A stretch of 64,000 bases of DNA, taken from an uncultured virus (IMG/VR IMGVR_UViG_3300032116_000047). Its lineage: Duplodnaviria > Heunggongvirae > Uroviricota > Caudoviricetes. Both the position numbers and the translations under genes were made by a program. A model generated the notes under the pieces. That model saw only the letters and a list, made by a program, of their open reading frames with translations. It searched no databases and had not been told where the DNA came from. This document shows positions 1 to 64,000 of this stretch, one piece after another. The first letter of the stretch is position 1. Every line of letters begins with the position of its first letter. Where the stretch lies: the IMG/VR virus record IMGVR_UViG_3300032116_000047; one strand, written 5' to 3'.

Positions 1-62
1 TCATTACTTGAGTTTGATAAAATGATATGATCAGAATGTAACCAGTCTACGTGCTTCATTTG

Positions 63-132
63 TACCGCGTATGAGGTTCGAACTCACTTAACATAGGATA
101 TGAGCCAATGTTCTTTTCCACTAAGCCGCGGC
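63..132 (-). tRNA. tRNA-Met (CAU), probably elongator; Ile2 not excluded; short D-arm
   Basis: Anticodon arm cattgg-CTCATAT-cctatg; T-arm gtgag-TTCGAAC-ctcat. Confidence 0.75.
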
Positions 133-138
133 ATTTTG

Positions 139-229
139 TACTCCAGGTCGGATTTGAACCGACAACGTTCACCACACAGGGTATGGGATTTTAAGTCCCA
201 TGCGTTTCAACCAGTTTCGCCACTGGAGC
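139..229 (-). tRNA. tRNA-Leu (UAA)
   Basis: tggga-CTTAAAA-tccca, long variable arm, A73. Confidence 0.9.
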
Positions 230-237
230 AATTTTTG

Positions 238-328
238 TACCTCAGGTCGGACTCGAACCGACAACGTTTGCCACTTGGGTACTAGATCCTAAGTCTAGCG
301 CGTTTCAACCAAATTTCGCCACTGAGGC
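238..328 (-). tRNA. tRNA-Leu (UAG)
   Basis: ctaga-CTTAGGA-tctag, long variable arm, GGTTCGAGTCC T-arm. Confidence 0.9.
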
Positions 329-350
329 AGTTTAACAGAGGAAAGTATTG

Positions 351-434
351 AGAGTGATTTTACTGAGGGACTTGAACCCTCAAAAGTTTGATTATAAGTC
401 AAATGTGTATACCAATTTCACGAAGTAACACTCT
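351..434 (-). tRNA. tRNA-Ile(UAU)-like element with an irregular, extended acceptor helix
   Basis: tttga-CTTATAA-tcaaa anticodon arm; gaggg-TTCAAGT-ccctc T-arm; acceptor ttact/agtaa extended by agagtg/cactct. Confidence 0.55.
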
Positions 435-450
435 TAATCACCATCTGTTG

Positions 451-523
451 TTGGAGATGTGGGTTACGATCCCACTACCTCTTGCATGTCGGGCAAGTGC
501 TCTACCAATTGAGCTAATCTCCA
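451..523 (-). tRNA. tRNA-Val (GAC)
   Basis: cttgc-CCGACAT-gcaag; T-loop ATCGTAA; U1-A72. Confidence 0.85.
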
Positions 524-529
524 ATTTTG

Positions 530-601
530 AGCTGATGGAGGGAGTCGAACCCACATATTTGCGTTACAAAGGCAATGTAATGACCATTATACGACATCAG
601 C
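530..601 (-). tRNA. tRNA-Thr (UGU)
   Basis: Loop TTTGTAA; acceptor gctgatg/catcagc; GGTTCGACTCC. Confidence 0.85.
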
Positions 602-610
602 GTTATGTTG

Positions 611-693
611 AGCACCTGGAGGGACTTGAACCCCCGTGACTGGGTTTGCAATCCAGTGCCTTCCGTATTTCTACTCCACTCGACCACAGGTGC
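611..693 (-). tRNA. tRNA-Cys (GCA) with enlarged D-loop
   Basis: Loop TTGCAAA; U73; D-loop insert gtagaaatac. Confidence 0.85.
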
Positions 694-703
694 TTATATG
701 TTG

Positions 704-777
704 TTGGACTGGCGGGTAACGATCCCACTACCTCGAAGGTATCAGCTTCGCGCTCTGACCATTTGAGCTACAGTCCA
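704..777 (-). tRNA. tRNA-Ile (GAU)
   Basis: cgaag-CTGATAC-cttcg; T-loop ATCGTTA. Confidence 0.85.
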
Positions 778-784
778 ATTTTTG

Positions 785-857
785 TAGTCCTGGTCGGTTA
801 CGATCCGACTCCCTCCACTATGTAACAGTGGCGCTCCCCCGATTGAGCTACAAGACT
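785..857 (-). tRNA. tRNA-Val (UAC)
   Basis: ccact-GTTACAT-agtgg; T-loop ATCGTAA. Confidence 0.85.
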
Positions 858-864
858 ATTTTTG

Positions 865-953
865 CGGGCCAGGCAGGATTCGAACCTACTTTATTTCAAT
901 TTTTCATACAGTGATTAACAGTCACCAGCTAAAACCAAATCAGCTACAAGCCC
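865..953 (-). tRNA. tRNA-Asn (GUU) with a long variable region
   Basis: ggtga-CTGTTAA-tcact; G73; about 20 nt variable loop. Confidence 0.8.
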
Positions 954-960
954 ATTTTAG

Positions 961-1033
961 TAACTCCTACAGGATTCGAACCTGTATCCTCGCTTTAGAA
1001 GAGCGATGTCCTGTCCCGTTGAACGAAGGAGCC
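961..1033 (-). tRNA. tRNA-Arg (UCU)
   Basis: tcgct-CTTCTAA-agcga; GGTTCGAATCC. Confidence 0.9.
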
Positions 1034-1043
1034 AAATTTTATT

Positions 1044-1080
1044 AAAACAAAAAACCCTCAGATTTTCATCTGAGGGTTCT
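1044..1080 (-). terminator. Intrinsic terminator (attenuator) upstream of tRNA array 1
   Basis: AACCCTCAGAT-gaaa-ATCTGAGGGTT followed by a U-tract, directly 5' of tRNA-Arg. Confidence 0.9.
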
Positions 1081-1107
1081 TTTTATATTTAGTTATAAAT
1101 TTACACT

Positions 1108-1221
1108 TTATAAGACAAATTTACTAAATACAGGAGAACCCTCAGATGGTCTAATATTACATAACGTAATATTCACCACATTGAGTGTCAGGTTCATCAT
1201 ATTTGTCATATTTGTTCTCAT
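1108..1221 (-). CDS. Leader peptide of tRNA array 1 (37 aa, MRTNMTNMMNLTLNVVNITLCNIRPSEGSPVFSKFVL)
   Basis: Read by hand; codons 1-24 encode only M,R,T,N,L,V,I,C, the amino acids of the downstream array; 1135-1148 is a perfect 14-nt complement of the terminator 5' arm. Confidence 0.85.
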   Translation of the reverse strand: MRTNMTNMMNLTLNVVNITLCNIRPSEGSPVFSKFVL

Positions 1222-1277
1222 TGTTGTTATATATAAAAAGTTACTACTCTCTTTAGAGTTTTTGTCATTATTTTATA

Positions 1278-1309
1278 CAAAAATAGAAAAAAGTTTTAAT
1301 TATACCAAA
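1278..1309 (-). promoter_or_regulatory. Bacteroidota sigma-A-type promoter (TTTG-N20-TATTTTTG) upstream of the array 1 leader
   Basis: Matches the established -33 TTTG / -7 TAnnTTTG consensus. Confidence 0.7.
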
Positions 1310-1341
1310 TTTTGCATTATAAATTTTAATATATATCTAAG

Positions 1342-1908
1342 ATGATGATAAAAAAATACTCCGAGTTTATAAGTGAAAGTCATTCAGATATCAAATCTGA
1401 TTTGATAAGTTATTTTGATTCTAATAAAAATGAGATTTTGAAAAAGGGTTTAGATTTTTACGAATTAAGAAATAAATTTGCACAATCAATTGATGCTCTA
1501 AATCCATTTTTTTTACAAAAAGTAAAAGATGATTTATCTAATATTGACACTTCTAATAAAGAGTTGTTTAAATCTACATTCGAAAACGTGCTATTAGAAA
1601 TAACAGAAGAATTGAAAAAAACAACAATAACTGAAAGTTTTTTCTCAACAATAAGTTCAATATGGTCTGAAATTAAAAACCATATTAAAAATGCTGTAAA
1701 ATGGATTTCAGATAGAATATGGAGCATTACTGGAATTATAACAATTGGATTAGCTGGTGCACTTTTTATTGTAAATCAATGGGGATCTGGAATAGGAATA
1801 CCAACTGAATTTGGTAATGTACTTATAAACACCGTTTTATTAATAGGAATAGCAGTTTTAAAATTCGGACAAAAAAATGATGAATATAAAAATATAAGTG
1901 AAATATGA
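1342..1908 (+). CDS. Hypothetical membrane protein with a CTS-like N-terminus
   Basis: 188 aa ORF, two C-terminal hydrophobic helices, MIKKYSEFISE start, TAATATATA upstream. Confidence 0.7.
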   Translation: MMIKKYSEFISESHSDIKSDLISYFDSNKNEILKKGLDFYELRNKFAQSIDALNPFFLQKVKDDLSNIDTSNKELFKSTFENVLLEITEELKKTTITESFFSTISSIWSEIKNHIKNAVKWISDRIWSITGIITIGLAGALFIVNQWGSGIGIPTEFGNVLINTVLLIGIAVLKFGQKNDEYKNISEI

Positions 1909-3602
1909 AACACATTAGAAACTATGAAAAGTTTAGAGAAAGTAGAAATCAATCTACAATTTCAGAAAATTCAAACAATGAATATTACTATAACTTAGGA
2001 AAAAAATCAAATAAATCAATTTTTGAATTAGAACTTTTATCAGAAGGATATTCTAAAGATATAGTAGGCTTAGTTAATGAAAATTTATCATTGTCAAAAA
2101 TCGATAATAGGATTATTGATTGTGTATGGGAATATTTAAATCAAGGCACTGAAAAAAAATTAGATTTACTTACAGAAGAATTAACAATTTTTGGAAAAAA
2201 ATTACCAACATTAGGTGATATGTATAACGGTGTGACAAATATCGTTGATAAAGGAATTGAGATAGGAAAATCAGTTGTAAAAAGTTTTAAAGATTTCTTA
2301 TCGAATATAGGAAATATAATCAAAAGTTTATTTACAAAAATAAAAAACTTCTTTGTAAAAGTTTGGGAAGCAACAAAACCTAAAATTACAGCAGCAATGG
2401 GTGTTATTAAAAAGGCAGTTGGCTCAGGAATGACTGACAAAATGAAAGGAGCTGTAGATACAATGTCTTCTGATAACGGTGTAAAAGAAATTTCGAGTTT
2501 ATCTCAAGATCTTAAAACAGTATGTGGTAAATTCTCAGCTGGTAATGTTGGGAATATGTCTGAAGACGCCGCAAAAAGATTAGAAGACGAAGCAGGTGAA
2601 TATAAAGATGTTGAAGGTGATGCTGATATTGAAAAACTAATGCAGGAATCACTTGAAAGAAGAGGAACTGTTGGTAAAATTTATTACTCAATAAAAGGTT
2701 TTATGACAGAAGGTGGTAAAATTGAAGAGATAAACTCTGCAATTTTTGAAGCAGAAGAAAAGAAAGTTGAGTTAAAAGAAGGAGATGAAGTAACTTATAC
2801 TAACAAAGAAGGAAAACAAGTAACAAAAGCAATAGAGAGAATCGAAGGAGAAGAGGCGGTATTTAAAGCTAAAGACGGAACAGAGTTTAAAAAACCAATT
2901 TCAGATTTGAAAAAGTCAGAAGGAATTGGGAAAAAATTAGCATCTGGATTTATTGGTGAAGAACCTGAAAAAAAAGGAGTATTTGGTTGGTTAGTTGAAT
3001 CTGTAGGATTTGTTTTTAATCCACTAGCTAAACTTAAAGAGACTTTAATTAAAGGAGGTACAAATGGAATCTGTATGGGAATTTCAGCACTAGCTAGAGG
3101 ATTGAAAAATGCAGTAAAATTTATAACGATAGGTGTAATTGCCGGTTTAGTTTATCATATAATTCATGGATTAATGACTTTGGCTGGTGGAGAAGGACAT
3201 GGAGGCGAAGGAGGTGAAGGAGGTGAAGGACATGGAGGTGAAAAAAATGAAGCTCCTGCTGCACCTAAAACAGAAATAAATTTAAAAAAGGAATCTTATA
3301 TTTTTGAAGCAGCTGAATTACAAGCCGACATGACTAAGAATAGTAAATTTACACCAAATTGGGAAGCAGTAAAAGGAGTTGCACTTCCGGCAGTTGGTGG
3401 TTTATTAATGGCTGCTCTTTCTCATTTTTTCCCAATAGTTCATACAATATTAGAATGCATACTTGTTGGAATAGGAATATTTGAGTTAGTGGGTGCAATT
3501 TGTAAAATACCAGCAATAAGCTCTAAAAAATTAAAAGTCTGTACATTACAACATCAAGCTCATCATTTCTTAGAGGCAAAATCTGGCGGAGCAGCACATT
3601 AA
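1905..3602 (+). CDS. Hypothetical protein with C-terminal hydrophobic helices and a Gly/Glu/His linker
   Basis: 565 aa ORF; GGEGHGGEGG low-complexity linker; start overlaps the upstream stop. Confidence 0.7.
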   Translation: MKHIRNYEKFRESRNQSTISENSNNEYYYNLGKKSNKSIFELELLSEGYSKDIVGLVNENLSLSKIDNRIIDCVWEYLNQGTEKKLDLLTEELTIFGKKLPTLGDMYNGVTNIVDKGIEIGKSVVKSFKDFLSNIGNIIKSLFTKIKNFFVKVWEATKPKITAAMGVIKKAVGSGMTDKMKGAVDTMSSDNGVKEISSLSQDLKTVCGKFSAGNVGNMSEDAAKRLEDEAGEYKDVEGDADIEKLMQESLERRGTVGKIYYSIKGFMTEGGKIEEINSAIFEAEEKKVELKEGDEVTYTNKEGKQVTKAIERIEGEEAVFKAKDGTEFKKPISDLKKSEGIGKKLASGFIGEEPEKKGVFGWLVESVGFVFNPLAKLKETLIKGGTNGICMGISALARGLKNAVKFITIGVIAGLVYHIIHGLMTLAGGEGHGGEGGEGGEGHGGEKNEAPAAPKTEINLKKESYIFEAAELQADMTKNSKFTPNWEAVKGVALPAVGGLLMAALSHFFPIVHTILECILVGIGIFELVGAICKIPAISSKKLKVCTLQHQAHHFLEAKSGGAAH

Positions 3603-3766
3603 GAATTTTTTTGAGATTTTCTTAATTTCCAATTCTCAACATCTTTTTCCATAAATTTTCTAATACGCTTAGAAACATTCATAGAATTTTCATCACAAAA
3701 TTGTTTGTATTCTTCTAATAATTTTTCTGGAATTCTTATTGAAAACATTTTATCTTTTGAAGCCAT
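3599..3766 (-). CDS. Ribbon-helix-helix (CopG/Arc-like) DNA-binding protein, 55 aa, not in the ORF track
   Basis: MASKDKMFSIRIPEKLLEEYKQFCDENSMNVSKRIRKFMEKDV...: beta-strand FSIRIP followed by two helices. Confidence 0.7.
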   Translation of the reverse strand: MASKDKMFSIRIPEKLLEEYKQFCDENSMNVSKRIRKFMEKDVENWKLRKSQKNS

Positions 3767-3807
3767 AGAAATACATTTTTATACATATATATAAATGTAT
3801 GTACGGT

Positions 3808-4362
3808 CTATTTTTTTCTTAAAAAATCTAAGTCTTCTAAAGATATTTTTATTCCGTGGTTAAATCTGTTGAAAAAATCAGCCAACTTTTTCAAGCTCTC
3901 ATCTCCAATTGCAAATAGTGTATTAGTAGGATCGAATTTAGAGTTATAAGTTGTGTCCTGATAAACTGTGACTCCTTTCTTACTAATTGTAAATTCACAA
4001 GCCATCTCATCTCCGAAGGTAATATCAACATCTAATCTTAGATTTGGAATATGCTTACCTGGACTTCTATCAAAATCAATTGTTCCTGAGCTAACTACAG
4101 TTGTTAAATCATTTCTTTTTTCTTCACTATCATCTTTAACAATATAAATATCAATTTCAAAAGTATCAGGAGCCATTGGATCTTCAATGCCATATGTTAT
4201 TTGAATCATATCAGCATTCAACATAACATTTCCTTTTTTATAAATCCATTTATCAATTCCATAATCTTGACCCTTAAAAACTGTTATAGTTTGAGGTAAC
4301 ATTTTTTCCCACTCAGAATTATAAATAGATATTCTCTCATTAAATCTTTTAAGATACTTCAT
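3808..4362 (-). CDS. Hypothetical protein (MKYLKRFNE start)
   Basis: 184 aa ORF with TATATA upstream. Confidence 0.7.
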   Translation of the reverse strand: MKYLKRFNERISIYNSEWEKMLPQTITVFKGQDYGIDKWIYKKGNVMLNADMIQITYGIEDPMAPDTFEIDIYIVKDDSEEKRNDLTTVVSSGTIDFDRSPGKHIPNLRLDVDITFGDEMACEFTISKKGVTVYQDTTYNSKFDPTNTLFAIGDESLKKLADFFNRFNHGIKISLEDLDFLRKK

Positions 4363-4372
4363 AAAGTATATA

Positions 4373-5107
4373 TTATTTTAATTTAATGAGTATGGGTAAA
4401 TGATCAGAAAGTGTGTTTTTATTTCCCTTATAAGAATAAATATAAACTTTACTCTCTATGATTTTATATTTTTTATCTACTAAAAAATGGTCATAGTTAT
4501 TTTCACTAACCGATCCATCTCTTTTAAGAGATGTTCCTTTACCACAAAGTGGCATGTTGAAGTATGTCTTTAGAGGAACATAAATAAGATGATTACAAGT
4601 AAGATTGAAATCTCCACAAATAAGACCATCCTTATAACAATACAAATCCTCAACTTCTTTTTGAGGAACTTTATTTGTTGGAACAAGATGAACTTGTCTT
4701 ATTGTTATATCTTTTTTGTTTATCTTAAAAGATGCCATAAATGGTTCTCTATCAATAGAATCTTGTAAGTTGGCATCTAATTTAGACCAATTAAGTTTTA
4801 TATTATTATTATAAAGAAAAGCGTATCTTTCAGATCCATTACCTGTAGTTTTAGATGAAATTGTATAATTATAATTTATAATTTTAGCAATTTTTATAAT
4901 ACAAGAATCACCATAAGGACCAGTTACAACTTCTTGAATAGCAATAATGTCAGCTTTTGATGATTTTATAACATTTGAAATCTGTGTAATAACAGAGTCT
5001 TTCTTAAACTTAGTCTCTCCTAAGTTTTGAATATTCCAAGAAAGTAGAGTCTGTGAATAGGTAAATGTTGTTATAAACATTAATAGAAATAGAATTAAAT
5101 TTTTCAT
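4373..5107 (-). CDS. Endonuclease/exonuclease/phosphatase (DNase I-like) protein with signal peptide
   Basis: Motifs SWNIQN, DIIAIQEV, GDFN, YDHF, SDHLPI; hydrophobic N-terminus. Confidence 0.9.
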   Translation of the reverse strand: MKNLILFLLMFITTFTYSQTLLSWNIQNLGETKFKKDSVITQISNVIKSSKADIIAIQEVVTGPYGDSCIIKIAKIINYNYTISSKTTGNGSERYAFLYNNNIKLNWSKLDANLQDSIDREPFMASFKINKKDITIRQVHLVPTNKVPQKEVEDLYCYKDGLICGDFNLTCNHLIYVPLKTYFNMPLCGKGTSLKRDGSVSENNYDHFLVDKKYKIIESKVYIYSYKGNKNTLSDHLPILIKLK

Positions 5108-5303
5108 TAAATTTGTTTTTATTTCTATTTATAAAAAAAGTACAGTTATTTTTTGGACTTCTTTTTTCTTTTGAATGTTTTAAGTATCAAACCAACACAA
5201 TCAATCTTTGATTTTTCTTTTTTGATTTCTCTAAAATAGGCTTTACTTCCCTGAAATTCACCTTTAATTACCACTTTATCTTCCATATCTCTTTAATTAT
5301 TTT

Positions 5304-5486
5304 TTATATAAAACCTTTAATTTTATTAGCTTCTATTTTAAAAACAACAAAGTCTTCAATTTTACAATTTTTTAAAATTGAGTTTCTGTCGAAAACTTTT
5401 CCAGATGGAAATGCAGTAAATGTTCCATCACTATTTTTGTAAATAGTGTAGAGCTTACCATCTAATATGTTTTTAAATATTGTCAT
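5304..5486 (-). CDS. Small hypothetical protein
   Basis: 60 aa ORF preceded by TAATATATA. Confidence 0.55.
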   Translation of the reverse strand: MTIFKNILDGKLYTIYKNSDGTFTAFPSGKVFDRNSILKNCKIEDFVVFKIEANKIKGFI

Positions 5487-5506
5487 TTAGTATATATTAA
5501 TTTTTG

Positions 5507-5545
5507 AGCGATAGGTGAGGTTCGAACTCACGACCCCACTCTCGC
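5507..5545 (-). pseudogene. tRNA-Gly minihelix (acceptor stem and T-arm only)
   Basis: gcgagag...ctatcgc-U73 plus gtgag-TTCGAAC-ctcac; D and anticodon arms absent. Confidence 0.65.
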
Positions 5546-5555
5546 GTTTTTAATG

Positions 5556-5643
5556 AGCAGGTAGTGGGATTCGAACCCACGGTGTGAACCTTATCTGACC
5601 GGATTGGAAATCCGGAGCCATCGACCAACTAGGCGATACCTGC
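5556..5643 (-). tRNA. tRNA-Gly (UCC) with a long variable region
   Basis: ccgga-TTTCCAA-tccgg; U73. Confidence 0.85.
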
Positions 5644-5648
5644 AATTG

Positions 5649-5722
5649 TGGACACATACGAGCCTCGAACTCGTGACTCCTGGGTGCAAACCAGGTATGA
5701 TAGCCGTCTTCACCAATGGCCC
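5649..5722 (-). tRNA. tRNA-Ala (UGC)
   Basis: cctgg-TTTGCAC-ccagg; G3:U70; one-nt bulge in the acceptor stem. Confidence 0.85.
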
Positions 5723-5729
5723 AATTTTG

Positions 5730-5810
5730 TCGACAAGGTGGGATTCGAACCCACGTTTTCAACTTCCCGCTACGTGTATAGAATGTATAAGATTCCAACG
5801 GTACTTGCCG
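5730..5810 (-). tRNA. Non-canonical, D-armless tRNA-Ile(UAU)-like RNA
   Basis: Acceptor cggcaag/cttgtcg + A73; T-arm gtggg-TTCGAAT-cccac; hairpin ggaat-CTTATAC-attct lies just after the acceptor 5' strand. Confidence 0.55.
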
Positions 5811-5844
5811 AAATAAAAAAACCCAGTCTTTTGAGACTGGGTTA
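5811..5844 (-). terminator. Intrinsic terminator (attenuator) upstream of tRNA array 2
   Basis: AACCCAGTCT-caaa-AGACTGGGTT followed by a U-tract. Confidence 0.9.
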
Positions 5845-5867
5845 AATAAATATGTAGAGTCAAAATC

Positions 5868-5948
5868 TTACATAACATAACTCAGTCTCTCGACTAAACG
5901 CCCCGCGCCTGTCGCTATAACTCCTGATATGTATGTGAAATTTTTCAT
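5868..5948 (-). CDS. Leader peptide of tRNA array 2 (26 aa, MKNFTYISGVIATGAGRLVERLSYVM)
   Basis: Codons 7-16 are ATA tca GGA gtt ATA GCG aca GGC GCG GGG; 5878-5889 matches the terminator 5' arm at 11/12. Confidence 0.8.
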   Translation of the reverse strand: MKNFTYISGVIATGAGRLVERLSYVM

Positions 5949-6003
5949 TGTTTCTATTTTATGTTATTATATATTAAAAGTTTTACTTTTCCCTTTAATT
6001 TTG

Positions 6004-6086
6004 TTGGAAGGGAGGGATTCGAACCCCCGTACTCGTAAGAGATTTGATTTACAGTCAAACGCATTTAGCCACTCTGCCACCTTCCA
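6004..6086 (-). tRNA. tRNA-Tyr (GUA)
   Basis: tttga-CTGTAAA-tcaaa; variable arm. Confidence 0.9.
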
Positions 6087-6093
6087 ATATTTG

Positions 6094-6170
6094 AACTACC
6101 CATAGGACTCGAACCCATAACCCTCGGGCCGTGTGACCCGTGTGCAAACCAATTTACACCATAAGTAGTT
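6094..6170 (-). tRNA. tRNA-like gene, anticodon undetermined (6-nt loop CACACG); possible pseudogene
   Basis: D-arm, cgggt/gcccg stem and GGGTTCGAGTCC T-arm present; loop irregular. Confidence 0.5.
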
Positions 6171-6265
6171 AATCAAGTAGATATATCAGAAATTACTGGT
6201 ACCAAATCTCACTGCGATATGTGATACATCTTCTTGTTAGAGTCGGTTAATTACTCCGACTTTTG

Positions 6266-6337
6266 TAGTCCCACGGAGGATCGAACTCCGATTTCTAGGA
6301 TGAAAACCTAACGTCCTAACCATTAGACGATGGGACC
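6266..6337 (-). tRNA. tRNA-Glu (UUC)
   Basis: tagg-TTTTCAT-ccta; acceptor ggtccca/tgggact. Confidence 0.9.
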
Positions 6338-6344
6338 ATATTTT

Positions 6345-6479
6345 TTATTCATATCCTAATATGAATATTTCGTATAAAACTTCATCATTAAATGTAGAAA
6401 AACTACAAGGGTCAAATTGTTCAAAGTTTTTACACCAAGCTTTGAATACTTTAGACTTTATAGAAGGAACTCTTTTCAT
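6345..6479 (-). CDS. Small hypothetical protein (likely start MKRVPS)
   Basis: Follows the TTTG-N20-TATCTTTG promoter; the upstream extension in the ORF track overlaps the terminator. Confidence 0.45.
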   Translation of the reverse strand: MKRVPSIKSKVFKAWCKNFEQFDPCSFSTFNDEVLYEIFILGYE

Positions 6480-6498
6480 ATTTGTTTCTTTTGTTTTA

Positions 6499-6530
6499 CA
6501 AAGATAAGGTAACTTTTCAAATCTACCAAA
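6499..6530 (-). promoter_or_regulatory. Bacteroidota-type promoter TTTG-N20-TATCTTTG downstream of the array 3 attenuator
   Basis: Consensus match. Confidence 0.7.
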
Positions 6531-6550
6531 TCTTTTTAAAATATTTTTAA

Positions 6551-6586
6551 ATAAAAAAACCCAGACCGAAATCGGACTGGGTTTGT
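6551..6586 (-). terminator. Intrinsic terminator (attenuator) upstream of tRNA array 3
   Basis: AAACCCAGtCCG-attt-CGGtCTGGGTTT followed by a U-tract. Confidence 0.85.
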
Positions 6587-6603
6587 TTAAAGTAATCAAA
6601 TCG

Positions 6604-6675
6604 TTACAACATACAAACTCGTCCGACTGGGTTTAAACCCTCGGCTTCGTAATAATATGTTGCTAATCCTTTCAT
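6604..6675 (-). CDS. Leader peptide of tRNA array 3 (23 aa, MKGLATYYYEAEGLNPVGRVCML)
   Basis: TAT TAT TAC GAA gcc GAG run matches downstream tRNA-Tyr and tRNA-Glu; 6613-6626 is complementary to the terminator 5' arm. Confidence 0.8.
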   Translation of the reverse strand: MKGLATYYYEAEGLNPVGRVCML

Positions 6676-6693
6676 ACTTTTTAATTTTTTTAG

Positions 6694-6766
6694 TAGCGGG
6701 GGCCGGACTCGAACCAGCGACCTCTAGGTTATGAGCCTAGCGAGCTACCAACTACTCCACCCCGCA
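6694..6766 (-). tRNA. Initiator tRNA-fMet (CAU)
   Basis: Unpaired U1:U72; ctagg-CTCATAA-cctag; lies upstream of leader 3, so outside attenuation. Confidence 0.85.
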
Positions 6767-6839
6767 ATATTTTTATTGTATGTGTATATATAAAAAAGTT
6801 TTATTCTCTTTTAGAAAATTATTAAATAATATATACTTT

Positions 6840-7286
6840 ATGAAGTATTTAGAACATTTTTATCAATTTCTATGTGAAGAAGTTCAATCTTATCAATTTG
6901 AAGATGGAGGTTTAGAAGGTGCTACTTACTACTATTATTTCTCAGATGGTCAGAATGATTTTAGAGTTGAAATAGATAGAAGACCTCAAGGTGAAGTAGA
7001 ACTTGTTTATAGAGTTAAAACTAATGATAGATGGTCTTTTGAATTAGTTCAAACAAATATATTCGGTTTATTAAAAACGATCTTTAGTGGTATTTTACCA
7101 GACTTTATTAGTAAGAATGATTGGTGTTCTGAAATAACTATTAAAGGTTTAGGTAAAAAAAATGAAAGTGATGCTATAACTCAAAGAACAAAAGTTTATT
7201 ATAGATATCTACAAAGCAATCCAATAGAGGGTTGGGAAATAGATAGATATGGTAATGAAATATACTTAAATAAAAGTAATATATAA
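6840..7286 (+). CDS. Hypothetical protein (start MKYLEHFYQFLCEE)
   Basis: TAATATATA immediately upstream of ATG 6840. Confidence 0.7.
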   Translation: MKYLEHFYQFLCEEVQSYQFEDGGLEGATYYYYFSDGQNDFRVEIDRRPQGEVELVYRVKTNDRWSFELVQTNIFGLLKTIFSGILPDFISKNDWCSEITIKGLGKKNESDAITQRTKVYYRYLQSNPIEGWEIDRYGNEIYLNKSNI

Positions 7287-7289
7287 GTT

Positions 7290-7688
7290 ATGAAACATTT
7301 AAAGAGGATATTTGAGAGTAGTGAAGATGATAAGAAATATATTGAAGAATGCTTCTTAGATGTTTCAGAGAATCCAAATTTTGAGGTTGATGATTTAATT
7401 GAAGTGGAATTAACCGAAAAAGTAGATTATCCCTTATCTGTTTATAAAATACACATAGAATTTGGTAAAAGTATAAGTCTACCAAATCCTGTAAATTCCA
7501 ATCTTTATATCGGAATGGTTAAAACTGATTTAGATTTCTTAAAAATGAAAAATGAAAAAGTATCTGAGATATTAGATGATATTGAAGTTGCTATAAATAG
7601 AGTTGAGGAAAGATTTCCTAATTCAGAATGTCAAATCTATGCAAATAGAAGAGATGAAATCGATGTAGTAATAATTATAAAAAAATAG
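7290..7688 (+). CDS. Hypothetical protein (MKHLKRIFE start)
   Basis: 132 aa ORF in operon-like spacing. Confidence 0.7.
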   Translation: MKHLKRIFESSEDDKKYIEECFLDVSENPNFEVDDLIEVELTEKVDYPLSVYKIHIEFGKSISLPNPVNSNLYIGMVKTDLDFLKMKNEKVSEILDDIEVAINRVEERFPNSECQIYANRRDEIDVVIIIKK

Positions 7689-7696
7689 ATTAAAAA

Positions 7697-8059
7697 ATGG
7701 AAAGACCACAGGCAAGAATTATAGATCAACAACATGTAGAATCAGAAAGAGAAGTAACTGGTTGGGAAGCAGAACAAATATTAAGAAAGTATGGACACCA
7801 ACCTCAGCAATATTCTTCTATTCCAGAACCTGCTAAATCTCAACAACCGTCATTGACATTTGAAGAAATGTTAGCTCAAGAAGAAATGAAAAGAAAAGAA
7901 GAGATGTTAAAAAGACAACAAAGACTAAATGGTCCAAATCCGATTACCTTTAATGGTCAAAATGGTTATGATTCTGAAGTAAAATACTCAACTGATGAAG
8001 ATACAGGATTTGGTTTTAAAATTGAGATTTCTTCTGATATGAAAATTCCAAAGTATTAA
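7697..8059 (+). CDS. Hypothetical protein
   Basis: 120 aa ORF. Confidence 0.65.
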   Translation: MERPQARIIDQQHVESEREVTGWEAEQILRKYGHQPQQYSSIPEPAKSQQPSLTFEEMLAQEEMKRKEEMLKRQQRLNGPNPITFNGQNGYDSEVKYSTDEDTGFGFKIEISSDMKIPKY

Positions 8060-8664
8060 ATTTTTTGGAAAACTACAATATCATCAATTTCTAACTTTTT
8101 TAATCCTTTTAATTCGGTTAATATACCATGCATTCCTAAACCTGCATTTTTATTTTCAATTAAAATAGAACCTGGTTCAATTTCATTTATTATCTTACTA
8201 TAAAAATTAATTAATTTTTCGGTTGTCTTAAAAGGAGTATATGTATAAACGATATTGTATTTAGAATAGTTTTGATTCATAATATCATCTTCGATTAAAT
8301 TAAGATTTTCTTCCCAAAAATCAATAAGACGTTTTTTGAAAAACTCTAAATAATTTTTTTGTTTCTCAATACCAGAAAATTTAAATGTTTTTCCATCTGT
8401 AAATAACTTTGATTGTAAATAAATATCAAATAAAGCAACTCCTAATCCAATTCCACAATCACAGATAAAATTTTTTTCTTTAAGAAGATTTCTTTCATCA
8501 AGTCTTTGTAAGAGAAATATATTTTGTTCTAAATTAGATAGAACATAGTGCCATTCTTCGTTTTGAATGAACTCGGGCTTAGAACTATCAAATTCGGTCC
8601 ATAAAGATCGAGACTCCTGATAGTATTTTACAAGTTGTTCATTCGGTGTAATTTCTTCAACCAT
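8056..8664 (-). CDS. Class I SAM-dependent methyltransferase (paralog of 47163-47759)
   Basis: ICDCGIGLG motif I, GIEK, DIMNQNYSKYNIVYTYTPF. Confidence 0.8.
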   Translation of the reverse strand: MVEEITPNEQLVKYYQESRSLWTEFDSSKPEFIQNEEWHYVLSNLEQNIFLLQRLDERNLLKEKNFICDCGIGLGVALFDIYLQSKLFTDGKTFKFSGIEKQKNYLEFFKKRLIDFWEENLNLIEDDIMNQNYSKYNIVYTYTPFKTTEKLINFYSKIINEIEPGSILIENKNAGLGMHGILTELKGLKKLEIDDIVVFQKI

Positions 8665-8748
8665 ATCATTTATATTTAATTTTTTTAGTTAGTTGTTTGA
8701 AAAAGATATTTGTAAAATAATATATACTCTATAAAATAATTTATATTA

Positions 8749-11700
8749 ATGAGTTTAGTTATATTTGGAGGCTCTGTATCAATGATTACAACTGCAACTC
8801 CATCCACAGGATGGGTAGTTGCTTATGACACTGATGGAATTATAAAACAAAAAGATAGTGCTGGAGTAATCACCCCAATAGGAGGAGGACCTACCGCAGG
8901 TTCAGGATCAACAGCATCGTTGAGCCAAGTTTTACAAGTCGGAAATAACAGTGATATTTATTCCATAATTATGGGAACTTCAACTTCAATAAGAAGTGCA
9001 AGAGGTGGAGGTAGAATAGAGTTAGATAAAAGTGGTACAAATTCAATATCTATTACAACTGATAACGGACTACAGTCTGAGCACGGTATAATTTTAGAAA
9101 ATAGTAATTCTTCAATCTTTTCAAACAATTATAAACAAGCTTTAAAACTTTGGGATGGTACTGGAAATACTACTCTTTATAATTCAAGCGGACAAGGTGG
9201 TATATTATTAGGAGTTTCAACTGGATCAGTTGTATCAACAGAATTAGATGAAGTAAAAATAGCATTCAATGCATTTACTTTTTCAACAACTAGTAATACA
9301 CCAAAACAAAGTGTCTTTATTGGCACGAAAAATTCAAAATTCGAAGCAGGTGTTGAAAACTCAGTTATTTTAGGAGGACAAGGTTTAACTGCCTCTCAAT
9401 CAGATTCAGTTTATGTACCAGATTTGTACATTCAAAATCAAAAAGGAATTAAAACTACAGATTCTAATGAAGTATTTTACTTAAAGGCCTCAGATGGTTC
9501 TACTTATATAGATAGAAACAGTGGATTATTTGATAAATCTTGGATTTGGACAAATAGTAATTATAATTCAAAAAGAGAATGGATTGAAATAGGAGTTAAT
9601 TCAGATTCAGGATATGGAACCAATTCGGTGATTCAGATTTATAATAGTAAAGGACCAAGCTATTCTTGGTTTGCTTACTCTCAACTAATTCTAGATAAGG
9701 AAAATTTAAAATTAGAGTCAGTTGATCTTGATACGACCGGAGACAATATAAATATAGTTTTAGATGCTTCTATAAATTCAGCTGAAATAGAAGGTCCTTT
9801 CGGTACTTTTAGAGGAATTGAATATGTTCAAGATTACTCAGCTAGCTATTCATTAAGGTCACTTGTAGATAAAGATTATGTTGATACTCAAATTAGTTCA
9901 GCAAACTCTCCTACGTTATTTAGTGTTTTATCATCAGGAAATAATAGCAATAACCAAAACATTATTATGGGAACATCGACTTACATTAAGTCAGCTAATG
10001 GAGGTGGTAGAATAGACTTAGACTTTATTTCAAATGTTAATACAGTTCTAATCTCAACAGATGATGGTGGTATTTCAAATGCTTATATAAAGTTACAAAA
10101 TGGTGATATTGAATTACAATCAATAAACAATTCAACATTTATATTTAATGAGGCTTTAGTTCAAAGTGGTGATGGAAAGGGAATACAGTATGATTCAGAT
10201 TATAGCTCTACTTTTGATACACACTCACTTATTGATAAGTTATATGTTGATACTGGAACTAATTCAATTTGGAATTATATTTCAAATTGTCCTACAGGAT
10301 CAGGTGTTGCAAACTATGTTCCAAAATGGACAGCTCAAAAAAACATCTCTGGAACTTCATCAATGTGGATAAGTGAAGGAGTTTCTGATAATTCATTATT
10401 AACATCTCTTCCAGTCGGAACGGCTCCTTATGATGTGGCATTTGATTCTTATAATAAGAGATTATATGTTGCTAATAGTTCAACTAATAATATTACTGTT
10501 TATGACTCAATAAATTATCTTATAATTGGAACAATCTCGGTTGGTACTTTTCCAAATGCAGTTGAATTCGATTCAGAAAATAATAGAGTTTATGTAGCAA
10601 ATAGAAACTCAGCAAATGTTACAATAATAGACACATTAACAAATACTATTACAGGTACTGTTTCGGTTGGAACTTTCCCAGTAGGATTGAATTATGACTC
10701 AGTAAATAATAGAGTTTATGTTGCGTGCCAAACATCTAATCAAGTGAGTGTAATTGACACAACTACATTAACAAATAGTGCAACATTTTCAACTTCTACA
10801 CCAAGAGGCTTAGCTTATGATCCTGTAAATAATAATATATATGTAGCAGGTGTTGGTCCTGATAAAGTCGCATGTATAGATGCTTCTACAGGAACAATAA
10901 CAGCGACTGTATCAGTCGGAACTAATCCTTATGGTTTAGCGTATGATTCATTGAATCAAAGAATCTATGTTTCAAATTATGTTTCAAATAATGTTAGTGT
11001 AATTGATGCTATTACTAATACAGTTATTTCAACAATTGCAGTTGGTTCAAATCCAGAGGGAATAGAATATGATGCTTTAAATAATAGAATATATGTCACA
11101 AATACTAGTTCTTCTAATGTATCAGTTATATCATCAGATACTAACACAGTTATTACGACAATTACATTAAGTGGTGTTCCAAGAGGATTAGCCTATGACT
11201 TTTTAAATTCAAGAATTTTTGTTACAAACACTTCAACAAATACTGTTCAGATAATTTCGACTATGAATAGAAAAGATGGATTTGTAGGCGTAAATACTAT
11301 AAATCCTATTTCAGAATTAGATGTAAGAGGTAAAATTACAACTGAAGAGTTTAGACTGACTACTGGAGCAAATAGTGGATATTTCTTAGTATCGGATACA
11401 TTAGGAAATGCTACTTGGCAGTATCCTATTATTGAAATAATTGGAGGAACTGGTCTTACAGGTTCAGGAACCGCAGGTGTTATTACAATTGTGGTTGAAT
11501 TAGAAGAAAACGGAGGTCTTACCTTCTCATCAATTGGTGAAATAACAACGGACTTCACGACTTTAGCTTCTTCTTTACAAGGTAGCGGTCTTACTGCAAA
11601 TGCTGGTGTTTTAGACATAAATGCCAATAATGGGATAACTATAATAAATGATGTTGTTCAAATTTCAGACACAGCTGCTGGAAACGGCTTGACATTTTCT

Positions 11701-13218
11701 TCTGGAATATTTGATATTAATACTTCTAATGGACTGACTATCATTTCTGATAGCGTTCAAGTTGCTGATACTATTTCTGGTAAAGGTTTAACTTTCTCAT
11801 CCGGTGTTATTGATATCAATTTAGGTTTAAATAGTGGTTTAACTTTTTCTGGAGATGATGTAATAGTTGATACAAATATCGCTGGAAACGGGCTTGATAT
11901 TTCAAGTGGTGTTCTTACAGTTAATACTTCAGAAATAACTACAAGCTTATCTGGTAGTGGTCTTACTGCTAATGGTTCAACATTAGATGTTAATGTAGGA
12001 AATGGTTTAGAATTAGTATCAGACCAAATTTATTTGGGTGGAACACTTTCTCAAAACACAACAATTAATGCATCAAACTATGGATTATATTTTGAAGGTG
12101 ATTCCGTAATAGATAATTATGTAAATGATCCTAATAGTTTCCCAGATATTTATGGACAGGTGAATTTGACATCTCAAATTTATGACGCCAGAATAGGAAG
12201 TATTTCAGGGAATACATTTTCAAGAGTTACAATACAAAGTAACGGTTTAATTTTAGAAAATCAAGATGATTCGGGTTCTCAAGTTGCAATTCAAGTTTCT
12301 CTGACCACTTCATATGTTAATGATGGTTCGTCAAATAATAGGTTAGTTGTAATTGATGACTTATCACAAAAGGGACTTGTTTATTCTAGTGATTACACCT
12401 CTAACTTCACTACCCATTCACTTGTGACAAAAGGTTATGTTGATTCAGTGGCTGGATCAATTGGAGCTACTAACGGTATTTCTGAATTATCAAGTGGAAT
12501 TATAGGATTAGGAGGAACACTTTCACAAACAACAATTATTGATACTTCAACATATGATTTTACAATAAATTCAAGCTCAAGTGAGATAGAACTAAATAGA
12601 ATTTCTACTACTTATCCTACCGTTACAAACACATTCAGACTAGAAGATAAGTATGCAATTATTAAGTCAGAGAGTTCAATCTACTCTTCATTTATAGAAC
12701 TATCAAATGAGGATAATGGTCAAGCAATGGCAGATATTAAGATTGATCTTGGAACATACAGTAATATTATCAGATCTACAAATAACAGTATATCAACTGT
12801 AGTATCATCAATCGATGGTAGCGGATCATACTCTTCTGTTTGGTTATTTAATTCTTCACAATCACTAACAAGTGGTGATTTAACGACAAATAATCATTTA
12901 ATAATAACAGACCAATTAGGAAATAAAGGTTTAGTCTATGATGAAGACTACTCTCTCAATTTCTCAAATAACTCATTAGTTACTAAAAGTTATGTTGACT
13001 CAAATTCAACATCTAAATACTCAATAACTAGAGGATTTACAGCATCGGTAACCGAAACAATAACTCATAATTTAGGAACTGATGAAATTATAGTTCAAGC
13101 TTATGATTCAACTGGAGTAATGGTAATTCCTGGAACAGTTCAGATAAATGGAACAAACGATGTTGATATAACATTTAGTAGTACACTATCAAGTATAAAA
13201 ATAATAGTAATAGGATAA
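8749..13218 (+). CDS. Large virion/tail-fibre-like protein with YVTN-type beta-propeller repeats
   Basis: About 7 repeats of VGxxPxGxAYDxxNNRIYVxN; repeated GxGLT and SLVxKxYVD motifs. Confidence 0.8.
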   Translation: MSLVIFGGSVSMITTATPSTGWVVAYDTDGIIKQKDSAGVITPIGGGPTAGSGSTASLSQVLQVGNNSDIYSIIMGTSTSIRSARGGGRIELDKSGTNSISITTDNGLQSEHGIILENSNSSIFSNNYKQALKLWDGTGNTTLYNSSGQGGILLGVSTGSVVSTELDEVKIAFNAFTFSTTSNTPKQSVFIGTKNSKFEAGVENSVILGGQGLTASQSDSVYVPDLYIQNQKGIKTTDSNEVFYLKASDGSTYIDRNSGLFDKSWIWTNSNYNSKREWIEIGVNSDSGYGTNSVIQIYNSKGPSYSWFAYSQLILDKENLKLESVDLDTTGDNINIVLDASINSAEIEGPFGTFRGIEYVQDYSASYSLRSLVDKDYVDTQISSANSPTLFSVLSSGNNSNNQNIIMGTSTYIKSANGGGRIDLDFISNVNTVLISTDDGGISNAYIKLQNGDIELQSINNSTFIFNEALVQSGDGKGIQYDSDYSSTFDTHSLIDKLYVDTGTNSIWNYISNCPTGSGVANYVPKWTAQKNISGTSSMWISEGVSDNSLLTSLPVGTAPYDVAFDSYNKRLYVANSSTNNITVYDSINYLIIGTISVGTFPNAVEFDSENNRVYVANRNSANVTIIDTLTNTITGTVSVGTFPVGLNYDSVNNRVYVACQTSNQVSVIDTTTLTNSATFSTSTPRGLAYDPVNNNIYVAGVGPDKVACIDASTGTITATVSVGTNPYGLAYDSLNQRIYVSNYVSNNVSVIDAITNTVISTIAVGSNPEGIEYDALNNRIYVTNTSSSNVSVISSDTNTVITTITLSGVPRGLAYDFLNSRIFVTNTSTNTVQIISTMNRKDGFVGVNTINPISELDVRGKITTEEFRLTTGANSGYFLVSDTLGNATWQYPIIEIIGGTGLTGSGTAGVITIVVELEENGGLTFSSIGEITTDFTTLASSLQGSGLTANAGVLDINANNGITIINDVVQISDTAAGNGLTFSSGIFDINTSNGLTIISDSVQVADTISGKGLTFSSGVIDINLGLNSGLTFSGDDVIVDTNIAGNGLDISSGVLTVNTSEITTSLSGSGLTANGSTLDVNVGNGLELVSDQIYLGGTLSQNTTINASNYGLYFEGDSVIDNYVNDPNSFPDIYGQVNLTSQIYDARIGSISGNTFSRVTIQSNGLILENQDDSGSQVAIQVSLTTSYVNDGSSNNRLVVIDDLSQKGLVYSSDYTSNFTTHSLVTKGYVDSVAGSIGATNGISELSSGIIGLGGTLSQTTIIDTSTYDFTINSSSSEIELNRISTTYPTVTNTFRLEDKYAIIKSESSIYSSFIELSNEDNGQAMADIKIDLGTYSNIIRSTNNSISTVVSSIDGSGSYSSVWLFNSSQSLTSGDLTTNNHLIITDQLGNKGLVYDEDYSLNFSNNSLVTKSYVDSNSTSKYSITRGFTASVTETITHNLGTDEIIVQAYDSTGVMVIPGTVQINGTNDVDITFSSTLSSIKIIVIG

Positions 13219-13233
13219 AATAAATTATAAAAT

Positions 13234-16200
13234 ATGCCAAAAATATACGGAAGTTCAGAGATATGGGGTGATTTGTTAGTAACAGGTTCTTTTTCAATAT
13301 TAGGGTCCTCATCAACAATTAATACTACTTCGCTAGTGGTTTCAGATTCAATAATTGCCTTAGGACATAGTCAGTCAGGTACTCCTGTTTTAGACGAAGG
13401 TTTTATGTTTGTTAGAGGTACTGGTCTAACTCAAGCATTTATATGGGATGAGTCTGATGACACTTTTGCTCTTATTGGAACAAATGATGACCACACAATT
13501 ACCGGTGACATAAATATAAACTCGTACTCTAATTTAAGACTTGCTGGATTAACGACATCTACTTTAACAATTTCAAACGGAGCTGTTAATGGTTATTACT
13601 TACAAACAGATGGATCAGGTAACACAACATGGGTTTCTATTTCCGGTGGATTAACAGGTTCTGGAACGATAAATTATGTTCCTCATTGGACTAACTCAAA
13701 TACACTTTCTTCAACGAGTAGTATTTATAACATAGGGGAAAATGTAGGTATAAATACAGTTCTACCATCAGCTCAATTAAACATCAAAGCTAACAATGGT
13801 TTAAATACAGAATATGGTTTAAAAGTAGAAGGTAATACAGGGTTAAATCTATTAAAAGTATCAAAGTTAGGAAGAGTTGGAATAGGAACTGGATTATTAA
13901 CAGATCCATCACATGAAGTTGAAATAAATAGCTTATCAGCAAATAATCTAATTTATGCAGAAAATAGCAATAATATTTCAGATGCTATAATTAGAGTTAA
14001 AACAACTGGAGCTGGAAATTCCTTCAATTCTCAATTAGTATCCGAGAACTCTACTGGAAACACACTTAAAATGATTTCATTTGGTTCTGCTTATTCAATT
14101 TATCCAGAATTTGCTGATAATCAAGCAATAGTTTATACAAATAGTTTACTATTCAATAACGGAAATACAACAAGAGCCACTTTAACTTCAACAGGGAATT
14201 TCGGAATTGGCACAGCCTCACCAAACTATAAATTAGAAGTATCAGGAACAGTTTCAACAACTGGACTTAGAATGACCAGTGGTGCAAACAGTGGTTATGT
14301 TTTAACATCAGATGCTTCTGGAAATGCTTCTTGGTCTCAACTATCGGGTGGATTAACAGGTTCTGGTACAACCAATTATATTTCTAAATGGACAGGAGTC
14401 GGAACTCTTGGTAATTCCCTAATTCAGGATGATTCATCATCAGTTGGAATTGGAACGGCTCCAACTGGTCCATATAGATTATGGATAGTAGATCAAAGAG
14501 TACAAAGTACTAAATATGGTTTACTTTCACAAGTTGAAGGGAATAATTTTTCAACGACTAATATTGGATTGTTCTCGTATGTGTCAGGAGCGACATCTAG
14601 AAATGTTGGTCTTAGAGCAAATGTTTATGGGACTTACGGTGTTGTACAGGGAATTAATGTTGAGCTTGGAGGGTCTACTACTTTTGCTGATACTATTGGA
14701 GTTTCGACTTTTATTAGTTCATCAATAAATTCATCTACTTCGATTTATGGAGGTTATATGTTGAATCAAGGTTCAGCATCGTTCAAATACGGAAATTTTA
14801 TTCAAGTTTCAGGTAATGGAGTTTCAAACACAAATTATGGTTCTTACTTAAATATATCAGGCGCAAATAATATTAACTACGGAAACTATACTTTAGTAAA
14901 TGGAACTTTTAGTTCTGTAAAATATGGAAGCTTTATTAACATTTCAGATAGTAATGGTACAAATACTCAGAATTTTGGAATTAGAACTGATGTTAATGGT
15001 GGTTGGACTAATAAAGGTATTTTTTCAGTGATTGGATCAAGTGTAGCAAGTGTGAATGATGATGTAGGTATTTACTCCTATGTGTCAGGTTTAGTAACGT
15101 CAAGTCAAAGCGTATCACACGCTGGCTACTTCTGGAATAACACTCAAAAAACTAATAAATATGGAATAACAGCAAGAGCTGATGGCAATAACATATCAAC
15201 AACAAATTATGGTATTTATTCAGCCGCATCAGGAGCAAGTAACGCCAACTATGGAGTTTATTCACAAGTATCGGGAACATTTGGCACGACTAAAGGTGGT
15301 TACTATTCTCTTTTAAGAGGAAATTCGAGTTATAACATCGGATCAATTTTTAATATTGATGAAGGTGCATATAATGTTGGATTATCGATTGGACTTGGTA
15401 ACAATCTTACACCAAATCAAGATTTTGGAATCTTAAATTACGTGTCACCAAGTTATGTAAGTAATCAAACACAATTATCTAATCATTACATATCAAACAC
15501 AGGAACAGTAAATGTTAAATATGGAACTAATACACAAATTTCTGGTAATGGTAAATCAATTACAAATTATGGATTATATAACTCCATATCAGGAGCAAAT
15601 AGTGCTAACTATGGATTTTTTAATATTGTGTCAGGAACAGCCAGTGCTAACTATGGAATTTATACTAATGTATCCTTAGCATCATCTATTACATATGGTA
15701 ATTATGTTATTTTAAACTCAGGAACCGGTGGTACATATTACGGAAGTTATATAGATATTTCTCAAGGTGTTGGAAATAATACATTTGGTAATAATAACTA
15801 TGGTCAGTATATAAGTAATTATGGAAGCGCATCGACAAATACCGGTTTATACGTACAAGTTAATAATGGTGGGAGCAATAATGCACTATGGGCATCGGTT
15901 GGTAGTCAAGTTTTCTCAAGTGGTGATAAAGCAGTATATGGATATGTTGGAAATAACGCTAAAAATACAACAGATTCAGCTTATGGCGGATATTTTGATA
16001 ACAGGTCTCTTACGACAAACACAAGTTTCGGATTAGGAGCCATAGTATCATCTACATCATCATCTGCAAATTATGGTTTATATGTTGATTCTTCCGGAAC
16101 AACAACAAATTATGGAGTTGTAGTAAATAGAGGCACATCAATCTTTAATGATTCTGGTGAAAATTTTGATTTCAGAATTGAAGGTTTAACTGAGTCTAAC

Positions 16201-16428
16201 TTACTTTTTGTTGATGCATCGAATGATAATATAGGTATAGGAACTAGCACACCGAATGCTAAATCTATGTTAGATATAAACTCAACGACTAAAGGATTTT
16301 TACCACCAAGAATGACAACATCTCAAAGAGAAGCAATCATTTCTCCACCAGCTGGATTAATGATTTTTAATACAGATAATTCAAAACATGAAGGATATAC
16401 AGGTACTACTTGGTCAGGATTCTATTGA
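13234..16428 (+). CDS. Tail-fibre-like beta-repeat virion protein
   Basis: NVGIGT and GYVLTSDASGNASW motifs, many NYG repeats, C-terminal KGFLPPRMT motif. Confidence 0.75.
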   Translation: MPKIYGSSEIWGDLLVTGSFSILGSSSTINTTSLVVSDSIIALGHSQSGTPVLDEGFMFVRGTGLTQAFIWDESDDTFALIGTNDDHTITGDININSYSNLRLAGLTTSTLTISNGAVNGYYLQTDGSGNTTWVSISGGLTGSGTINYVPHWTNSNTLSSTSSIYNIGENVGINTVLPSAQLNIKANNGLNTEYGLKVEGNTGLNLLKVSKLGRVGIGTGLLTDPSHEVEINSLSANNLIYAENSNNISDAIIRVKTTGAGNSFNSQLVSENSTGNTLKMISFGSAYSIYPEFADNQAIVYTNSLLFNNGNTTRATLTSTGNFGIGTASPNYKLEVSGTVSTTGLRMTSGANSGYVLTSDASGNASWSQLSGGLTGSGTTNYISKWTGVGTLGNSLIQDDSSSVGIGTAPTGPYRLWIVDQRVQSTKYGLLSQVEGNNFSTTNIGLFSYVSGATSRNVGLRANVYGTYGVVQGINVELGGSTTFADTIGVSTFISSSINSSTSIYGGYMLNQGSASFKYGNFIQVSGNGVSNTNYGSYLNISGANNINYGNYTLVNGTFSSVKYGSFINISDSNGTNTQNFGIRTDVNGGWTNKGIFSVIGSSVASVNDDVGIYSYVSGLVTSSQSVSHAGYFWNNTQKTNKYGITARADGNNISTTNYGIYSAASGASNANYGVYSQVSGTFGTTKGGYYSLLRGNSSYNIGSIFNIDEGAYNVGLSIGLGNNLTPNQDFGILNYVSPSYVSNQTQLSNHYISNTGTVNVKYGTNTQISGNGKSITNYGLYNSISGANSANYGFFNIVSGTASANYGIYTNVSLASSITYGNYVILNSGTGGTYYGSYIDISQGVGNNTFGNNNYGQYISNYGSASTNTGLYVQVNNGGSNNALWASVGSQVFSSGDKAVYGYVGNNAKNTTDSAYGGYFDNRSLTTNTSFGLGAIVSSTSSSANYGLYVDSSGTTTNYGVVVNRGTSIFNDSGENFDFRIEGLTESNLLFVDASNDNIGIGTSTPNAKSMLDINSTTKGFLPPRMTTSQREAIISPPAGLMIFNTDNSKHEGYTGTTWSGFY

Positions 16429-16434
16429 TTTTAG

Positions 16435-16521
16435 CGGAGAACAGAGGAATTGAACCCCATACCAATGTACAGTACAACTCGCTTAGCAGGCGGTCCTAAT
16501 CACCAGATTAGTTTATTCTCC
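16435..16521 (-). tRNA. tRNA-Ser (GCU)
   Basis: Loop CTGCTAA; long variable arm; G73. Confidence 0.85.
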
Positions 16522-16527
16522 TTTTTG

Positions 16528-16605
16528 CGGAAGAGTGAGGTATCGATCTCCATACCACGAAAGTACCACTAGTTTTAAGACTAGGTCAAGCTTAATTACT
16601 CTTCC
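16528..16605 (-). pseudogene. Degenerate tRNA-Ser, probably (UGA) with a 1-nt anticodon deletion
   Basis: Ser-type body (G73, long variable arm); ctagt-CTTAAA-actag 6-nt loop; reduced D-arm. Confidence 0.55.
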
Positions 16606-16611
16606 TTATTG

Positions 16612-16686
16612 TAGTTCCAGAGGGATTCAAACCCTCACATTTCTCGGTTCGTAGCCGAGTGTTTTGTTCAGTTAAACTATGGAACT
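16612..16686 (-). tRNA. tRNA-Arg (ACG)
   Basis: ctcgg-CTACGAA-ccgag. Confidence 0.85.
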
Positions 16687-16697
16687 ATATCAGTTTG

Positions 16698-16768
16698 CAC
16701 ACCTGCTTGGGCTCGAACCAAGAACACTGATTTTGGAGATCAGCATGATACCATTTCACCACAGATGT
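16698..16768 (-). tRNA. tRNA-Trp (CCA)
   Basis: ctgat-CTCCAAA-atcag; G73. Confidence 0.9.
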
Positions 16769-16775
16769 ATTTTAG

Positions 16776-16846
16776 CGCGGATGTAGAGATTCGAACTCTA
16801 ACGGTGAGGGGTTGGAATCCTACCGACTAAACCTACGCTCATCCGC
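16776..16846 (-). tRNA. Atypical tRNA, probably Trp (CCA)
   Basis: Acceptor gcggatg/catccgc, G73, TTCGAAT T-loop, loop TTCCAAC; weak D and anticodon stems. Confidence 0.5.
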
Positions 16847-16860
16847 GTGTTTATTTTTAG

Positions 16861-16932
16861 TGGAGACTGACAGAATCGAACTGACCTCTTCCGGGCTTCA
16901 ACCGGACGCTAAACCAACTTAGCTAAGTCTCC
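16861..16932 (-). tRNA. tRNA-Phe (GAA)
   Basis: tccgg-TTGAAGC-ccgga. Confidence 0.85.
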
Positions 16933-16936
16933 TTTG

Positions 16937-17011
16937 GGTGTTAGACGGGACTTGAACCCGCGACCTCTGGATTCACAATCCAGCACTCTCAACCATCTGA
17001 GCTACTAACAC
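16937..17011 (-). tRNA. tRNA-His (GUG), C73, no encoded G-1
   Basis: ctgga-TTGTGAA-tccag. Confidence 0.9.
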
Positions 17012-17013
17012 AG

Positions 17014-17086
17014 TGATCCCGGTGGGGTTCGAACCCACGACCCCCTCATTAAAAGTGAGGTGCTCTACCAACTGAGCTACGAAATC
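17014..17086 (-). tRNA. tRNA-Lys (UUU)
   Basis: cctca-CTTTTAA-tgagg. Confidence 0.9.
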
Positions 17087-17094
17087 ATATTTAG

Positions 17095-17167
17095 TGGACC
17101 CGGTGGGTTACGATCCCACTCTCCCTCCGTTAAAAGCGGAGTGCTTTCCCGATTAAGCTACGAGTCC
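17095..17167 (-). tRNA. tRNA-Lys (UUU), second divergent copy
   Basis: ctccg-CTTTTAA-cggag; T-loop ATCGTAA. Confidence 0.85.
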
Positions 17168-17175
17168 AAAATTTG

Positions 17176-17248
17176 TGGAACGGGTGGGTATAGAACCCAC
17201 TCCTCTGGATTTTCAGTCCAGCGCAATCACCTGATCTGCCACCATTCC
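17176..17248 (-). tRNA. tRNA-Phe (GAA), second divergent copy
   Basis: ctgga-CTGAAAA-tccag. Confidence 0.85.
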
Positions 17249-17258
17249 AAATTATTAT

Positions 17259-17295
17259 AAAACAAAAAAGTCCGAACTTTTTACGGTTCAGACTT
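17259..17295 (-). terminator. Intrinsic terminator (attenuator) upstream of tRNA array 4
   Basis: AAGTCTGAAC-cgtaaaaa-GTTCGGACTT followed by a U-tract. Confidence 0.85.
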
Positions 17296-17321
17296 CACAA
17301 GTATTTATAATCTATAAGTTA

Positions 17322-17423
17322 TTACACTTCTAAATTTGAGCAATACTCTTTTAGTACCGAACCAAAGTGACTAAACCACTTCGACGATCTACTAAAATGC
17401 TTATGTGTGCGAATTGCTCTCAT
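17322..17423 (-). CDS. Leader peptide of tRNA array 4 (33 aa, MRAIRTHKHFSRSSKWFSHFGSVLKEYCSNLEV)
   Basis: Codons 7-20 encode only H,K,F,S,R,W, the amino acids of the downstream array; 17353-17363 pairs with the terminator 5' arm. Confidence 0.85.
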   Translation of the reverse strand: MRAIRTHKHFSRSSKWFSHFGSVLKEYCSNLEV

Positions 17424-17480
17424 TGTTGTTATATATTGAATTGTTAAACTCTCTTTTTAATTATTTGTCATTATCTTATA

Positions 17481-17512
17481 CAAAATTAGTAAAATGTTTT
17501 AAATCTACCAAA
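17481..17512 (-). promoter_or_regulatory. Bacteroidota-type promoter TTTG-N20-TAATTTTG upstream of the array 4 leader
   Basis: Consensus match; region resembles 1222-1310. Confidence 0.7.
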
Positions 17513-17534
17513 TTTTTGTGTAATTTTTTTGATT

Positions 17535-17747
17535 TTATCCACCAAATACGTCAGTTACTATTTGGTCTCTCACTCGGAAATTTAATCTATTGGCTTTGTT
17601 TGTCATATCTAACATCACAGGATTTCCGTCTTTTTCAACTATTCTAACTAAAAAACCTCCCTCATTAGCGTATTTAGTAGCCTCTTCCAATGTTTTTCCA
17701 ACATATTCAGTTTTAGTGATAATTCCACCATTTCTTAACTTATTCAT
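17535..17747 (-). CDS. Small protease-inhibitor-like protein (I78/potato inhibitor I fold)
   Basis: YVGKTLEEA...VRIVEKDGNPVMLDM...NRLNFRV pattern. Confidence 0.55.
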   Translation of the reverse strand: MNKLRNGGIITKTEYVGKTLEEATKYANEGGFLVRIVEKDGNPVMLDMTNKANRLNFRVRDQIVTDVFGG

Positions 17748-17866
17748 AATAATTTTAATTTTTAATATATAGTAAAAATTAATTTCCCTATGACTTCTAC
17801 CAGAAAAGGGTTCTGAAAATCAAACTTTACGATTATCGGAAATCCATGTCATGAAACATCATGATA

Positions 17867-18292
17867 CTATTTAAGTATATCTTTTATTACTTCTGAAACC
17901 ACTTTTTTATCAGCTGGTAATTGAGCAAACTCTTTCATAATTGCTCCAATATTAGTTATACCAGATGTTACTACTTCACTAACTTTTTGGCTAATTTCGT
18001 CTCGACTCATTTGTTTTGGTAGGTAACATTGTAGTATTGCTAATTCAGCGCAAGCTTGAACTATATCTTCGCCTTTACCATCAATTGGTGATAATGATTT
18101 AATGGTCTCATTAAGGGATTTTGCTGTTTTAGTCAAAATCTTCAGAACATCTTCGTCGGATAAATCTTCAACTCCTGTATTTTTCTCTGCAGTTTGAATT
18201 TCTCCTTTCACAACAGAAAGCAAGTTTTTTGCAACAGTATTCTTTGCTTTGAATGCTGTCATGTAATCTTTGTTAATTTGTTCTTTTATCAT
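17867..18292 (-). CDS. GatB/YqeY domain protein
   Basis: EQINKDYMTAFKAK...LQCYLPKQMS...GAIMK motifs. Confidence 0.85.
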   Translation of the reverse strand: MIKEQINKDYMTAFKAKNTVAKNLLSVVKGEIQTAEKNTGVEDLSDEDVLKILTKTAKSLNETIKSLSPIDGKGEDIVQACAELAILQCYLPKQMSRDEISQKVSEVVTSGITNIGAIMKEFAQLPADKKVVSEVIKDILK

Positions 18293-18315
18293 TGTTTAAA
18301 ATTTTACAATTAAAT

Positions 18316-18464
18316 AAAGAGAGTTTTGGAACGCCTGTCAAGTATGGTCGAAACCCTAGAACCTTAAACTTAACTTTTAGTGACCTCATCACTTAGGATT
18401 GCCTTTTAATATGCTCATCGCCTCGGTTGAGCAGTGTTACCATTCTGCTCTTAAATCTCTCTTT
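18316..18464 (-). ncRNA. Putative structured RNA upstream of the yqeY-like gene
   Basis: GC-richer non-coding island closed by aaagagag/ctctcttt, with an internal hairpin gagcag...ctgctc. Confidence 0.4.
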
Positions 18465-18772
18465 GTGTTGTTTGTTTTTTCTAATAATTACAGATATATC
18501 CATCCAACACAAATTTACACATCTACACTCTTGTATATTATCATATAGTATATAATACAAGGTGGTTCACTGATTTTTAGTAAGAGTGTTAATTTATTTG
18601 TCAGCTACTTACCACCATAATTACACTAAGACTCACAAAATAAATTTACATATTCAGAGATTATTGAAGTTTTCACTTGTTTCATATCTGTATAGAAACT
18701 ATTGTCTTAATGTCTTTAACAAAACAAAGATATAAATAAGTTTTTAATAAACAAACTTTAATATATACAAAT

Positions 18773-20410
18773 ATGAAATATTTGAAATTTTACGAAGCAT
18801 TCAAAGCAAAAGGTATATCAAATACCATTAAATTTCTTAAAACCAAAGTAGGTAAGAACTCCTCTAATGCGTTTATAGAATCTATTAGAAATTTTATGTT
18901 AAATTTAGACTATCCAATCAATCAGATTTCAGATGATAACATCAAATATATGAGTGCAAAAAAGGCTTTATCACTTAAACCAGATAAAACGGTCACTAAT
19001 CAAAATGGAATATGGGTGTTAAAATATTGGTTTTCAATAAAAGATGGTTATTTAGGATATTCAGCTACCGGAAATGAAATAAAAGATTCATTTCAACAAT
19101 CTGATGGAACGCACTCCGGTTTAAGAGAACAAAGAAGATTTTCAGACTCTGACTTAGATTATATCAAAGATAATGTTACAAGAACTGGTGAAATCTGGCC
19201 AGTAAGTGATTATAAAAAACTAAAAACTGGAGATATTGTTTTGGGGTGTTTTGATGGTTCATATCATCAAGAGAAGCTTACTTTAGCTAAAATTTATATT
19301 GACTTATTAGATAATAGGAGAACTTATGCAATTCAAGGTAAAAGTTCTGGTTCTGCGCCTGACAATCCTGAATGGAGAAGCTATCAACATTATGGTAGAT
19401 TATCTTGGTGGTTATATGATAGCGGTGAATTAGGAAGTGATCATTCCCGTCTACATCATTGGAGACCATCTGATACAGAGCTTAGTTATATAGAACCACC
19501 GGTAGAAGTTGAAGAAGAAAAAGATGATCAAGAAGAAAAAGAAGAAGATCCACTAACTTATAATTTACCTTTAAGTAATAGATATGCTTTTAGTAATTGG
19601 GGTAGAGGAAGTTCAATTTCAAAGAGTAATATCGAGAAAGCAGACTTTGCTCTTGTGCTATACTTTGATGACTTAGTGAATCCAGAGGCTGATGCTATAC
19701 ACTATGAGAGACCATCAGATACAAAACAACAAAGAAGACAAGAAAAGGAAGGGGCAACTAAATTAATGTCAGATGACCAAATTAAAAAAATGAATATAGA
19801 AAGATATATTCAGAAATTAGTTGTTTCTTTAAATATAACAGAAACCGAGTTTTTTAATTTAGAAAAAATCGTAAGTAAACATTTATGTAAAGAATTTAGT
19901 TATATTTCTATATTTTATCAAAGACCAGATTGGTCTGACTTAACTGATTTTACTGAGTACCTTTACAAGGTTATTGATAGTTATGATGATAAATCTTACT
20001 ATTTAGATAAAGTAAAAGATATTTATAAAAGAAGAACCGAGAATTATTATAATCAATTCTTAAAGTATCAAACAAATAAAACTTTCATAAAAGGTGATGG
20101 TCAATTAAAAAAGTTTTTTGATGAACTGTTTAAGTTAGGAAGTGAAATTAATACAACATTCACTAAAAAAGAATTGAGCACAATTGATGATCTTTGGTTA
20201 ACTGGTAAAAAGATTCGATCTTTATATGAATATATTAAAATGAGTAGAAATAATTTTAACTACCAAGTGAGAGAAGTAATGGGTGGATTTAGATACACAG
20301 ATGAAATGGAACACTATTTTACACAGTATGAAAATCAATATACGGAAGAAAACTATAAACAGGATTTAGAAAAAATAAACAGAATTAGAGTTTTCATGAA
20401 AACTTTATAA
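18773..20410 (+). CDS. Hypothetical protein (MKYLKFYEAF start)
   Basis: 545 aa ORF after TAATATATA. Confidence 0.7.
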   Translation: MKYLKFYEAFKAKGISNTIKFLKTKVGKNSSNAFIESIRNFMLNLDYPINQISDDNIKYMSAKKALSLKPDKTVTNQNGIWVLKYWFSIKDGYLGYSATGNEIKDSFQQSDGTHSGLREQRRFSDSDLDYIKDNVTRTGEIWPVSDYKKLKTGDIVLGCFDGSYHQEKLTLAKIYIDLLDNRRTYAIQGKSSGSAPDNPEWRSYQHYGRLSWWLYDSGELGSDHSRLHHWRPSDTELSYIEPPVEVEEEKDDQEEKEEDPLTYNLPLSNRYAFSNWGRGSSISKSNIEKADFALVLYFDDLVNPEADAIHYERPSDTKQQRRQEKEGATKLMSDDQIKKMNIERYIQKLVVSLNITETEFFNLEKIVSKHLCKEFSYISIFYQRPDWSDLTDFTEYLYKVIDSYDDKSYYLDKVKDIYKRRTENYYNQFLKYQTNKTFIKGDGQLKKFFDELFKLGSEINTTFTKKELSTIDDLWLTGKKIRSLYEYIKMSRNNFNYQVREVMGGFRYTDEMEHYFTQYENQYTEENYKQDLEKINRIRVFMKTL

Positions 20411-20413
20411 TTT

Positions 20414-20848
20414 TCATAAACCTCGTTGTATTTCTCTTTTTATATCTCTTTCTTTGATAGATTGTCTTTTATCATAAAGCTTCTTACCCTTTACAACTCC
20501 AATTTTAACTTTTAACTTATTGTTTTTAACAAAGACCGAAAGTGGAACACAAGTTACACCTTTGTCCTCCATCATTCGAGATATTTTAACAATTTGAATT
20601 TTTGTAAGTAGTAATTTTTTTTCTCTACTTTCGTCATGTTTTTCAGAAAGATGTGTTTGTTTATATCTACTTACTTTAAAGTTCTTAATCCAGACTTCAC
20701 CAGATTTTAAATAAATAAAAGAATCAGTTAAGGTAACATTACCCATTCTAATTGATTTAACTTCTGAACCTATAAGCACAATTCCAGCTTCAAATTCTTC
20801 AAGAATATGATACTCAAAATACGCTTTTCTATTATTCACTATACTCAT
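20414..20848 (-). CDS. smpB: SsrA-binding protein SmpB
   Basis: NRKAYFEY...EAGIVLIGSEVKSIR...GKKLYDKR motifs. Confidence 0.95.
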   Translation of the reverse strand: MSIVNNRKAYFEYHILEEFEAGIVLIGSEVKSIRMGNVTLTDSFIYLKSGEVWIKNFKVSRYKQTHLSEKHDESREKKLLLTKIQIVKISRMMEDKGVTCVPLSVFVKNNKLKVKIGVVKGKKLYDKRQSIKERDIKREIQRGL

Positions 20849-20861
20849 ATAACAAATATAA

Positions 20862-21416
20862 TTAAATTTCTACACTTTGTTTAGTATTATAAAGAATATA
20901 ATTACCTTCACCACCATCTCTGTTCTTTATAACTCTGGCTATCTGACCTTTTAGCACAACAACCAAATCAGACATATAAATTGGTTGATCACCTCCAATA
21001 AAACTTCCCATACCATCTGTGTGAACGCTTCTGCCTATGGATTTATACACTGGTGAAGTTACAATTATTTTATATTGAGGTTCTCCTTCTACCCATATTC
21101 TTTCTCTTAATTTTTCGAGAACATTTCTAATAAAACCAACTCTATTAAAAACTTTAGATGGGTCATATGATGTCGGAAGGATATTATTTAAGTCTAAAAG
21201 AATATAATCAAACTTTTTACCACTATCTAAAATATGGTTTAATTTCTCATTTCTTAAAAATGACTTAAAAGAAAAAGACGAATCAATTTCTTTAATCTCA
21301 ACATAGTTAAAATTAGAAATCAATTCGTCTTTAATTCTTTCATCCTGAAAGGTGTAACCAATAAGTGTAAGTGGTGATTTTTCAATCAAACTACACAGGT
21401 CTTCTTTAGAATTCAT
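20862..21416 (-). CDS. Hypothetical protein with a DnaB/RecA-like C-terminal segment
   Basis: MSDLVVVL...ARVIKNRDG; no intact Walker A seen. Confidence 0.45.
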   Translation of the reverse strand: MNSKEDLCSLIEKSPLTLIGYTFQDERIKDELISNFNYVEIKEIDSSFSFKSFLRNEKLNHILDSGKKFDYILLDLNNILPTSYDPSKVFNRVGFIRNVLEKLRERIWVEGEPQYKIIVTSPVYKSIGRSVHTDGMGSFIGGDQPIYMSDLVVVLKGQIARVIKNRDGGEGNYILYNTKQSVEI

Positions 21417-21419
21417 TTA

Positions 21420-21761
21420 TTAAAGATATTTGTTAATGAATGTCTTTAATTTTTCTCTATCAACATTACCAACAAGTTTTAGAGTATTTCCTTCTTCATC
21501 AGTGAGAAGAGTTCCATTTTTGTAGAATAGCAGTGTTGGTATATTTCTAACACCTAATTCTTTAACTAACTCCATATTATCATCAGCATTTAGTTTTCCC
21601 ACAGACAATTTACCTACATATTCAGAAGAAACCTCATCTATGATAGGTGCGATAAGTTTACAAGGCCCACACCACGGAGCCCATACGTCAACTAATGAAA
21701 ATTCATTTTGAGTAAAAATAGTGTAATTCTCACTGTTTAGTTCTGTAATATATGCTACCAT
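21420..21761 (-). CDS. trxA: Thioredoxin
   Basis: WAPWCGPCK active site. Confidence 0.95.
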   Translation of the reverse strand: MVAYITELNSENYTIFTQNEFSLVDVWAPWCGPCKLIAPIIDEVSSEYVGKLSVGKLNADDNMELVKELGVRNIPTLLFYKNGTLLTDEEGNTLKLVGNVDREKLKTFINKYL

Positions 21762-21800
21762 TATTTTTAATTTATTTTTTGTTTGTTATTTATTAAATTA

Positions 21801-23090
21801 CTAGAGCCACCAGTCTGGATTGTTTATGGGTGATTCTTCTTTTATTTCGGTTTTTCCTAAAACTTTATTTACCTTACCTCTCGTATCATTAACAATTTGT
21901 TTTCTAACTGATAATTCAAGTAAGAATAAATCTTGTTCATCTAATTCTTTTTGAGATATTTTATGTTTTTCTAAAATAGAAATAGCCACAATTGGATCTT
22001 CTTCATATTTTTCTAAAATCCATTTAACCAATTCAATTTGTTCTGATAATTTTTTACCCTTAAGATTCTCAATTGAATTGGGTGCGTATTTTCCCAATCG
22101 ACTAATCAAATCTAAATCTTCCGTAGTTGGTAAACAATCAATATATGATTTGTCAGTAAAGAAGAAATAAAGTTTAGACCATAGTTCTGGTAGGTTGTCT
22201 TTACTATAAATATTTCTCATATAAAACAAAAACTCTAAAGAGTTATAAATCTTTCTGATATTCTCATCATTGAATACTTCACTACCATAAACAAAATTTA
22301 TATTTTCATCTATTTCTTTATTTTCAATAATAGGAGATAAGTAGTAAAGATTTACTTCTTCATTAAAATGAACTCTTACATATTCTTCTGCTTGATGATC
22401 TCTCTTAATAATAAAGTAATCTTTCAAATCGTCAATATTTTCATTAAACATCGAATGATATCTATCTCTGAATTTAGATTTAATGATATCATTGAATCTA
22501 AATTCTAATGCATGTCTCAATAAGTCTAACTCAAATTTATCTAATTTACAATTTAGGTCCTTTTTCTTTTTGACAATTCTAATTGCAGTGTGTGAAGGAG
22601 TCATTAAATTACAAACTTTCAAATCACCGGTTTTTAAGAATTCTTCAAACTCAGGTGTCCAATAAACTTTGTCTTCTTCAATAGAATATCCTACTTTAGT
22701 TGAGTTAATATCAAAAGACCTTAGAATTAAATCAGTATCATTTTTGTTAGATTTATACTTAACACGATTGAACATTCCTTCATGTTCAGAACTTTCTATT
22801 GTATAAAAGTCTTTATTAATCGAAGAATATCTCATTCCGTTATAGTCTTCCCAAAATCTACTTTCTTTTTCTTGATATCGGAAAAGAGATTTTTTATCAT
22901 TTGGATCGATCTCGGATATAATACCATCAAAAATAAAAACATCAACATCATTAACAATGGCTTTTTTACCAGATACTAATTCCCAAACTAAATTAGCAAT
23001 TGATCCACCAGCAACAAAACCTTTATCAGGCAATCCCCAATTAGTTTTAATTCTTTCTACTGCGGTTCTTACAAGACTATCAATGTTCAT
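21801..23090 (-). CDS. Nucleotidyltransferase (CCA-adding/poly(A) polymerase head-domain-like)
   Basis: FVAGGS...NDVDVF catalytic motif; RSFDINS resembles RDFTIN. Confidence 0.65.
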   Translation of the reverse strand: MNIDSLVRTAVERIKTNWGLPDKGFVAGGSIANLVWELVSGKKAIVNDVDVFIFDGIISEIDPNDKKSLFRYQEKESRFWEDYNGMRYSSINKDFYTIESSEHEGMFNRVKYKSNKNDTDLILRSFDINSTKVGYSIEEDKVYWTPEFEEFLKTGDLKVCNLMTPSHTAIRIVKKKKDLNCKLDKFELDLLRHALEFRFNDIIKSKFRDRYHSMFNENIDDLKDYFIIKRDHQAEEYVRVHFNEEVNLYYLSPIIENKEIDENINFVYGSEVFNDENIRKIYNSLEFLFYMRNIYSKDNLPELWSKLYFFFTDKSYIDCLPTTEDLDLISRLGKYAPNSIENLKGKKLSEQIELVKWILEKYEEDPIVAISILEKHKISQKELDEQDLFLLELSVRKQIVNDTRGKVNKVLGKTEIKEESPINNPDWWL

Positions 23091-23095
23091 ATTTT

Positions 23096-23662
23096 TTATT
23101 TTAAAATTTCATCAACTACTCCGAGCTCCAAAGCTTCTTTAGAAGACATATACCAGTCTTTTTTATTTTCTAAAATTTCTTTTAGTTTCTTTTTTGCAAT
23201 TTTTGTTTTTTCTTGAGTATAATCTTCAATTTGTTTTTGAAGTCTTTTAGTCTCTTCTAATTTTTCTTCCATATCTTGAACTTTACCCCAGAAACCGGTT
23301 GAAACTTGGTGATACAAAGGTGTGGACATTTTATGAGCAAAACGCTTATGACCAGAAATTAAAAGTAGAAACCCACAACTCATAGCACATCCAGTAACTA
23401 TTGTGTGTATTGGAGTTTTACTTCTTTCAATAACAGAAAGTAATCCAAAACATTGATAAACAGCTCCCCCATAAGAGTCGATGTAAATATTAATTGGTTC
23501 TGGTTTATATTCTAATCCAAAGATAGAATATACTTTTTTCAAGTGTTCATCATCTCCGTTAATCTCAATAATTTTTTGAGTTAATTCTCCGATAGAAGCT
23601 TGGTCTACTTGTTTTGTAAAAAATAAATCTCGTTTTTTTGGTAATGGTAAATGGTCTGCCAT
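23096..23662 (-). CDS. clpP: ClpP-like protease subunit
   Basis: IYIDSYGG, GCAMSCG (Ser), LYHQ (His), DWYMSSKEALELGVVD. Confidence 0.9.
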   Translation of the reverse strand: MADHLPLPKKRDLFFTKQVDQASIGELTQKIIEINGDDEHLKKVYSIFGLEYKPEPINIYIDSYGGAVYQCFGLLSVIERSKTPIHTIVTGCAMSCGFLLLISGHKRFAHKMSTPLYHQVSTGFWGKVQDMEEKLEETKRLQKQIEDYTQEKTKIAKKKLKEILENKKDWYMSSKEALELGVVDEILK

Positions 23663-23687
23663 TTTTATAAATTTTATAGGTTAATAA

Positions 23688-24287
23688 TTACATATACATT
23701 TCATCAATATCATCAAATTCTTTCTTACTTTGAGAAATAAGAATGTGTCTTCCGTTTCTAATTTGTGATTTGATTGTTGAGAGGTTTTTGCCTAATTGGT
23801 CAGCAATATCTTTATATGCCATTTTTTGTATTTCTCTCATTTCTATGACTGTTTTATATGGTTCTTTAAGACTAGTCATGTGTTTTTTCATAATCTCTGC
23901 TTTTCTATCAGAAACATCCTGGATATGTAAATCCGACTCTTCTTCTGTTATAAAGTCTTTCATCGTGGTTCCTTCTTCATCAAATTCAATATCTAATGAT
24001 ATTGTCTTTTTTTCATTTTTGATATCCTGAAGAGTAAGATTTTTAGCTATTGTAAATAACCAAGTTGAAAACTGAGATTTCTCACTATCATATTTTTCTA
24101 TTTTATCGAGTGCTATCATAAAAGAGTCTGTCGATAAATCCTCTGCTTTCTGAGGGTCATTACAAATACGATTAGTAAAGTAGATTAGTTTGGGATAATA
24201 CTTCGAATAAAGTTGAGTAAATTCTTTCCCTGTTTTTTCTCTGAATAGTTGTTCCTGTTCAGAAAATGATTTCATTTTTGATTCCAT
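23688..24287 (-). CDS. ECF-type RNA polymerase sigma factor
   Basis: AEDL...FSTWLFTIAKN (region 2); YKDIADQLGKNLSTIKSQIRNGR (region 4). Confidence 0.92.
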   Translation of the reverse strand: MESKMKSFSEQEQLFREKTGKEFTQLYSKYYPKLIYFTNRICNDPQKAEDLSTDSFMIALDKIEKYDSEKSQFSTWLFTIAKNLTLQDIKNEKKTISLDIEFDEEGTTMKDFITEEESDLHIQDVSDRKAEIMKKHMTSLKEPYKTVIEMREIQKMAYKDIADQLGKNLSTIKSQIRNGRHILISQSKKEFDDIDEMYM

Positions 24288-24393
24288 AATTGCCGTTTAT
24301 TTTTTATTTGACCATTGACCGTCATCGCCTTTTATTTGCCGTTTATATTATAATTATACTGTATATATCCTAAAAGTTTAGTTCTTTTTTAAA

Positions 24394-24897
24394 TTAATTA
24401 TCAAAAAAGAAACAACATCTTACATTAAGAGGATCATTATCAATCTCTTTCATTTTTTCTAAAGTTTCCATAAAATCCTCAATGTATTCTGAATCATACT
24501 CAGACCAATGCACATTTAACAACTCCTCTAAAGTAAAGTAAGAGTGTGAGTGAGCATCACTATCCCATAAATTACATATATAAAGATATCCAGCTGAAGC
24601 ATCATCAGGAATACCTTTAGGATAATTAATCGGTTCTACACCACTACCATTTCTTACATCAGCTAAGATACCAAAAAGATAGTAATTTCTACCACCATAA
24701 TACTCTGAGTTCCATGGAACACCCCAACTACCATCACTAAATACCCATTTATCAGCAGATACCCATCTAAATTTAGTTGGAACATCTTCTAATACTTCAC
24801 TTAATTTTTGTTCTCTATCTTCAGATAGGTCTTTTGGTCCATCATAGTTATTTGATGAAGTCCATTTTTCTACATATAGGTGAATATCACAGCCCAT
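24394..24897 (-). CDS. Phage hypothetical protein (MGCDIH start)
   Basis: MGCDIH, GRNYYLFGILADVRN and DAHSHS motifs. Confidence 0.7.
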   Translation of the reverse strand: MGCDIHLYVEKWTSSNNYDGPKDLSEDREQKLSEVLEDVPTKFRWVSADKWVFSDGSWGVPWNSEYYGGRNYYLFGILADVRNGSGVEPINYPKGIPDDASAGYLYICNLWDSDAHSHSYFTLEELLNVHWSEYDSEYIEDFMETLEKMKEIDNDPLNVRCCFFFDN

Positions 24898-24898
24898 A

Positions 24899-25114
24899 TT
24901 ATTTATTTTTATAGTAATTTAACATATCTTGATATTTTTCATATTTTCTATCTAAATGAGTGATTGTTTCATTATACAACCAATCTAAAATTTTAATTAT
25001 TTGTCTATTACCTCTTAGATAAACCAAATATATCGACTTCATTTTTCTAAATCTAATATTAACATCATTTTTAGAAAGTATCAATTGTAAAGTCTTCAAT
25101 AATATTTCTGACAT
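24899..25114 (-). pseudogene. C-terminal remnant of a LAGLIDADG-type homing endonuclease
   Basis: GNRQIIKILDWLY...LDRKYEKY resembles phage LAGLIDADG C-termini; the N-terminal motif is absent. Confidence 0.45.
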
Positions 25115-25146
25115 AATCTAATTCTATTTCACCTAAGGTTTTCATA

Positions 25147-26988
25147 TTATTTCAATAAATCTTCTAATTCTTCAACTGTGAAAATTGTAACTCCAAGTGA
25201 GACAGCTTTTGTTTCTTTAGATGATCCAGAACCTTTAGCCTTCATCACCAAGTGTGTTGTATTTTTAGATACTGAACCACCAATTACACCACCTCTACTT
25301 ACAATAACTTCTTCTAAGTCTTTTCTACGAACACCAGTGAAAACAAATTGTTTTCCATCTAAGTCATTTCCAGTTTTAACAACTTCTACTTTCTCAGAGA
25401 TTGTGATAGGTAAGTCTTTTACAAAGTTAAAGAATTCATCGTAACTATCAACATAAGACTTAGCAGAAATCTCAGCAAATCCTTCAATCGACATAACTTG
25501 TTCAACTGTTGGTTTAGTTACAAAATCTTCTAAAAGAGCTAATTTCTTACTACCTAATCCTTTAAAGATACCAGTAGCATGTTGTAGTTTAGATAAACTT
25601 ACATTTGTGACTGACTTTTGGATAGAGTCAAAAACAATCTTTGCTTTACGTTTTCCAAATCGGTCAATTTTCTCTAAGTCAGATGTTGTTAAATTTAAGA
25701 TATCTGAAATTGTTTTATAACCAACATCCCACAATTGAGTGATAACACCTTCAGAAACATTATCAGCTTCTAAGATTTCAAAGAAAGAAATATTCTTTTT
25801 CAATTTTTGGTCGTCTGTTTCAGTCAAAGTAACTAATTCAACGCCATTTTCATTCCAATCGATGTTATCAACATCAGGCATTTGGAATTCAACTGTCTGA
25901 ATAACATCAGCGATGATTGGAATAACCATTCCGCTTCGTTTTACAATAACTTTTGCACCAACACCAATACCCATATCTTTTACAAAACGAGCGTTGTTAC
26001 CAGTTACATTAGATACGGTAACTCCGTCTAATTTAACAGGACTAATATGTAAAGTAGGTTTAAGATATCCTTGTTTAGAAATATTCCAAGAGATACCGAT
26101 AATTTCGGTTTCAGCAGATTGCTCAAAAGAAGGGTGTTTGAAGGCTCTTGCGTAACAAGGATTGTTAGAAGAAGTCTCGCGACCTAAAGTGTCTTGTAAA
26201 TCTAAATTATCTATTTCAATAATAAGACCATCAATTTCATAATCGATGGAATATTCTTTAAATAAAGAGATAAGTAATTCTTCTGTTAGTTCAGATATTT
26301 TACAAACGTGATATTGAACTTTGATTTCCTGACAAACATTCAATCCTTCAATCAAATCTTGTTTTGTTGAATAATAATCTTTATTAACAACAGCTCCATA
26401 TTTAATAAAACTACAATCTTTAAGAGATTCAGTTGCTTCTTTAGAGTTTAATAGACCAGCAACAAGGTTACGAGGATTAGCAAAGTCATTAGAATACTTT
26501 TCAGTAAATGTCTTTTTAGACATCATAACTTCACCGTAAGTAAAACTAAAAGATCTTAAAATATCACGGTGTGTATCACTATGTAAGTGATTTCCAATTA
26601 ATTTATAATGTTCGTTTGATTTTTGACCAAATTGACCATCACCTCTTGTAAAAGCATCATCACTGAACTCATTTACACAAAGAGACAAACCATCAAATTT
26701 TGGAGTGATAATAACCACTTCATTTTTAGAAATGCCTTTAAGACGACACCAATCATTGATATCATCCATCGATTTAATTTTATTCATTGAAGCCATTTCA
26801 ATCGGTAGTTTTGCTTTTCGAGTTTCGTCAGCAACTACGTGACCCACTTTAGTAAGTAAATCATCATTAGGAGAAAGTAACTCTAATTCTTCAACCAATT
26901 GGTCATAATCTTTATCAGAGATGATCGGGCTACCTAATCTATAAGCTTCATTAGCTTTTACAATTCTATCTTTTAACTCATTAATCAT
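25147..26988 (-). CDS. ligA: NAD-dependent DNA ligase
   Basis: KFDG adenylation motif, NPRN, EIDG, OB and HhH regions, C-terminal BRCT. Confidence 0.95.
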   Translation of the reverse strand: MINELKDRIVKANEAYRLGSPIISDKDYDQLVEELELLSPNDDLLTKVGHVVADETRKAKLPIEMASMNKIKSMDDINDWCRLKGISKNEVVIITPKFDGLSLCVNEFSDDAFTRGDGQFGQKSNEHYKLIGNHLHSDTHRDILRSFSFTYGEVMMSKKTFTEKYSNDFANPRNLVAGLLNSKEATESLKDCSFIKYGAVVNKDYYSTKQDLIEGLNVCQEIKVQYHVCKISELTEELLISLFKEYSIDYEIDGLIIEIDNLDLQDTLGRETSSNNPCYARAFKHPSFEQSAETEIIGISWNISKQGYLKPTLHISPVKLDGVTVSNVTGNNARFVKDMGIGVGAKVIVKRSGMVIPIIADVIQTVEFQMPDVDNIDWNENGVELVTLTETDDQKLKKNISFFEILEADNVSEGVITQLWDVGYKTISDILNLTTSDLEKIDRFGKRKAKIVFDSIQKSVTNVSLSKLQHATGIFKGLGSKKLALLEDFVTKPTVEQVMSIEGFAEISAKSYVDSYDEFFNFVKDLPITISEKVEVVKTGNDLDGKQFVFTGVRRKDLEEVIVSRGGVIGGSVSKNTTHLVMKAKGSGSSKETKAVSLGVTIFTVEELEDLLK

Positions 26989-27012
26989 AGTACAAATATA
27001 GTCAATTTATTA

Positions 27013-27249
27013 TTAAATACCAATATTTTCTAAATTCTTTTCGCGGTTGTATGTCTTTTCATCATAAACCTCAATAACATATCCCTCTATTTTAAATTCA
27101 ACAGCCCATGAGTCGTGTCCTGTTTTGTATTGAGGATTTTTATCAATAACTTTCTCAATTGCTGATTTTGCATCATCAGCGACTACTTGATATTCGGGTC
27201 TGGATGTGTGCCATCCACCATCATTAAATGTTACTGTCCATATTTTCAT
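27013..27249 (-). CDS. Hypothetical protein (start MKIWTV) with a C-terminal REKNLENIGI tag
   Basis: TATATTTG promoter element directly upstream of ATG 27249. Confidence 0.65.
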   Translation of the reverse strand: MKIWTVTFNDGGWHTSRPEYQVVADDAKSAIEKVIDKNPQYKTGHDSWAVEFKIEGYVIEVYDEKTYNREKNLENIGI

Positions 27250-27330
27250 AATTACAAATATAAAAAATAGAAAACAAACATCAAAGAAATAAGTAAAAAT
27301 TAATATATACAAAAAATCATAAAATGAAAC

Positions 27331-30300
27331 ATGGCTATCCAAACATCATTTCCTAAAATAGCAGATCAAATTATATCATATAATAAAAATATTATTGATG
27401 TACTTGCAAAAATAAACTCAATAGCTACCTCAACCGAGCCTACAGTCACAATAGACGTAGTTGATGAGAATGGTGGTACTAGATCTTTTACTATACCAAC
27501 AAACACATCTTTGAGAGCGGATATTGAAAGATTAAACGCAAATATAAATTCTCTTTATAGCATTGATGCTACAGGATCATTAATTCAGACCTCTAATGAT
27601 AATAAGTTTAAGAAAATTATTACAGTTGATTTAAATAGAGAACCTATTTCTGTATCTAATCTTAATTCAGTTGAGAGATTTAAAACTAGTCCAAATTGGT
27701 TTTTTGATTCGATGCTAGATCCTATGTTAAATGTAGAATTTGACCTATCAGGTAAAGTCGAGAATAATGTTAGAAAGTGTTTAGTTAGAAGATATATTGT
27801 TGATTTTGCTCGAGATGAGAATGGAGAATTGACTAATTTAGGAGAATCTGCTTTAACATCATTTAATGATTTATTTAAAGGAAACTCCTCTATTATTGTA
27901 ACAGATTTTGAAACATGGCATAAAACAACTCCAGGAGTTGTTGAACCACTTAATCCAAGATTTGATGAACAGTTATTTGATATGGAACCAAATAATCTTC
28001 TTTATGATGGTGAGTTTTCAGTTATTAGAATACAAGAAGATAGAATAAATAGAAAATTATTCTACGTATTAGATAAATTAGATTATAGTACAGTAGGATC
28101 AAATCAAGTAAGACAACTTACCATTGGAGATGAATTAATCGTTAATACAGGAGCTATTTCTTCAACTAGATACAAAATATTAGAAGTTGTAACAACGGAT
28201 TCTCTGCCAAAAATTAGAGTTGAAAGAGTAGAGGGAATCGAACCAATTTCTACTGGTGTAGGTACTGTGAAAATCTACTCTCCGGTAATTTATACAAAAA
28301 GACTTAGAGTAAGTGTAGGATATAACGAAAGAAATGTTGTATTCTTAAAGCCAGTAAATGCTGATAATCACTTAGTCGCTAAAAGTTGGTCTTTGGGAAC
28401 TGGTTTTTATACAAGTGATTTATTATTAGATTCAAATTCTTCGGCAAATGGTCTTACTATGGATCAATTTTATATTGATTATGTTTATGATTATGGAGAA
28501 GTACTTAAAGATTTAGTTGCAAAAAAGACTCCTAATAAGTTAGCTGGGACACCAAACTCACCTACACTAAATTCTGCAAATTTTAAAGTTGTACAAATTA
28601 ATCAACATTTAACCGATACTCCTGACTCAAATTTAATTAAACAAAAGCACAACTTTCAACTTAACTTAAAAGCTGAAATTGAACAAATACAAAATGCAGT
28701 AACTGATAGAAATAAAAAACTAAAAATAGTAAAATACAAATCAGACGCTGAAAAGAAAAAAGCTGATCTTGAAGTAAGTGATTTGATAAATAAAAAAGTT
28801 TCCAAGTCTAAACTCTTAGCATCTATTACAAAAGAAATAATAGACCTATCAAAAGATCCAAAAACAAAAGTTGATCCTAAGTACAGAGTGAGAGGATTTT
28901 GGTCAATGCCTGAAGCAGTTTCGACAAGAGGAACTAAGCCCCAAGAAGTTGTCCAATTTAGAGTACAGTATAGATATGTAAGTAAAGACGGCAAAGAAGC
29001 ACCGGTTGAGTCATTTATAGTTGATGGACAACAATCTAAAGCAAGTTTCTCTAATTGGACAGAGTTTAAAACCGACGCTCGAAAAAGAGCTTTTGATTCA
29101 GCCACTGGTGAATATTATTGGGAGATAGAAGATTTAGAATCAGCAGATACTCCAAATATTAATCAGTTGGATCTTTCAATCCAATCGAACGAGAGAATTG
29201 AAATTAGGGTTAAATCTATTTCTGAAGTAGGTTGGCCAGAATCACCAGTAGAATCTGATTGGTCTGAAATTTTGAATGTTGAGTTTCCAGATGATTTAAA
29301 TAACGTATTGAATGAAAATGATTTTATTCTACAAGAGGCTACTAAGGAAGACTTAAAAGTTAGTATGCAGACTGAACTTTCCGCTGCGGGACTTGACGAA
29401 CATTTATCAGATCAATTGAGCATTAATGGGAAGAGTTTTCATCACGAATCTGATAAAATTCTATCAGGGTTTAGAGATGAAAACGGATTAGCTTTAGATT
29501 TATTAGAATATCTGAAAAGATTAGAAGATAGAGTAAAAGACTTAGAAGAAAAAATACAAAGAGCTAAAGGAGAACTTGAAGTCATTATACTTAGAAATAA
29601 TCAAGAATTCGTTGTTAAAAACGGTTCTGAAACTGTATTCAATATAGATTGTGAAGATTACTTAGATTCTTATGTGGCTTCGGGAGTTCCAACCGGTAGA
29701 GTATATCAAAACAATATTTACGTAATAAAAGACTTTGTCATAAAAATTAGAAATAAATCAGTTTCGTCTCCTTTAGGATTACTTTCTGATAAAACTTATT
29801 TACAAAATAGTCCAGTTTATAATACCTCTGTGCCACAGGCCTTCTGGGTTAATGATAAGGATGAATTAATAACTAGTGATAACAGCGGTTCTACAAGAAC
29901 ACAAATTAATAACCAATTTATATGGCAAGTGAATTATGACTCAATCACAGATTCTACTGTTACAAAATTATCAGAAAATATTGGTAACTCATTCAATACA
30001 AATGCTTCTAACTCAATAACTTCAATATTAGCATCAAATGAGTTTAATTTAGGTTTCAACGAAACGAGCATTCTTAGTTTTGTTGGAAACAACAAATCTC
30101 TTTTGGATCCTAATAAGTGGATTGATAGTAGTACATCTGTTGCATCAACAACTAAGTTACTTACTTCTATTCATCCAATAGTTCAAGATTTAGAAAAGAT
30201 TACGGAAACTAATAGTGATAAAGTAAAAACTTTAAATACTGGAGGAGAAAATGATATAATTATTCCAATAAATATCTACTTCAAAATGAACTCACTTGAC

Positions 30301-30501
30301 ACATCTCAAACTGGTCTCAATTATCAATATATAGTATTGAATAATTTTACTAAGTCTTTGAAACATATCAAAAAAGTGAAATTTTTACTAGAAAACGAAT
30401 CTGAAAATAGACCTTTTGCGTTTAGTATCAAATTTAACATAAGTAGAAATAAAGTTATTTTGAAGAAAACATTCCAAGCAATCAATACATCGATTAAATA
30501 A
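27331..30501 (+). CDS. Large putative virion structural protein
   Basis: 1056 aa with coiled coils and an Fn3-like segment (EIRVKSISEVGWP...SDWS); late-type promoter. Confidence 0.6.
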   Translation: MAIQTSFPKIADQIISYNKNIIDVLAKINSIATSTEPTVTIDVVDENGGTRSFTIPTNTSLRADIERLNANINSLYSIDATGSLIQTSNDNKFKKIITVDLNREPISVSNLNSVERFKTSPNWFFDSMLDPMLNVEFDLSGKVENNVRKCLVRRYIVDFARDENGELTNLGESALTSFNDLFKGNSSIIVTDFETWHKTTPGVVEPLNPRFDEQLFDMEPNNLLYDGEFSVIRIQEDRINRKLFYVLDKLDYSTVGSNQVRQLTIGDELIVNTGAISSTRYKILEVVTTDSLPKIRVERVEGIEPISTGVGTVKIYSPVIYTKRLRVSVGYNERNVVFLKPVNADNHLVAKSWSLGTGFYTSDLLLDSNSSANGLTMDQFYIDYVYDYGEVLKDLVAKKTPNKLAGTPNSPTLNSANFKVVQINQHLTDTPDSNLIKQKHNFQLNLKAEIEQIQNAVTDRNKKLKIVKYKSDAEKKKADLEVSDLINKKVSKSKLLASITKEIIDLSKDPKTKVDPKYRVRGFWSMPEAVSTRGTKPQEVVQFRVQYRYVSKDGKEAPVESFIVDGQQSKASFSNWTEFKTDARKRAFDSATGEYYWEIEDLESADTPNINQLDLSIQSNERIEIRVKSISEVGWPESPVESDWSEILNVEFPDDLNNVLNENDFILQEATKEDLKVSMQTELSAAGLDEHLSDQLSINGKSFHHESDKILSGFRDENGLALDLLEYLKRLEDRVKDLEEKIQRAKGELEVIILRNNQEFVVKNGSETVFNIDCEDYLDSYVASGVPTGRVYQNNIYVIKDFVIKIRNKSVSSPLGLLSDKTYLQNSPVYNTSVPQAFWVNDKDELITSDNSGSTRTQINNQFIWQVNYDSITDSTVTKLSENIGNSFNTNASNSITSILASNEFNLGFNETSILSFVGNNKSLLDPNKWIDSSTSVASTTKLLTSIHPIVQDLEKITETNSDKVKTLNTGGENDIIIPINIYFKMNSLDTSQTGLNYQYIVLNNFTKSLKHIKKVKFLLENESENRPFAFSIKFNISRNKVILKKTFQAINTSIK

Positions 30502-33500
30502 TGAATAGTTTTGCAATATTAAGAACAAATGTAGGATTGACTACTAACATCAAAATAATGATAGATTCAAATTATAATCTATCATTAGATAGTATTGAAT
30601 CTACTGACTTACTACAAGATGACAAATACAAAAAAGTAACATTCAACAAAAACAACTTTTGGGATGAACTAATTCCTTATTTCTATAAAAACACTCCACT
30701 TGATGCAGCGTTTGCAATTAAATTTGACAATGATATTGATACTATGTCAAATGACTTTCAAAACCAATACGATGAAATATATCAGTATGGGGCAAGAAAT
30801 ATTATAAATAATAAAAGTTATTTAGAAGAATATGAATACTTCGCACCTCTTTATATTTCTAAAGATAAATTGCCTCAAAAATTTATAATTTTTCGAGTTG
30901 ATGGTCCAGGAATAAATCTACTAACAAAGGAGAACTTTACAACTGATATATCACAAAAATTTAAATGTGTAAAAATATTTGATTTAAGCCTAAAAACACC
31001 TATTGGTGAATGGTTAAATAAGAACTTTGTTAAAAATGATTTTTTTCCAGATACACCATTAGAAATAGATTTTAGAGAATTAGAATTTTGTAGGTGGAAT
31101 GGAATAGATTATGAAACAGGAGGATATACCTCAAAGTCATTTTTTATTGATGATATAATAGACGAGGAAAAAGAAATATTTGAATTAGAAAGGTTTGTCT
31201 TTGATAGTTATAAAAATAATAAATGTGTTTTTCCGAATATATTGAACTTATCTTTTCTTTTTGATGATGAACCATCTACACCAGATGTTAAAAGAAAATG
31301 GTCACTTAACAGATATTTTGGATTTTATTTAGATGATTTGGAATACACAACAAGTATTTCACCATACATCACTCCGTTTTTAAGAAGTGATGTTCAAATT
31401 TTAGAGGGAAATGTTCTGAATTCGGTAACTAATATTGTTCCATTTACTGAGGGTTGGTCCGACTCTCGACCATTTTATGTAGAGTGGAAAAACAATTACT
31501 ATAAAGTCGAAAAATTTACTGAAACTGTACAAAATGTTTTAAGTCCAGTTAGTGGTGGTATTACTCCAATAAATTCAGATGTACCAACGGTAGTAAATGA
31601 ACAGTTTCAAGATCAAACAATTACAAAGTACAGAATAATTTCAGAAATTGATTTAAAGGGAAAGGAATCTGAGTTAAATAAAAATTATGGTAGAATAGAC
31701 GGAGAGGGTAGATTAGTTAATTATGAAAATAACTATTTACAAATTGAAGATTTTTTAGACTACTCTGTCTGGTTAATTGAAATAGATGGATTTTACCACA
31801 ATTTATTTTATGATGGAATTTCTATTAAAGTTAGTACTGATTTTTCTTTTGAGTTTAACGAAAACGATTTCATATATAAAGTATCCGGTAATTCAAAAAA
31901 AATCTCGACCGTAGTTGATTTTAATAATCCTCCAAAAAAATTCAATATACACAGAGCTAAATTTACAGATATAAAAGATTTTGATACAAAAATAGTAGAA
32001 ACCGAATATGCTAAATTTGAATATGAGAAACCGAATGACTTAACCTATACTGATGAAACAAAAATGTATTTTCTTAATCTACTAAGTAAGTCAAACCCAC
32101 CTCAATTAGATGATTTTTTATTTGTCACCGAAGGTGAAAAACAGGTTGTAAATATTCCAGTATCATCCGAGTATATTTCAAATCACGAAATTTTTAAAAT
32201 AGCAAATAATAATCTATCCGATATATGGAAAAAAAATCCTGTTTATTGTAGGTGGTCCTTTCAGAACAGCATTTCAGGAAACGATTATCCTTATTCATTA
32301 AATAACTCTTCGATATTTGAAGATTTTAATAGAACAGTGAATCCATTTGATCCTGAACCAAAAAGAGTTGAGAGAAATTTAGATTATTTTTATACTTTAA
32401 ATTCTTCAACTTCTTCATACCTACATCATTCATTACATATAGAAAAAATAGATAGTGATAATAATTTAGATTTAAATTTTGAATTTGAATTAGATAAATA
32501 TTTAGGACTAGCTACATACTCAATTGGTTCTTCATCCGCTACCTATTCTTTTGATTATTTTACTGACTTCTTTTATCAAAAACAAAAATTTTTAAATGGT
32601 TTAATAAATAAAAATGTTAAAAAATACTCAGAATTTAATAGAGGAGATATATCCGTGCCTAATATGACTCTTTTTAGAGGACTTAAGTTTTCTATCTATG
32701 ATATAGATAGTGTTGATATTTCAGGAACTAATATTCAAAACATGAACCTAAAAACGTCTAATCAATTTAATAATTATAAATTTTCCATATTACTATCAGA
32801 TAATAATAAGTCTGTTAATGATCAAGGACAAATAATAGATTCTACTAATACACTTTCTTGGAAACTTATATCTGAGTGGAAAATGGATACAGATTATGCG
32901 ACCGGTTCAATTGTTGTTTTTGATGATATACTTTATATATCTAATCAATATGTAAAAACCTCTCAACCAATCAAACTAACATCTGGATTTCAGGTTAAAG
33001 TTGGTCCATATAATTTAAACGAATGGGATATCTATAACCCATTAGGATATAATATATTCTGGTCACCAAACTCAACATATGTTACTGGAGCGGGTGGATC
33101 AAATCCTGACATAGTATATAATTCTGGAGTATATTATAAATATAGACCTGGTGGGACTGAAGATTTTTGGAATCCAATAACAGCGGATACTACTGGTTAT
33201 GTCACTGGAGATATTGTATTTTATAGAGGAAAATATTATATTTCACGAAATAATAATAATAGATTTCCTCCAGGATCAAAATCTTTTTTTAATGCAGGAA
33301 TTAATAGACCTGAACTAAGACCTTGGTGGTCCGCTACTCAATCTTCTGATCCAAAATGGGAACCAGTTGAGTTATGGTCATCAACAAAAACTTATTTCAA
33401 CGGTGAATTAGTAGCCCACAATGAAGTAGTTTGGCGAAAATTGGGAGCTCTTTCTGGAATTGGAGAAGAACCTGGTGTAAATTCACAATGGATAAAAAAA

Positions 33501-34535
33501 TACAGTTTGTTACCAGATACCGACACTGTTTATGACGAATATTCTAATCCAATAATAGAAATGAACGATACCTATTACCTATGTACTGGAAATATTAATT
33601 CATCAACGTTAGATAATGGAATTATTATATATGTAAATAAAAAGTGGAAAAATATATTAGTAAATATAAATATATCAGATAATACTTATGACAATATTAA
33701 AGGATTTGACAGAGATAGTTTATACAATGAAAGGTATAAAAAACTAACTGCTGTCAATTTATCAAATGCTATAAATGATGTAACAAGTAAATATGGATTC
33801 ACGGACTATGTTACATATGTAGTAATTGATGAAAATGGAAAAATCACAAAACATAACTATCAAAATAATCTAAAAAGTTTAGGTTGTCTAATAAAAGTTG
33901 AAAATCCAGATGAATTTAACATTAAGATTGAATCACTGAAAAAAGTTGGAATTGAAAAGCCTTCAAAATTGACAGTTGTCAATAAACTCACAGAGAGTTA
34001 TATAAATGATTTATCAAAACTCAATTGGTATAATGAGATATCAGTTGGATCTGAAATATCGGAAAATAAATTTGAACCAAAAGTTTTTGAGAACTTCTCA
34101 GGAAATCAGAACTTTACAAAAAATCAAATTTGGAGACACTCAGGATATTATATGCCGACATTTTATGATATACAACTTTTTTATAAAGGACTAGATGATA
34201 ATTCAGATAATGGTAAATTTGATCCTGATTTAACAGATTTTGGATTAATAAAAGAAAGAAAAATAAGAAAAGTAAATAGAAACGGAAGTAATCTAAAACT
34301 TAGAGATCAGAAAGATATTAAGTCAATTTATCCTATGTTAGATGAATTTGGATATACTTGGAGAGATTTCTTTATATTTTGTTCTACATTTGATTTTCAA
34401 TACTATTATGAAAGTAGTCAAACAAATATTATTCCTGAAATAATTATCACTGACCCGGTAATAAACTCAACAGTATTGGGTAATTTTGGACAACCAGCTG
34501 AATACATTTTGGTAAATAAAAATTACAATTTATAA
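30501..34535 (+). CDS. Large putative virion structural protein with carbohydrate-binding-like WxxxxxYxxGxxV repeats
   Basis: 1344 aa; WKMDTDYATGSIV and WSSTKTYFNGELV repeats. Confidence 0.6.
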   Translation: MNSFAILRTNVGLTTNIKIMIDSNYNLSLDSIESTDLLQDDKYKKVTFNKNNFWDELIPYFYKNTPLDAAFAIKFDNDIDTMSNDFQNQYDEIYQYGARNIINNKSYLEEYEYFAPLYISKDKLPQKFIIFRVDGPGINLLTKENFTTDISQKFKCVKIFDLSLKTPIGEWLNKNFVKNDFFPDTPLEIDFRELEFCRWNGIDYETGGYTSKSFFIDDIIDEEKEIFELERFVFDSYKNNKCVFPNILNLSFLFDDEPSTPDVKRKWSLNRYFGFYLDDLEYTTSISPYITPFLRSDVQILEGNVLNSVTNIVPFTEGWSDSRPFYVEWKNNYYKVEKFTETVQNVLSPVSGGITPINSDVPTVVNEQFQDQTITKYRIISEIDLKGKESELNKNYGRIDGEGRLVNYENNYLQIEDFLDYSVWLIEIDGFYHNLFYDGISIKVSTDFSFEFNENDFIYKVSGNSKKISTVVDFNNPPKKFNIHRAKFTDIKDFDTKIVETEYAKFEYEKPNDLTYTDETKMYFLNLLSKSNPPQLDDFLFVTEGEKQVVNIPVSSEYISNHEIFKIANNNLSDIWKKNPVYCRWSFQNSISGNDYPYSLNNSSIFEDFNRTVNPFDPEPKRVERNLDYFYTLNSSTSSYLHHSLHIEKIDSDNNLDLNFEFELDKYLGLATYSIGSSSATYSFDYFTDFFYQKQKFLNGLINKNVKKYSEFNRGDISVPNMTLFRGLKFSIYDIDSVDISGTNIQNMNLKTSNQFNNYKFSILLSDNNKSVNDQGQIIDSTNTLSWKLISEWKMDTDYATGSIVVFDDILYISNQYVKTSQPIKLTSGFQVKVGPYNLNEWDIYNPLGYNIFWSPNSTYVTGAGGSNPDIVYNSGVYYKYRPGGTEDFWNPITADTTGYVTGDIVFYRGKYYISRNNNNRFPPGSKSFFNAGINRPELRPWWSATQSSDPKWEPVELWSSTKTYFNGELVAHNEVVWRKLGALSGIGEEPGVNSQWIKKYSLLPDTDTVYDEYSNPIIEMNDTYYLCTGNINSSTLDNGIIIYVNKKWKNILVNINISDNTYDNIKGFDRDSLYNERYKKLTAVNLSNAINDVTSKYGFTDYVTYVVIDENGKITKHNYQNNLKSLGCLIKVENPDEFNIKIESLKKVGIEKPSKLTVVNKLTESYINDLSKLNWYNEISVGSEISENKFEPKVFENFSGNQNFTKNQIWRHSGYYMPTFYDIQLFYKGLDDNSDNGKFDPDLTDFGLIKERKIRKVNRNGSNLKLRDQKDIKSIYPMLDEFGYTWRDFFIFCSTFDFQYYYESSQTNIIPEIIITDPVINSTVLGNFGQPAEYILVNKNYNL

Positions 34536-35224
34536 TGAAAAGAACTTACATTTCACCAGAGTATGATTATTACAGAGTTTATGGAACTTTAAACATGGTT
34601 GAAGAAAGTAATTTCTTTGGCTCAAAAATGCTCGAAATAGAAGATTCTTTTACAGTAGGGAAACAAGACATCATCTATTATCAGAATTTAAAAGGAGAAC
34701 AACTTGACTATTCAGTTGAATCATCTTTAACATCTTACGTCTATTCCGACTCAACCAATAAAAAAGAAAATCACACTCTTGAATTAGATGAGAGTCAGCC
34801 ACAGTTTCAGTTAGAAAAAAATGCAAAATGGATATTAACAATAGACTTGGATAAAATATTTAGAGAATTTATATTCGCAACATTAAAAAAATATAGAACT
34901 TTTGAATTAATTAAGAATGAGATGACCATCTATAGCGATGTTAATATCGCAATTAAAAATTATATAGATTTTAATGTCAAAGATAGATATAAAATTACAA
35001 GTATTGATTTGTATATTTCTTATAAAGATTTGAGAAAACAAAATATTCTCCAATATAAAAATAGCTGGAATCCAGTTATAGAAACTCCTGAAAATAAATT
35101 CAGTAAATTTCAAACCGAAACTGCAATTGATAAAAAATCCATTAGAATAATTTTTAATCAAGATAAACCAGCCAACTTATATAACATGGACTACTTTTTT
35201 AACATTAACTACGAAAAACTTTAA
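34535..35224 (+). CDS. Hypothetical protein, probably structural
   Basis: Coupled by TAATG overlap to the upstream gene. Confidence 0.6.
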   Translation: MKRTYISPEYDYYRVYGTLNMVEESNFFGSKMLEIEDSFTVGKQDIIYYQNLKGEQLDYSVESSLTSYVYSDSTNKKENHTLELDESQPQFQLEKNAKWILTIDLDKIFREFIFATLKKYRTFELIKNEMTIYSDVNIAIKNYIDFNVKDRYKITSIDLYISYKDLRKQNILQYKNSWNPVIETPENKFSKFQTETAIDKKSIRIIFNQDKPANLYNMDYFFNINYEKL

Positions 35225-35253
35225 ACAAAGTGAAATTCATACTTATAATTAGT

Positions 35254-35634
35254 ATGAGTAGAAATGATAATAAAAATCTTATAACTCTTCTAAAGTTATT
35301 TAAAAATAGACCTTACCATTTAGCAAAATATCTTATTGATAATCAAGCATTTAGTCAAGAATTTTTAGACAAATTAAGAAAAAGTGATAGATTAAATCAG
35401 TTACAAAATTCAGATTTTGAGTCTCAATACTTTTCTAACATCTCTCAAATGGAAGATTTTTATAACTCTTTATTAGAAGAAGTTAGTAAAATGAGTAAAG
35501 TAAAATCAACTAAAGAAATTACAGAAGAGCTTAATAAAAAACTAAATGACTTAATTATTCAAGAAAAATTTGAAGAAGCTGCTCAGTTGAGAGACTATAT
35601 GTTAAAAATTAGAATAAAAAGAAAAAACAATTAA
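35254..35634 (+). CDS. UvrB/UvrC-motif protein
   Basis: C-terminal LNDLIIQEKFEEAAQLRD. Confidence 0.7.
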   Translation: MSRNDNKNLITLLKLFKNRPYHLAKYLIDNQAFSQEFLDKLRKSDRLNQLQNSDFESQYFSNISQMEDFYNSLLEEVSKMSKVKSTKEITEELNKKLNDLIIQEKFEEAAQLRDYMLKIRIKRKNN

Positions 35635-35680
35635 AACTTTTATAAATTTTAGGATAAAAACTTATACAAAAATTAAAAAT

Positions 35681-36757
35681 ATGATAAACACAATTGGAAA
35701 CCCAGAATTAGCTTTTTTGTTTGAAGAAGATTCATTCAAGAAAAAAAAGAGAACAGAGAAAGAGATTGAACTTTCAAAACTTTACGAAAAAACCTTCGTC
35801 GAGATGCCAGTTACTGGACAGGTAGTAAAAGCCGAATACTCCGGTAAAACAACATCACACTATGTTTTTTCTGTAACTGGTTACAAAGATGATGTTAGAG
35901 TAGATGATAGAGTTTCTGAGTCAAAGTATCTTAGAAATTCTACTATTGGAGATATTGTAGATGTTCTCATAATTGATGTAAATCACGATGATTTCTTTAT
36001 CAAAGGGTCTATTTCAACACTCTATGAAAACTTAGCACATGAGAGCCTTAAATCCTTAAAAGAAGGGGAATCAGTTACAGCCTACATTAAATCTTTAAAT
36101 CCTGCTGGATATGATGTGGAGATTAGAAATGGTGGTGTTACACTTCCTGGATTTATGCCAAATACACTAGCTGGTATCAACAAATTGTATGATGTGAATT
36201 CTATCGTTGGTCAGACTTTTGAAGTAATGATTGAATCTTATGCTGAACAAGAAGGAACGTATATAGTTTCTAGAAGAAAATACCTTCAAACTTTAATTCC
36301 ACAAGCTATTAAGGAACTTAATTATGACATCTCTTATAAAGGTCACGTAACAGGAACAACACCTTTTGGAGTATTTGTTGAGTTCAATGAATGTTTAACA
36401 GGAATGATACATAAAGCAAATGTTAATCCTGATTGGCAAGACAGACTTTCTGAAATTAAGCCTGGTTTTGAAATTGAGTTCTATATAAAAGAAATTGTAA
36501 GAGAAAAAATTATTCTTACACAAATTCTTAGAGAAACACTTTGGGATAATATCAAAAATGGTCAAACATTAAATGGTGTTGTTAAAGAAGTTAAACAATT
36601 TGGAACTTTAGTTAATTTAGATGATGAGACGGTTGGTCTTATACATACTTCAGAAATGGAGAAATTGAAATCAAAGTTTCAATCAGAACAAGAAATCAAA
36701 GTGAAAGTTCTTTCTGTAGATAGAGCTTCGCGAAAAATCTTCCTTACTCTAGCCTAA
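35681..36757 (+). CDS. Ribosomal protein S1-like multi-S1-domain protein
   Basis: Tandem S1 domains: PFGVFVEF...GMIH, QFGTLVNL...GLIHTSEM, KVKVLSVD...KIFLT. Confidence 0.85.
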   Translation: MINTIGNPELAFLFEEDSFKKKKRTEKEIELSKLYEKTFVEMPVTGQVVKAEYSGKTTSHYVFSVTGYKDDVRVDDRVSESKYLRNSTIGDIVDVLIIDVNHDDFFIKGSISTLYENLAHESLKSLKEGESVTAYIKSLNPAGYDVEIRNGGVTLPGFMPNTLAGINKLYDVNSIVGQTFEVMIESYAEQEGTYIVSRRKYLQTLIPQAIKELNYDISYKGHVTGTTPFGVFVEFNECLTGMIHKANVNPDWQDRLSEIKPGFEIEFYIKEIVREKIILTQILRETLWDNIKNGQTLNGVVKEVKQFGTLVNLDDETVGLIHTSEMEKLKSKFQSEQEIKVKVLSVDRASRKIFLTLA

Positions 36758-36772
36758 GGAAGTCTTTTATCC

Positions 36773-36807
36773 AAAAAAAACCTCAGATTTTTTTCTGAGG
36801 TTTTTTT
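36773..36807. terminator. Bidirectional-type intrinsic terminator after the S1-like gene
   Basis: A-tract, CCTCAGA/TCTGAGG hairpin, T-tract. Confidence 0.85.
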
Positions 36808-36818
36808 ATATATAGGTA

Positions 36819-37292
36819 ATGAGAATTCTTAATTTTAATTTATTTTGTGAAGCAAGATTAGCAGATATTTTGAATATCAAAGGTGATTCCGAATTAGCAA
36901 AAGAACTACAGAAAGTAAAAGAATTGGAATTTGATTTAAACTCTAAATTACCCACTTCAATAATTCTAAAAAATCAATCTATTTTAAAATTAAAATGGTA
37001 TGATACCGCGACACATGATCTTGTAAAAAAGATTAAAGAAAGAACAAGTTTTGCAAGTATTGAACACTTTATTGAATATTTACAAAATAAATTAACTGAA
37101 GTTTTTCCATATAAGTTAGGAAAAGAGTTATTTAAAACAGGAAAATACTCAATTTATTTAAAAGAATATAATATATCTATAATAATAGGATTCGATCTTA
37201 ATAAAAATATGAATGACTCATATTTTATAAACATTGTTACAATTCTACCTGGTAGAAAAGGAAATAACATCGTAAGATTTATTGATATTTAA
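36819..37292 (+). CDS. Hypothetical protein (MRILNFNLFCE start)
   Basis: 157 aa ORF after TATATA. Confidence 0.65.
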   Translation: MRILNFNLFCEARLADILNIKGDSELAKELQKVKELEFDLNSKLPTSIILKNQSILKLKWYDTATHDLVKKIKERTSFASIEHFIEYLQNKLTEVFPYKLGKELFKTGKYSIYLKEYNISIIIGFDLNKNMNDSYFINIVTILPGRKGNNIVRFIDI

Positions 37293-37307
37293 AAAAAATA
37301 ACTATAT

Positions 37308-37562
37308 TTGTATATGATAAATTCAGAATTAGACATAAAATCAAAATTTATTGAAATGTGTAAATTAATGTTCCTTAACTCAGAAGGCAAAGTTGTTTTC
37401 CCCTTTGATGACTTAAGACATGATGATGATTATAATGATTTTATTAATCATAACGACTGGTCAATACTTGAATCTAAAATGAACAATTTAGTAGAGCTAG
37501 CTAACACTGACATTGCGGTTTATGAAAAAGACTTAGAGACTGAAATCTGGGAAATGATTTAA
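37308..37562 (+). CDS. Hypothetical protein
   Basis: 84 aa ORF; TATATTTG element at its start. Confidence 0.55.
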   Translation: MYMINSELDIKSKFIEMCKLMFLNSEGKVVFPFDDLRHDDDYNDFINHNDWSILESKMNNLVELANTDIAVYEKDLETEIWEMI

Positions 37563-38299
37563 TCTAAAATCTTTAATATAATTTTTTCGACAAATTCTTT
37601 CATATCATTTGGACAAATAGTGTCAATAGTATCACTTTTTGAGTGACAATTCCAAAGCATTGAATAATCTAAATAAGTTTCAGAATTCCACTTAACATCT
37701 GATATACCCTCTTTTAGAGGAGGTAATGGATTAATAACACAAGAATCTATTCCATTCCTGCGTAAAGTAACAGAATCATTATAAGGTGTATTGACCACGG
37801 GGCAATTAAAAATAGATTTAATATGTTCGTGAAGTTTTCCGGGATAGTTTCCAATAAAAAAGTGTTTTCCTCCTCGACCGGTCAATTCTAAATTAAGAAC
37901 CCAGTCAATATTACCAAATTCATTATCTAAAATTTGATTTGAGAGTCTTTGACTTCCGATTCCACCACATTCTTCACCATCAACTAAAACAACATTTATA
38001 TGGGGCATTAGTTTCTTTATCATAATAGCATTTATACAAGATGCGGAATTATCATTGGCATTGTCAATATTTGGATTAACAATATCATGATGAGCAACAA
38101 CCATTCGGTCTGAAGAACCTTTCATTATGATGTTATAACCCCAAGTACCAGAAGTTTCATATTTATCTAACTGATATTCAATATCCTCCGAATGAATCAA
38201 ATCGATTAGAAATTGAACTCGTGGGGAAGGCACGTCGGAATTCTGAAAGATATTTCCTTCATTTCTAACTTTACAGAAATCATATATTTTATTATACAT
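37559..38299 (-). CDS. M28-family Zn peptidase
   Basis: VVAHHD, NANDNSAS, DGEE, NLELTG, CHSKSD motifs. Confidence 0.85.
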   Translation of the reverse strand: MYNKIYDFCKVRNEGNIFQNSDVPSPRVQFLIDLIHSEDIEYQLDKYETSGTWGYNIIMKGSSDRMVVAHHDIVNPNIDNANDNSASCINAIMIKKLMPHINVVLVDGEECGGIGSQRLSNQILDNEFGNIDWVLNLELTGRGGKHFFIGNYPGKLHEHIKSIFNCPVVNTPYNDSVTLRRNGIDSCVINPLPPLKEGISDVKWNSETYLDYSMLWNCHSKSDTIDTICPNDMKEFVEKIILKILD

Positions 38300-38325
38300 T
38301 ATTTATAACTTTTAGAAGTTGAAAC

Positions 38326-38354
38326 AAAACCTCTGACAATTATCAGGGTTTTTT
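38326..38354. terminator. Intrinsic terminator
   Basis: AAAACCtCTGA...TCAGGGTTTTTT hairpin. Confidence 0.7.
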
Positions 38355-38357
38355 AAA

Positions 38358-38849
38358 TTAATCATGGTCATAATCAGAGATATCAACACTCGACTTTGCT
38401 ACTGTAACCTCAGCGTGGTCTCCAAATTTATCAAGATAAAAATCATTATCAAAATTATTCAAAAAATCTATAATTTCAGAACAGGCTTTGGATAACTCCA
38501 CATCATAGTCAGGGTTTGGTTCATCTACTCTACCTACATATGATCTTGTTTCTGAGTTCCAAGTTCCCCAATTAATAATATTAACCTCACTTGACCAATT
38601 ACAATCATCAACCCATTCATCATTAATTTTTATGTAATCTGTATTTGCTGAGAAAATTGTCGAGTCCCCATCATTAAAATACGGAGTATATTGTGACCAA
38701 CCAAAAGATTCTAGTTTAGAATATTTATCAAAAATGTAATTTCTAAAATCATCAAAAATATCAGTAGATATATCTAAAAGCTCTTTTTTGAGTTTACTGA
38801 TATCTGAATTTTTCTGTCTAACTAATTCTAATTTTTCTTTATATGACAT
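38358..38849 (-). CDS. Phage hypothetical protein
   Basis: WSQYTPYFNDGD and FGDHAEV motifs. Confidence 0.7.
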   Translation of the reverse strand: MSYKEKLELVRQKNSDISKLKKELLDISTDIFDDFRNYIFDKYSKLESFGWSQYTPYFNDGDSTIFSANTDYIKINDEWVDDCNWSSEVNIINWGTWNSETRSYVGRVDEPNPDYDVELSKACSEIIDFLNNFDNDFYLDKFGDHAEVTVAKSSVDISDYDHD

Positions 38850-38852
38850 AAT

Positions 38853-39581
38853 TTATTTGTTTTCAATTTTTGCAAGTATATCTGATAATTTCATATCTAA
38901 TAAATCTTTAAAATCTTCTGGTTTAATTCTAAACTTTTCTCCTGTTTTTTGACAAGTCCAATCAATAATTGAAAGATGATGTCTGTTTTCATCAAGAAGT
39001 GTCTTTGAGATAACTTCCATAAGTGCTTTTTCTTTATTTACGACAATGTCAATTTTTCTAATATCAGTTGTTTTAACAATTAGTGGTTCTTCTCCAGTAA
39101 GAATAGAACCTAAAGAGATATTTCTTGACTCTTCTGTTGTTAGTTTTCGGAAAGCCCAACCATTAAACTTAAGTTTTCTTTTAATTCCCTCAAATTTAAT
39201 TTTAGTCTCAGTGTGTGTCCAAGATCTACCACCCCATCCATTTTTTTCAGATTCCGTTTTTTCTAACTTTTCAATTTTATACATTGAACCTTTGGCTAAA
39301 GTTTTATAATGATCTGAGTTACAAACTAAAATCTCACCTTCTTTACAATCCTCAAATTTGATAAATCTTTCAACTTGTGGTTGAGTAGATGTATAGTTTA
39401 CTTTAGCAATGGGGTTTCCACTACTATCAGTAAAACTATCAACTGAGTATCTACCAAATCCAACTAATTGTAGTTTTCCCTCAACCCATCTTTGATTGTT
39501 TCCTGCGTTCCAGAGGTTTTGAACTTCATATCGATGACCTTTAAGAAGTTTTTTATTTGCTACTTTTGAAATTACTATCAT
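38853..39581 (-). CDS. Hypothetical protein
   Basis: Long ORF; likely start MIVISK. Confidence 0.65.
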   Translation of the reverse strand: MIVISKVANKKLLKGHRYEVQNLWNAGNNQRWVEGKLQLVGFGRYSVDSFTDSSGNPIAKVNYTSTQPQVERFIKFEDCKEGEILVCNSDHYKTLAKGSMYKIEKLEKTESEKNGWGGRSWTHTETKIKFEGIKRKLKFNGWAFRKLTTEESRNISLGSILTGEEPLIVKTTDIRKIDIVVNKEKALMEVISKTLLDENRHHLSIIDWTCQKTGEKFRIKPEDFKDLLDMKLSDILAKIENK

Positions 39582-39750
39582 AATTTTGTTGTTTTTTAAA
39601 TGTTTTCCAATTATATCTTTTTTCACTATAAACTACGATGAAAATGGCCCAAATTATAACTATGGGAAGCGACCAGTAAGTCCAACAGAAGTAGAACATT
39701 AAAATATGTAATATCAGTGATACTATTGGTGAATAAATTATATCTTTCAT
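39553..39750 (-). CDS. Small two-TM membrane protein
   Basis: 65 aa with hydrophobic helices, in operon spacing. Confidence 0.55.
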   Translation of the reverse strand: MKDIIYSPIVSLILHILMFYFCWTYWSLPIVIIWAIFIVVYSEKRYNWKTFKKQQNYDSNFKSSK

Positions 39751-39751
39751 C

Positions 39752-40147
39752 TTAATCTAAATTTACTTTTATATTTCCTTTTTGTGATATTTTCTCGAAT
39801 GAACTAGGATGCCCTTTTATACCATTTTGCATCCAATCTTTGAATTCCATATTCTCAATGTAGTCCTGCGCGGTAGGTATGAACTTCATACCAAAATCTT
39901 CGAGTAGGTGACCCTCACAAATGTCTTTGACAGAAACTTCTTTTCCTGCTGAATTTTTAATAACATATCCAAAAATTGGTATCATAACTTCATGTATCCA
40001 AAATGAGTGGTGAGTCAAGCATCTATGTCTGTTATCAGAAATATAAGCTTTAGAACAATCCATTTTTATATGTATATTTAAATAATCTTCTGGCTCACCA
40101 CCGAATTTTCTAGCTGAAGATTTTGAATGTATCCATGCGTTTGCCAT
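39752..40147 (-). CDS. Hypothetical protein (DUF6915-like)
   Basis: HSKSSARKFGGEPEDY, RHR..HH, EGHLLED motifs. Confidence 0.65.
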   Translation of the reverse strand: MANAWIHSKSSARKFGGEPEDYLNIHIKMDCSKAYISDNRHRCLTHHSFWIHEVMIPIFGYVIKNSAGKEVSVKDICEGHLLEDFGMKFIPTAQDYIENMEFKDWMQNGIKGHPSSFEKISQKGNIKVNLD

Positions 40148-40150
40148 AAT

Positions 40151-40588
40151 TTATATTTTAATTTTATTTACTAATTCAACTAAATCTTCTTTTTTTAACT
40201 TATTAAAAAGAACTTCTAATAACATTTTGTTTTCTTCTATATTATTTAGTGTCATCCACTCAGATACAAAGTTAGAATAATCTTCTAATTCACCAATACC
40301 TAAAGATAACATTTTAATATTTCTTTCCCAAGAAAGACCACCCGATACATGAAAATTCCCAAAATTGTGAATCTTTGAAACAAATTCATCATACGAGTTA
40401 AAAACTTGACCATCTTTAATATATGGCTCTACTAAATCAATTTCTCTAACTAAACCAACATTGTTAAACATTTCATCTGCGATATTCTTAGAATCTTTGA
40501 GTCCTAATCCAGTGCAGTCCTTAATTAACTTGACAACTGCAAGTTTGTTATCACATCGAGAAAGTAATTTAAATCTTATTTTTCTCAT
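40151..40588 (-). CDS. Protein with a ribosomal L7/L12 C-terminal-like domain
   Basis: NKLAVVKLIKDCTGLGLKDSKNIAD resembles KxxVIKxVRxxTGLGLKEAK. Confidence 0.7.
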   Translation of the reverse strand: MRKIRFKLLSRCDNKLAVVKLIKDCTGLGLKDSKNIADEMFNNVGLVREIDLVEPYIKDGQVFNSYDEFVSKIHNFGNFHVSGGLSWERNIKMLSLGIGELEDYSNFVSEWMTLNNIEENKMLLEVLFNKLKKEDLVELVNKIKI

Positions 40589-41208
40589 AGAGCAAATTCT
40601 TTTGTTGTCATTTTATCTTTAAGATAATTATCAATTATTATTTTATCTATGACATTAACTTGTGTTAAGGCGTCTCCATAATAAGGACTATCATTATTAT
40701 AATTGTGAATGACATAAGTCGCTAGTTTATTCTTTTCCAATTCGTCCATTTCTAACTTTGATAAAGAGTAAATAGAAGAGACTGATTTATTTGTTAAGTA
40801 TTTACATCTTTCTACCCTATCAGAATAAGGCGCAAAAACAGATATAGAAGAATCCATACCTTTATTCCATTCTCTTTCAAAAAGAATAGAAGAGTGAAAT
40901 ATGCAATAAATGGATTTTTTATTTTTTTCTAAAAACTTTTCCCAGGCTCGATAAAGTTCCGGTTCGACAACATCTAGTATTTTTGATAATTTACCATCTG
41001 TTTTTATTTTTTCTTCGTTAAGTTTTCCGTCACTAAAATATACACGACCAACTCTATCTGAAACTTCGGCTTGAAGTTCATAGTTGTGACTTAAAATAAA
41101 TTTAAGAATAACATCTGCTTCAAACACAGGAATACCTATCTGCTTGAAAAGTGTTGCAATTCTATTTTTGCCAGAATAACGATTACCAGATAACCCAATC
41201 TTAATCAT
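40585..41208 (-). CDS. coaE: Dephospho-CoA kinase-like protein
   Basis: IGLSGNRYSGK P-loop, GIPVFEAD, ILFE, ATYVIHN. Confidence 0.8.
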   Translation of the reverse strand: MIKIGLSGNRYSGKNRIATLFKQIGIPVFEADVILKFILSHNYELQAEVSDRVGRVYFSDGKLNEEKIKTDGKLSKILDVVEPELYRAWEKFLEKNKKSIYCIFHSSILFEREWNKGMDSSISVFAPYSDRVERCKYLTNKSVSSIYSLSKLEMDELEKNKLATYVIHNYNNDSPYYGDALTQVNVIDKIIIDNYLKDKMTTKEFAL

Positions 41209-41276
41209 ATGTAGATAATTTTTACAAATATATACTTTTTTTAAAACAAATCAAAATAATAACATATTAAATTTCG

Positions 41277-42260
41277 ATGAATTGGACTTTAGAAGAACTT
41301 GGCTTCATACTTTATAATAATAGATCTGTAAGCGGAGTAGTTAAAAACTTTATTCCTAAAACTATAAATCCCTTTAAACTAACTAAATTAGAAAAAATAT
41401 TAAAAAAATCAAAATCCAAGTTTCAATCAGATGATAGAATGGTTGAAATCAATATAAAGGAAATCAACCAAAAATCAAATGATGTCTTAGTTAATCCTGA
41501 AGAATTAAAGAGACTATCAGAAGAGTTCTACTTAAATGTTGGTAAATTCTCTTACGATGAAACTAATTTTCTTTTTGATAGAGGAATAGATGCGGAAGTT
41601 ATGTGGAAATGGCAACTATTTGGTCTTTCAAAAATTAAAGATAGAAGAAAATTAGAAATTATAGGAGCCACCGTTCATCCCTCGATGAGAGGTTTCTTAG
41701 ATGATGCTATAGAAAGTGGTGGTATTGTTATTCCTCTTTTTGATAAAGATGAGAATCTTATAAACTGCGCTGTTAGAAAAATATCAATAGAAAATAACGG
41801 TTCAAAAACACTCAAATATACTTTGGCTTGTCCTGATATACCAGTCTGGGGATTAGATGAAATTAAAGAAGGTGATGAGTTTTGGATTACAGAAGGTATC
41901 TTTGATACAATGGCAATTTATGAGTTAGGTGAAAAATCAGTTTCTTGTTCGTCAGCTATGTGGTCAGGAATTCAACTTTATCAATTATTAGAAAAGAAAC
42001 CTAAGATGATTAAATTCTTTTCAGATAATGATGAAGTTGGACTAAGAACATCAGCTATACTAAAAGACTTTTTCTCTGAATACAATATACCTTCTAAAAT
42101 ATACATAAGTGAGGATTATAAAGACGCATCAGAACTTTATTTCTTAAAGAAGATGGATTTATCAACTTTAAAAGAAATTGAAGTTACAGACGATATGATT
42201 AATCTAAATAAAGACAATTCATTTAATTTTATAGAACATCTTAAGAGGAGAAAATTCTAA
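41277..42260 (+). CDS. Toprim-domain DNA primase-like protein
   Basis: ITEGIFD, SDNDEVG, KDASE motifs. Confidence 0.8.
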   Translation: MNWTLEELGFILYNNRSVSGVVKNFIPKTINPFKLTKLEKILKKSKSKFQSDDRMVEINIKEINQKSNDVLVNPEELKRLSEEFYLNVGKFSYDETNFLFDRGIDAEVMWKWQLFGLSKIKDRRKLEIIGATVHPSMRGFLDDAIESGGIVIPLFDKDENLINCAVRKISIENNGSKTLKYTLACPDIPVWGLDEIKEGDEFWITEGIFDTMAIYELGEKSVSCSSAMWSGIQLYQLLEKKPKMIKFFSDNDEVGLRTSAILKDFFSEYNIPSKIYISEDYKDASELYFLKKMDLSTLKEIEVTDDMINLNKDNSFNFIEHLKRRKF

Positions 42261-42298
42261 TCCAATTTTTAATATATAATAGAAATTAAAGTGTTAAA

Positions 42299-42556
42299 AT
42301 GAAACATTTAAAACAATTTGAATCATTCTCTAAAATATATGAGAATAGTGGTGAAAAAACCACAGAAGAAGTTATTGCAAAATATCAACAAATGCCTGGT
42401 TTGTGGAATATGGCAAGAGACCAATATTACAATGTAATCACAGGTAGTGAAATGGCCTTAAAAGAACTTGAAGAGTTTTATCCTAATTGGACCATTGAAG
42501 ATTTCAAAGAAGTTTATATTGCTATGGAAGGTGAACTACCTGAAGAAGAAATGTAA
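42299..42556 (+). CDS. Hypothetical protein (MKHLKQFESF start)
   Basis: 85 aa ORF after TAATATATA. Confidence 0.65.
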   Translation: MKHLKQFESFSKIYENSGEKTTEEVIAKYQQMPGLWNMARDQYYNVITGSEMALKELEEFYPNWTIEDFKEVYIAMEGELPEEEM

Positions 42557-42566
42557 AAAAGATTAG

Positions 42567-42592
42567 AAACCCACCAAAAACGGTGGGTTTTT
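42567..42592 (+). terminator. Intrinsic terminator
   Basis: AAACCCACC-aaaaac-GGTGGGTTTTT. Confidence 0.8.
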
Positions 42593-42609
42593 TATTTAAT
42601 ATATACTCT

Positions 42610-43605
42610 ATGAAACTAAGAAGATATGGTCAGTTTATAAATGAATCAGTTGAAGTAACTGACGACCTAATCAATCTACTTGTAGAAAGAGGAGAATTCT
42701 GGGAAGAACTTATGGAATTAGATTATTCACGATTTGACTTTACATATAGTTATTCCGATATGTGTAAAAGAGAAGGTAGAAATCCAAAGGATGACTTTCA
42801 AAGAATTCAGAAACATTTTGACCAAATAGGATTTAATTTAGAAAAACTAAAAGACATTTTCTCAGAAGAATGGAATAAAAAATGTGGATATAGCCTTTAT
42901 GACCTTTATAAAGGAGACAGTAGTCAAAGAAATAGAGAACCATTTAAAAGTATTATTGAGGCGGTTAAAAAGAAGTTAGTTTTCCCGGTTGGACACAATG
43001 CACAATATCATACTATAATGAATCCATTTTCAGGTTATTCAAGTTTAGATTCACAAAATGCAGCAGTTGATGTTTATCTTTATTTTCTTTTTGAAGAATT
43101 GAGAGTTTCAGGACATGGACCAGTTTGGTTAGGTGGAGACGGTTGGGGAAATGTCGATTTAGAAGATGGTGATGAATTTTCAGAAGCATTTATCAGATAT
43201 AGATATGGATATCATCAAACAGAGTATGGAAAACTTTGGATGGAACAATGTGGAGTAGATGAAAAGTGGTTTGAAGAAAGAGCTATGCGGGATTTACAGA
43301 AATATCTGACAGAAGAATTTATAGATATTATTCAACGAGTTGATCGTTCAAAAGATATGACAGGTTTATCTTTAGATAATTACTCTATAATAGAAGAAGA
43401 TAGAATTATTATTGATTTATCAAAATTAGTAGAGGATATTAAAAAATGTCCAATAAGTAGATATTTGGGTGGTGAAAAAGATTATGTAGTGGATGAGGAA
43501 AATATAGTTGCTCAATTCACTAAAGGATTAAGTGGATTCCATTTAGATATAGAACTTACTGATACAGATGACTTAATTATCTGGGGTAAGTTTAAGGAGG
43601 ATTAA
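42610..43605 (+). CDS. Hypothetical protein (start MKLRRYGQFINE)
   Basis: TAATATATA directly upstream of ATG 42610. Confidence 0.7.
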   Translation: MKLRRYGQFINESVEVTDDLINLLVERGEFWEELMELDYSRFDFTYSYSDMCKREGRNPKDDFQRIQKHFDQIGFNLEKLKDIFSEEWNKKCGYSLYDLYKGDSSQRNREPFKSIIEAVKKKLVFPVGHNAQYHTIMNPFSGYSSLDSQNAAVDVYLYFLFEELRVSGHGPVWLGGDGWGNVDLEDGDEFSEAFIRYRYGYHQTEYGKLWMEQCGVDEKWFEERAMRDLQKYLTEEFIDIIQRVDRSKDMTGLSLDNYSIIEEDRIIIDLSKLVEDIKKCPISRYLGGEKDYVVDEENIVAQFTKGLSGFHLDIELTDTDDLIIWGKFKED

Positions 43606-43635
43606 ACAATAAATTAAACAAAAAGTATAAATATT

Positions 43636-44742
43636 ATGATAGTAAATTTAAAAAGTCAAACAGACCTTTCAGGATTTTATGTAGTCTATGAAGGATCAAC
43701 CAACTTAGAAAAGAAAGGTTGGTATGGAATAAGCCATTTAATGGAACACCTTATGTGTAAGAACTTTGACCATCTTCAAGAAGATTTTGACCGAGACGGG
43801 ATAGAATGGAATGCTTATACTTCTTCAAATGAGATCGTATTTTACTTAACTGGTTTAGAGGATAAAGTTAATAAGTGGAAAGGTGAGTTTATGGACTTAC
43901 TTGGAGGTTTCAATGTTAAAAAGGCAGAGTTCGAAAATGAAAGAAATATTGTATTAGAAGAATATATGGACTCTTTCAATGAACAAACTCAGTGCCATGT
44001 GTTAAATCTTTCTAGAAAATTATTCGGAGATTTTGATCCAATTGGTTTAAAAGAAGATTTAGAAAACTTAAAGTTTATGGATTGTCTTAACTTCTTTGAA
44101 TTACAATATGCAAAACCAACAAAGATTATTAATGTGTCTAAAAAAGACTATAAAAACCCTACATTAGATTTTGCAGACAGAACAATTATTAAACCAATTT
44201 CTTATGGAAATCATAATGTCCCTTTAGAATTAAATAATGATTGGAAAGATAAAACATCTATTGCCATTCTTTCTCCAGTAATCAACGAAGATTTTGCTTA
44301 CATACACTTTATTAATGCGATGTTATCGTTGGGTTTAAAATCTCCACTTTATCAAGAAATTAGAGAAAAAAGAGGACTTGTATATTACGTTCATTGTTAC
44401 CAAAGTAGAATGAATAACCAAGGTTTAAACTCAATTTCAACTCAAACATCGAATAGAAACTTTAATGCAGTTGTTGATGCTGTTGAAGGTGTGATTAAAA
44501 ATCCTAAGAAATTCTTAACTAAAGATAGATTTAACCTAGTTAAAGATTACTATACAGTAAGAATGCAAAAAGATGAGATTTTAAGATATAAAAATGTTAA
44601 TCAGTGGATAAATCCCGAAGGTTGGTCTGTGTATGATATTTTAGATAAAATCACTTTAAAGAAAGTATTAGAAGTTTATGACAAATATTATCAATTTGAT
44701 AGCTTCTATATTTCAAATGATAAGAAGGAATTTAAGAAGTAG
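43636..44742 (+). CDS. M16-family zinc peptidase
   Basis: GISHLMEHL (HxxEH), NAYTS, ENERNIVLEE, EIREKRGLVY. Confidence 0.9.
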   Translation: MIVNLKSQTDLSGFYVVYEGSTNLEKKGWYGISHLMEHLMCKNFDHLQEDFDRDGIEWNAYTSSNEIVFYLTGLEDKVNKWKGEFMDLLGGFNVKKAEFENERNIVLEEYMDSFNEQTQCHVLNLSRKLFGDFDPIGLKEDLENLKFMDCLNFFELQYAKPTKIINVSKKDYKNPTLDFADRTIIKPISYGNHNVPLELNNDWKDKTSIAILSPVINEDFAYIHFINAMLSLGLKSPLYQEIREKRGLVYYVHCYQSRMNNQGLNSISTQTSNRNFNAVVDAVEGVIKNPKKFLTKDRFNLVKDYYTVRMQKDEILRYKNVNQWINPEGWSVYDILDKITLKKVLEVYDKYYQFDSFYISNDKKEFKK

Positions 44743-45468
44743 ATGTTAATTCCTTATTTAGGTAATAAAGAAAAATTTTCAAGTTTTATAACTCCGAATA
44801 TCCCTAGTGATATATCTACCTATGTGGAGCCGTTTGGTGGAGCCATGGGAGTTTTCTTTTCATTGGACTTTTCAAAGTTCAGAGATGTTAAATTTATCTA
44901 TAATGATATAAACTATCTAAATTTTAATCTTTTTTATATTCTTAAAAATGATCCAAGATTTATTGAGATAGTTAAAGGTATAAAAGTTGATAAAGAAAGG
45001 TATAAACAATCATTAAAAGAGATTTATTTAGAAACTGATAACATGACAAAGGCAATTAATTGGCTTATTGTCTTAACTTGTTCTGCTCCAAATCAAATAG
45101 GTAAAGATTCTTGGAGAGGTGATATGGAATTTGAAGTTTTTAAATTAAAATGGAGAGCATATGAACCACATTTAAATAAAGTTTCCGAAATATTAAATGT
45201 TGATTACAAAGAGGTTATAGAAAAATATGACTCACCTGAAACTTTCTTTTATTTGGATCCTCCTTATATGGGTAGAGAGAAGTATTATATTAATCATGAC
45301 TTTAATGAAAATTCACATTACGAATTAGCGTCTATTCTTTATAAAATAAAGGGTAGATTTTTACTTTCTTATTATCACTTTGATGGAATTGAAGAGTTAT
45401 ATCCAAATTGTAGGTTTGAATTTAAAAAGACTATAATGGGAACTGAGTATATTATTATGAATTACTAA
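44743..45468 (+). CDS. Dam/D12-class DNA adenine methyltransferase
   Basis: YVEPFGGA, YNDIN and FYLDPPY motifs. Confidence 0.9.
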   Translation: MLIPYLGNKEKFSSFITPNIPSDISTYVEPFGGAMGVFFSLDFSKFRDVKFIYNDINYLNFNLFYILKNDPRFIEIVKGIKVDKERYKQSLKEIYLETDNMTKAINWLIVLTCSAPNQIGKDSWRGDMEFEVFKLKWRAYEPHLNKVSEILNVDYKEVIEKYDSPETFFYLDPPYMGREKYYINHDFNENSHYELASILYKIKGRFLLSYYHFDGIEELYPNCRFEFKKTIMGTEYIIMNY

Positions 45469-45514
45469 AATTGATTTAAAATTTTAATATATAAATCAGA
45501 AAAAAAAGGATAAT

Positions 45515-46216
45515 ATGAAACATATTAAATTATTTGAAAACTTTTTATTAGAAGAAGCTGCAAATACTAATCTTGAATTGAAATCAATTTTTAAGAATTT
45601 AGTTAATGAACTAAGGAAAATGGGACTTGTAGTAAAGTTTGAATATAAAATATTTGGAAATGAAAATGAATTTAAAAAATTTATTCCAAGTAAAAATTTA
45701 TTTGAAGGTGACTATAATGCTTATTTAATTATGAATGATAATGATAGTCCTTCAATAGGAGGTTCGACTCAATTTTATTTTAATCCGAGTATGGATAAAG
45801 AGAAATGTAAAAGTTATGCTCAAAATGTAAAGTCTCACATAGATAAAACATATGATATATTAAGTTCTGAAATACTAGATATGATGGATGGAGGTGTAGG
45901 TTTATTAATAAAACCAAAAGCATCTATAAATAAATCAAATTTGGAACATTCTATGGATGCTAATAAATTTATGGGTCTAAAAAGAACTAAAGCAGAAGAC
46001 GGAATTTCTTATTTAGTCGGATCAGGTTGGGAATATATTAACAATAGTATGGAAAAGACTAAAGAGTATCAATTGATAAAAATTGATGACAATAACAAAA
46101 CGGTTCAACTCTCCCGAGGATACGGAATGGATCTCGAAAGAAGTCCGAAGAAGGACAAGCTAATCAATATAGCAAAAGAGTTCGCTAAGAAAAACGGATA
46201 TCAGTATAAACAATAA
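45515..46216 (+). CDS. Hypothetical protein (MKHIKLFENFLLEE start)
   Basis: 233 aa ORF after TAATATATA. Confidence 0.7.
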   Translation: MKHIKLFENFLLEEAANTNLELKSIFKNLVNELRKMGLVVKFEYKIFGNENEFKKFIPSKNLFEGDYNAYLIMNDNDSPSIGGSTQFYFNPSMDKEKCKSYAQNVKSHIDKTYDILSSEILDMMDGGVGLLIKPKASINKSNLEHSMDANKFMGLKRTKAEDGISYLVGSGWEYINNSMEKTKEYQLIKIDDNNKTVQLSRGYGMDLERSPKKDKLINIAKEFAKKNGYQYKQ

Positions 46217-46228
46217 GTGATTTATAAT

Positions 46229-46257
46229 AAAAAACCTCTCAATTTTGAGAGGTTTTT
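46229..46257. terminator. Bidirectional intrinsic terminator between convergent genes
   Basis: AAAAACCTCTCAA-t-TTTGAGAGGTTTTT. Confidence 0.85.
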
Positions 46258-46262
46258 CTTTT

Positions 46263-46820
46263 TTAATTTGATTTTACGTAATCTATTAGTTTTAATAAAT
46301 TCTCGGTATTATGAGGATATTTGTCTAATAAAGATTCTAAGAATTTTAATCTACCGACTTTATATTCATCTTTAGGATAAACCGAAAACTCTTCACTAAT
46401 TCCATTTTCCCATTCTAACAATTGGTCAAAATCTTTTTCAACAATACTCATATCATAGTGATTAAATGTCTCTGAAAGGTTTGTTGTAGATTGATGAGTC
46501 TTTGTATCTAAAATCATTTGTTTTACTTCTAAAACGTCTGAATTACTTTTATCAAATACACATTCCATTAAAAAATTAGCAGAATCCTCTTCATTTGTAG
46601 AACTCATTGGGTCATAAACACAATCGTGGAAAAGAGCAGTCAACATTAACTTCTCATATTCTTTTTCAGAGTATTTAGATTTGCTCTCATTAATTTGTTC
46701 AATTAAATCATTTAGGTGATTTAAGTTATGATAGTGTCTGTGTGATTCGTTCCACATTGAAAGAAGTGTATTAACATCGCATTTGATATTCCATTTATGG
46801 AGTAGTTCTTGTAAATTCAT
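46263..46820 (-). CDS. HD-superfamily metal-dependent phosphohydrolase
   Basis: RHYHNLNH, LFHDCVYDP, NEEDSA motifs. Confidence 0.85.
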   Translation of the reverse strand: MNLQELLHKWNIKCDVNTLLSMWNESHRHYHNLNHLNDLIEQINESKSKYSEKEYEKLMLTALFHDCVYDPMSSTNEEDSANFLMECVFDKSNSDVLEVKQMILDTKTHQSTTNLSETFNHYDMSIVEKDFDQLLEWENGISEEFSVYPKDEYKVGRLKFLESLLDKYPHNTENLLKLIDYVKSN

Positions 46821-46838
46821 AAAAAAGATAATTTTTGA

Positions 46839-47027
46839 TTATATATTAAATAGTCTTTTTATAGTTTCTTTTCTTTTCTGAGCTCTTTCATGGCTATCAT
46901 ATAAATGTTTCCAAGCCATTAAAGAAGCTGTAACACTTGATTTACCAGTTTGTCTAGCTTTCAAGATCATAGCTTGTTTATTGCCATTTAGTAATTGACC
47001 AAATATATCTAAAGTTTCTTTATTCAT
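46839..47027 (-). CDS. 62-aa micro-protein with a terminase-like Walker A motif
   Basis: MILKARQTGKSS. Confidence 0.6.
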   Translation of the reverse strand: MNKETLDIFGQLLNGNKQAMILKARQTGKSSVTASLMAWKHLYDSHERAQKRKETIKRLFNI

Positions 47028-47166
47028 ATAACTTTTTAATTTTCAATTTTCGTCTTTCAATTTTATTTCGATATTTGCGAATATTTTTAAGATTGATATT
47101 TAATCTATCTAAAAGATTAGGATCAACTTCAGTTTTTATTATTCTATTAAAGTAATCAACTATCAT
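47020..47166 (-). CDS. 48-aa basic micro-protein, not in the ORF track
   Basis: MIVDYFNRII...ERRKLKIKKLYE; overlaps the flanking start and stop codons. Confidence 0.55.
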   Translation of the reverse strand: MIVDYFNRIIKTEVDPNLLDRLNINLKNIRKYRNKIERRKLKIKKLYE

Positions 47167-47759
47167 AATTTTTTAAATATGTATAAATGGTCTAAATTAA
47201 TCTTTTCTAAATCATTAAACTCTTCTAATAAATTAAAATGACCCAATCCTTTATTAGCATGTTCTATAATAATAGACTCTGGTTTGATTTCTGAAATTAT
47301 TTTTTGATACATTAGCTTTAATTGTTTATGATTATTAAATGGTGAATATGAATAAACTATATTAAAATTAGAATAATCAATATTCATTATATCATTATTT
47401 TCTAAACTAAGAGCATCTTTCCAAAGGTGAGATAAGTTATCTAATATAAATCTAATATAAACTTTTTGTTTCTCAACACCTTTAAAATAAAACTTTTTAT
47501 CTATTTCTTTAGATTGTAGATAGATTTCAAAAAGAGTATTTCCCAATCCAATTCCACAATCAATAATATGGTTTTCTTCTTTTAACAAATTCAACTCATC
47601 CAATCTTTTAAGTAGAAAAATATTTTTATTAATATCACTTAAAATATTATAATTTTCACCTACATTTGTAAAAATATCTACTGTTAGATTAGAGGTAAAA
47701 TTTTGAGTTATATTAAAATACTCAATCAAATCTGGATGTGGTTCTATTTCTTCAATCAT
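47163..47759 (-). CDS. Class I SAM-dependent methyltransferase (paralog of 8056-8664)
   Basis: IIDCGIGLG, GVEK, NIVYSYSPF. Confidence 0.8.
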   Translation of the reverse strand: MIEEIEPHPDLIEYFNITQNFTSNLTVDIFTNVGENYNILSDINKNIFLLKRLDELNLLKEENHIIDCGIGLGNTLFEIYLQSKEIDKKFYFKGVEKQKVYIRFILDNLSHLWKDALSLENNDIMNIDYSNFNIVYSYSPFNNHKQLKLMYQKIISEIKPESIIIEHANKGLGHFNLLEEFNDLEKINLDHLYIFKKL

Positions 47760-48291
47760 TTAATATCAAATTTATTTTATTATCTCTGTCTCTTTCTAAT
47801 AAATCAGAATAAATAACTTCTTCTAATTTATTCACATTTTCTAATTTTATAGAAGATTCTCTCAACTTAATCAATTTCTTTTTAACTATATCAATAAATA
47901 ATTGTTGATAAGGGCACTGACTTGTTTTAAGCTCAGTTTCATTTTCAATCCATTTACCATCCACTTTACGGTTAAATAAAACATATATTGTTGAGAAAGT
48001 ACCCTCGGAACTTTGAACTATTATAACATCACTGTCTTTAAAGATAGGATAATAATAATCTACAACTTTAGAAGTAACTGACTTATTTTTACCATTAGAA
48101 TAATTGTAATTTAAGGTTTGATTTTTCTCTATTTTATAAGATAAAATCAAACCCCTTCTGAGTAAAGAAATAGACTTCCAACTTTTGATGTATTCTTTCC
48201 AACCCGATTTATAAACCTCAATGAAAGAAGGTATTGATAGAAATATCAAAAAAAATGGCAATACTATAGAAAAAGCAATTAACCATTCCAT
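47752..48291 (-). CDS. Membrane-anchored hypothetical protein
   Basis: N-terminal TM helix; C-terminal RDNKINLIL. Confidence 0.6.
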   Translation of the reverse strand: MEWLIAFSIVLPFFLIFLSIPSFIEVYKSGWKEYIKSWKSISLLRRGLILSYKIEKNQTLNYNYSNGKNKSVTSKVVDYYYPIFKDSDVIIVQSSEGTFSTIYVLFNRKVDGKWIENETELKTSQCPYQQLFIDIVKKKLIKLRESSIKLENVNKLEEVIYSDLLERDRDNKINLILND

Positions 48292-48500
48292 TATCCTAAG
48301 ATTTGGTCAATTTTATCATTTCTCTTTTCGGCTTTTTCACGAGCCAAACGGATTGAAACGCGGTATTCCATCTCCCCCAATCTTTCATCCTCGGTCTCGG
48401 TTTTATATTCACTCCAATTATAATCATTGTATTGATTTAGATAATAATTTACATCTACATATTGGTTATATTCTTTATAGCTAACGTATTTATTTTTCAT
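48291..48500 (-). CDS. Small hypothetical protein
   Basis: C-terminal RNDKIDQILG. Confidence 0.6.
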   Translation of the reverse strand: MKNKYVSYKEYNQYVDVNYYLNQYNDYNWSEYKTETEDERLGEMEYRVSIRLAREKAEKRNDKIDQILG

Positions 48501-48502
48501 AA

Positions 48503-49213
48503 TTATAAATTTATTAAATCGTTTTTAACTTTTTCCATTCCAATAGAAGCAACTTCTTGAATGTGTGTCAAAAATGGTCTTCTTTGTTTATCTACATAGA
48601 AATCCATATCAGATGGATCAACCACATAGATAAGTGTGTTTGGTTTTGTTAAGAATGGAATTTGATTAGCAGGAGCAACTTGCATAGAAGTTCCTACAAT
48701 AACACAAACATCACACTCATACGCTGCTTCTTCTGCTCTTTCTATAAATTTAGGATTTAAGTTTTCACCAAACCAAACAATATGTGGTCTTAATTGAGAT
48801 CCCCTTTCACATTTATCACCTACATTGCAATCTTCGGTCCAATCATAAACTAAAGTAGAATCCAAAGTAGAACGGACTTTTGTTAATTCACCATGTAAGT
48901 GTATAACATTAGTTGATCCAGCTCTTTCATGAAGATTATCAACATTTTGTGTTACAACGGTCACATCAAAGTCTTTTTCCAAATAGGAAATTATTTGATG
49001 CGCTGAGTTAGGATGGACTTCTTTAAGTTGAGAACGACGCATATTGTAGAAATTTAAGACTTTCTCTCTATCTCTACGCCACCCATCAGGAGTAGCAACA
49101 TCTTCTACTTTATGGTTATACCATAATCCATCATCTCCTGTCCTAAAAGTAGCAACTCCACTTTCAGCTGAAACTCCAGCTCCGGTAAATATTAAAATTT
49201 TCTTCTTTTCCAT
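48503..49213 (-). CDS. cobB: Sir2/CobB NAD-dependent deacylase
   Basis: GAGVSAESGVATFR, TQNVDNLHERAG, HLHG, LRPHIVWFGE, VGTS. Confidence 0.93.
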   Translation of the reverse strand: MEKKKILIFTGAGVSAESGVATFRTGDDGLWYNHKVEDVATPDGWRRDREKVLNFYNMRRSQLKEVHPNSAHQIISYLEKDFDVTVVTQNVDNLHERAGSTNVIHLHGELTKVRSTLDSTLVYDWTEDCNVGDKCERGSQLRPHIVWFGENLNPKFIERAEEAAYECDVCVIVGTSMQVAPANQIPFLTKPNTLIYVVDPSDMDFYVDKQRRPFLTHIQEVASIGMEKVKNDLINL

Positions 49214-49299
49214 AATATTTTACAAAGTTAATAAAATTAAGTTTTATATTCTATAGAAACTCTTTATAAATTTATATATAGATAAAAGAATTCTTTTTA

Positions 49300-52200
49300 A
49301 TGGCTTATAAAGTTGGTGATAAGGTGATTTATCAAAATCAAATTGCTACAGTTAAAAAAGTAGAGGGTAGTTTTTTAACAATCGATTGGTTATTTGGAAC
49401 TAAAAAGATACCGGATATTGCGGTCAAACCGGCTCCTATAGATCCACCAACTACACAGAATACCAATCCACCTGGTAACACATCTCCTGGAACTCAATAT
49501 AAGCCAGGTGATTTAGTAATTTATAAAAATGAACCAGCTGTAATACTTGAGGTAAATGAACCTTTTCTTAAAATCAAAACCGAAAATAATACCAAAAATG
49601 TACCAAAAACAATGGTTAGTCCTGAGCAACAAGATACTACCACAAATACAAATACTACTCAGAATCAACCACCAAATCAAATAGAATACAAAGTAGGTGA
49701 TAGAGTAATTTATGAGGGAAAGATTGCCACAGTTATTAAATTAGAAGGACCTTTATTCATTAGAATAAGCTCAACTTGGGGTACAAAAAAAGTACCTAAA
49801 GATAAAATCAAACCCGAAACAACAACCGGTCAAACTACACAAAGTTCATCTATAAAAATAAAACCTAGTACAGACTTAAAGATTAAAGACAAAAACATTA
49901 ATCCTTTGAATTCTAATTTAAATTTATCAACGGGTACAAAAAATACAAACTCAGGATTTAGTAATTTAAATACTAATAATATCTTAGCTAATAAGTTAAA
50001 GGATTTAATAAAAATTAAGCCTGTGTTGCTTAATACTCAACAAGTTCAAACCTTACCCGATAGTGAAGTCGGTGGATTTAATGGATTGGGATTTAGTACT
50101 GGTTTTGTTGGATTTGATACTAATTTAGATATACTACAAAACACCAGTAAGTCGTTTAGTCCAAGAATCTTAAATTGGATTGAACCATACACCATCAAAG
50201 GATCTAGAAAGACTCTATTTTATACGGAAGTTAATTCTGGATTAAAAGTAGGTGATAGAGTTTTTATTATTAATGGTAATTATGATAGTGATTTATTAAT
50301 CAAAAAAAACAAATACAAAAGGGGAAGAGATGGTTATAAAGTTCTATTTATAGACAGATGTCAAATCGTTTTAGATATTGATTATACTGGTGTTTTGCCA
50401 TATATAGAGTCCGATATCGATGATTTTATAAATATTTTTTATGTCAAAAATGAAGATGATTTTTTATATGCTAATAGACAAATAACAACAAGAAGTGGTG
50501 AATTTGACTATAGATATAATTTCTATCAAAACAATATTATTTACGTAGATCAAAACTACAGTCCAATAAGTTCAGGGTGGGGTTTTAATTTAGGAATAAC
50601 AGCAGGTCCTGGTTTTTATGTAAGAGATGATCAGAATATCACATCAGATGGTACTTGTTCTTGGATAAATATTAGTTATCCACTTATTGATTTAGGAACT
50701 TATTCTTATGCTCTTTCACCAAGTTATTCAACTGTAGATAGACTAAAAATATCCGGAGGATCATTTACTTATGACTATAATGATTTCAAAGAAGATTTTA
50801 TTTACAAGTGGGATGTTGGTCCTACTCAGTCAAAATGGATACCAGACGTGAGTTATTTTAAACCAATATTAACAAAGGGTAATTTTAGAGATGGTAATTT
50901 TAATGGAGTATTCAATACTGGTCTTTTCGGAAGACAGGATAAAAAAATAACCTGGACAGGAAATAAATCAACTTGGAACAATGGAACTCTTCTTAATACT
51001 AAATGGTTAAAGGGCACTATGAATTCAAAATTCAATTTGACAGAAAGTTATTTTACAGAACTTGATGAATTCGGATTTCCTTATCAGAAAATAAATGGAC
51101 CTAACAACAACACTAGAGGATTTAATTTTATTATTGACTCTGAAATTGATAATTCAGTTATAGAAAATGCAACTTTCATAAATACAAAAATTGGAGCAAC
51201 CTCTTCGACATACTCAGTTATTGAAGAATATATTCTATCCAATCCAATAGTATATAATAATACTATTAAAAAAGGTTATTTTGAAAATTGTGATTTTAGA
51301 AATATAGATATACAAAATTCGGAATTAAGAAATACTAGAGTTGAAAATGCAAATTTGAATAATATAAAATCTATTAATTCTTATTACAAAAAATCGCTTG
51401 TAAAGAATTCAGACTACTTAAGTGAAAATATAGTTAAAATTATTGGATATGATGAATTTAACATGTCTGAAAATAGAACATTAACTTCTACAATGAGTTC
51501 TTACGTGACTCACAAAATTTACAAGTTCTACGTGGATAAAATTTCTTTTGATAGATTTAAAAATGGAGATATTTTTTATATAAAAGGATTAAACTTAAAT
51601 GATGGTAATAAAAAACTACTTAACTTTTTTGATAAAAAATTTAAAATTGGAAATTGGGTAGAATATAATGACAAATTATATGATACAAACACTTTTACAC
51701 AACAAGTTCCTAATATAGCCACTTTTTCTTTTTATAAACAAGGAATAGAGTGTGGTGCTTTTTTGAGTTCAAAATCTGATAATAGTTATAAGTATAATTC
51801 TCTAACAACAACAACAGGAATTGAATTATACACTGATACTATTTTTGAAAATAATAAAAATTATTCAATAGACATCATATTCTCTTTAATAGATATAAAT
51901 TCAAATAGTTTATCGGTTACAAACATTGATGAATTAAATTTTAATACAGACTTAACTTCTCCGATTAACTCATCACCAACTATGTCGAACTATTTAGGAA
52001 ATATTGTAGATTTTTCTGCTGCTTATTTAATCGATTCTGACTTTGAAAGTGGAATATTTGAAAGATCAAATTGGAATTCAGGACTAAACATAAATTTTAG
52101 TAATGATGTGAATTTCACAATACCGGATTCAGCTGGCGGAAGATATAACATGACAATAGTTACACAAAGTTCATCTATAATCGTCAGCACATCAATTAAT

Positions 52201-55089
52201 TCATTAACATGGACAGAAAGAGAAACCGAAATCGGATATCTAAATCCTGGAGAAGTTGTATTTTTAAACTCTGTATATTATGACACCACTGGAAAAGTTG
52301 ATAGTCTGATATTAGTAACTGGAGGATCGGGTTATACAACATCTCAATATCCATATGGTGGATCTTCTTCTGCCACAACAATAACAAGTGGAGAAGGTAC
52401 AGGTTTGGTTTTGGATTTTTTAACAAATACAACAGGTAGTATTTTAGCTGTCAATATTATAAACGCTGGTTCTGGTTATGTGCCAGATACTAATTATATA
52501 AATGAACTTCTAATTAGTCCAAATGGATTACTTGGAACAGTCGATTACACATCTAGTTCAATTCCTCCATATTCTATAATCTCAGTAACAATCTCGGCCG
52601 TTGGAGCTGGATATCAGATTGGTGAAACATTTAACTTAGGAGGTCAAAGTTGTCAAATTGAGATAACAGATATTACTAATGGTGAGATTTTATCTACCAC
52701 GATTAGTGGAAGTGCAGGAATACATTATCAAGTAGGTGATATTGTTAATATCTCGGACGGCAATTTAAATGCTCAAGTTCAAATAACATCGGTAACCGGA
52801 TCAATGACAAAATTACCAGATGCTTATAAAATTTTAAGTAATATAAACGGTGAAATACTAATAAAAGAAATAAATCCGATAACATATTCTATATTTACTA
52901 ATTTATTAGAAGGTGGTGAATTTGTGACACCAGGTGCTAATAATAGATGGGGTTATTTTCATAAATCAAAAATCACTAAATCAAAAATTAAAAAGGGTTT
53001 ATTCAAAAGAACTTATCTTAAAGAAAATTTAATTCAAAATGAAGATATTAATTTAGTAGATAAAGACTTTAATAACTTATTACTATTTAAGGAATTATTA
53101 GTATCAGACATTCTATTCACAGACAATCAAAATTTGATGGCTAAGGCATCTTATGTTAATTCAAATTTCATAAATTCATCAGATAAATGGATAGAAGGCT
53201 TATTCTATAATTCGACTTGGAATGCTGGAACTTTTTCAAAAGGATTATTCAAGGAGTCAAACTGGGAAAACGGTATTTTTGAATCTACCTATACTCAAAA
53301 AAACGAACTGAAATCTGGAGGATCTTTATTTTACTCATCTAGAACTTTTAATGCTAGTCCGGATGCAAATAGTCAGTTCTATGACGTTGATAGAATCTAC
53401 TCACACTATAAATCCGGAGAAACCGATGAATATGTGTGGAATAATAGATGGTCTTGGAGAGGAGGAATTTTTAAATCCGGTGATTTTGAAAAATCTGACT
53501 GGGAAAAAGGTGACTTTTTAGACGGAAGATTTTATGACTCAAAATGGTATGCTGGAACTTTCAGTAAGGGAAATATTGGAGATACTAAGTTATCTACAAA
53601 TGACACCAGATTTTATAACGGTCAAATAAACTATGCTGTAGTTCAAAATGCTAGAATATATGCTGATGATACATCTTTTAATGGTCTTTCGGCATCAAAT
53701 ATACTTTGGAAAGACGGTATATTTAATTTAGGACTTTTTGCTACTAATTATTTCCCGGCTATACATACAGCAACTTGGGAAAAGGGAACTTTCAACGGAG
53801 GAGATTTTGATCATGAGGCTGTTTGGCTTGATGGAACTTTTAATGGTGGTAAATTTATATCTGGGTATGGGTGGACTTCAAGTACTGACTATTCAAATAT
53901 TTCACTTTTTCAAACAAATTATACTTGGCAGAATGGTATTTTCAATGGTGGAGAATTCGGAACAGGATATCTTGGAACTAACTCACTTTGGTTTGATGGT
54001 GAATTCAACGGAGGTAAGTTTAAAGGAAGAATTTGGAAAAGTGGAATTTTCGAAAATGGGAATTTCTATGGAAGCGGAACATATACACCAGTTGGTGGAT
54101 ATGATATAGACGCAATGACTGAGTCTAATGCTAGTAGATTTTTTGACTCATACAGCCAATCTTTCTATGGTCTATGGTTAAGCGGTGTTGTTTCAAATGA
54201 AAAAGATTCTTATATTAAAGATAAGAAATTATTTACAAAACTGTTAAAATCTGAAAAATTTAATTTTACTAATAAGAGTGCAAATTTTGAAAATATGCTT
54301 TGGTATTCAGGAACATTTAGCCATCCTGGTGGAAAAATTTCTAATTCAGTTTGGCTTGATGGATATTTTTCGAAAGGAAAATTCAATAAAAGTTCATTTA
54401 ATCCATTTGTGAAAAGAGATGGTGTAAATTACACATTTAATTTGAGTGATGATTTATCAAGTGCCTCAGGTTCTTGTTTCTGGAATGACGGTATTTTAGA
54501 AGAAAGTGATTTTTATATCTCTCAATGGAGAACTGGTAAGTTCAATTCAGGAACCGGTATAGGAATGGTTTGGAAAGGAGGAGTCACTAACTATATGAAT
54601 GCCTACAATGTTTTCTGGGAAGATGGTATTTGGAGAAATGGTAATTGGCAAGGTTCCAACTTTGGATTCTCAGGGAGTGTTGATTCTGAGTTTAATAGAC
54701 AGATATTATATAGAGGTATGTCATGGTCTGGTACTTCATCCTGTCATGTTTGGAATGTATTTTTACAATCAAGTGGAGGCACCTATACAGTTTATACCGC
54801 CTCTACTATTCTATCTGATACACCAGATAATCAAGTTCAACAAGGTCCTGCATCATTCAATCCTTCGGATATAAGATTGAAAGAGAATTTAGTTAATGTT
54901 GGAAAATCAGATTCTGGAATTAATATTTATCAGTTTAACTATATAGGAGATACTAATATTTATCAAGGAGTCATTGCTCAGGAGTTAATTTATACAGAAT
55001 TTAAAAATGCTGTTATAATTGAAAACGAATTCTATAAAGTTGATTACTCAAAAATTGATGTTGAGTTTAAAGAACTATCAAACTATTAA
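49300..55089 (+). CDS. Giant virion/tail protein: three N-terminal YKxGDxVIY repeats, WxxGxFxxG repeats, C-terminal S74-type intramolecular chaperone domain
   Basis: 1929 aa; PSDIRLKEN...YQGVIAQEL...VDYSKIDVEF at the C-terminus. Confidence 0.75.
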   Translation: MAYKVGDKVIYQNQIATVKKVEGSFLTIDWLFGTKKIPDIAVKPAPIDPPTTQNTNPPGNTSPGTQYKPGDLVIYKNEPAVILEVNEPFLKIKTENNTKNVPKTMVSPEQQDTTTNTNTTQNQPPNQIEYKVGDRVIYEGKIATVIKLEGPLFIRISSTWGTKKVPKDKIKPETTTGQTTQSSSIKIKPSTDLKIKDKNINPLNSNLNLSTGTKNTNSGFSNLNTNNILANKLKDLIKIKPVLLNTQQVQTLPDSEVGGFNGLGFSTGFVGFDTNLDILQNTSKSFSPRILNWIEPYTIKGSRKTLFYTEVNSGLKVGDRVFIINGNYDSDLLIKKNKYKRGRDGYKVLFIDRCQIVLDIDYTGVLPYIESDIDDFINIFYVKNEDDFLYANRQITTRSGEFDYRYNFYQNNIIYVDQNYSPISSGWGFNLGITAGPGFYVRDDQNITSDGTCSWINISYPLIDLGTYSYALSPSYSTVDRLKISGGSFTYDYNDFKEDFIYKWDVGPTQSKWIPDVSYFKPILTKGNFRDGNFNGVFNTGLFGRQDKKITWTGNKSTWNNGTLLNTKWLKGTMNSKFNLTESYFTELDEFGFPYQKINGPNNNTRGFNFIIDSEIDNSVIENATFINTKIGATSSTYSVIEEYILSNPIVYNNTIKKGYFENCDFRNIDIQNSELRNTRVENANLNNIKSINSYYKKSLVKNSDYLSENIVKIIGYDEFNMSENRTLTSTMSSYVTHKIYKFYVDKISFDRFKNGDIFYIKGLNLNDGNKKLLNFFDKKFKIGNWVEYNDKLYDTNTFTQQVPNIATFSFYKQGIECGAFLSSKSDNSYKYNSLTTTTGIELYTDTIFENNKNYSIDIIFSLIDINSNSLSVTNIDELNFNTDLTSPINSSPTMSNYLGNIVDFSAAYLIDSDFESGIFERSNWNSGLNINFSNDVNFTIPDSAGGRYNMTIVTQSSSIIVSTSINSLTWTERETEIGYLNPGEVVFLNSVYYDTTGKVDSLILVTGGSGYTTSQYPYGGSSSATTITSGEGTGLVLDFLTNTTGSILAVNIINAGSGYVPDTNYINELLISPNGLLGTVDYTSSSIPPYSIISVTISAVGAGYQIGETFNLGGQSCQIEITDITNGEILSTTISGSAGIHYQVGDIVNISDGNLNAQVQITSVTGSMTKLPDAYKILSNINGEILIKEINPITYSIFTNLLEGGEFVTPGANNRWGYFHKSKITKSKIKKGLFKRTYLKENLIQNEDINLVDKDFNNLLLFKELLVSDILFTDNQNLMAKASYVNSNFINSSDKWIEGLFYNSTWNAGTFSKGLFKESNWENGIFESTYTQKNELKSGGSLFYSSRTFNASPDANSQFYDVDRIYSHYKSGETDEYVWNNRWSWRGGIFKSGDFEKSDWEKGDFLDGRFYDSKWYAGTFSKGNIGDTKLSTNDTRFYNGQINYAVVQNARIYADDTSFNGLSASNILWKDGIFNLGLFATNYFPAIHTATWEKGTFNGGDFDHEAVWLDGTFNGGKFISGYGWTSSTDYSNISLFQTNYTWQNGIFNGGEFGTGYLGTNSLWFDGEFNGGKFKGRIWKSGIFENGNFYGSGTYTPVGGYDIDAMTESNASRFFDSYSQSFYGLWLSGVVSNEKDSYIKDKKLFTKLLKSEKFNFTNKSANFENMLWYSGTFSHPGGKISNSVWLDGYFSKGKFNKSSFNPFVKRDGVNYTFNLSDDLSSASGSCFWNDGILEESDFYISQWRTGKFNSGTGIGMVWKGGVTNYMNAYNVFWEDGIWRNGNWQGSNFGFSGSVDSEFNRQILYRGMSWSGTSSCHVWNVFLQSSGGTYTVYTASTILSDTPDNQVQQGPASFNPSDIRLKENLVNVGKSDSGINIYQFNYIGDTNIYQGVIAQELIYTEFKNAVIIENEFYKVDYSKIDVEFKELSNY

Positions 55090-55099
55090 TATATAGTAT

Positions 55100-58000
55100 A
55101 TGAGTTGGTTATCACAAAGTACATTATTAGGAACAGGAGTAGGAGTAATCACACCTCATTGGAGATTTATTTCTTTGATGTCGCTCCCACCAGGACAAAC
55201 AGATTTTATCAATTCAAGTGGAATACAAAGAGATGAGAAAGAGAAAACTAAAAATTCTTATCTAAGACAAATGAGCTCTCCTGGACAAGGAATAAAATAC
55301 TCTTCTAATAAAACTTATATTTTTAAAACTAAAGTAGTGAATTTTAACTCTGGTTCTCAAAGTAGTTTTACTTCACTAGCAACTAATGGTTTTGCAGGAA
55401 GTTTTGGAGGATCGACTTTAGTTACATATGTTCAACCTTATAAAAAATTAGAATTAACTACACCTTGGAATTCAATAATAAAATATGAAGGATATACAGC
55501 AAGTGGTATAGTGTATTCTTCAGTTGGTGGAGGGGGAAAGAATATTTTAATATCGAATCCTACAATTCAGTGGAAAAAAATGGCGGATACGCTTCCCTAT
55601 CAATATACAAATACCGATTCTGATAAAAGCTGTACTTTACAATATGTTACGTCACCTCCACAAAACTATAATATTCCGGTTAAATTTACATATAAAGCCA
55701 CTCACCTTGGTTTTGGTTTTCCGTCAGTCATTACAGAATCTGATGTTATTGAAATAGATTGGAAAATTCAAGGATGGGCTTTTGCAACATCTACACAACA
55801 TGATTTTTATGAAGGGTGGTCTTATAACGAAATTACTAAATCTTTTAAATATATTCATGCTTCTAAGAATTTTAATTCACAGACGACACTTCAAAAAGTA
55901 AAATATCCATTTGGCACAACTCATATTGGTGGTAGTAGAATAGGAAATCCAGATAATTACATTGGTTTTACGGGATCAAACTATATAAGTAGATATTTAG
56001 ATTATGAAAAGTTTAATTTTTATTTCACTTTTGATTCTAATAATAGTCTTGGTTATGTAGATATATATACTTCTGATACCCTACCAAATAACTCGAAAGA
56101 TACTACTAAATTCTATAACGGCACAAACAACTTAAATGGTCTTAATAAGAAAAATTTTATAACCAGAATACAAAAAGATATAACAAATCCAAATCCTTTG
56201 GACGTAAAACTTTGGGGATTGACCGGGCAAAGATATTTGATAATCGTTGCAAATTATACAAATACTAATATATCATATCAAATAAACATAACAAATATAA
56301 GTATTGAAGGATCTTACTCTGAAGAGGATAATAACGTTCAAAGACTATTTACCAATACTAATCAATATGTTTCACCAACTACTCTTTCTGTAATTGGAAC
56401 TTCTCCAGATAGTTTATATTCGCTAACAACAACTACTGATATAACTAGACATCAACTAACAACTCCTGGGGGATTTGCATTCATTGGAGCTACTGGAGAT
56501 CCGGGATTCTTTAATTCATTAATTGGGACTGTAAGTAATCTATCATTGATTGAATCAAAAGTAGGAAACGGGACTTTTAGAGCTGGAATCTGGGAAAACG
56601 GAGTTTGGAATAATGGATGGAGAGTAGATACTACATATGAGGAGTTTGATGATGTATCAATAGCGATAAACCTAGATACAAAGAATATAAGATGGAGAAT
56701 ACAAATAACAGGAACTACTCAATCAGCTAGTTCGTTTGACTTAGGAGATAAGGTTTCAATCGGAAACATAGTCGCGGTGGATATTAACGATAAAAGAAAG
56801 CTTTTTAAAAATTATTTCACAGTTGTTAGTAGGGGCACAAATTCATTAACATTAGAGACTGAAAATAATTTTCCATTGAGAAGAATACAAAGAGATTCTG
56901 AAAATCATAAAATTAGAGTCGCTAAAAATGTTTGGCTAAATGGTGCATTCTTAAATGGATATTTTGAAGGAGTTTGGAATAATGGTTTGTTTAAAGGATA
57001 TCCTCTAATTACCGAGATGTACGATTCACATTGGATAGACGGTGAATTTGATGGTGGTCATTTTTCGGGACAAAAACTAGAATGGACCTTTACTGATACC
57101 TATTATATTGACGGATACGTAGGACTAACATTTGGAGCGACCGCTCACGGATTTGTTTTAAATGATGTGATAGAAATTGATAAATTTGATAAAACGGTAA
57201 ATCCTCAATACGATGGCGAATATGTTGTAACGGACGTTATTAATAAGACTCTTATAAAAACATCTAGAGAGTGGGGTGGGAATACTCCAGCTGGATCGGA
57301 GGGAGGTATAGTTAGAAGAAAAACTAAAACTGGATTAATTCAAAACTTTAAATTTAAAGATAATAACATAGCTAAATATAACGAAAAAACTCTTACAAAT
57401 GGTAATCCTGATTATGTATTTAGTTCCTCAGATAAATTGTTAATTTGGAATTATAATTCCTGGATAGATGTAACCTATTCAACTTATTCAACTACAAATA
57501 TAGGAAAAAATAGAGTTTTATTTAATCCGATTCCAAATTCACCAGAGGATATTTTCAATTCTAAATATGGTTTAGGTGAATTTACAGCAATGAACTTATA
57601 TGGTTATATAACTGATGATGTGTTATCATCAGAATCTTTTTTTAGAGATATAGATTCACAAGTTAGAAGAAAATATAATTTGGGAACTAAATATGACATT
57701 TATGAAGATTATATAGGAGAAGGATCGGATTTTAATGATCCTTTTTCAACAGATATAAATCAATCAGGATTGTCTAATTTCTATGCTGATGGATGGACAT
57801 TCAGCATAACTGGTCCAAATGTTTTAAGAACTTTGAAATGGGAGTTTATTGATAATTCTTTTTATACTGGAGGTAAAATTGGATTTATCGGACCAGCAGT
57901 TGAGATAGTTGATGTTGATCCACCAAATAATTGGGGAAATGACCATATTATACAAATAGGACAACAAATATTTATTACTCAGAGTGCGGTGCCTAATCCA

Positions 58001-58867
58001 ACAAACCTTACTTATGAAGGAACTGCAAGTGTTATCGCTCTTGATTTTGTTTATTTTCCTTCAGGATCAGAGCCACAAGCAGGTGTATTAACTTATTCAA
58101 GGGTAGTGATTGATAAAAACTTTGCATTATCCACACCATTAGAAGGCGGTTTTGTCTATTACAAACAGGTAGTTCCTATTCCTTACACATTTAGTAGAAC
58201 ATTGGATGGAACATTAAAAGTTGAACAACCCAGTGGATCTTTACAAGTCATGGTTTTTGATAATGAGAACATTAAAATTCCAAGAAGAAGATATTCAACT
58301 ATTGAATTTGATATTGTAGATATCGACATGAATGAACAATACTTTGATATAAATCCGATTTATTTATTTAATTTTACTAATTTTATGAAAGACGATCAGA
58401 CGGCTTCAAATACTCATGCCTTTCCATCAGGAGTTTCAACTATAAACTATAAAAAGACCGGTAGAGTAAAACAAAGAGAATATTTTTATAATAGATTTGG
58501 ATTAGATATAGGTATATTAAATTATGCTTCGCTTCCGGGAACTGCTTCTCTAACTACTCCACTAAGTTTAGTTAAGGGCACTACAGTTGAATTTGATAAT
58601 ATTAAGTTTTATGAAACTGATATGATACCATTCTTTCAATATACAACCGAAGAATATGTTAATAAAGGAGTACAAGTTCCTTTTTCAGGTTTAGCTCCTT
58701 TCATAGATTACACTGATGAAAATTTCTCATTTGTTGAAAATATTGTCATAAGTCTTGATAGTGTTCAATTAAATGAAACAAATACTACAGTTTCTGGTGT
58801 TTCTTCAACCGGATTTTTCAATTCTACTACAACTAGTGCTCAAAGCAGTAATCAATCAGGTGGTTAA
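55100..58867 (+). CDS. Large virion protein with WxNGxW/F repeats
   Basis: 1255 aa; GIWENGVWNNGW; late-type promoter. Confidence 0.65.
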   Translation: MSWLSQSTLLGTGVGVITPHWRFISLMSLPPGQTDFINSSGIQRDEKEKTKNSYLRQMSSPGQGIKYSSNKTYIFKTKVVNFNSGSQSSFTSLATNGFAGSFGGSTLVTYVQPYKKLELTTPWNSIIKYEGYTASGIVYSSVGGGGKNILISNPTIQWKKMADTLPYQYTNTDSDKSCTLQYVTSPPQNYNIPVKFTYKATHLGFGFPSVITESDVIEIDWKIQGWAFATSTQHDFYEGWSYNEITKSFKYIHASKNFNSQTTLQKVKYPFGTTHIGGSRIGNPDNYIGFTGSNYISRYLDYEKFNFYFTFDSNNSLGYVDIYTSDTLPNNSKDTTKFYNGTNNLNGLNKKNFITRIQKDITNPNPLDVKLWGLTGQRYLIIVANYTNTNISYQINITNISIEGSYSEEDNNVQRLFTNTNQYVSPTTLSVIGTSPDSLYSLTTTTDITRHQLTTPGGFAFIGATGDPGFFNSLIGTVSNLSLIESKVGNGTFRAGIWENGVWNNGWRVDTTYEEFDDVSIAINLDTKNIRWRIQITGTTQSASSFDLGDKVSIGNIVAVDINDKRKLFKNYFTVVSRGTNSLTLETENNFPLRRIQRDSENHKIRVAKNVWLNGAFLNGYFEGVWNNGLFKGYPLITEMYDSHWIDGEFDGGHFSGQKLEWTFTDTYYIDGYVGLTFGATAHGFVLNDVIEIDKFDKTVNPQYDGEYVVTDVINKTLIKTSREWGGNTPAGSEGGIVRRKTKTGLIQNFKFKDNNIAKYNEKTLTNGNPDYVFSSSDKLLIWNYNSWIDVTYSTYSTTNIGKNRVLFNPIPNSPEDIFNSKYGLGEFTAMNLYGYITDDVLSSESFFRDIDSQVRRKYNLGTKYDIYEDYIGEGSDFNDPFSTDINQSGLSNFYADGWTFSITGPNVLRTLKWEFIDNSFYTGGKIGFIGPAVEIVDVDPPNNWGNDHIIQIGQQIFITQSAVPNPTNLTYEGTASVIALDFVYFPSGSEPQAGVLTYSRVVIDKNFALSTPLEGGFVYYKQVVPIPYTFSRTLDGTLKVEQPSGSLQVMVFDNENIKIPRRRYSTIEFDIVDIDMNEQYFDINPIYLFNFTNFMKDDQTASNTHAFPSGVSTINYKKTGRVKQREYFYNRFGLDIGILNYASLPGTASLTTPLSLVKGTTVEFDNIKFYETDMIPFFQYTTEEYVNKGVQVPFSGLAPFIDYTDENFSFVENIVISLDSVQLNETNTTVSGVSSTGFFNSTTTSAQSSNQSGG

Positions 58868-59575
58868 TTTGATTAGAAGATATCCTGATTTCCCAACTTC
58901 TCTTTTTGAGTGATGACCCATGGCTTCTAATTTAAGTTCGTCGGATTCTAATTTGATATTTGTTAGTTTTTGTTTTCCAAGTATTCTTTTTTCACCATTA
59001 CAGGATTTACACAATGTTAATCCAACTTTACCTGCTCCTTGGCAAAAATAACAACCATTGCCGGTGTAATCTTTACCGGTTCCTTCACAAAAATCGCATC
59101 CATCATCTGAGTCAAAAGTCTTAACTATATTACCGTCGTTATCTTTTATTACAATTTTAGATGATAAGTCTTTACCTGTACCAGAACATGTTTTACATTT
59201 AACCCATCTTTGATATTCTAAATTACCGTCAAATGAATCATCTACAGTAATTTTTATATTTAAGACTTCATCATCTTTAAATTTTTTTAAGCGAGACTCG
59301 GATTTTTTATGGTCGTAATCAATATTGATATCAAAAAGCTCATAATACTCATTGTAGTTAGCTCCGAATTTACTTTTTAGATCGTATTCTTTTCTAAGTT
59401 CTGAACAAAGTACATCGTAAGCCTCTGTTATAGAATTGAATTTAGTAATATCAACTTCTTTGTTTCTATCAGGATGATATTCAAATGATAATTTATAGTA
59501 AGACTTTTTAATGGTTTTTTCATCAGCATCACCTGAAACTGATAAAATTTTATAGTAATCTTTATTTAGATTCAT
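58856..59575 (-). CDS. DnaJ-family co-chaperone (J-domain and Zn finger)
   Basis: DYYKIL...HPD; four CxxCxGxx motifs. Confidence 0.9.
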   Translation of the reverse strand: MNLNKDYYKILSVSGDADEKTIKKSYYKLSFEYHPDRNKEVDITKFNSITEAYDVLCSELRKEYDLKSKFGANYNEYYELFDINIDYDHKKSESRLKKFKDDEVLNIKITVDDSFDGNLEYQRWVKCKTCSGTGKDLSSKIVIKDNDGNIVKTFDSDDGCDFCEGTGKDYTGNGCYFCQGAGKVGLTLCKSCNGEKRILGKQKLTNIKLESDELKLEAMGHHSKREVGKSGYLLIKLTT

Positions 59576-60185
59576 AGTTTTCTTCTTCTTCTGAGCACCA
59601 GGAGTCTATCCAACCACCTGGTTTTAGATTTTTTTTAAATTTATTTGTTAATAGTTTCATTTCATCGAAAGCGATATCATCAATTGAAGACCATATGTCA
59701 AAATAAATTGCGTCATACATTTTATCAGTATCGAAACTAAAAGCATCTTCTGTATAAATTGATAGTTTTATTTTTGTATCTTGATTAATTAGTATAGGAT
59801 ACACCTCATCAATTAAACCCATATCTATTTCAACAACATCAATAGTATTAATATCGGAGTCATTCAATAATGGATGAATAATTAATCCAATTCCTAATCC
59901 AAAAATCAACACATCTCCTTTAGCAGAGTCTAAAAACTTTTGATTAGTCATCATTTCAAACTCGTGATTCGACATCATAGTTTTTTCTAACAACCTATCA
60001 TAAAGAATAGTATATTCTTTTCCAATAACAAATGATGATAAATATCTTTCTTTTCTATACTCAGACCAGTTACATTTTACATATTCTAAATCTTCATATT
60101 TAAAAATTGATTTACCAATCATATACCTATCAGTCATAATTGGATAAGGAAAAAAATTATTTATATCTAAAAATTTTTTAATCAT
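59562..60185 (-). CDS. Spermidine-synthase-like SAM-dependent methyltransferase
   Basis: VLIFGLGIG, VVEID, DAF, YDAIYFDIW, LKPGG. Confidence 0.8.
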   Translation of the reverse strand: MIKKFLDINNFFPYPIMTDRYMIGKSIFKYEDLEYVKCNWSEYRKERYLSSFVIGKEYTILYDRLLEKTMMSNHEFEMMTNQKFLDSAKGDVLIFGLGIGLIIHPLLNDSDINTIDVVEIDMGLIDEVYPILINQDTKIKLSIYTEDAFSFDTDKMYDAIYFDIWSSIDDIAFDEMKLLTNKFKKNLKPGGWIDSWCSEEEENYESK

Positions 60186-60369
60186 TAGAATGATATTTCT
60201 TTTGTATATATGCTGCTCTTTTTAACTCATCTCTTCTTCTAACAGACTTCTTTTTAAACTCTTTTTTATCTTTAAGTATTTTCATAGCTTTTGACTTATC
60301 CCATTTCTTTTTCAAAACTTTCAAAGCTCTTTCAATCGGTTGTTTTGCACTTATTTCTACTAATAACAT
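60178..60369 (-). CDS. rpsU: Ribosomal protein bS21
   Basis: IERALKVLKKK...EFKKKSVRRR...AAY. Confidence 0.85.
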   Translation of the reverse strand: MLLVEISAKQPIERALKVLKKKWDKSKAMKILKDKKEFKKKSVRRRDELKRAAYIQKKYHSND

Positions 60370-60393
60370 AATTACTTTATTTTATTTTATTTA

Positions 60394-60690
60394 TTAAATT
60401 CCCAATTCGTTTAATTTAATTTGTCTAAATATATATTTTTTAATTTCAGGAGTTATTTTTTTTGAATATTCTATTCCTAACTTTTTTATAAAATATTCAT
60501 TTAATATTTTCTCTTTAGTATTGCTATCTAATTTTTTATATCCTAAAAAATTAATCAACTTTGACTCATAAACTCTTTCTCTATCACGAGCATCCGCAGC
60601 TTCGGAATACTTTTGATAAAAGATAGCATTTGATTTTGTTTCTTTTGATTCAAGTATTTTAATAATAATTTTTAACTCATCATTACTCAT
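60394..60690 (-). CDS. Hypothetical protein
   Basis: C-terminal RQIKLNELGI. Confidence 0.6.
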   Translation of the reverse strand: MSNDELKIIIKILESKETKSNAIFYQKYSEAADARDRERVYESKLINFLGYKKLDSNTKEKILNEYFIKKLGIEYSKKITPEIKKYIFRQIKLNELGI

Positions 60691-60767
60691 AAAAAACAGA
60701 TATGTTTATTTTTAGTTTCATTATTTATCAATCTTTTTAGAATTAATATACACACAATATCGAAGAC

Positions 60768-62471
60768 TCAATCATTGGAATAATTAATCTCTGTTATAGA
60801 TGAAAATATATTTTTTTCTATTAAAAGTATTCTATCAAACATTTCCTGATTAAGAACAGCATGATGAACAACAAAAATATTTATATTATATTCATTAGCA
60901 AATGATTTTAGAAGTGAAAGAATTTTTTGTATATTATCTAAATCCACACTAGCAAAAACTTCATCAAGAAATAAGATATTTACATGTTTCTTAGTTCTAA
61001 TTAATTTCAGATATGCCGTCAATATACAGATATTTGTCAACTTTTGTTCACCAGTGCTTAAAGTATCATGTTCAATTATAGATCCTAAACTTTTAATTTC
61101 AGCCGTGAATGTTTCATCTAGCTTAACTTCAAAAGGCAACATCATTTTTTTAACATTTTCAGAAATAAAGTGATTTATTGGTTTGATAATTCCCGATATA
61201 ATAGCTTTTTTTACACCGTCTTCTGATAGTATCCTGTTCAACTCTTTGTAGTACATTTCTTTTTCTTTACAAACTGTTGATCCTTCTTGAGATAAAGACT
61301 TCTTATCTTCTAATTCAACAATAGTATTTTGAAATTCTTGAATATTGATTGATTCTTGGCCAGATTCTCTTTGTTTTTTTGATTGAAGTTTTTCTATCTG
61401 TGTTTTGTAGTTCTTTAACAGATAGCTCAAATCATTAAATGTTGTTGTTGTTTTTTCTGAAAGAGTTTTTAATTTGATTTGTTTTTCTTTAATCAGTTTT
61501 ATACTTTCTTCAATTTCTTTAAGAATAGAATTAAATCCTTCTTTTTTTTCTACTAATGTTTGTCTTAATGATATAAAATGGTCAGAATCAAAATCTGTTC
61601 GACAAGTGGGACATTTTCCTGAATCATAAAGGTCAATTTCCCGTTGTACATTTTTGATATCATTTTGTGTATTGATATATTGACGTTTTTCGGTGTCAAG
61701 TTCTTCACTAAGTTCATTTTCTTTTTCTTTAATTTTATTGACTTTTTCTTTAAGAGCATTATAATCATCTTTTTTAGAATTCATATCAGACATCAACTGA
61801 TCAATTTCGGATTGTATATTCTCTTTTTCTTTTTCTATAGCCCTTTCAATCGATTTTTTTATTGATTCAATAGATTCTTCAAGTGTTTTAATTTCAGAAT
61901 CTAAAGAAGCCATTCTTATTTTGTTGTTCTTATTTATATCTTTAAGAATACCATTTAATATATTGATAACTTCTAGATTGAATAGTTTATCAAGAAGTAA
62001 TTGTTTTTCTTCATTGGTAAGAGAGATAAAATTTTTAAAATCATTAATAGACATAGATATAAAAGACTTAAATGTCTCAATATCCATACCAATATATTTT
62101 TCTATCTTTTCATCAATATTTGATTTTCCGGCTCTATCGTTTAGAACACCGTTTTCAACAAGATCTAAAATAGCAGGTCCGATTCCTCTTCGAATTTCAA
62201 CATCAGTTCCTAAAGACTGAAATTTAATACGATTCAACAACTCACCATTTATTCGGTTTGGTAGAGTTGAAAGCTTGTGCCATTTTTTTGTTTTACCTGA
62301 CTTTACTTTACCGTAAAGCGTATATTCAAATGATTCTAAAAGGGATGATTTCCCATTTCCGTTTTTACCAACAAGTAAAACTAATTCACCACTCTCGGTA
62401 TTTAATTTTACAATTTGCTCGTTATTTCCAAAAGATTTATAACCACGAATTCCAATTTCACTAATTAACAT
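60768..62471 (-). CDS. SbcC/Rad50 (T4 gp46-like) recombination ATPase
   Basis: GKNGNGKS Walker A, coiled coil with CPTC zinc hook, LSTGE signature, LFLDE Walker B. Confidence 0.93.
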   Translation of the reverse strand: MLISEIGIRGYKSFGNNEQIVKLNTESGELVLLVGKNGNGKSSLLESFEYTLYGKVKSGKTKKWHKLSTLPNRINGELLNRIKFQSLGTDVEIRRGIGPAILDLVENGVLNDRAGKSNIDEKIEKYIGMDIETFKSFISMSINDFKNFISLTNEEKQLLLDKLFNLEVINILNGILKDINKNNKIRMASLDSEIKTLEESIESIKKSIERAIEKEKENIQSEIDQLMSDMNSKKDDYNALKEKVNKIKEKENELSEELDTEKRQYINTQNDIKNVQREIDLYDSGKCPTCRTDFDSDHFISLRQTLVEKKEGFNSILKEIEESIKLIKEKQIKLKTLSEKTTTTFNDLSYLLKNYKTQIEKLQSKKQRESGQESINIQEFQNTIVELEDKKSLSQEGSTVCKEKEMYYKELNRILSEDGVKKAIISGIIKPINHFISENVKKMMLPFEVKLDETFTAEIKSLGSIIEHDTLSTGEQKLTNICILTAYLKLIRTKKHVNILFLDEVFASVDLDNIQKILSLLKSFANEYNINIFVVHHAVLNQEMFDRILLIEKNIFSSITEINYSND

Positions 62472-62524
62472 TCATAAGTATTATTTTTTACTTATATTAA
62501 AAAAAAGATAATTAGTTATTGATT

Positions 62525-62836
62525 TTATTCATCATTATCAGAATAAATTATTTTGTACTGATTTTCATCAAATCCGTGTAAATTTTCGATTGTTTCATCA
62601 TACGGTGCGACTTTAGAAAGTATCGATAACATTAATTGGTCATATCTTTCCCAATCTTCAATTATACAGTTCAATTTTTTTTCTAACTTTTCTTCTACAG
62701 AAAGAGCAGATCTGTCCTTTTCATAGTAAAAAATAGCTTCATAGAATTCTTCTTGATAATTCAATGATAAGACAACATAAATTCCACCATCTAATTTACC
62801 AATATATTCAATTATATCAAACTGAATTTCGTCCAT
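62525..62836 (-). CDS. Hypothetical protein
   Basis: 103 aa ORF. Confidence 0.6.
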   Translation of the reverse strand: MDEIQFDIIEYIGKLDGGIYVVLSLNYQEEFYEAIFYYEKDRSALSVEEKLEKKLNCIIEDWERYDQLMLSILSKVAPYDETIENLHGFDENQYKIIYSDNDE

Positions 62837-62837
62837 T

Positions 62838-63056
62838 TTAAGATAAAACTTGGTTTATTTTTTCTGTTATAATCTCTTTGAGATATCCAGCGTTATAAAG
62901 TGTATTAAATAAAGAAACTCCAATTCTATCTCTCTGATCCATAAAACTATACATCATGTCCATATAGTATCGATGAATTTGTTCTCTTTCTTTTTCAGAA
63001 GATATTGAATTAACTTTTTCTAAATCTAAGTAGTAATTTTCAAATCTCATAAGCAT
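62838..63056 (-). CDS. Hypothetical protein
   Basis: 72 aa ORF; C-terminal TEKINQVL. Confidence 0.6.
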   Translation of the reverse strand: MLMRFENYYLDLEKVNSISSEKEREQIHRYYMDMMYSFMDQRDRIGVSLFNTLYNAGYLKEIITEKINQVLS

Positions 63057-63329
63057 TTATATTTTATCATTGATTATAAATTCTAACTTTTTGAATTTTT
63101 CATCAGTATCAAAAAAGATAATTTGAATTTTATCAATGTCTTTGATTTCTTGTGCTTTACCCGTTACTTCATTAATCATAACATCTCTTTTATAAAGTAT
63201 ATCAATTCCTGGCTCCTCTCCTAAGAATTTACGCATATCTTCTTTTATAACCGATAACCTCCAATCATCATTTTTAAAATCAATTCTCGAAACATAATCT
63301 CTAATTGACATTTCTTTCATTGAACTCAT
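63057..63329 (-). CDS. Hypothetical protein
   Basis: 90 aa ORF. Confidence 0.6.
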   Translation of the reverse strand: MSSMKEMSIRDYVSRIDFKNDDWRLSVIKEDMRKFLGEEPGIDILYKRDVMINEVTGKAQEIKDIDKIQIIFFDTDEKFKKLEFIINDKI

Positions 63330-63355
63330 ATCATAATTTATTTTTTATTTATATA

Positions 63356-63688
63356 TTAAAAATCGCCTTTGTCTAAAAAATAGGTGTTTTGTTCAGAAAT
63401 TAATTTTAAATTATTGTGAATTGTATTACAGTGTGAGTTAAATTTTTCAATATCTTCTTGAGATAAATTAAACCATTCTCCTTCTACTTTTTTTTCTTTA
63501 TAGATTTTGTGAAGCATAGCTTCTATTTTTGTCCCCCATTCCGATTGAAAAGAATCTACCAAATAGATTTCAGAAGCATTTCCAGTTTTAAATTCTTTGA
63601 TTCTCTTTTCTGGAGTTCTTCTAGTATATCCTATTTTGTGTAATTTTTGACCATTTATCTCAGAACATACTAAATAAATATTAAACAT
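63356..63688 (-). CDS. GIY-YIG superfamily (T5orf172-like) protein
   Basis: IYLV...KIGYT...RIKEFKTGN...IEAMLH...GEWF. Confidence 0.85.
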   Translation of the reverse strand: MFNIYLVCSEINGQKLHKIGYTRRTPEKRIKEFKTGNASEIYLVDSFQSEWGTKIEAMLHKIYKEKKVEGEWFNLSQEDIEKFNSHCNTIHNNLKLISEQNTYFLDKGDF

Positions 63689-63712
63689 AGGGTATATATA
63701 ACCCCATTGATT

Positions 63713-63826
63713 TTACTTACTAAAAATTTTAGCAATTTTTTTCATTCTTATAAATTTCTTAGGTGGATAGTATGTTGAAATATCTACTTCTTTTACATAA
63801 ACACCTGGTGATACATATTTAGTCAT
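63713..63826 (-). CDS. 37-aa micro-protein with a tail-sheath N-terminal motif, not in the ORF track
   Basis: MTKYVSPGVYVKEVDISTYYPPKKFIRMKKIAKIFSK. Confidence 0.6.
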   Translation of the reverse strand: MTKYVSPGVYVKEVDISTYYPPKKFIRMKKIAKIFSK

Positions 63827-64000
63827 TTGATTTCTTTTTATTTTTTTTACCAGCTCTTCTTGTTTTTTTATGAGTTTCTACTTTACTATCACCATATTTA
63901 AAATCTAAATAAAACAATTGATTAGAAGGTGCAGAAAGAGGTTGAAGTCCCTTTTTCATTAGTTCTTTATATCCAGGGTCATCCTCTAACTTCTTTTCAA
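63819..64000 (-). CDS. Partial ORF (5' end outside the window) ending shortly after a major-capsid-like motif
   Basis: ...GLQPLSAPSNQLFYLDFKYGDSKVETHKKTRRAGKKNKKKSND*. Confidence 0.55.
   Translation of the reverse strand, partial: EKKLEDDPGYKELMKKGLQPLSAPSNQLFYLDFKYGDSKVETHKKTRRAGKKNKKKSND

Follow-up and report, generated by a model that had tools for sequence, protein, structure and literature searches.

Predicted leader-peptide attenuators ahead of the tRNA arrays of a large phage of Bacteroidota-type bacteria

What decides when a phage transcribes its own tRNA genes? To our knowledge, the regulation of phage-borne tRNA genes is essentially undescribed, and the question is raised by a 64,000-nucleotide stretch of DNA from an uncultured virus (IMG/VR IMGVR_UViG_3300032116_000047; hereafter ‘the window’, meaning the whole of the stretch analysed), the source of which is a large phage of Bacteroidota-type bacteria. 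Every tRNA of the window lies on the minus strand, between positions 61 and 17248, and four arrays of them each follow a ‘cassette’ formed from a short upstream open reading frame (uORF) and an intrinsic terminator. Judging from the sequence, we consider it likely that these cassettes are multivalent leader-peptide (ribosome-mediated) transcription attenuators, predicted to make the tRNA arrays demand-responsive; the phage would then probably make a given set of tRNAs only when ribosomes run short of that set.

Layout of the cassettes and arrays

The four cassettes, all on the minus strand, precede 20 of the 21 tRNAs called in the window by ARAGORN at its default setting; additional tRNAs (Met(cat) at 61-134, Ile(tat) at 5729-5810, Trp at 16775-16846 and Ser(gct) at 16436-16523) are relaxed ARAGORN or Rfam calls. 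The component features are:

1278..1309, minus strand: Bacteroidota-type promoter (TTTG-N-TAnnTTTG) upstream of leader 1, from a regex scan; the extended motif is repeated at 17512, at 6530 and ahead of leaders in LR745206.1
1228..1239, minus strand: phage promoter-like motif TTTTTATATATA, immediately upstream of the leader 1 ATG
1108..1221, minus strand: leader 1 (L1) uORF, 37 amino acids (MRTNMTNMMNLTLNVVNITLCNIR-PSEGSPVFSKFVL); residues 2-24 are exclusively M, R, T, N, L, V, I and C
1135..1148, minus strand: L1 antiterminator segment (codons 25-29), 14 nt that match the terminator 5' arm with perfect complementarity
1049..1082, minus strand: intrinsic terminator 1
61..1033, minus strand: array 1, comprising Arg(tct), Asn, Val(tac), Ile(gat), an atypical tRNA at 610-693 (GCA loop), Thr, Val(gac), Ile(tat), Leu(tag), Leu(taa) and Met(cat, relaxed)
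5868..5948, minus strand: leader 2 (L2) uORF, 26 amino acids (MKNFTYISGVIATGAGRLVERLSYVM); antiterminator candidate at 5879-5889, promoter-like motif at 5968-5979
5820..5843, minus strand: intrinsic terminator 2
5555..5810, minus strand: array 2, comprising Ile(tat) (relaxed call, 5729-5810), Ala(tgc) and Gly(tcc)
6693..6766, minus strand: tRNA-Met(cat) upstream of leader 3, with the phage motif ahead of it at 6785-6796; the sole default-call tRNA with no cassette in front
6604..6675, minus strand: leader 3 (L3) uORF, 23 amino acids (MKGLATYYYEAEGLNPVGRVCML)
6557..6584, minus strand: intrinsic terminator 3, its stem holding one T-T mismatch
6499..6530, minus strand: Bacteroidota-type promoter between terminator 3 and tRNA-Glu, from a regex scan
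6003..6337, minus strand: array 3, comprising Glu(ttc) at 6265-6337 and Tyr(gta) at 6003-6086 (ARAGORN default)
17481..17512, minus strand: Bacteroidota-type promoter upstream of leader 4, from a regex scan
17322..17423, minus strand: leader 4 (L4) uORF, 33 amino acids (MRAIRT-HKHFSRSSKWFSHF-GSVLKEYCSNLEV); antiterminator at 17352-17364
17267..17296, minus strand: intrinsic terminator 4
16436..17248, minus strand: array 4, comprising Phe, Lys, Lys, His, Phe, Trp (relaxed), Trp, Arg(acg), an uncalled type-II-like tRNA near 16525-16600 and Ser(gct) (relaxed)

This anatomy is observed directly. The uORFs, at 37, 26, 23 and 33 amino acids (L1-L4), have the 23-37 residues given for them in an earlier, sequence-only reading of this DNA, and their stop codons lie 19-28 nt before the terminator stem; the hairpins themselves (dG -12.9 to -18.6) are each followed by a T-tract (4/4). 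The motif TTTTTATATATA, found also ahead of leader 2, tRNA-Met and protein genes, has nine matches in the window against 0.6 expected. From terminator stem to first tRNA the gap is merely 15 nt for L1, 9 nt for L2 (using the relaxed Ile call) and 18 nt for L4, which excludes a separate promoter between the two, so that arrays 1, 2 and 4 are expressed solely via terminator read-through; for three of the four arrays, read-through is therefore obligatory.

Array 3 is arranged differently. The sequence-only reading had given all four arrays one order, running from promoter through uORF and terminator to tRNAs, and whilst the uORF-terminator unit is present in all four, L3 is directly preceded by tRNA-Met and a promoter (6530-6499) lies after its terminator—an arrangement also present in a 436-kb close relative (G001). 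Array 3 can thus bypass its attenuator in both genomes, and strict attenuator control of this array finds no support.

Several tRNA calls merit comment. A Cys tRNA in array 1 had been assumed; the window copy (610-693) is atypical, the relaxed ARAGORN call being Ser(act) and the GCA anticodon our own reading, but Cys(gca) is called at the default threshold in homologous arrays (L217/L404, L281). Array 1 may extend past the window start. The relaxed Ser(gct) call of array 4 scores 45 bits with the Rfam tRNA-Sec model.

Leader composition and array content

If the leaders act as sensors, their early codons should mirror the tRNAs behind them, as the sequence-only reading proposed for each cassette. 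Compared with all 243 ATG ORFs of 20-60 amino acids in the window, using relaxed tRNA sets, L1 holds 23 in-set residues in a row and L4 14, values that no other of these ORFs reaches; L3, with YYYE, has a run of four (1/243, itself alone), and the value of L2 is reached by 3/243. Within the window, the proposal is accordingly strong for L1 and L4, moderate for L3 and weak for L2 taken alone, and it is the relatives that decide in its favour. Homologues of leader 2 (L085, L097, L116, L103, L033, L406) and of leader 3 (L097, L033, L107, L102, L116) are found among them.

The scanned loci (viral contigs) contain 83 terminator sites with a same-strand tRNA no more than 400 nt downstream, and at 78 of these an ATG uORF stops 15-45 nt short of the terminator; the leaders so collected number 62 unique sequences, which fall into 38 clusters. 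The 38 non-redundant leader/array pairs have an average in-set fraction of 0.311, compared with 0.135 when pairings are shuffled (0/20,000 shuffles), and at residues 8-19 it is 0.441 against 0.141 (0/20,000); the true pairing thus beat every one of 20,000 shuffles, with the proviso that homologous pairs share ancestry and the permutation results are therefore not independent trials. Each of the 20 amino acids has a higher mean count in leaders followed by an array with the matching tRNA than in the rest. As a control, a uORF is present at 49/50 terminators with a tRNA after them versus 73/180 without.

This concordance is, by direct observation, specific to frame. The in-set fraction is 0.367 in the uORF frame versus 0.118 and 0.113 in the others, and the uORF frame scores highest in 31 of the 38 pairs. 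An alignment of 12 L1 homologues shows, over its first 100 columns (from the sensor codons to the antiterminator), gap blocks in multiples of three without exception, and residue order within the sensor blocks drifts with composition retained. Homologous terminators bear different sensor blocks, according to array; the possibility that composition would fail to track array content in homologous loci, which would have counted heavily against the idea, is the opposite of what is found, with the signal confined to the uORF frame. Cognate regulatory codons in the leader ORF, a feature of ribosome-mediated attenuators, are thus present at the amino-acid level and in one frame. The match goes no finer than this: sensing of particular codons (isoacceptors), also part of the original idea, finds no support, as an array anticodon can decode 230 of the 276 in-set codons, where codon usage alone would predict 220, and several leader Gly codons are GGC while their arrays have only Gly(tcc).

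Could the leaders instead be generic translation-rate sensors, where any stall opens the gate regardless of specific tRNA supply and the amino-acid match is a secondary bias? Such a design would sit well with single leaders sensing two to eight amino acids together, with the unrelated N-terminal stretch (M-K/R-T-I/L-N-N-I...) and similar C-termini common to many leaders, with the lack of an isoacceptor-level match, and with the unusually G/C-ending codons of the window leaders (GC3 0.47 and 0.31 vs 0.18 in long ORFs), which could merely slow decoding. We nevertheless think it improbable, given that composition differs sharply among cassettes in one genome and follows the array in all 38 clusters taken together, that the association holds for every amino acid, and that homologous terminators carry array-dependent sensor blocks. 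The same array tracking, together with the near-constant presence of a uORF at tRNA-linked terminators, the window-unique runs, the frame specificity and the persistence of composition while order drifts, makes it extremely unlikely that these are chance ORFs in AT-rich spacers or trans-acting micropeptides unrelated to tRNAs, common though small ORFs are in the window.

Antiterminator pairing and the predicted switch

In the attenuation mechanism that we favour, transcription would begin at the promoter upstream of the uORF, the first ~20 codons of which would demand the amino acids carried by the downstream-encoded tRNAs. Were these read smoothly, the ribosome would reach or pass the segment of the uORF tail able to pair with the terminator 5' arm, the terminator hairpin would fold and the transcript would end ahead of the tRNA genes; were charged tRNA scarce for any sensor codon, the ribosome would stall upstream, the free tail segment could pair with the terminator 5' arm once made, and RNA polymerase would read into the array. 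The new phage tRNAs would then relieve the stall, so that each array would regulate itself by negative feedback according to its own set of amino acids. We infer here that the uORFs are translated, that the switch runs in this direction, and that its physiological trigger is starvation, codon demand in infection or host tRNA cleavage; a link to host anticodon nucleases is speculation.

The pairing at the heart of this scheme had been described for every uORF of the window. With the terminator 5' arm, the L1 tail forms 14 perfect base pairs (dG -21.2; 0/500 shuffles) and the L4 tail pairs with a dG of -13.1 (2/500), whereas L2 is modest (53/500) and L3 weak (89/500), neither being significant alone. 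Over the collected leaders, uORF tails paired with their own terminator arm sum to a dG of -417.9, versus -300.6 +/- 14.7 with other arms (0/500 permutations), and against shuffles the mean z is -2.24, with z < -2 in 20/38. In the L1 family (12 homologues), 79.5% of antiterminator/arm cells are paired versus 25-49% when slid, and the complementarity co-varies, as seen directly in a covariation score of 0.108 versus 0.063 (1/500) and in pair 98-160, which is CG in five sequences and UA in five. An antiterminator that shares the terminator 5' arm where a translating ribosome would mask it is hence seen family-wide, and is significant in the window for L1 and L4.

Folding with a masked ribosome, a further suggestion of the sequence-only reading, gives different results for truncated and full-length transcripts. 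When transcripts are truncated before the terminator 3' arm, the probability that the 5' arm is paired upstream is 0.70 with a ribosome on codons 6-15 and 0.39 with one on the last codons; the early value exceeds the late by >0.2 in 29/41 cases, and the fall occurs where the sensor block ends. In full-length equilibrium folding, most leaders form chiefly the terminator (P about 0.95) at any ribosome position, switching being confined to the window leaders L1, L3 and partly L4, and the model therefore leans on co-transcriptional kinetics. In the window's L1, P(terminator), 0.97 otherwise, drops to 0.0-0.6 even at equilibrium when codons 5-16 are masked (0.0-0.2 at 10/12 codons; 0.0 at codons 11-16). 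In L1 and L4 the antiterminator is unmasked once the ribosome parks on the stop codon, such that termination would require timing or steric hindrance.

An inverse or positive logic, by which smooth translation favours read-through (tRNA begets tRNA) or the ribosome shields the transcript from Rho or nucleases, draws on the fact that the direction of the switch is inferred rather than measured. The positions of the elements make it very unlikely: the uORF stops at the distance before the terminator given above (19-28 nt in the window, 15-45 nt elsewhere), too far for a terminating ribosome to melt the hairpin, and the uORF itself contains the complementary segment, so that a ribosome in the act of translation covers it. 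Just as little probability attaches to self-contained mini-genes, in which every uORF has a terminator to itself and the tRNAs are made from separate promoters. The promoter after terminator 3, and the annotation of one such ORF as a protein in the cultured Cellulophaga phage phi4:1, would suit this arrangement; the 9-18 nt between terminator and tRNA in L1, L2 and L4 would not, and the arrangement gives no account of why composition tracks the array, why the antiterminator co-varies or why the spacing is fixed at 15-45 nt.

Known attenuators and spread among phages

Multivalent attenuators are familiar from the enterobacterial ilvGMEDA, ilvBN and thr operons, with trp, his, leu and pheA as further attenuated examples. 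Like the predicted phage attenuators, these combine an intrinsic terminator with a short leader that is translated and contains regulatory codons, and with an exclusive antiterminator masked by the smoothly reading ribosome. A candidate ‘1:2’ hairpin in L1 is conserved across the L1 family (84% paired vs 31-46% when slid) but without covariation. They differ in that their targets are biosynthetic enzymes, whereas here the downstream genes are tRNAs, outside the classical scope of biosynthesis, transport or synthetase genes; in that the phage leaders sense up to eight amino acids in mixed blocks, not single-residue runs; and in the phage setting, with Bacteroidota-type promoters and feedback via tRNA supply, not amino-acid synthesis. 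tRNA genes as the target are the new point, and the mechanism class stays intact. A further comparison is attenuation of pheST by the pheM leader, which controls Phe-tRNA synthetase in E. coli and so likewise acts on a translation-apparatus component for the sensed amino acid; there, one amino acid is sensed and the target is protein-coding, whereas the phage target is tRNA itself, with several isotypes per leader. T-box riboswitches also sense specific charged-tRNA supply and switch between terminator and antiterminator, but bind uncharged tRNA directly and without translation, whereas the phage sensor is a predicted translated ORF; the Rfam T-box model has no match at E <= 1 in 1-18500, nor do the Rfam leader families (Thr, His, Leu, Trp leaders and others), the matches there being to the tRNA clan (tRNA, tRNA-Sec, tmRNA fragments) apart from weak chance hits.

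The abstract of PMC1183508 sets out the general principle of leader-peptide attenuation of amino-acid operons. Leaderless short-ORF attenuators include mycobacterial poly-Cys uORFs (bioRxiv 10.1101/834739) and C. glutamicum ilvBNC (PMC11857589); they share a very short or absent 5' UTR ahead of the regulatory uORF, to be compared with phi4:1, where the ATG of the first leader lies 4 nt past the last promoter element, and differ in having bacterial Cys or branched-chain amino-acid targets, one amino-acid class each. In the literature searched, we found no description of leader-peptide attenuation of tRNA genes.

The same leader-terminator-tRNA design is present in phi4:1, the annotation of which labels one such leader ORF a hypothetical protein (gp075). 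Conservation across many phages is again a direct observation, if not a universal one: in G005, merely 11/35 tRNAs lie behind a cassette by our rule, which under-counts. With somewhat less assurance than for the cassettes themselves, we regard it as fairly probable that they represent a widespread and hitherto undescribed class of phage regulatory element, in which modular, composition-matched attenuators give each tRNA array in large Bacteroidota phages (cultured Cellulophaga phages among them) a demand-driven feedback loop of its own; the phage would gauge host decoding capacity per amino acid, top up only the missing ones, and might answer host tRNA-cleaving defences automatically. If true, phage tRNA genes would have their first known cis-regulatory logic, and leader-peptide attenuation its first tRNA-gene target; phage tRNAs would be produced on demand, not constitutively, a reason would be offered for the grouping of tRNAs into particular arrays, ‘hypothetical proteins’ within such arrays (gp075, for example) would be re-annotated as regulatory leaders, and synthetic biology would gain natural multi-amino-acid ribosome sensors. 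Its presence in a cultured phage-host pair makes the design directly testable.

Two results from relatives bear on individual amino acids. The four window arrays lack Asp, Pro and Gln, from which a further array with a D/P/Q-rich leader had been predicted; leaders of this composition do precede Gln/Asp/Pro arrays in G001, LR745206.1, G003 and G006. Arginine provides a natural experiment that argues for the sensing of array content: in the window, L4 has Arg codons and Arg(acg) lies directly in array 4, whereas in LR745206.1 a separate S/R-rich leader serves the Arg and Ser tRNAs, and Arg codons are absent from the H/K/F/W leader upstream.

Leader cassettes and tRNA genes of the window

The window is AT-rich (G+C ~30%) and holds 21 tRNA genes by default ARAGORN calls, all on the minus strand, the span of all tRNA genes being 61-17248. 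Each of the four arrays is preceded by a leader cassette (L1-L4 for arrays 1-4), recognised as a short ATG open reading frame (uORF) with a strong hairpin and a T-tract behind it; further tRNAs are seen with Rfam or relaxed ARAGORN settings.

Leader cassettes (-)
L1: uORF 1221-1108 (37 aa), terminator 1082-1049
L2: uORF 5948-5868 (26 aa), terminator 5843-5820
L3: uORF 6675-6604 (23 aa), terminator 6584-6557
L4: uORF 17423-17322 (33 aa), terminator 17296-17267

tRNAs by Rfam / relaxed ARAGORN (-)
61-134: Met(cat)
610-693: atypical tRNA, enlarged D region, GCA in a 7-nt loop
5729-5810: Ile(tat), with an insertion
16436-16523: Ser(gct)
16775-16846: second Trp

A cassette lies upstream of 20 of the 21 default-call tRNAs, the exception being tRNA-Met 6693-6766, itself ahead of L3. 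Only 15, 9 and 18 nt separate the terminator stems of L1, L2 and L4 from the first tRNA, and those arrays are therefore transcribable only via terminator read-through. Two tRNAs are unusually long, Asn 864-953 (90 nt) and Gly 5555-5643 (89 nt), both on the minus strand, and a type-II-like tRNA gene at ~16525-16600 (-) goes uncalled by every tool. Pfam searches with 14 ORFs near the arrays gave no match bearing on mechanism; immediately ahead of the array 4 cassette is a YqeY-like protein gene (17867-18292, -; PF09424, E 6.6e-21), a family tied to GatB-type tRNA-dependent amidotransferases.

Concordance of leaders and arrays

We call a leader residue ‘in-set’ when the downstream array has a tRNA for that amino acid, and such early uORF codons the ‘sensor block’. 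Residues 2-24 of L1 are drawn only from M, R, T, N, L, V, I and C, and residues 7-20 of L4 only from H, K, F, S, R and W; with relaxed tRNA sets the in-set run of L1, and equally that of L4, is reached by no other of the window's 243 ATG ORFs with lengths of 20-60 aa, and with default calls only, the runs become 11 for L1 (1/243) and 4 for L4 (20/243). The run YYYE of L3 is found in L3 alone (1/243); L2 is weak by itself (3/243).

Two terminator-sequence scans of viral contigs gave at least 121 stretches and 117 stretches, with full flanks for 80 each; these loci plus the window formed the pipeline input, L001-L031 being left out as duplicates of L032-L039. Among the matches listed, 83 terminator sites have a tRNA on their own strand no more than 400 nt downstream, and at 78 of them an ATG uORF of 12-60 aa ends 15-45 nt upstream; these 78 uORFs reduce to 62 unique leaders and 38 clusters at 50% identity. 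As a control, at sites with room on both sides, a uORF is found at 49/50 terminators with a following tRNA versus 73/180 without.

The leader/array match proposed in the sequence-only reading holds across the 38 cluster representatives: the mean in-set fraction is 0.311, against 0.135 with arrays shuffled among leaders, rising to 0.441 against 0.141 for residues 8-19, and neither observed value is reached in 20,000 shuffles. Many arrays are cut off by short flanks, a bias that opposes the signal. All 20 amino acids have a higher mean count in leaders whose array carries the matching tRNA. The signal is tied to the reading frame (in-set fraction 0.367 in the ORF frame versus 0.118 and 0.113 in the alternative frames; ORF frame top in 31/38), and in 12 aligned L1 homologues, whose sensor residues keep their composition but drift in order, all gap blocks in columns 1-100, from sensor codons to antiterminator, are multiples of three.

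The proposal that particular codons are sensed was not supported: 230 of 276 in-set codons match at the isoacceptor level versus 220 expected, no excess and a point against the simple picture, and Ile ATA usage in the leaders does not follow Ile(tat). The window's four leaders do use codons rare in this phage and ending in G/C (GGC/GGG, GCG, CGC, CTG), with GC3 of 0.47 (in-set codons) and 0.31 (all others) versus 0.18 in long ORFs; RNA structure, or decoding that is slow by design, may lie behind this.

Asp, Pro and Gln are missing from the four arrays, and a further array with a leader rich in these residues had been predicted. It is present in relatives: G001, a 436-kb contig with leaders nearly the same as the window's, has a leader containing NPQPQDQDP before exactly Gln, Asp and Pro, ~14 kb past array 1 and at a position corresponding to beyond this window. 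The same type of leader and array occurs in LR745206.1, G003, G006 and several other contigs. LR745206.1, an uncultured phage of 634,780 bp and the sole related record by megablast, has 61 tRNAs, ~52 of which, by our own estimate, stand behind seven leader cassettes.

Leaders of LR745206.1 and the tRNAs behind them
H/K/F/S/W codons: His, Phe, Trp, Lys
rich in S/R: Arg(acg), Ser(tga)
YESYYEE: Glu, Tyr
rich in I/A/G: Ile(tat), Gly, Met(cat)
rich in P/Q/D: Pro, Asp
poly-Q: three Gln
L1 homologue: present

Cassettes likewise precede 32 of 33 tRNAs in G003 (385 kb; 7 cassettes) and 21 of 26 in G006 (249 kb; 2 cassettes), with only 11 of 35 in G005 (362 kb; 2 cassettes), the last an under-count because the counting rule breaks an array wherever a gap exceeds 700 nt and misses non-ATG starts; the design is thus widespread without being universal. 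In bacterial and archaeal genome contigs the same, narrow terminator pattern gave, among at least 140 sites in the matches listed, one with a downstream tRNA and none with a uORF, hence nothing, with this pattern, to suggest that cellular genomes carry the cassette.

A cultured phage, Cellulophaga phage phi4:1 (L278, NC_021788.1), shares the design and offers a system in which the attenuation model can be tested. Its first uORF, MKIQRLHLQELEQPIISGGTGV, and a terminator precede Pro, Glu, Gln, His, Leu, Leu and Arg; the ATG lies 4 nt past the promoter's last element, suggesting a leaderless mRNA. The second uORF is gp075 (9990-10109), a hypothetical protein within the tRNA array according to its annotation, and followed by Ala, Lys, Ile, Gly, Met, Asp, Thr, Val, Arg, Met and Tyr; gp075 is a leader of the same type, its start probably an internal GTG.

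Pairing and folding of the proposed antiterminators

A ribosome stalled on the sensor codons would leave the antiterminator, a segment of the uORF tail complementary to the terminator 5' arm, to pair with that arm, allowing read-through into the array. Such complementarity had been claimed for every leader of the window; it stands for L1, where codons 25-29 form a perfect 14-nt complement (dG -21.2, 0/500 shuffles), and for L4 (dG -13.1, 2/500), and is modest for L2 (dG -9.7, 53/500) and weak for L3 (dG -9.5, 89/500). By eye, the uORF segment in L3 mimics the 5' arm and could instead pair with the 3' arm. Taken over all cassettes, uORF tails pair with their own arms at a summed dG of -417.9 versus -300.6 +/- 14.7 with the arms of others (0/500 permutations), and 20/38 tails have z < -2 against shuffles; arm and tail variants also co-match by eye (...tcggatt with aatccga, ...tcgaatc with gattcga). 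Within the L1 family, paired cells make up 79.5% versus 25-49% for slid partners, with a covariation score of 0.108 versus 0.063 (1/500) and one pair that occurs as CG in five sequences and as UA in another five.

When complete leaders were folded to equilibrium under a masked ribosome footprint, the switch was borne out in part: only the window's L1 (stall at codons 5-16), L3 (codons 8-10) and, partly, L4 switch, and in the other leaders the terminator dominates, being mostly favoured at P ~0.95. The termination decision would thus have to be kinetic, as in classical attenuators. In transcripts ending before the terminator 3' arm, the mean probability that the 5' arm pairs upstream is 0.70 when the ribosome occupies codons 6-15 versus 0.39 on the last codons; the early-minus-late difference exceeds 0.2 in 29/41 leaders, with the drop exactly where the sensor block ends. 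In L1 a long hairpin over codons 10-30 sequesters the antiterminator, much as trp segment 1:2 does; it is conserved (84% paired versus 31-46% when slid), and no covariation was found for this hairpin in the L1 family. Counting against the simple picture, the antiterminators of L1 and L4 are no longer covered by a ribosome on the stop codon.

Promoters, transcripts and the reading of the cassettes

Bacteroidota-type promoters (TTTG...TAnnTTTG) with extended sequence in common lie at 1309, 17512 and 6530 of the window. The last, a tRNA-array promoter copy at 6499-6530 (-), stands after terminator 3 and before tRNA-Glu, with the same placement in G001, which again speaks against the simple picture; in LR745206.1 the same promoter is upstream of a leader homologous to L3, and cassette parts appear to have been shuffled between relatives. 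A motif, TTTTWATATATA, has 9 copies in the window versus 0.6 expected (1228, 1324, 5968, 6785, 17760, 36803, 42267, 45482 and 63350), standing ahead of L1, L2, tRNA-Met and several protein genes, often with AAAGrGA ~10 nt upstream; it is possibly a promoter specific to the phage.

In two metatranscriptome runs just a small share of the sequence words turned up. The contigs of these runs, from a relative ~92% alike, cover 1040-1312, 5816-5967 and 6529-6715 and so take in three leaders; they carry no end, strand or level information, DNA carry-over is possible, and uncovered stretches are uninformative. Rfam leader families and T-box gave no match at E <= 1 in 1-18500, and the excerpts returned by a full-text literature search contained no leader-peptide attenuation of tRNA genes.

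From these sequence comparisons, we read the cassettes as ribosome-mediated attenuation in a new form and put to a new use, in which multivalent, amino-acid-matched leaders would gate phage tRNA arrays. Their most likely role is that of feedback loops driven by demand, the candidate triggers being codon demand, starvation and cleavage of host tRNA.

Many leaders begin M-K/R-T-I/L-N-N-I, and similar C-terminal endings recur among leaders of different arrays, both in the window and in its relatives (...SYVM, ...SYGI, ...NYVVM, ...NYVFMIS, ...FVL, ...IVM); the cassettes look like paralogues with only the sensor block rewritten. Between the promoter at 6499-6530 and tRNA-Glu, a 146-nt stretch, 6339-6484 (-), holds a 44-aa ORF (6345-6479) with no Pfam match; it is skipped exactly by a relative's contig in an RNA library (joint 6338/6485) and absent from G001, and is an indel polymorphism. 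Among the matches listed, any part of positions 1-9000 of the window is found in 20 rows from 15 studies, one of which may be where this DNA came from, and near-identical DNA (at least half of sampled words) in 18 runs, labelled as freshwater, lake or ‘fungus’ metagenomes.

What the first reader, a model, noticed from the sequence alone, without database searches (positions are those of the whole stretch)
1044..1310. Attenuator 1: 24-codon sensor for eight amino acids with a perfect 14-bp antiterminator
SEEN: leader codons 1-24 are ATG AGA ACA AAT ATG ACA AAT ATG ATG AAC CTG ACA CTC AAT GTG GTG AAT ATT ACG TTA TGT AAT ATT AGA. The downstream tRNAs are Arg-UCU, Asn-GUU, Val-UAC, Ile-GAU, Cys-GCA, Thr-UGU, Val-GAC, Ile-UAU-like, Leu-UAG, Leu-UAA and Met-CAU. 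All eight amino acids occur in both sets, and 23 of the 24 codons (all but CTC) are readable by an array tRNA with normal wobble. The next segment, CATCTGAGGGTTCT (1135-1148), is the exact complement of AGAACCCTCAGATG (1067-1080), the terminator 5' arm. INFERENCE: it acts as an OR-gate, where a stall at any sensor codon permits antitermination.
Basis: partly seen in the sequence, partly recalled or inferred. Interest (0 to 1): 0.9.

Follow-up and report, generated by a model that had tools for sequence, protein, structure and literature searches.

The report
Codon-matched attenuators gate megaphage tRNA arrays
This giant phage places a tiny "test" gene, written in the codons that the following tRNAs read and wired to a switchable transcription stop, in front of each block of its tRNA genes, so it probably makes a given set of tRNAs only when ribosomes slow down on those codons.

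Summary
A 37-codon leader (1221-1108, minus strand) precedes a terminator and an 11-member tRNA array; 22 of codons 2-24 are read by array anticodons (33% background), and the 14-bp complement is the only such repeat in the window. In 63 distinct homologues the frame, codon bias and three exclusive helices (1:2, 2:3, 3:4) are kept, with three wholesale helix replacements. It is one of four such units here and of up to seven per related 0.25-0.64 Mb phage: in 45 of 45 units from 9 genomes the array decodes its own leader best, down to isoacceptor (AGA vs CGN, ATY vs ATA). Best reading: trp/ilv-type ribosome-controlled attenuation used as feedback on the phage's own tRNA supply. Unshown: translation, termination control, and the trigger; 'any codon' holds only in a kinetic model, and the perfect 14 bp is not conserved (the 7-9 bp core is). 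Ten literature searches found no description. This scan noted the same kind of element before on other phage DNA (17 notes, one a look-alike of this leader).

The parts
1278..1309 (-). Putative host (Bacteroidota-type) promoter: TTTG at 1309-1306, 20-nt spacer, TAnnTTTG box at 1285-1278
   Evidence: Sequence; the TAnnTTTG consensus is recalled, not from a call; box present within 130 nt upstream of 72 of 91 leaders versus 9% of random 130-nt windows
1228..1242 (-). AT-rich motif just upstream of the leader start, possibly a second (phage) promoter or translation-start element
   Evidence: 17 matches with up to 2 mismatches in the window versus 5.4 expected, many just before genes; loose form before 73 of 91 leaders; role inferred
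1108..1221 (-). Leader ORF, 37 codons
   Evidence: open in 63 distinct homologues; all gaps in the sensor part of a 12-sequence alignment are multiples of 3
1150..1221 (-). Sensor codons 1-24 (Met, Arg-AGA, Thr, Asn, Leu, Val, Ile-ATT, Cys)
   Evidence: 1409 of 1435 sensor codons in 63 homologues encode these eight amino acids, versus 245 of 818 codons after the last AGA
1135..1198 (-). 1:2 hairpin (anti-antiterminator) inside the leader
   Evidence: -20.2 kcal/mol, z -2.7, 1 of 200 shuffles; segment-2 core paired upstream in 56 of 63 homologues versus 27% of 420 codon-order shuffles
1067..1148 (-). 2:3 antiterminator: 14-bp outer helix (1148-1135 with 1080-1067) plus an inner helix around the stop codon
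   Evidence: -33.1 kcal/mol, z -9.3, 0 of 200 shuffles; covariation
1044..1082 (-). 3:4 intrinsic terminator with U-tract
   Evidence: -21 kcal/mol, z -7.1
61..1033 (-). tRNA array: Arg-UCU, Asn-GUU, Val-UAC, Ile-GAU, Cys-GCA, Thr-UGU, Val-GAC, tRNA-like gene with variable anticodon, Leu-UAG, Leu-UAA, CAU tRNA
   Evidence: an identical contig (L070, 4179 of 4179 nt) shows no further tRNA beyond the window edge
5820..5948 (-). Sister unit: Ile-ATA/Ala/Gly leader and terminator before a UAU-loop tRNA-like RNA, Ala-UGC, Gly-UCC
6560..6675 (-). Sister unit: Tyr/Glu leader and terminator before Glu-UUC, Tyr-GUA; an initiator-type CAU tRNA (6693-6766) lies upstream, outside the gate
17267..17423 (-). 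Sister unit: His/Lys/Phe/Trp/Ser/Arg leader and terminator before Phe, Lys, Lys, His, Phe, Trp, Arg-ACG, Ser-GCU

Best explanation
A ribosome-controlled transcription attenuator that sets expression of a block of phage tRNA genes by how fast the codons those tRNAs read are decoded. Host RNA polymerase starts at the upstream promoter (inferred). If the leader is read quickly, the ribosome covers segment 2 (codons 25-34), then 1:2 re-forms behind it, 3:4 forms and transcription stops at about 1045 (structures predicted, order inferred). If charged Asn, Thr, Leu, Met, Val, Ile-GAU, Cys or Arg-UCU tRNA is short, the ribosome lingers on the sensor codons, 2:3 forms first and the array is transcribed (inferred). 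The products are the tRNAs that relieve the stall, so each unit is a negative-feedback loop. The phage divides its tRNA set among four to seven such units, each with its own matched leader. Shown here: anatomy, conservation, covariation, leader-array matching. Inferred: translation, switching, feedback.
For: Cognate bias in the window. 63 distinct homologues keep ORF, bias and spacing: 54 of 63 have 13 codons from the last AGA to the stop; 53 of 63 have 10 nt from AGA to the GGG anchor. Frame-keeping indels. Segments 2, 3 and 4 change together in three lineages (L011; L027/L033 group; L065); the two variable core positions pair in 27 of 27 haplotypes with three pair types each, mirrored in 3:4; own segment 2:3 duplex -19.0 versus -15.0 kcal/mol for permuted pairs, 0 of 100,000. 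1:2 kept in 56 of 63. Array decodes its own leader best in 45 of 45 units in 9 genomes; true pairing ranks first in each genome (1 of 5040 in three); 0 of 200,000 permutations; 44 of 45 after dropping all Ile-UAU calls and codons 2-5. Isoacceptor split: this leader class uses AGR 80, CGN 0 and ATY 102, ATA 3; Ser/Arg leaders before Arg-ACG use CGN 8, AGR 2 (phage ORFs: AGR 412, CGN 55); leaders before Ile-UAU use ATA 18, ATY 3. Modelled switch point coincides with the end of the cognate run. Leader-peptide attenuation is reported as likely in Flavobacterium amino-acid operons (PMC9723704, passage).
Against: No transcript, ribosome or in vitro data; RNA runs held only fragments of relatives. 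At full equilibrium the terminator wins for most stall positions in 9 homologues, and for all tested positions in L002, L008 and L065. Before segment 4 is made, 2:3 also wins with no ribosome or with the ribosome at the stop, so the off state needs kinetic trapping of 1:2 or timing. Homologues are related and were found with a pattern that fixes about six sensor codons, so counts are not independent. Codons 15-24 also form part of the 1:2 hairpin, and codons 2-6 resemble the Lys/Thr/Asn/Ile-rich starts of all leader classes, so not every codon need be a sensor. Other leader classes are only 12-72% cognate.
Confidence: 0.8

Rival explanations
1. Same switch, but it reports general translation slow-down (antibiotics, ribosome shortage, uncoupling), with little codon specificity in practice.
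For: Any stall or absence of ribosomes upstream of codon 25 allows 2:3 in the model; a 23-codon, eight-amino-acid sensor is broad.
Against: Seven leader classes each match their own array, to isoacceptor level; a general sensor would not need this.
Confidence: 0.1
2. The leader is a small protein or structured RNA gene with a constitutive, leaky terminator; the codon match reflects AT-richness and RNA structure.
For: N, T, I, L, M codons are AT-rich and common at all leader starts; part of the sensor is a hairpin.
Against: Segment 2 changes with the terminator arm; peptide after codon 24 is variable and only 30% in the eight amino acids; matched poly-Gln, Tyr/Glu, Pro/Asp, Ser/Arg and His/Lys/Phe/Trp leaders.
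Confidence: 0.05
3. The switch is thrown by a phage or host protein or RNA binding the leader (PyrR/T-box style) rather than by the ribosome.
For: Alternative helices alone do not identify the effector; weak sub-threshold PyrR match (25.3 bits, cut-off 54).
Against: Conserved open frame with frame-keeping indels and fixed stop distance; no T-box or other Rfam family at gathering score.
Confidence: 0.05

Closest known systems
Multivalent leader-peptide transcription attenuators of amino-acid operons (E. coli thr, ilvGMEDA, ilvBN; also trp, his, leu, pheA) - recalled; general mechanism as stated in passages of PMC4833913
   Same: Short leader ORF rich in cognate codons, exclusive 1:2, 2:3 and 3:4 helices, intrinsic terminator, several amino acids sensed by one leader.
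   Different: Controlled genes are tRNAs, not enzymes; in a phage; eight amino acids in one leader; matching extends to isoacceptors; a genome-wide set of units. No sequence membership: His_leader 25.2 of 49 bits, Phe_leader 22.4 of 55 bits.
pheM-pheST attenuator of E. coli (recalled, not read)
   Same: Leader senses charged tRNA and controls a part of the translation machinery that relieves the stall.
   Different: Output is a synthetase for one amino acid; here it is the tRNAs themselves.
Anabaena trn operon under TrcR (PMC10272220, abstract; PMC8421152, listing and two passages)
   Same: A long tRNA array that is silent by default and induced by translational stress.
   Different: Control is by a DNA-binding repressor at initiation and is not codon-specific; 'attenuat' and 'leader' do not occur in the main text of PMC8421152.
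Phage tRNAs as counter-defence to tRNA-cleaving immunity (PMC10264068, PMC11555353, PMC11464382; search listing and start of abstracts only)
   Same: Gives a reason for a phage to resupply particular tRNAs.
   Different: I saw no inducible, codon-sensing control in the parts shown; nothing here shows that tRNA cleavage is the trigger.
Mahaphage clade of huge phages (PMC7162821, passages)
   Same: The two best matches to this array are 642 kb and 635 kb genomes; the paper places its five genomes over 634 kb in Mahaphage with predicted Bacteroidetes hosts. That the two records are among the five, and that the window is of this clade, is my inference.
   Different: The main text has no occurrence of 'attenuat' or 'leader'; its supplements were not searched.

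Membership tests
Ribosome-mediated (leader-peptide) transcription attenuator | Short upstream ORF enriched in codons tied to the downstream genes | tested here: met
Ribosome-mediated (leader-peptide) transcription attenuator | Intrinsic terminator between leader and controlled genes | tested here: met
   (prediction and conservation only)
Ribosome-mediated (leader-peptide) transcription attenuator | Mutually exclusive antiterminator overlapping the ORF 3' part and terminator 5' arm | tested here: met
Ribosome-mediated (leader-peptide) transcription attenuator | 1:2 anti-antiterminator/pause hairpin | tested here: met
   pausing itself not tested
Ribosome-mediated (leader-peptide) transcription attenuator | Geometry: stall on control codons frees segment 2, further progress covers it | tested here: inconclusive
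   Met before segment 4 is made, only partly at equilibrium
Ribosome-mediated (leader-peptide) transcription attenuator | Leader is translated and read-through responds to charged-tRNA level | not testable with these tools
   No informative RNA data
Rfam leader families (His, Phe, Trp, Thr, Leu leaders) and T-box | Match at gathering score | tested here: not met
   Only tRNA hits at gathering score in the window; His_leader and Phe_leader at about half their cut-offs
Amino-acid operon attenuators in the strict sense | Controlled genes are biosynthetic enzymes or synthetases | tested here: not met
   Controlled genes are tRNAs

The most novel reading that the evidence does not exclude
These megaphages carry a genome-encoded monitor of the whole tRNA pool: four to seven codon-matched attenuators that together cover all 20 amino acids at isoacceptor resolution, each turning on only the tRNA block that has become limiting. 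This would act as an inducible, self-limiting answer to tRNA-destroying host defences or to late-infection demand, and the way tRNAs are grouped behind leaders would map which host tRNAs fail together.
Probability: 0.5. Interest if true: 0.92.

Novelty: new variant of a known kind. Interest (0 to 1): 0.82.

Why it matters
Why phages carry tRNAs is a long-open question (codon compensation versus replacing destroyed host tRNAs). A codon-matched feedback switch says the tRNAs are made on demand and makes the question testable with simple reporters: each leader is a ready sensor for shortage of a defined tRNA set in Bacteroidota. It also extends attenuation from enzyme operons to tRNA genes, and explains why these phages group their tRNAs as they do.

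Tried and rejected
No whole genome for the window, so the Pro/Asp/Gln unit seen in relatives could not be checked here. The neighbouring ORF 1342-1908 found no relatives. RNA runs X1-X3 gave only short pieces of related sequences, no piece over the leader in the one firm RNA run: uninformative. Two scans of bacterial and archaeal genomes found no such unit: 0 hits for this leader; 13 hits for the His/Lys/Phe/Trp pattern, none with tRNA genes within 2.6 kb downstream; exact patterns miss divergent forms. The idea that leaders gain Ser/Arg codons when the Ser/Arg array fuses with the His/Lys/Phe/Trp array is rejected: leaders of unfused arrays hold them too. The Tyr/Glu + Ile/Ala/Gly fused leader of G001 (L113) is suggestive but a single case with array data. 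The first column counts mis-registered about nine units and were redone. The first large footprint run timed out and was repeated on the window plus 9 homologues. No phylogenetic correction was made. Rows dropped before the 63-unit count: 14 distinct metagenome pattern hits with no leader, terminator or tRNA (chance matches), duplicates, and hits cut by contig ends.

Full report
Setting. The window is AT-rich, with phage-family matches for ligase, primase, SbcC, sigma factor, ClpP-like and tRNA-amidotransferase-like proteins (6 of 12 proteins tested have these named PHROG matches, one more an unnamed family) and 21 tRNAs at default thresholds, all on the minus strand in three places. The best DNA matches to each array are two uncultured phage genomes of 642 kb and 635 kb. 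Al-Shayeb et al. state that their five genomes over 634 kb are Mahaphage with predicted Bacteroidetes hosts (PMC7162821, passages); placing the window near them is inference, helped by a Bacteroidota-type promoter box (consensus recalled) before 72 of 91 leaders against 9% of random windows.

Observation. The codons, the 14-nt complement and the terminator are as described. 22 of codons 2-24 are read by array anticodons against a 33% background, 3 of the next 13 are, and no other 14-nt inverted repeat of this spacing exists in 64 kb. Cys-GCA and the CAU tRNA are real but atypical; the 'Ile-UAU' gene has a variable anticodon. A contig identical over 4179 nt shows the array ends at the CAU gene.

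Anatomy. This is the classical attenuator layout.

Homologues. Pattern scans gave 7 and 6 viral and 89 metagenome hits; after removing duplicates, cut contigs and 14 chance hits, 63 distinct units remained. 1409 of 1435 sensor codons encode the eight amino acids (25 of the 26 exceptions are Lys at codon 2 or 3), against 245 of 818 codons after the last AGA; about six codons per unit are fixed by the search pattern. Indels in the sensor part keep frame in the 12 sequences aligned. Segments 2, 3 and 4 are rewritten together in three lineages, the two variable core positions pair in 27 of 27 haplotypes, while the outer three positions pair in only 15, 21 and 24 of 27: the 7-9 bp core, not a perfect 14 bp, is what is kept. 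1:2 is kept in 56 of 63. These sequences are related, so the independent events are few.

A system, not one element. The window holds three more leader-terminator units, and relatives hold up to seven: Asn/Thr/Leu/Met/Val/Ile/Cys/Arg-AGA; Tyr/Glu; Ile-ATA/Ala/Gly; His/Lys/Phe/Trp; Ser/Arg-CGN; Pro/Asp; and poly-Gln. In 45 units from 9 genomes or contigs each array decodes its own leader better than any other leader of that genome, and the true pairing ranks first among all pairings in each; 44 of 45 hold under stricter settings. The match follows isoacceptors: AGR 80 and CGN 0 in this class, CGN 8 and AGR 2 in Ser/Arg leaders; ATY 102 and ATA 3 here, ATA 18 and ATY 3 in Ile/Ala/Gly leaders. 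That argues for sensing of particular tRNAs rather than of amino acids alone. An initiator-type CAU tRNA sits upstream of a leader, outside the gate, in the window and several relatives, as expected if it cannot be sensed by elongation.

Mechanism. With a ribosome footprint of 13 nt past the first P-site base, the 2:3 core forms at all sampled A-site codons from 2 to 24, is blocked from 25 to 34, and is free again at 36-38; in 9 homologues the switch falls right after the last AGA (6) or within three codons (3). This supports the OR-gate if 2:3 forms before segment 4 is made. Against it: at full equilibrium the antiterminator wins mainly for stalls near codons 7-17 in the window and rarely in several homologues, and the no-ribosome and ribosome-at-stop states need 1:2 to be trapped to give termination. 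Which codons count, and the default state, are therefore open. The trigger (tRNA cleavage, starvation, or demand late in infection) is not shown; making more tRNA helps only in the first and last, which is why I favour tRNA supply as the controlled quantity (inference).

Known and new. It works like a multivalent amino-acid attenuator but is not a member of any Rfam leader family and controls tRNA genes. Ten full-text searches of the open library showed no title or abstract start describing attenuation of tRNA genes in phage or bacteria; I read only listings for most hits, subscription papers are absent, and supplements of the huge-phage paper were not searched. The nearest functional case is the repressor-controlled Anabaena tRNA operon. 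Earlier notes of this scan describe the same kind of element in at least 17 other genomes, one a look-alike of this leader; I had stated my reading before opening them and did not test them. What this analysis adds is the within-genome leader-by-array test, the isoacceptor split and the three-way covariation.

Verdict. Real, conserved and very probably a translation-controlled attenuator (0.8 for the codon-specific reading); new variant of a known mechanism; interest 0.82.

Noticed in passing
window 5730-5810 (-); L001 9907-9989; L118 1293-1377; L001 and L011 in the Asn/Leu array: Atypical tRNA-like RNAs: normal acceptor and T arms, but a hairpin with a canonical 7-nt anticodon-type loop sits where the D arm should be. 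The loop reads UAU in Ile/Ala/Gly arrays and GAU in the Asn/Thr/Leu array, with compensatory stem changes (5 distinct sequences). Possibly rearranged tRNA-Ile or nuclease decoys.
   Followed up: partly
window 356-430 (-): tRNA-like gene with weak acceptor stem whose anticodon switches among TAT, TAA, CAA and TCT in close homologues; all four amino acids belong to this array's set.
   Followed up: partly
window 610-693 (-): tRNA-Cys-GCA with a roughly 10-nt D-loop insertion shared by many relatives and absent in others; missed or miscalled by ARAGORN.
   Followed up: partly
window 6345-6480 (-): A 44-codon ORF with its own Bacteroidota-type promoter box lies between the Tyr/Glu terminator and tRNA-Glu, which could let this array bypass its attenuator.
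   Followed up: no
window 16430-16850 and 6090-6260 (-): Further tRNA-like genes below default thresholds (Trp-like, Leu/UAA-like, Ser-GCU, and unassigned ones) inside the arrays.
   Followed up: no
L113 (G001) and L142: A single leader mixing Tyr, Glu, Gly, Ala and Ile codons; in L113 it precedes one fused Glu/Tyr/Gly/Ile/Ala array that is two units in other genomes.
   Followed up: partly
L114 1331-1403; L124 1133-1205; L112: CUA-anticodon (amber-reading) tRNAs in two relatives and a low-score UUA-anticodon call in a third.
   Followed up: no
window 20414-20848, 17867-18292, 35681-36757: Translation-related genes near the arrays: SmpB-like (recognised by eye; unnamed PHROG match), tRNA-amidotransferase/YqeY-like (PHROG 1460) and an S1-like repeat protein (by eye).
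   Followed up: no

What the first reader, a model, noticed from the sequence alone, without database searches (positions are those of the whole stretch)
5811..5996. Attenuator 2: rare-codon Ile(ATA)/Gly/Ala leader
SEEN: codons 7-16 contain ATA twice, GGA, GGC, GGG and GCG twice, a GC-rich patch in a very AT-rich genome. Downstream lie the Ile(UAU)-like RNA, Ala-UGC, Gly-UCC and a Gly minihelix. GAGACTGAGTTA (5878-5889) pairs with the terminator arm TAACCCAGTCTC at 11/12. INFERENCE: sensing is codon-specific, since leader 1 uses ATT with Ile-GAU and leader 2 uses ATA with a UAU element. This supports the odd RNA at 5730-5810 being an AUA decoder.
Basis: partly seen in the sequence, partly recalled or inferred. 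Interest (0 to 1): 0.8.

Follow-up and report, generated by a model that had tools for sequence, protein, structure and literature searches.

The report
Codon-sensing switch before rewired phage tRNA
A huge phage puts a 26-codon test gene and a switchable transcription stop in front of its isoleucine, alanine and glycine tRNA genes, so it probably makes these tRNAs when ribosomes read those codons slowly, and the first tRNA has its parts strung in an unusual order.

Summary
Observation confirmed. Minus strand 5948-5868 encodes MKNFTYISGVIATGAGRLVERLSYVM, followed by a terminator (5843-5820) whose 5' arm can pair instead with 5889-5878. Relatives give 55 distinct homologous leaders with a covarying antiterminator; in modelling, a ribosome on the Ile/Gly/Ala codons keeps the terminator open in 55 of 55 and one past them does so in 0 of 55. 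Other tRNA blocks have their own matching leaders, and where blocks fuse the leader gains ATA (6 of 6, against 3 of 33). AUA-specific sensing is supported: 47 of 49 blocks carry an AUA-type reader, none Ile-GAU. Corrections: ATA is not rare here (37% of Ile codons), the first ATA and GGC are also structural, and the 'Gly minihelix' is a deletion relic. The odd RNA (5810-5730) is a conserved tRNA-like gene with the anticodon arm nested in the D-stem and a D-loop-like segment moved behind it; 56 variants (Ile-UAU, Ile-GAU, Arg), with the Arg identity base in the moved loop in 9 of 9 Arg copies. Nothing was tested in vivo. This scan reported both features before on other DNA; my ten literature searches found neither.

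The parts
5968..5984 (-). AT-rich motif ending in TATATA, probable phage promoter for the leader
   Evidence: TATATA lies within 60 nt upstream of 52 of 53 homologous leaders with enough sequence, against 0.026 per 45 nt in coding DNA. Promoter function is inferred.
5868..5948 (-). Leader ORF, 26 codons plus TAA (MKNFTYISGVIATGAGRLVERLSYVM)
   Evidence: 55 distinct homologues, all with start, frame and nearby stop.
5901..5930 (-). Control codons 7-16 (Ile-ATA x2, Gly x3, Ala-GCG x2); codon 11 ATA (5918-5916) is the one not paired in the leader hairpin
   Evidence: modelled switch window ends just after these codons.
5862..5944 (-). Leader (1:2, protector) hairpin that forms without a ribosome and hides the antiterminator strand
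   Evidence: MFE (-23.5 kcal/mol); predicted only.
5878..5889 (-). Antiterminator strand (segment 2)
   Evidence: 11 of 12 complement to the terminator 5' arm; cognate pairs beat permuted pairs in 55 leaders.
5811..5844 (-). Intrinsic terminator (segments 3:4, 10-bp stem, U tract)
5730..5810 (-). Rewired tRNA-Ile(UAU)-like gene: 7-bp acceptor, U8 A9, 3-bp helix enclosing the anticodon arm, D-loop-like AGYGG segment after the anticodon arm, T arm, A73; CCA not encoded
5650..5722 (-). tRNA-Ala(UGC), divergent
   Evidence: 40.9 bits.
5555..5643 (-). tRNA-Gly(UCC) with a long variable arm
   Evidence: 10 distinct long-arm Gly-UCC sequences in fetched loci.
5505..5546 (-). Relic of tRNA-Gly(GCC), D and anticodon arms deleted
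   Evidence: 34 nt shorter than the intact gene in L009 and L069.
6552..6675 (-). Sister attenuator for the Glu/Tyr block just upstream (leader 6675-6604)
   Evidence: same terminator family.
1046..1221 (-). Sister attenuator for the Arg/Asn/Val/Ile-GAU/Cys/Thr/Leu/Met block (leader 1221-1108, uses ATT)
17261..17423 (-). Sister attenuator for the Phe/Lys/His/Trp/Arg/Ser block (leader 17423-17322)

Best explanation
This is a ribosome-dependent transcription attenuator of the trp/his/ilv type that controls a block of phage tRNA genes. A transcript starting near the TATATA motif (or reading through from the Glu/Tyr block) is translated over a 26-codon leader. If charged tRNA for Ile-AUA, Gly or Ala is short, the ribosome lingers on codons 7-16, segment 2 stays free, pairs with the terminator's 5' arm, and RNA polymerase continues into tRNA-Ile(UAU)-like, tRNA-Ala and tRNA-Gly. 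If those codons are read fast, the ribosome covers segment 2 and the terminator forms. The products relieve the signal, so this is a feedback loop on tRNA supply; for Ile the sensed codon is AUA specifically. The first gene is a real tRNA whose strands are connected in a different order but probably give the usual L shape. Shown here: the parts, their conservation, covariation, modelled geometry and the codon-to-gene matching. Inferred: translation of the leader, regulated read-through, the promoter, charging and decoding by the rewired RNA, and the trigger (heavy phage use of AUA, or host cleavage of tRNA). Odds: ribosome-dependent attenuator 0.88; AUA-specific 0.7; isoacceptor-specific for Gly/Ala 0.4; rewired RNA reads AUA on ribosomes 0.65.
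For: Seven distinct leaders found without selecting on leader sequence all keep in-frame GGC GCG GGR, a terminator and an Ile/Gly/Ala block. 55 distinct leaders; 312 of 419 codons between the first ATA and the searched motif are Ile, Gly or Ala. Antiterminator duplex: cognate -12.0, permuted -10.6 kcal/mol (0 of 5000 permutations as good), shuffled -6.8. Truncated-transcript folding: terminator arm sequestered in 55 of 55 with the ribosome at any codon up to the end of the motif, 0 of 55 five codons past its start or at the stop. In 65 leader/block units not selected by the motif, 66% of control codons match the unit's own tRNAs against 30% permuted, 0 of 5000. Fused Glu/Tyr+Ile/Gly/Ala blocks: extra ATA in 6 of 6 leaders against 3 of 33 Glu/Tyr-only leaders. 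All 55 leaders have at least 2 ATA; 47 of 49 blocks with 200 nt or more hold a canonical UAU (22), rewired UAU (23) or Ile2-like CAU (9) gene, 0 of 49 Ile-GAU. Ile codons after the structural ATA: 15 ATA, 3 ATC, 0 ATT in 9 AUA-only units; 1 ATA, 8 ATT in 7 GAU-containing units (Fisher p 0.0006, units not independent). Rewired RNA: 99% of cells paired, 13 of 20 pairs with two-sided change, RNAalifold gives the same fold; a search on the 3' half alone gave 21 distinct RNAs, all with UAU, 7 of 7 acceptor pairs and A73; A after the displaced GG in 9 of 9 Arg-anticodon copies against 1 of 47 Ile copies, and A20 is the main Arg identity base (PMC9976931, passages).
Against: No experiment. With the whole terminator present, equilibrium folding favours it whatever the ribosome does (terminator probability above 0.5 in 54-55 of 55), so read-through needs kinetics. 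With no ribosome the truncated model still sequesters the arm in 44 of 55, including this one (0.83), so the protector role is not shown. The switch position rests on an assumed 9-nt footprint. The first ATA (third base paired 0.88) and GGC (0.94) are structural; 28 of 78 later ATAs also add over 0.5 kcal/mol. Block 1 in this window has a TAT-anticodon gene with no ATA in its leader. Three Glu/Tyr-only leaders carry ATA. GGC is kept although Gly-GCC is deleted here. Sequences are related, so p values overstate. The rewired RNA alone folds no better than shuffles (z -0.7), lacks encoded CCA and C34/G34, and the closest relative shows no IleRS-family match (G001).
Confidence: 0.8

Rival explanations
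1. It is an attenuator, but it senses amino-acid supply (Ile, Gly, Ala) or general ribosome speed; the synonymous codons are set by the RNA hairpins, not by which tRNA reads them.
For: First ATA and GGC are paired in the leader hairpin; TATG, the partner of the first ATA motif, is in 55 of 55; control regions favour A-ending codons generally (ACA 50 of 63 Thr, TCA 38 of 39 Ser); an earlier scan note found AUA specificity unsupported.
Against: Later ATAs are mostly unpaired (median effect of a swap 0 kcal/mol) yet present in 44 of 44 motif-selected AUA-only units; gain of ATA on block fusion 6 of 6; an unrelated leader family uses ATA before two UAU genes (L191) and another ATT before GAU (L123); three different AUA readers interchange and GAU never appears; L149 keeps GCG, GGC and GGG with the string broken.
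Confidence: 0.25
2. The terminator is a plain transcription stop or processing signal, and the leader ORF and complementarity are inherited relics; tRNAs come from leaky read-through or another promoter.
For: Equilibrium folding always gives the terminator; no expression data resolve read-through.
Against: Antiterminator covaries with the terminator; leader content tracks gene content across many block types; the first gene starts about 10 nt after the terminator in most units, leaving no room for a promoter.
Confidence: 0.06
3. The attenuator is real but the odd RNA is not a translating tRNA: it is a decoy for host anticodon nucleases or synthetases, or a regulator.
For: No canonical D arm; below Rfam tRNA threshold; in L007 and L042 it sits in the same block as a canonical UAU tRNA; unmodified UAU tRNAs are normally absent in prokaryotes (PMC8007984, passages).
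Against: In 21 of the 23 blocks where it was detected it is the only UAU gene; anticodons match the block (UAU in Ile/Gly/Ala blocks, GAU and UCU in the Asn/Val/Leu blocks, UCG in an Arg/Ser block); identity bases track the anticodon. A decoy could need these too.
Confidence: 0.3
4. The switch is thrown by direct binding of uncharged tRNA or a protein (T-box-like), with the ORF incidental.
For: None specific; the leader is highly structured.
Against: No T-box or riboswitch match even at E up to 5; start, frame and stop kept in 55 of 55; modelled geometry fits a ribosome.
Confidence: 0.04

Closest known systems
Leader-peptide transcription attenuators of amino-acid operons (trpL, hisL, leuL, pheL; multivalent thrL and ilvGMEDA leaders recalled)
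   Same: Short ORF with control codons, alternative antiterminator, intrinsic terminator; biased synonymous codons read by particular isoacceptors (PMC1183508, passages).
   Different: Targets are tRNA genes, in a phage, split into blocks each with its own multivalent leader; the product is the adaptor being sensed, giving direct feedback. No Rfam leader family reaches its threshold.
pheST attenuator (recalled, no call)
   Same: Ribosome senses charged tRNA to control a component of translation.
   Different: Controls a synthetase gene in a cell, one amino acid.
Anabaena trn tRNA operon (PMC8421152, passages; PMC10272220, search listing)
   Same: A tRNA array induced when translation is impaired.
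   Different: Controlled by the repressor TrcR as one operon; 'attenuat', 'leader' and 'terminator' do not occur in PMC8421152; not codon-matched.
D-armless mitochondrial tRNA-Ser; allo-tRNAs (8/4, 9/3) (PMC7609411 outline and passages; PMC5389517 passages; PMC9976931 passages)
   Same: Functional tRNAs with non-standard cloverleaf; UAU is a common allo-tRNA anticodon.
   Different: Here the acceptor branch is the ordinary 7/5, and the D elements are not simply lost: a D-stem-like helix encloses the anticodon arm and a D-loop-like segment follows it.
tRNA-Ile2 (CAU, lysidine by TilS) and canonical phage tRNA-Ile(UAU)
   Same: Read AUA; both occupy the same regulated block in relatives.
   Different: The window's gene has U34 (no TilS substrate C34) and the rewired body.

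Membership tests
Classical ribosome-dependent attenuator | Short conserved leader ORF with control codons tied to the downstream genes | tested here: met
Classical ribosome-dependent attenuator | Intrinsic terminator between leader and regulated genes | tested here: met
Classical ribosome-dependent attenuator | Antiterminator mutually exclusive with terminator, conserved by covariation | tested here: met
   cognate better than 5000 of 5000 permutations; related sequences, so not a true probability.
Classical ribosome-dependent attenuator | Spacing: stall on control codons frees segment 2, passage covers it | tested here: met
   model with assumed footprint: 55 of 55 versus 0 of 55.
Classical ribosome-dependent attenuator | 1:2 protector gives termination without translation | tested here: inconclusive
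   Full-length MFE has 1:2 plus terminator in 55 of 55 but truncated model sequesters the arm in 44 of 55.
Classical ribosome-dependent attenuator | Leader translated and read-through regulated in vivo | not testable with these tools
   Only assembled contigs were available.
trp/his/leu/thr/ilv/phe leader families | Upstream of amino-acid biosynthesis or synthetase genes; matches the Rfam model | tested here: not met
   Downstream genes are tRNAs; no leader family hit at 5811-5996.
T-box riboswitch | Stem I with specifier loop and T-box antiterminator bulge (Rfam model) | tested here: not met
   No match at E up to 5.
Canonical tRNA (RF00005), for 5810-5730 | 7-bp acceptor, U8, 5-bp anticodon stem with 7-nt loop, T arm, discriminator | tested here: met
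Canonical tRNA (RF00005), for 5810-5730 | D arm between acceptor and anticodon arm | tested here: not met
   Only 7 nt separate them; strand 11-13 pairs with 36-38 beyond the anticodon arm (UA 10, GC 7, AU 6 at one pair).
Bacterial tRNA-Ile identity | A73, A35, U36, A37; minor C4-G69, A38, C/G34 (PMC9976931 Table 1) | tested here: inconclusive
   A73 in 47 of 47 Ile-type copies; A35 U36 A37 kept; C4-G69 in 21 of 24; window has C38 and U34, not the listed bases.
Bacterial tRNA-Ile identity | Isoleucylation and AUA decoding | not testable with these tools
   Needs biochemistry.
Allo-tRNA | 8/4 or 9/3 acceptor branch with a long D stem | tested here: not met
   7/5 branch.

The most novel reading that the evidence does not exclude
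Huge Bacteroidota-type phages run a panel of ribosome sensors, one per tRNA block, that read host decoding capacity at single-codon resolution (AUA versus AUU) and top up exactly the missing tRNAs; the AUA reader supplied here belongs to a class of working tRNAs with a re-ordered backbone (anticodon arm nested in the D-stem, D loop placed after it) that exists for Ile and Arg and keeps synthetase identity bases in the displaced loop, possibly to slip past host tRNA-cutting defences.
Probability: 0.5. Interest if true: 0.92.

Novelty: new variant of a known kind. Interest (0 to 1): 0.82.

Why it matters
Why phages carry tRNAs is an open question (codon compensation versus replacing tRNAs destroyed by host defence). 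A sensor wired to each tRNA block says the phage measures decoding and responds, and gives a direct reporter for which codons become limiting in infection. It extends attenuation from amino-acid operons to tRNA genes. The rewired tRNA would be a natural tRNA with a different strand order that default ARAGORN and Rfam scans miss here, so phage tRNA counts would be too low; it is also a possible TilS-independent AUA reader and a new scaffold.

Tried and rejected
No whole genome is held for the window, so nothing outside the 64 kb was seen. Rfam: no leader, T-box or riboswitch family at threshold; weak sub-threshold His/Phe leader hits lie on leader 1 only. Sigma-70 scan finds no minus-strand promoter for this leader. 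Full-length equilibrium folding with a ribosome does not show switching; only the truncated-transcript model does. First terminator pattern gave 5 loci, 1 with tRNAs. First odd-RNA pattern gave 6 loci, 2 of them chance. The 735-kb record L008 has tRNA arrays but no leader of this family was detected. RNA runs: only contigs; in X1 one covers 5816-5967 and one 5554-5824, X3 and X4 have relatives across the odd RNA, but strand, ends and level cannot be read and DNA may be present; uncovered parts prove nothing. Rejected: 'ATA is rare in the phage' (37% here, 39-52% in nine relatives); 'Gly minihelix is functional' (deletion relic, seen only here and in the identical L044); allo-tRNA 8/4 fold. Host codon usage was not measured, so rarity of AUA in the host is untested. 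Literature: searches (attenuation of tRNA genes or in phage; odd tRNA) returned no paper describing either feature, judged from listings; one search found the Anabaena papers. The library lacks most subscription papers; no supplements were read, and tRNA tables in the supplements of PMC7162821 and PMC5389517 could bear on the odd RNA.

Full report
What is in the sequence. A 10-bp terminator with a T tail follows at 5843-5820, and 5889-5878 is an 11 of 12 complement of its 5' arm, unique on that strand of the window. Then come an 81-nt odd RNA, Ala-UGC, Gly-UCC with a long variable arm, and a relic of Gly-GCC missing 34 bases. ATA is 545 of 1461 Ile codons in the window's long ORFs, so it is not rare; GCG, GGC and GGG are.

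Context. The window looks like a huge phage: best nucleotide matches are two records of 634,780 and 642,428 bases, a neighbouring protein has relatives in 10 viral contigs of up to 476 kb, and it encodes SmpB, an S1-like protein and an ECF sigma factor. Only 1 of 49 ORFs has a Shine-Dalgarno-like motif, and 3 of 12 matches to TTTG..TAnnTTTG (Bacteroidota promoter consensus, recalled) sit directly before tRNA blocks. PMC7162821 (passages) places genomes over 634 kb in the Mahaphage clade with predicted Bacteroidetes hosts and never uses 'attenuat'; the link of those two accessions to that paper is from size and recall. The window has four leader-terminator units, each before a tRNA block whose amino acids fill the leader.

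Is it an attenuator? In loci found by a neighbouring protein or by tRNA similarity, seven distinct leaders of this type appear, all with in-frame GGC GCG GGR, a terminator and an Ile/Gly/Ala block. A leader-plus-terminator pattern then hit 9 viral and 79 metagenome loci. Of 101 units in all loci then held (some the same contig fetched twice), I dropped 1 bacterial false hit and 2 with the motif out of frame, leaving 55 distinct leaders; the GGCGCGGG string is conserved in these by construction, its frame and the other codons are not. Segment 2 pairs with its own terminator arm at -12.0 kcal/mol on average, against -10.6 for permuted partners (0 of 5000) and -6.8 for shuffles. Folding the transcript cut before the terminator's 3' arm, with a ribosome footprint assumed to end 9 nt past the A-site codon, the arm is sequestered in 55 of 55 while the ribosome is on any codon up to the end of the motif, in 4 of 55 four codons after its start and 0 of 55 at five codons or at the stop. 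Against: with the full terminator present it wins at equilibrium in 54-55 of 55 in all states, and with no ribosome the cut transcript still sequesters the arm in 44 of 55. Across 65 units not selected by the motif and not cut by a contig end (3 units with a wrongly picked ORF were removed by hand), 66% of control codons match the unit's own tRNA set against 30% permuted.

Is it codon-specific? An earlier scan note judged AUA specificity unsupported, so I tested it. The first ATA is partly structural: its third base is paired (mean 0.88) with a TATG near the stop, as is that of GGC (0.94); later ATAs are much less so (0.43, median cost of a swap 0, though 28 of 78 exceed 0.5 kcal/mol). Leaving the first ATA out: units with only AUA-type Ile genes have 15 ATA, 3 ATC, 0 ATT (9 leaders not selected by the motif; one of them, L179, was merged with the next block by my rule); units with Ile-GAU have 1 ATA and 8 ATT (7 leaders); units without Ile genes have an extra ATA in 4 of 52. 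Where the Glu/Tyr and Ile/Gly/Ala blocks are fused under one leader, that leader has an extra ATA in 6 of 6, against 3 of 33 for Glu/Tyr-only leaders (two fused leaders added by hand; about four lineages). Of 49 leaders with 200 nt or more downstream, 47 are followed by a canonical UAU gene (22), the odd UAU RNA (23) or a CAU gene (9) whose body resembles the UAU gene of L007, and none by Ile-GAU; the 2 misses show variants of the odd RNA by eye. The record behind L006, which has the CAU gene, encodes a TilS N-terminal domain and IleRS nearby, both over cut-off; the closest relative G001 has neither family. Counter-cases: block 1 of this window has a TAT-anticodon gene with a Leu-like D arm and no ATA in its leader, and GGC is kept though Gly-GCC is deleted here. 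I conclude AUA specificity is likely (0.7), Gly/Ala isoacceptor specificity open (0.4). Codon bias of this kind is known in attenuators and is not simply rarity (PMC1183508, passages).

The odd RNA. An architecture search with a free anticodon gave 24 distinct sequences. On their alignment 99% of cells pair and 13 of 20 pairs change on both sides; RNAalifold returns the same structure (the search required pairing, so this leans towards it). An independent pattern covering only the 3' half gave 29 hits, 21 distinct, all with U8 A9, UAU, a 5 of 5 anticodon stem, 7 of 7 acceptor and A73; the extra helix is 3 of 3 in 19 of 21 with six pair combinations. The order is acceptor, 3-bp strand, anticodon arm, partner strand, a D-loop-like A-R-Y-G-G segment, linker, T arm. 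Over all 271 sequences held there are 56 variants: 41 UAU, 6 GAU, 6 UCU, 3 UCG; the base after GG is A in 9 of 9 Arg copies and 1 of 47 Ile copies, matching A20 as the main Arg determinant (PMC9976931, passages). The extra helix is weaker in the Arg and some GAU copies (3 of 3 in 45 of 56 overall). I infer that the displaced segment does the job of the D loop and that the RNA is charged; neither is shown, and the single sequence folds no better than shuffles.

Mechanism and purpose. Slow decoding of AUA, Gly or Ala codons holds the ribosome on codons 7-16, the antiterminator forms and the block is transcribed; new tRNA speeds decoding and shuts it off. The likely triggers are heavy phage use of AUA (37-52% of Ile codons), which bacteria read with one lysidine-modified tRNA (PMC9976931, PMC8007984, passages), or loss of host tRNA to defence nucleases (mentioned as a role of jumbo-phage tRNAs in PMC13282480, passages). 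Both are inference. Metatranscriptome contigs cover the leader and the block but cannot show strand or level.

Novelty. It works like a classical multivalent attenuator and meets the testable structural features, but is not a member of the trp/his/leu/thr/ilv families because the targets are tRNA genes. The nearest functional analogue, the Anabaena trn operon, uses a repressor. Five searches on attenuation of tRNA genes and four on the odd tRNA found no description; I saw listings, plus passages of the papers cited. This scan has reported the attenuator class on at least six genomes and a 'rewired, D-armless' UAU tRNA once; these are unchecked notes, seen after my own reading was written down, and are not counted as support. 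New here: the controlled AUA test, the three-way interchange of AUA readers, and the GAU and Arg versions with a tracking identity base. Verdict: new variant of a known kind; interest 0.82.

Noticed in passing
window 356-430 (-): TAT-anticodon tRNA with a Leu-like D arm and a poor acceptor stem in block 1; may be a Leu gene with a changed anticodon. Its leader has no ATA.
   Followed up: partly
window 610-693 (-), 61-134 (-), 6100-6172 (-), 16775-16846 (-), 16436-16600 (-): tRNA-like genes missed by default ARAGORN: Cys-GCA-like, Met-like, Asp-like, a second Trp-like, Ser-GCU and a Ser-like body with a UAA-looking loop (read by eye).
   Followed up: no
window 5555-5643 (-) and about 864-953 (-): tRNA-Gly(UCC) and tRNA-Asn(GUU) with long variable arms; long-arm Gly recurs as 10 distinct sequences; long-arm Ile-GAU in L009 and L269.
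   Followed up: partly
window 6530-6497 (-), 1309-1278 (-), 17512-17481 (-): Shared TTTG..TAnnTTTG promoter-like motif before tRNA blocks; the one at 6530 lies downstream of the Glu/Tyr terminator and could bypass it.
   Followed up: partly
L267:2565-2644, L268:1712-1792, L269:1951-2029, L070, L114, L252, L256, L264: Rewired tRNAs with Arg anticodons (UCU, UCG) carrying A after the displaced GG.
   Followed up: yes
L119, L123, L136, L147, L151, L162, L167, L191, L192, L270: Further leader families matched to other tRNA blocks (Pro/Gln/Lys, Asp/Asn/Cys, poly-Gln, poly-Leu, Glu/Met/Gln).
   Followed up: partly
L006:29168-29755 and 37210-39417: Phage-encoded TilS N-terminal domain (195 aa) and IleRS near the tRNA blocks; two GlyRS-like fragments (22335-23967, by eye) inside the Gly/Ala block.
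   Followed up: partly
window 9 of 55 leaders, e.g. L051, L053, L076: In 5 of 55 leaders the stop codon falls inside the antiterminator strand, 8 codons after the motif start, so the peptide's tail is not conserved.
   Followed up: no
window 20414-20848 (-), 35681-36757 (+), 23688-24287 (-): SmpB, ribosomal protein S1-like and ECF sigma factor genes; no tmRNA called in the window.
   Followed up: no
L238 (genome contigs): Rewired UAU RNA in a contig of an archaeal MAG, identical to the one in viral contig L252; probably a binned phage fragment.
   Followed up: no

What the first reader, a model, noticed from the sequence alone, without database searches (positions are those of the whole stretch)
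6499..6800. Attenuator 3: YYYEAE leader; initiator tRNA sits upstream of the switch and a bypass promoter downstream
SEEN: the order is TATATA promoter, tRNA-fMet, leader MKGLATYYYEAEGLNPVGRVCML, terminator, TTTG-N20-TATCTTTG promoter, small ORF, tRNA-Glu, odd tRNA, tRNA-Tyr. TCGGACGAGTTTGT (6613-6626) pairs imperfectly with ACAAACCCAGTCCGA. INFERENCE: fMet-tRNA, which an elongation stall cannot sense, is made unconditionally. Tyr and Glu tRNAs would be conditional from the upstream promoter but also available from the host-type promoter. That internal promoter weakens a strict-control model for this array.
Basis: partly seen in the sequence, partly recalled or inferred. Interest (0 to 1): 0.75.

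Follow-up and report, generated by a model that had tools for sequence, protein, structure and literature searches.

The report
Tyr/Glu attenuator before phage tRNA genes
A giant phage places a tiny test gene rich in tyrosine and glutamate codons, wired to a switchable transcription stop, in front of its tyrosine and glutamate tRNA genes, so it probably tops these tRNAs up when ribosomes read those codons slowly, while a second promoter that belongs to the next tRNA block gives a basal supply.

Summary
Window 6811-5820 (minus strand) holds a TATATA motif, initiator-type tRNA, a 23-codon YYYEAE leader with 1:2, 2:3 and 3:4 hairpins, a Bacteroidota sigma-A promoter, then tRNA-Glu, a tRNA-like RNA and tRNA-Tyr. 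A search on the hairpins alone found 97 phage-type loci; 80 of 89 readable ones have Tyr or Glu as first downstream tRNA, and Y/E codons end where a ribosome would start to cover the antiterminator. The 'bypass' promoter is better read as the host-type promoter of the next attenuated unit (Ile/Gly/Ala): present in 24 of 26 loci with that separate unit, 0 of 13 where the units are fused. Most relatives keep a separate, strictly gated Tyr/Glu set behind the terminator; this lineage has lost it, so here the attenuator can only top up the ungated pair. The 'odd tRNA' is half of an unannotated ~170-nt RNA. No expression data. Ten literature searches showed no leader-peptide control of tRNA genes. 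This scan has found such attenuators before on other DNA, including this element in another genome.

The parts
6785..6811 (-). TATATA-type promoter motif (AAAGAG..AAAACTTTTT-TATATATA), probably phage-specific; inferred, not mapped
   Evidence: TATATA within 60 nt upstream of the first CAT tRNA in 52 of 54 distinct relatives; upstream of 14 of 49 window ORFs against 1.1% of in-gene windows
6693..6766 (-). tRNA(CAT), initiator type (U1:U72 mismatch, A11:U24; only 2 of the 3 G-C anticodon-stem pairs), upstream of the switch
6604..6675 (-). Leader ORF, 23 aa, MKGLATYYYEAEGLNPVGRVCML; sensor codons Y7-E12 at 6657-6640; A at -3; starts 17 nt after the tRNA
6655..6663 (-). Segment 1; pairs with 6614-6606 (1:2 protector helix)
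   Evidence: cognate duplex beats shuffled partner in 62 of 66 distinct loci
6613..6626 (-). Segment 2 (antiterminator strand); pairs with 6586-6572
6552..6586 (-). Intrinsic terminator (segments 3 and 4, one U-U mismatch, U run)
   Evidence: -17.1 kcal/mol, z -5.55
6499..6530 (-). Bacteroidota sigma-A type promoter TTTG-N20-TATCTTTG; best read as the host-type promoter of the Glu-Tyr-leader B unit
6345..6479 (-). 44-aa ORF, lineage-specific insertion, not part of the conserved design
   Evidence: among the loci held only the identical locus L042 has it; no Pfam family; no Atlas hit
6265..6337 (-). tRNA-Glu(TTC), of the sequence type found behind the internal promoter in relatives
6091..6261 (-). 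Conserved ~170-nt RNA: hairpin with near-invariant loop, long stem, then tRNA-like domain (6170-6092) with a hypervariable loop in place of the anticodon
6003..6086 (-). tRNA-Tyr(GTA), of the type found behind the internal promoter in relatives
5820..5996 (-). Next unit: TATATA motif (5996-5968), leader B MKNFTYISGVIATGAG... (5948-5868) and terminator (5843-5820) in front of tRNA-Ile(TAT), Ala, Gly; no terminator between 6499 and leader B

Best explanation
This is a ribosome-mediated transcription attenuator whose output is tRNA. RNA polymerase starting at the TATATA motif makes initiator tRNA, then the leader. If Tyr and Glu codons are read quickly the ribosome covers segment 2, the 3:4 hairpin forms and transcription stops. 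If it stalls on Y7-E12, segment 2 captures the 5' arm and polymerase runs into tRNA-Glu and tRNA-Tyr (and on into leader B). Initiator tRNA lies outside because a leader cannot report its shortage: without initiation 1:2 and 3:4 form. The internal sigma-A promoter is the host-type promoter of the next unit (Glu-Tyr, leader B, Ile/Ala/Gly) and gives the Glu/Tyr pair a basal supply. The ancestral layout had a separate, strictly gated Tyr/Glu set between terminator and this promoter; the window's lineage lost that set and the sigma-A promoter in front of the leader, and kept the switch as a demand-driven top-up. Shown: sequence, conservation, computed folds, gene order. Inferred: translation of the leader, promoter use and timing, conditional read-through, and that the signal is tRNA loss rather than amino-acid shortage.
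For: Search on hairpins only: 80 of 89 loci with 200 nt downstream have Tyr or Glu as first tRNA within 300 nt; 84 of 92 with 100 nt upstream have a leader with at least 3 Y/E in the last 7 sensor codons. Loci found without the pattern agree: 8 of 10 protein-anchored loci (one lacks the array, one is cut) and two GenBank genomes. Y/E fill 70-97% of codon positions -33, -30, -27, -24 and -18 from segment 2 (20% at -21) and at most 8% from -15 onward, where the modelled antiterminator drops from 0.87 to 0.40 to 0.06. Free column of the 2:3 helix: A-U 55, G-C 6, G-U 5, A-C 0 of 66. Where the Ile/Gly/Ala array is fused to this one, the leader gains I/A/G (57% of sensor codons in 11 loci against 27% in 25). 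In the window the true pairing of four leaders with four arrays ranks first of 24. Internal promoter 24 of 26 against 0 of 13, never a terminator between it and leader B. Window Glu and Tyr are of the promoter-driven types: Glu(TTC) loops end AA in 24 of 25 gated copies, AT/AC in 29 of 30 promoter-driven ones; 19 of 20 promoter-driven and 0 of 21 gated Tyr share the window's 5' end. In the window clade Y7-Y9, E10, E12 are invariant (one synonymous change) while A11 varies A/V/S.
Against: No transcript, read-through or translation data: four runs gave only short contigs of relatives. In equilibrium folds with both arms the terminator is lost only for free 5' ends 6639-6633 (stalls at about Y9-A11); Y7, Y8 and E12 need kinetic trapping. 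With no ribosome the antiterminator still forms with mean probability 0.70 (0.40 in the window), so the 1:2 protector is not dominant in the model, and 1:2 duplexes are not clearly family-specific. The loci are related and partly near-copies, so counts overstate independence; the fused arrays come mostly from one leader family. The window clade's leader sits on a long branch (0.6 changes per column). L012, L015 and L081 have I/A/G-rich leaders despite a separate leader B; L027 and L081 have leader B without the promoter; L031 keeps the upstream promoter with only a cut Tyr remnant.
Confidence: 0.72

Rival explanations
1. In this lineage the switch is a relic: the hairpin simply ends the initiator-tRNA transcript and all Glu/Tyr tRNA comes from the internal promoter.
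For: Gated set and upstream sigma-A promoter are both gone; U-U mismatch in the terminator; long branch to the window clade; deletion intermediates L017 and L031 show ongoing decay.
Against: All 7 distinct loci of this layout keep an open leader with YYYE-x-E; the window clade has a stronger antiterminator (-12.5 to -15.7 against a mean of -9.0 kcal/mol) reached through G-U intermediates; the leader keeps A at -3 and a 17-23 nt gap after the tRNA.
Confidence: 0.13
2. The switch is real but senses free tyrosine/glutamate or general slowing of translation, not loss of specific tRNAs.
For: Classical attenuators sense amino-acid shortage through uncharged tRNA (established knowledge); a leader cannot tell uncharged from missing tRNA.
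Against: More tRNA does not cure lack of amino acid (inference). Codon choice follows anticodons: leader B uses ATA before tRNA-Ile(TAT), leader A uses ATT, CGC stands before tRNA-Arg(ACG), and C leaders use GAG 94: GAA 39 against 147: 603 in 19 window genes.
Confidence: 0.1
3. The internal promoter was gained or moved as a purpose-built bypass of this attenuator.
For: Every complete array without gated tRNAs (4 of 4) has the promoter right behind the terminator and none before the leader, which looks like a move.
Against: 14 of 37 complete arrays have both promoters at once; in L012, L020 and the GenBank record LR745206.1 the promoter stands directly before leader B with no Glu/Tyr between; the Glu behind it is the same type in both layouts.
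Confidence: 0.05

Closest known systems
Leader-peptide transcription attenuators of amino-acid operons (trpL, hisL, pheL, leuL; multivalent thrL and ilvL; pheST)
   Same: Short leader with clustered cognate codons, 1:2 / 2:3 / 3:4 hairpins, U-tract terminator, stall window ending where the ribosome would cover segment 2; two amino acids sensed as in thrL (recalled). Predicted in a Bacteroidota host for amino-acid operons (PMC9723704, passage read).
   Different: Output is tRNA genes of a phage, not enzymes; arrays are split among several codon-matched leaders; units are nested, with ungated tRNAs in the 5' part of each transcript.
Phage tRNA supplementation against tRNA-destroying defences (T5/SP15 tRNA-Tyr against retron-Eco7 PtuAB, tRNA-Lys against PrrC and PARIS)
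   Same: Phage tRNA-Tyr restores infection when host tRNA-Tyr is depleted and the rescue depends on promoter strength (PMC11555353, passages read; PMC10264068, passages; PMC11464382, listing only).
   Different: There a strong promoter is described, with no attenuator ('attenuat' 0 times in the main text); here supply appears to be feedback-controlled. No such defence was tested in this phage's host.
T-box riboswitches
   Same: Antitermination tied to tRNA status.
   Different: T-boxes bind uncharged tRNA directly and need no translated leader (recalled); no Rfam T-box match here.
Huge Bacteroidetes phages of more than 634 kb (Mahaphage clade, PMC7162821)
   Same: Nearest GenBank relatives are LR745206.1 (634,780 nt; sigma factor 81% identical) and LR756502.1 (642,428 nt; 70%), which carry the same Y/E leader and terminator. 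Placing them in that clade rests on their size only.
   Different: The paper lists tRNA sets but its main text does not mention attenuation; its supplements were not read.

Membership tests
Leader-peptide transcription attenuator | Short ORF with a usable start upstream of the controlled genes | tested here: met
   23 codons; A at -3 in 56 of 66 distinct leaders, the Bacteroidetes determinant in PMC6847099; translation itself not shown
Leader-peptide transcription attenuator | Clustered codons cognate to what is controlled | tested here: met
Leader-peptide transcription attenuator | Mutually exclusive antiterminator (2:3) and intrinsic terminator (3:4) with U tract | tested here: met
   computed folds and pair counts; five core bases were fixed by the search pattern
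Leader-peptide transcription attenuator | 1:2 protector/pause hairpin | tested here: inconclusive
   folds in the window (z -3.15) and beats shuffles in 62 of 66, but does not dominate ribosome-free RNA in the model
Leader-peptide transcription attenuator | Stall codons placed so that a stalled ribosome leaves segment 2 free | tested here: met
   with an assumed 13-nt footprint from the A-site codon
Leader-peptide transcription attenuator | Controlled genes are amino-acid biosynthesis, transport or synthetase genes | tested here: not met
   controlled genes are tRNAs; hence a variant, not a member of the described families
Leader-peptide transcription attenuator | Read-through rises on stalling | not testable with these tools
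   public runs gave contigs only
Bacteroidota sigma-A promoter | -33 TTTG and -7 TAHHTTTG boxes at consensus spacing | tested here: met
   TTTG-N20-TATCTTTG at 6530-6499; consensus from PMC6847099 passages; start site not mapped
Initiator tRNA (fMet) | Unpaired 1:72 and purine 11 : pyrimidine 24 (features recalled) | tested here: met
   U1:U72 and A11:U24 read from the sequence; 1:72 mismatch in 44 of 52, 8 not scored or other types
Initiator tRNA (fMet) | Three consecutive G-C pairs in the anticodon stem (recalled) | tested here: not met
   AGG/CCT, two of three, in the window and 23 of 52; GGG/CCC in 11 of 52 including close relative L016
T-box riboswitch | Stem I with specifier loop and T-box bulge | tested here: not met
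   no Rfam match at gathering score or at E up to 5
Decoding tRNA (for the 'odd tRNA') | Seven-base anticodon loop with a constant anticodon | tested here: not met
   loop length and sequence vary freely in 17 aligned copies while the stems covary

The most novel reading that the evidence does not exclude
Giant Bacteroidota phages run their tRNA genes as a nested, two-tier supply chain: each host-type promoter makes a few ungated tRNAs (initiator, one Glu, one Tyr) and then a codon-matched test gene that opens a reserve of sequence-divergent tRNAs only when that codon set is read slowly. The leaders are thus sensors of tRNA-destroying host defences, leader content is rewritten when arrays fuse, and the reserve copies carry different anticodon loops to survive the nuclease that triggered them.
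Probability: 0.4. Interest if true: 0.9.

Novelty: new variant of a known kind. Interest (0 to 1): 0.74.

Why it matters
Why phages carry tRNAs is a long-standing question. If tRNA genes are switched on by slow decoding of their own codons, the phage treats them as a demand-driven reserve, which favours replenishment after tRNA loss over static codon compensation and turns the question into a reporter assay. The leaders would also list which tRNAs are under attack in Bacteroidota, and which (initiator, one Glu/Tyr pair) the phage always supplies. This locus is a natural control: it shows what is kept when the gated genes are lost.

Tried and rejected
No whole genome is held. Public RNA runs: one search, best share 0.24; four runs laid were contigs of relatives and cannot show starts, ends or strand; one 192-nt contig covers 6529-6715 with 6 differences but is not shown to be transcribed. 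The hairpin pattern in bacterial genomes gave 5 hits, none with a called leader or Tyr/Glu tRNA, so no host counterpart was found at that stringency. Idea that promoter plus 44-aa ORF is one inserted cassette: rejected, close relatives keep the promoter without the ORF. Idea that upstream and internal promoters exclude each other: rejected, 14 of 37 have both. Several origins of the window's layout: likely (starred branches force at least 2 changes) but one clade is not rejected, p-AU 0.08. Odd tRNA as amber suppressor or split tmRNA: rejected, the loop is not constant and there is no G3-U70 or Rfam match. A first generic terminator finder found none and was replaced. The sigma-70 scan does not apply to this promoter type and missed this terminator because of its U-U mismatch.

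Full report
Setting. The window is part of a large AT-rich phage genome: 21 tRNAs by ARAGORN, a sigma-70 family factor, SmpB, S1-domain protein, NAD ligase. The sigma factor's best GenBank matches are LR745206.1 (634,780 nt, 81%) and LR756502.1 (642,428 nt, 70%). Al-Shayeb et al. (PMC7162821, passages read, supplements not) state that their five genomes over 634 kb fall in the Mahaphage clade with predicted Bacteroidetes hosts; I place these two records there by size only. The Bacteroidota sigma-A consensus TTTG / TAHHTTTG (PMC6847099, passages) occurs 10 times in the window against 2.3 in shuffles.

Observation. The terminator, the 2:3 antiterminator and a 1:2 helix each fold better than all 200 shuffles. 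In a model with a 13-nt ribosome footprint and the 3' arm not yet made, the antiterminator holds the 5' arm with probability 0.83-0.86 for A-site codons 2-13, 0.42 at codon 14 and at most 0.08 later. In equilibrium folds with both arms the terminator is lost only for free 5' ends 6639-6633, so stalls at Y7, Y8 and E12 would need kinetic trapping.

The other arrays of the window. Four tRNA arrays each follow a leader and terminator. Sensor-zone residues that match the array's tRNAs: A 19 of 19, B 6 of 14, C 5 of 11, D 12 of 15; the true pairing ranks first of 24 permutations (array sets include Met, Ile(TAT), Ser from relaxed ARAGORN calls and Cys read by eye). The match reaches codon level: ATA before Ile(TAT), ATT in leader A, CGC before Arg(ACG). 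A second, non-initiator-type CAT tRNA lies inside array A, whose leader has internal Met codons.

Relatives. A protein-anchored search gave 10 loci, 8 with this array, all 8 with CAT tRNA, Y/E leader and terminator. A pattern holding only the hairpin arms and five bases of segment 2 gave 12 viral, 85 metagenome and 5 genome hits. Of the 97 viral and metagenome loci, 80 of 89 with 200 nt downstream have Tyr (43) or Glu (37) as first named tRNA within 300 nt (unassigned calls and one spurious Thr call skipped), and 84 of 92 with 100 nt upstream have at least 3 Y/E among the last 7 sensor codons. These counts include near-copies; L042 is identical to the window and is not independent. After dropping loci without a called leader and the unrelated L044 type, 66 distinct leader-terminator sequences remain. 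Y/E are confined to A-site offsets -33 to -18 from segment 2 (apart from 23% at -45) and vanish from -15 on, the boundary of the modelled switch; the one free column of the 2:3 core is A-U 55, G-C 6, G-U 5, A-C 0. Both GenBank genomes, which the pattern would miss, carry such leaders (MNTITNIASYESYYEEG..., MNRFTNIETIGYTGYEGAY...). In 11 loci the Ile/Gly/Ala array is fused to this one without leader B, and the leader then has 57% I/A/G in its sensor zone against 27% in 25 loci with a separate leader B; most of the 11 share one leader family, and L012, L015, L081 are exceptions.

Initiator tRNA. A CAT-tRNA motif lies upstream of the leader in 60 of 63 distinct loci, behind TATATA in 52 of 54. 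The window's copy has the 1:72 mismatch and A11:U24 but two of three G-C anticodon pairs (features recalled). Its place outside the gate fits the logic that lack of initiation favours termination (inference). A sigma-A -7 box precedes it in 28 of 56 relatives but not in the window, so here it depends on the TATATA motif, which is enriched before genes (14 of 49 ORFs against 1.1%) and is probably phage-specific; its timing is not shown.

The internal promoter. Among 37 complete arrays: 14 have a sigma-A promoter before the leader, gated tRNAs and an internal promoter; 13 have the first two only; 3 gated tRNAs and internal promoter; 3 gated tRNAs only; 4, including the window's copy, have no gated tRNA and the promoter 11-25 nt behind the terminator. 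L031, dropped as a duplicate leader, keeps the upstream promoter with only a cut Tyr remnant, and L017 has a cut Glu. The tRNAs on the two sides are different sequence types, and the window's Glu and Tyr are those of the promoter-driven module. A tree of the neighbouring 120-aa gene nests the reduced layout in a clade (100/99) with full-layout members, all outside rows keeping gated tRNAs where seen (40 rows, midpoint root); the leader tree needs at least two changes but does not reject one clade (p-AU 0.08). The promoter is present between terminator and leader B in 24 of 26 loci that have leader B and in 0 of 13 fused loci, with no terminator between it and leader B, and in L012, L020 and LR745206.1 it stands directly before leader B. 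The Fisher value (1e-8) overstates the case because the loci are related. The simplest reading is that it is the host-type promoter of unit B, with Glu and Tyr carried ungated in the 5' part of that transcript, just as fMet is in unit C. The 44-aa ORF is an insertion found only in L042 among the loci held.

Is the switch still used here? All 7 distinct reduced-layout leaders are open with YYYE-x-E; in the window clade the five Y/E codons show one synonymous and no other change while neighbours vary, and the antiterminator is stronger than in the other 59. Against this, the clade's branch is long and the terminator has a U-U mismatch. I judge retuning more likely than decay.

The odd tRNA. It is the 3' half of a ~170-nt element found in tRNA arrays of other phages, after Glu, Ala, Gly, Lys, Thr or Tyr genes (15 of 18 hits for the hairpin show the whole element; 12 of 12 for the tRNA-like part have the upstream half). 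In 17 aligned copies 18 of 47 predicted pairs show changes on both sides, while the 'anticodon' loop varies freely. No Rfam family covers it. Function untested; a decoy or a processing signal for the upstream RNA are guesses.

Literature. Ten searches of the held library; the six aimed at attenuation of tRNA genes listed no paper on it; only listings and abstract starts were seen for most hits. PMC2965389 has no mention of tRNA genes or phage (term search). PMC11555353 (passages) shows promoter-dependent rescue by phage tRNA-Tyr after host tRNA-Tyr depletion, without attenuation. PMC9723704 (passage) reports clues for leader-peptide attenuation in a flavobacterium. Subscription journals are mostly outside the library.

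Earlier scan notes. 77 findings in at least 71 genomes describe such attenuators, and e1-5675175 describes this element in another genome with a basal-plus-top-up reading; I had reached that reading before seeing it. These are unchecked notes, not support. The assignment of the promoter to unit B, the lost gated set and the 170-nt RNA were not in the lines shown.

Verdict. A real, conserved attenuator-type element controlling phage tRNA genes; works like a trp/thr-type attenuator but is not a member of a described family because its output is tRNA. New variant of a known kind; interest 0.74; mechanism confidence 0.72, with no experimental evidence.

Noticed in passing
window 6261-6091 (-); L115-L144: Unannotated ~170-nt RNA of phage tRNA arrays: hairpin with near-invariant GAGTAATTA loop, long stem, and a tRNA-like domain without a fixed anticodon; covarying stems in 17 copies; no Rfam family; no earlier scan note by sequence.
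   Followed up: partly
window 1221-60 (-), 5948-5500 (-), 17423-16430 (-): Three further codon-matched leader/terminator units (R/N/V/I/T/L/M; I/A/G; F/K/H/W/R/S). Relatives have a fifth, Ser/Arg leader (SKSSSSRSS) where the window has it fused into leader D.
   Followed up: partly
L017, L031, L088 downstream of the terminator: Truncated tRNA genes: gated Glu cut at the anticodon loop (L017), gated Tyr cut (L031), promoter-driven Tyr cut after 12 bases (L072, L075, L088); deletion intermediates.
   Followed up: partly
L003 9010-8925, L004 4465-4375 and many relatives: First gene behind the terminator is often a Tyr-like tRNA-shaped sequence with an enlarged, variable anticodon arm that ARAGORN misses.
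   Followed up: no
window 6635-6628: The leader repeats AAACCCAG of the terminator's 5' arm, giving a second helix that can take the 3' arm; seen in the window, L016 and L085.
   Followed up: partly
L003 9338-9260, L004 4780-4700, L005 5915-5830: Conserved structured-looking stretch between tRNA-fMet and the sigma-A promoter of the leader in several full-layout relatives.
   Followed up: no
window 20848-20414, 35681-36757, 24287-23688, 18292-17867: Phage-encoded SmpB, S1-domain protein, sigma-70 family factor and YqeY-like protein; no tmRNA called in the window.
   Followed up: no
window 5545-5500 (-): tRNA-like remnant with a T-arm after tRNA-Gly, not called by ARAGORN or Rfam.
   Followed up: no
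L122 220-281, L127 10-71: Rfam freshwater-1 RNA inside tRNA arrays of other phages, near the 170-nt element.
   Followed up: no
L005, L006, L049: HNH/GIY-YIG-like endonuclease ORFs inserted within the Tyr/Glu arrays (family names judged by eye, not scanned).
   Followed up: no
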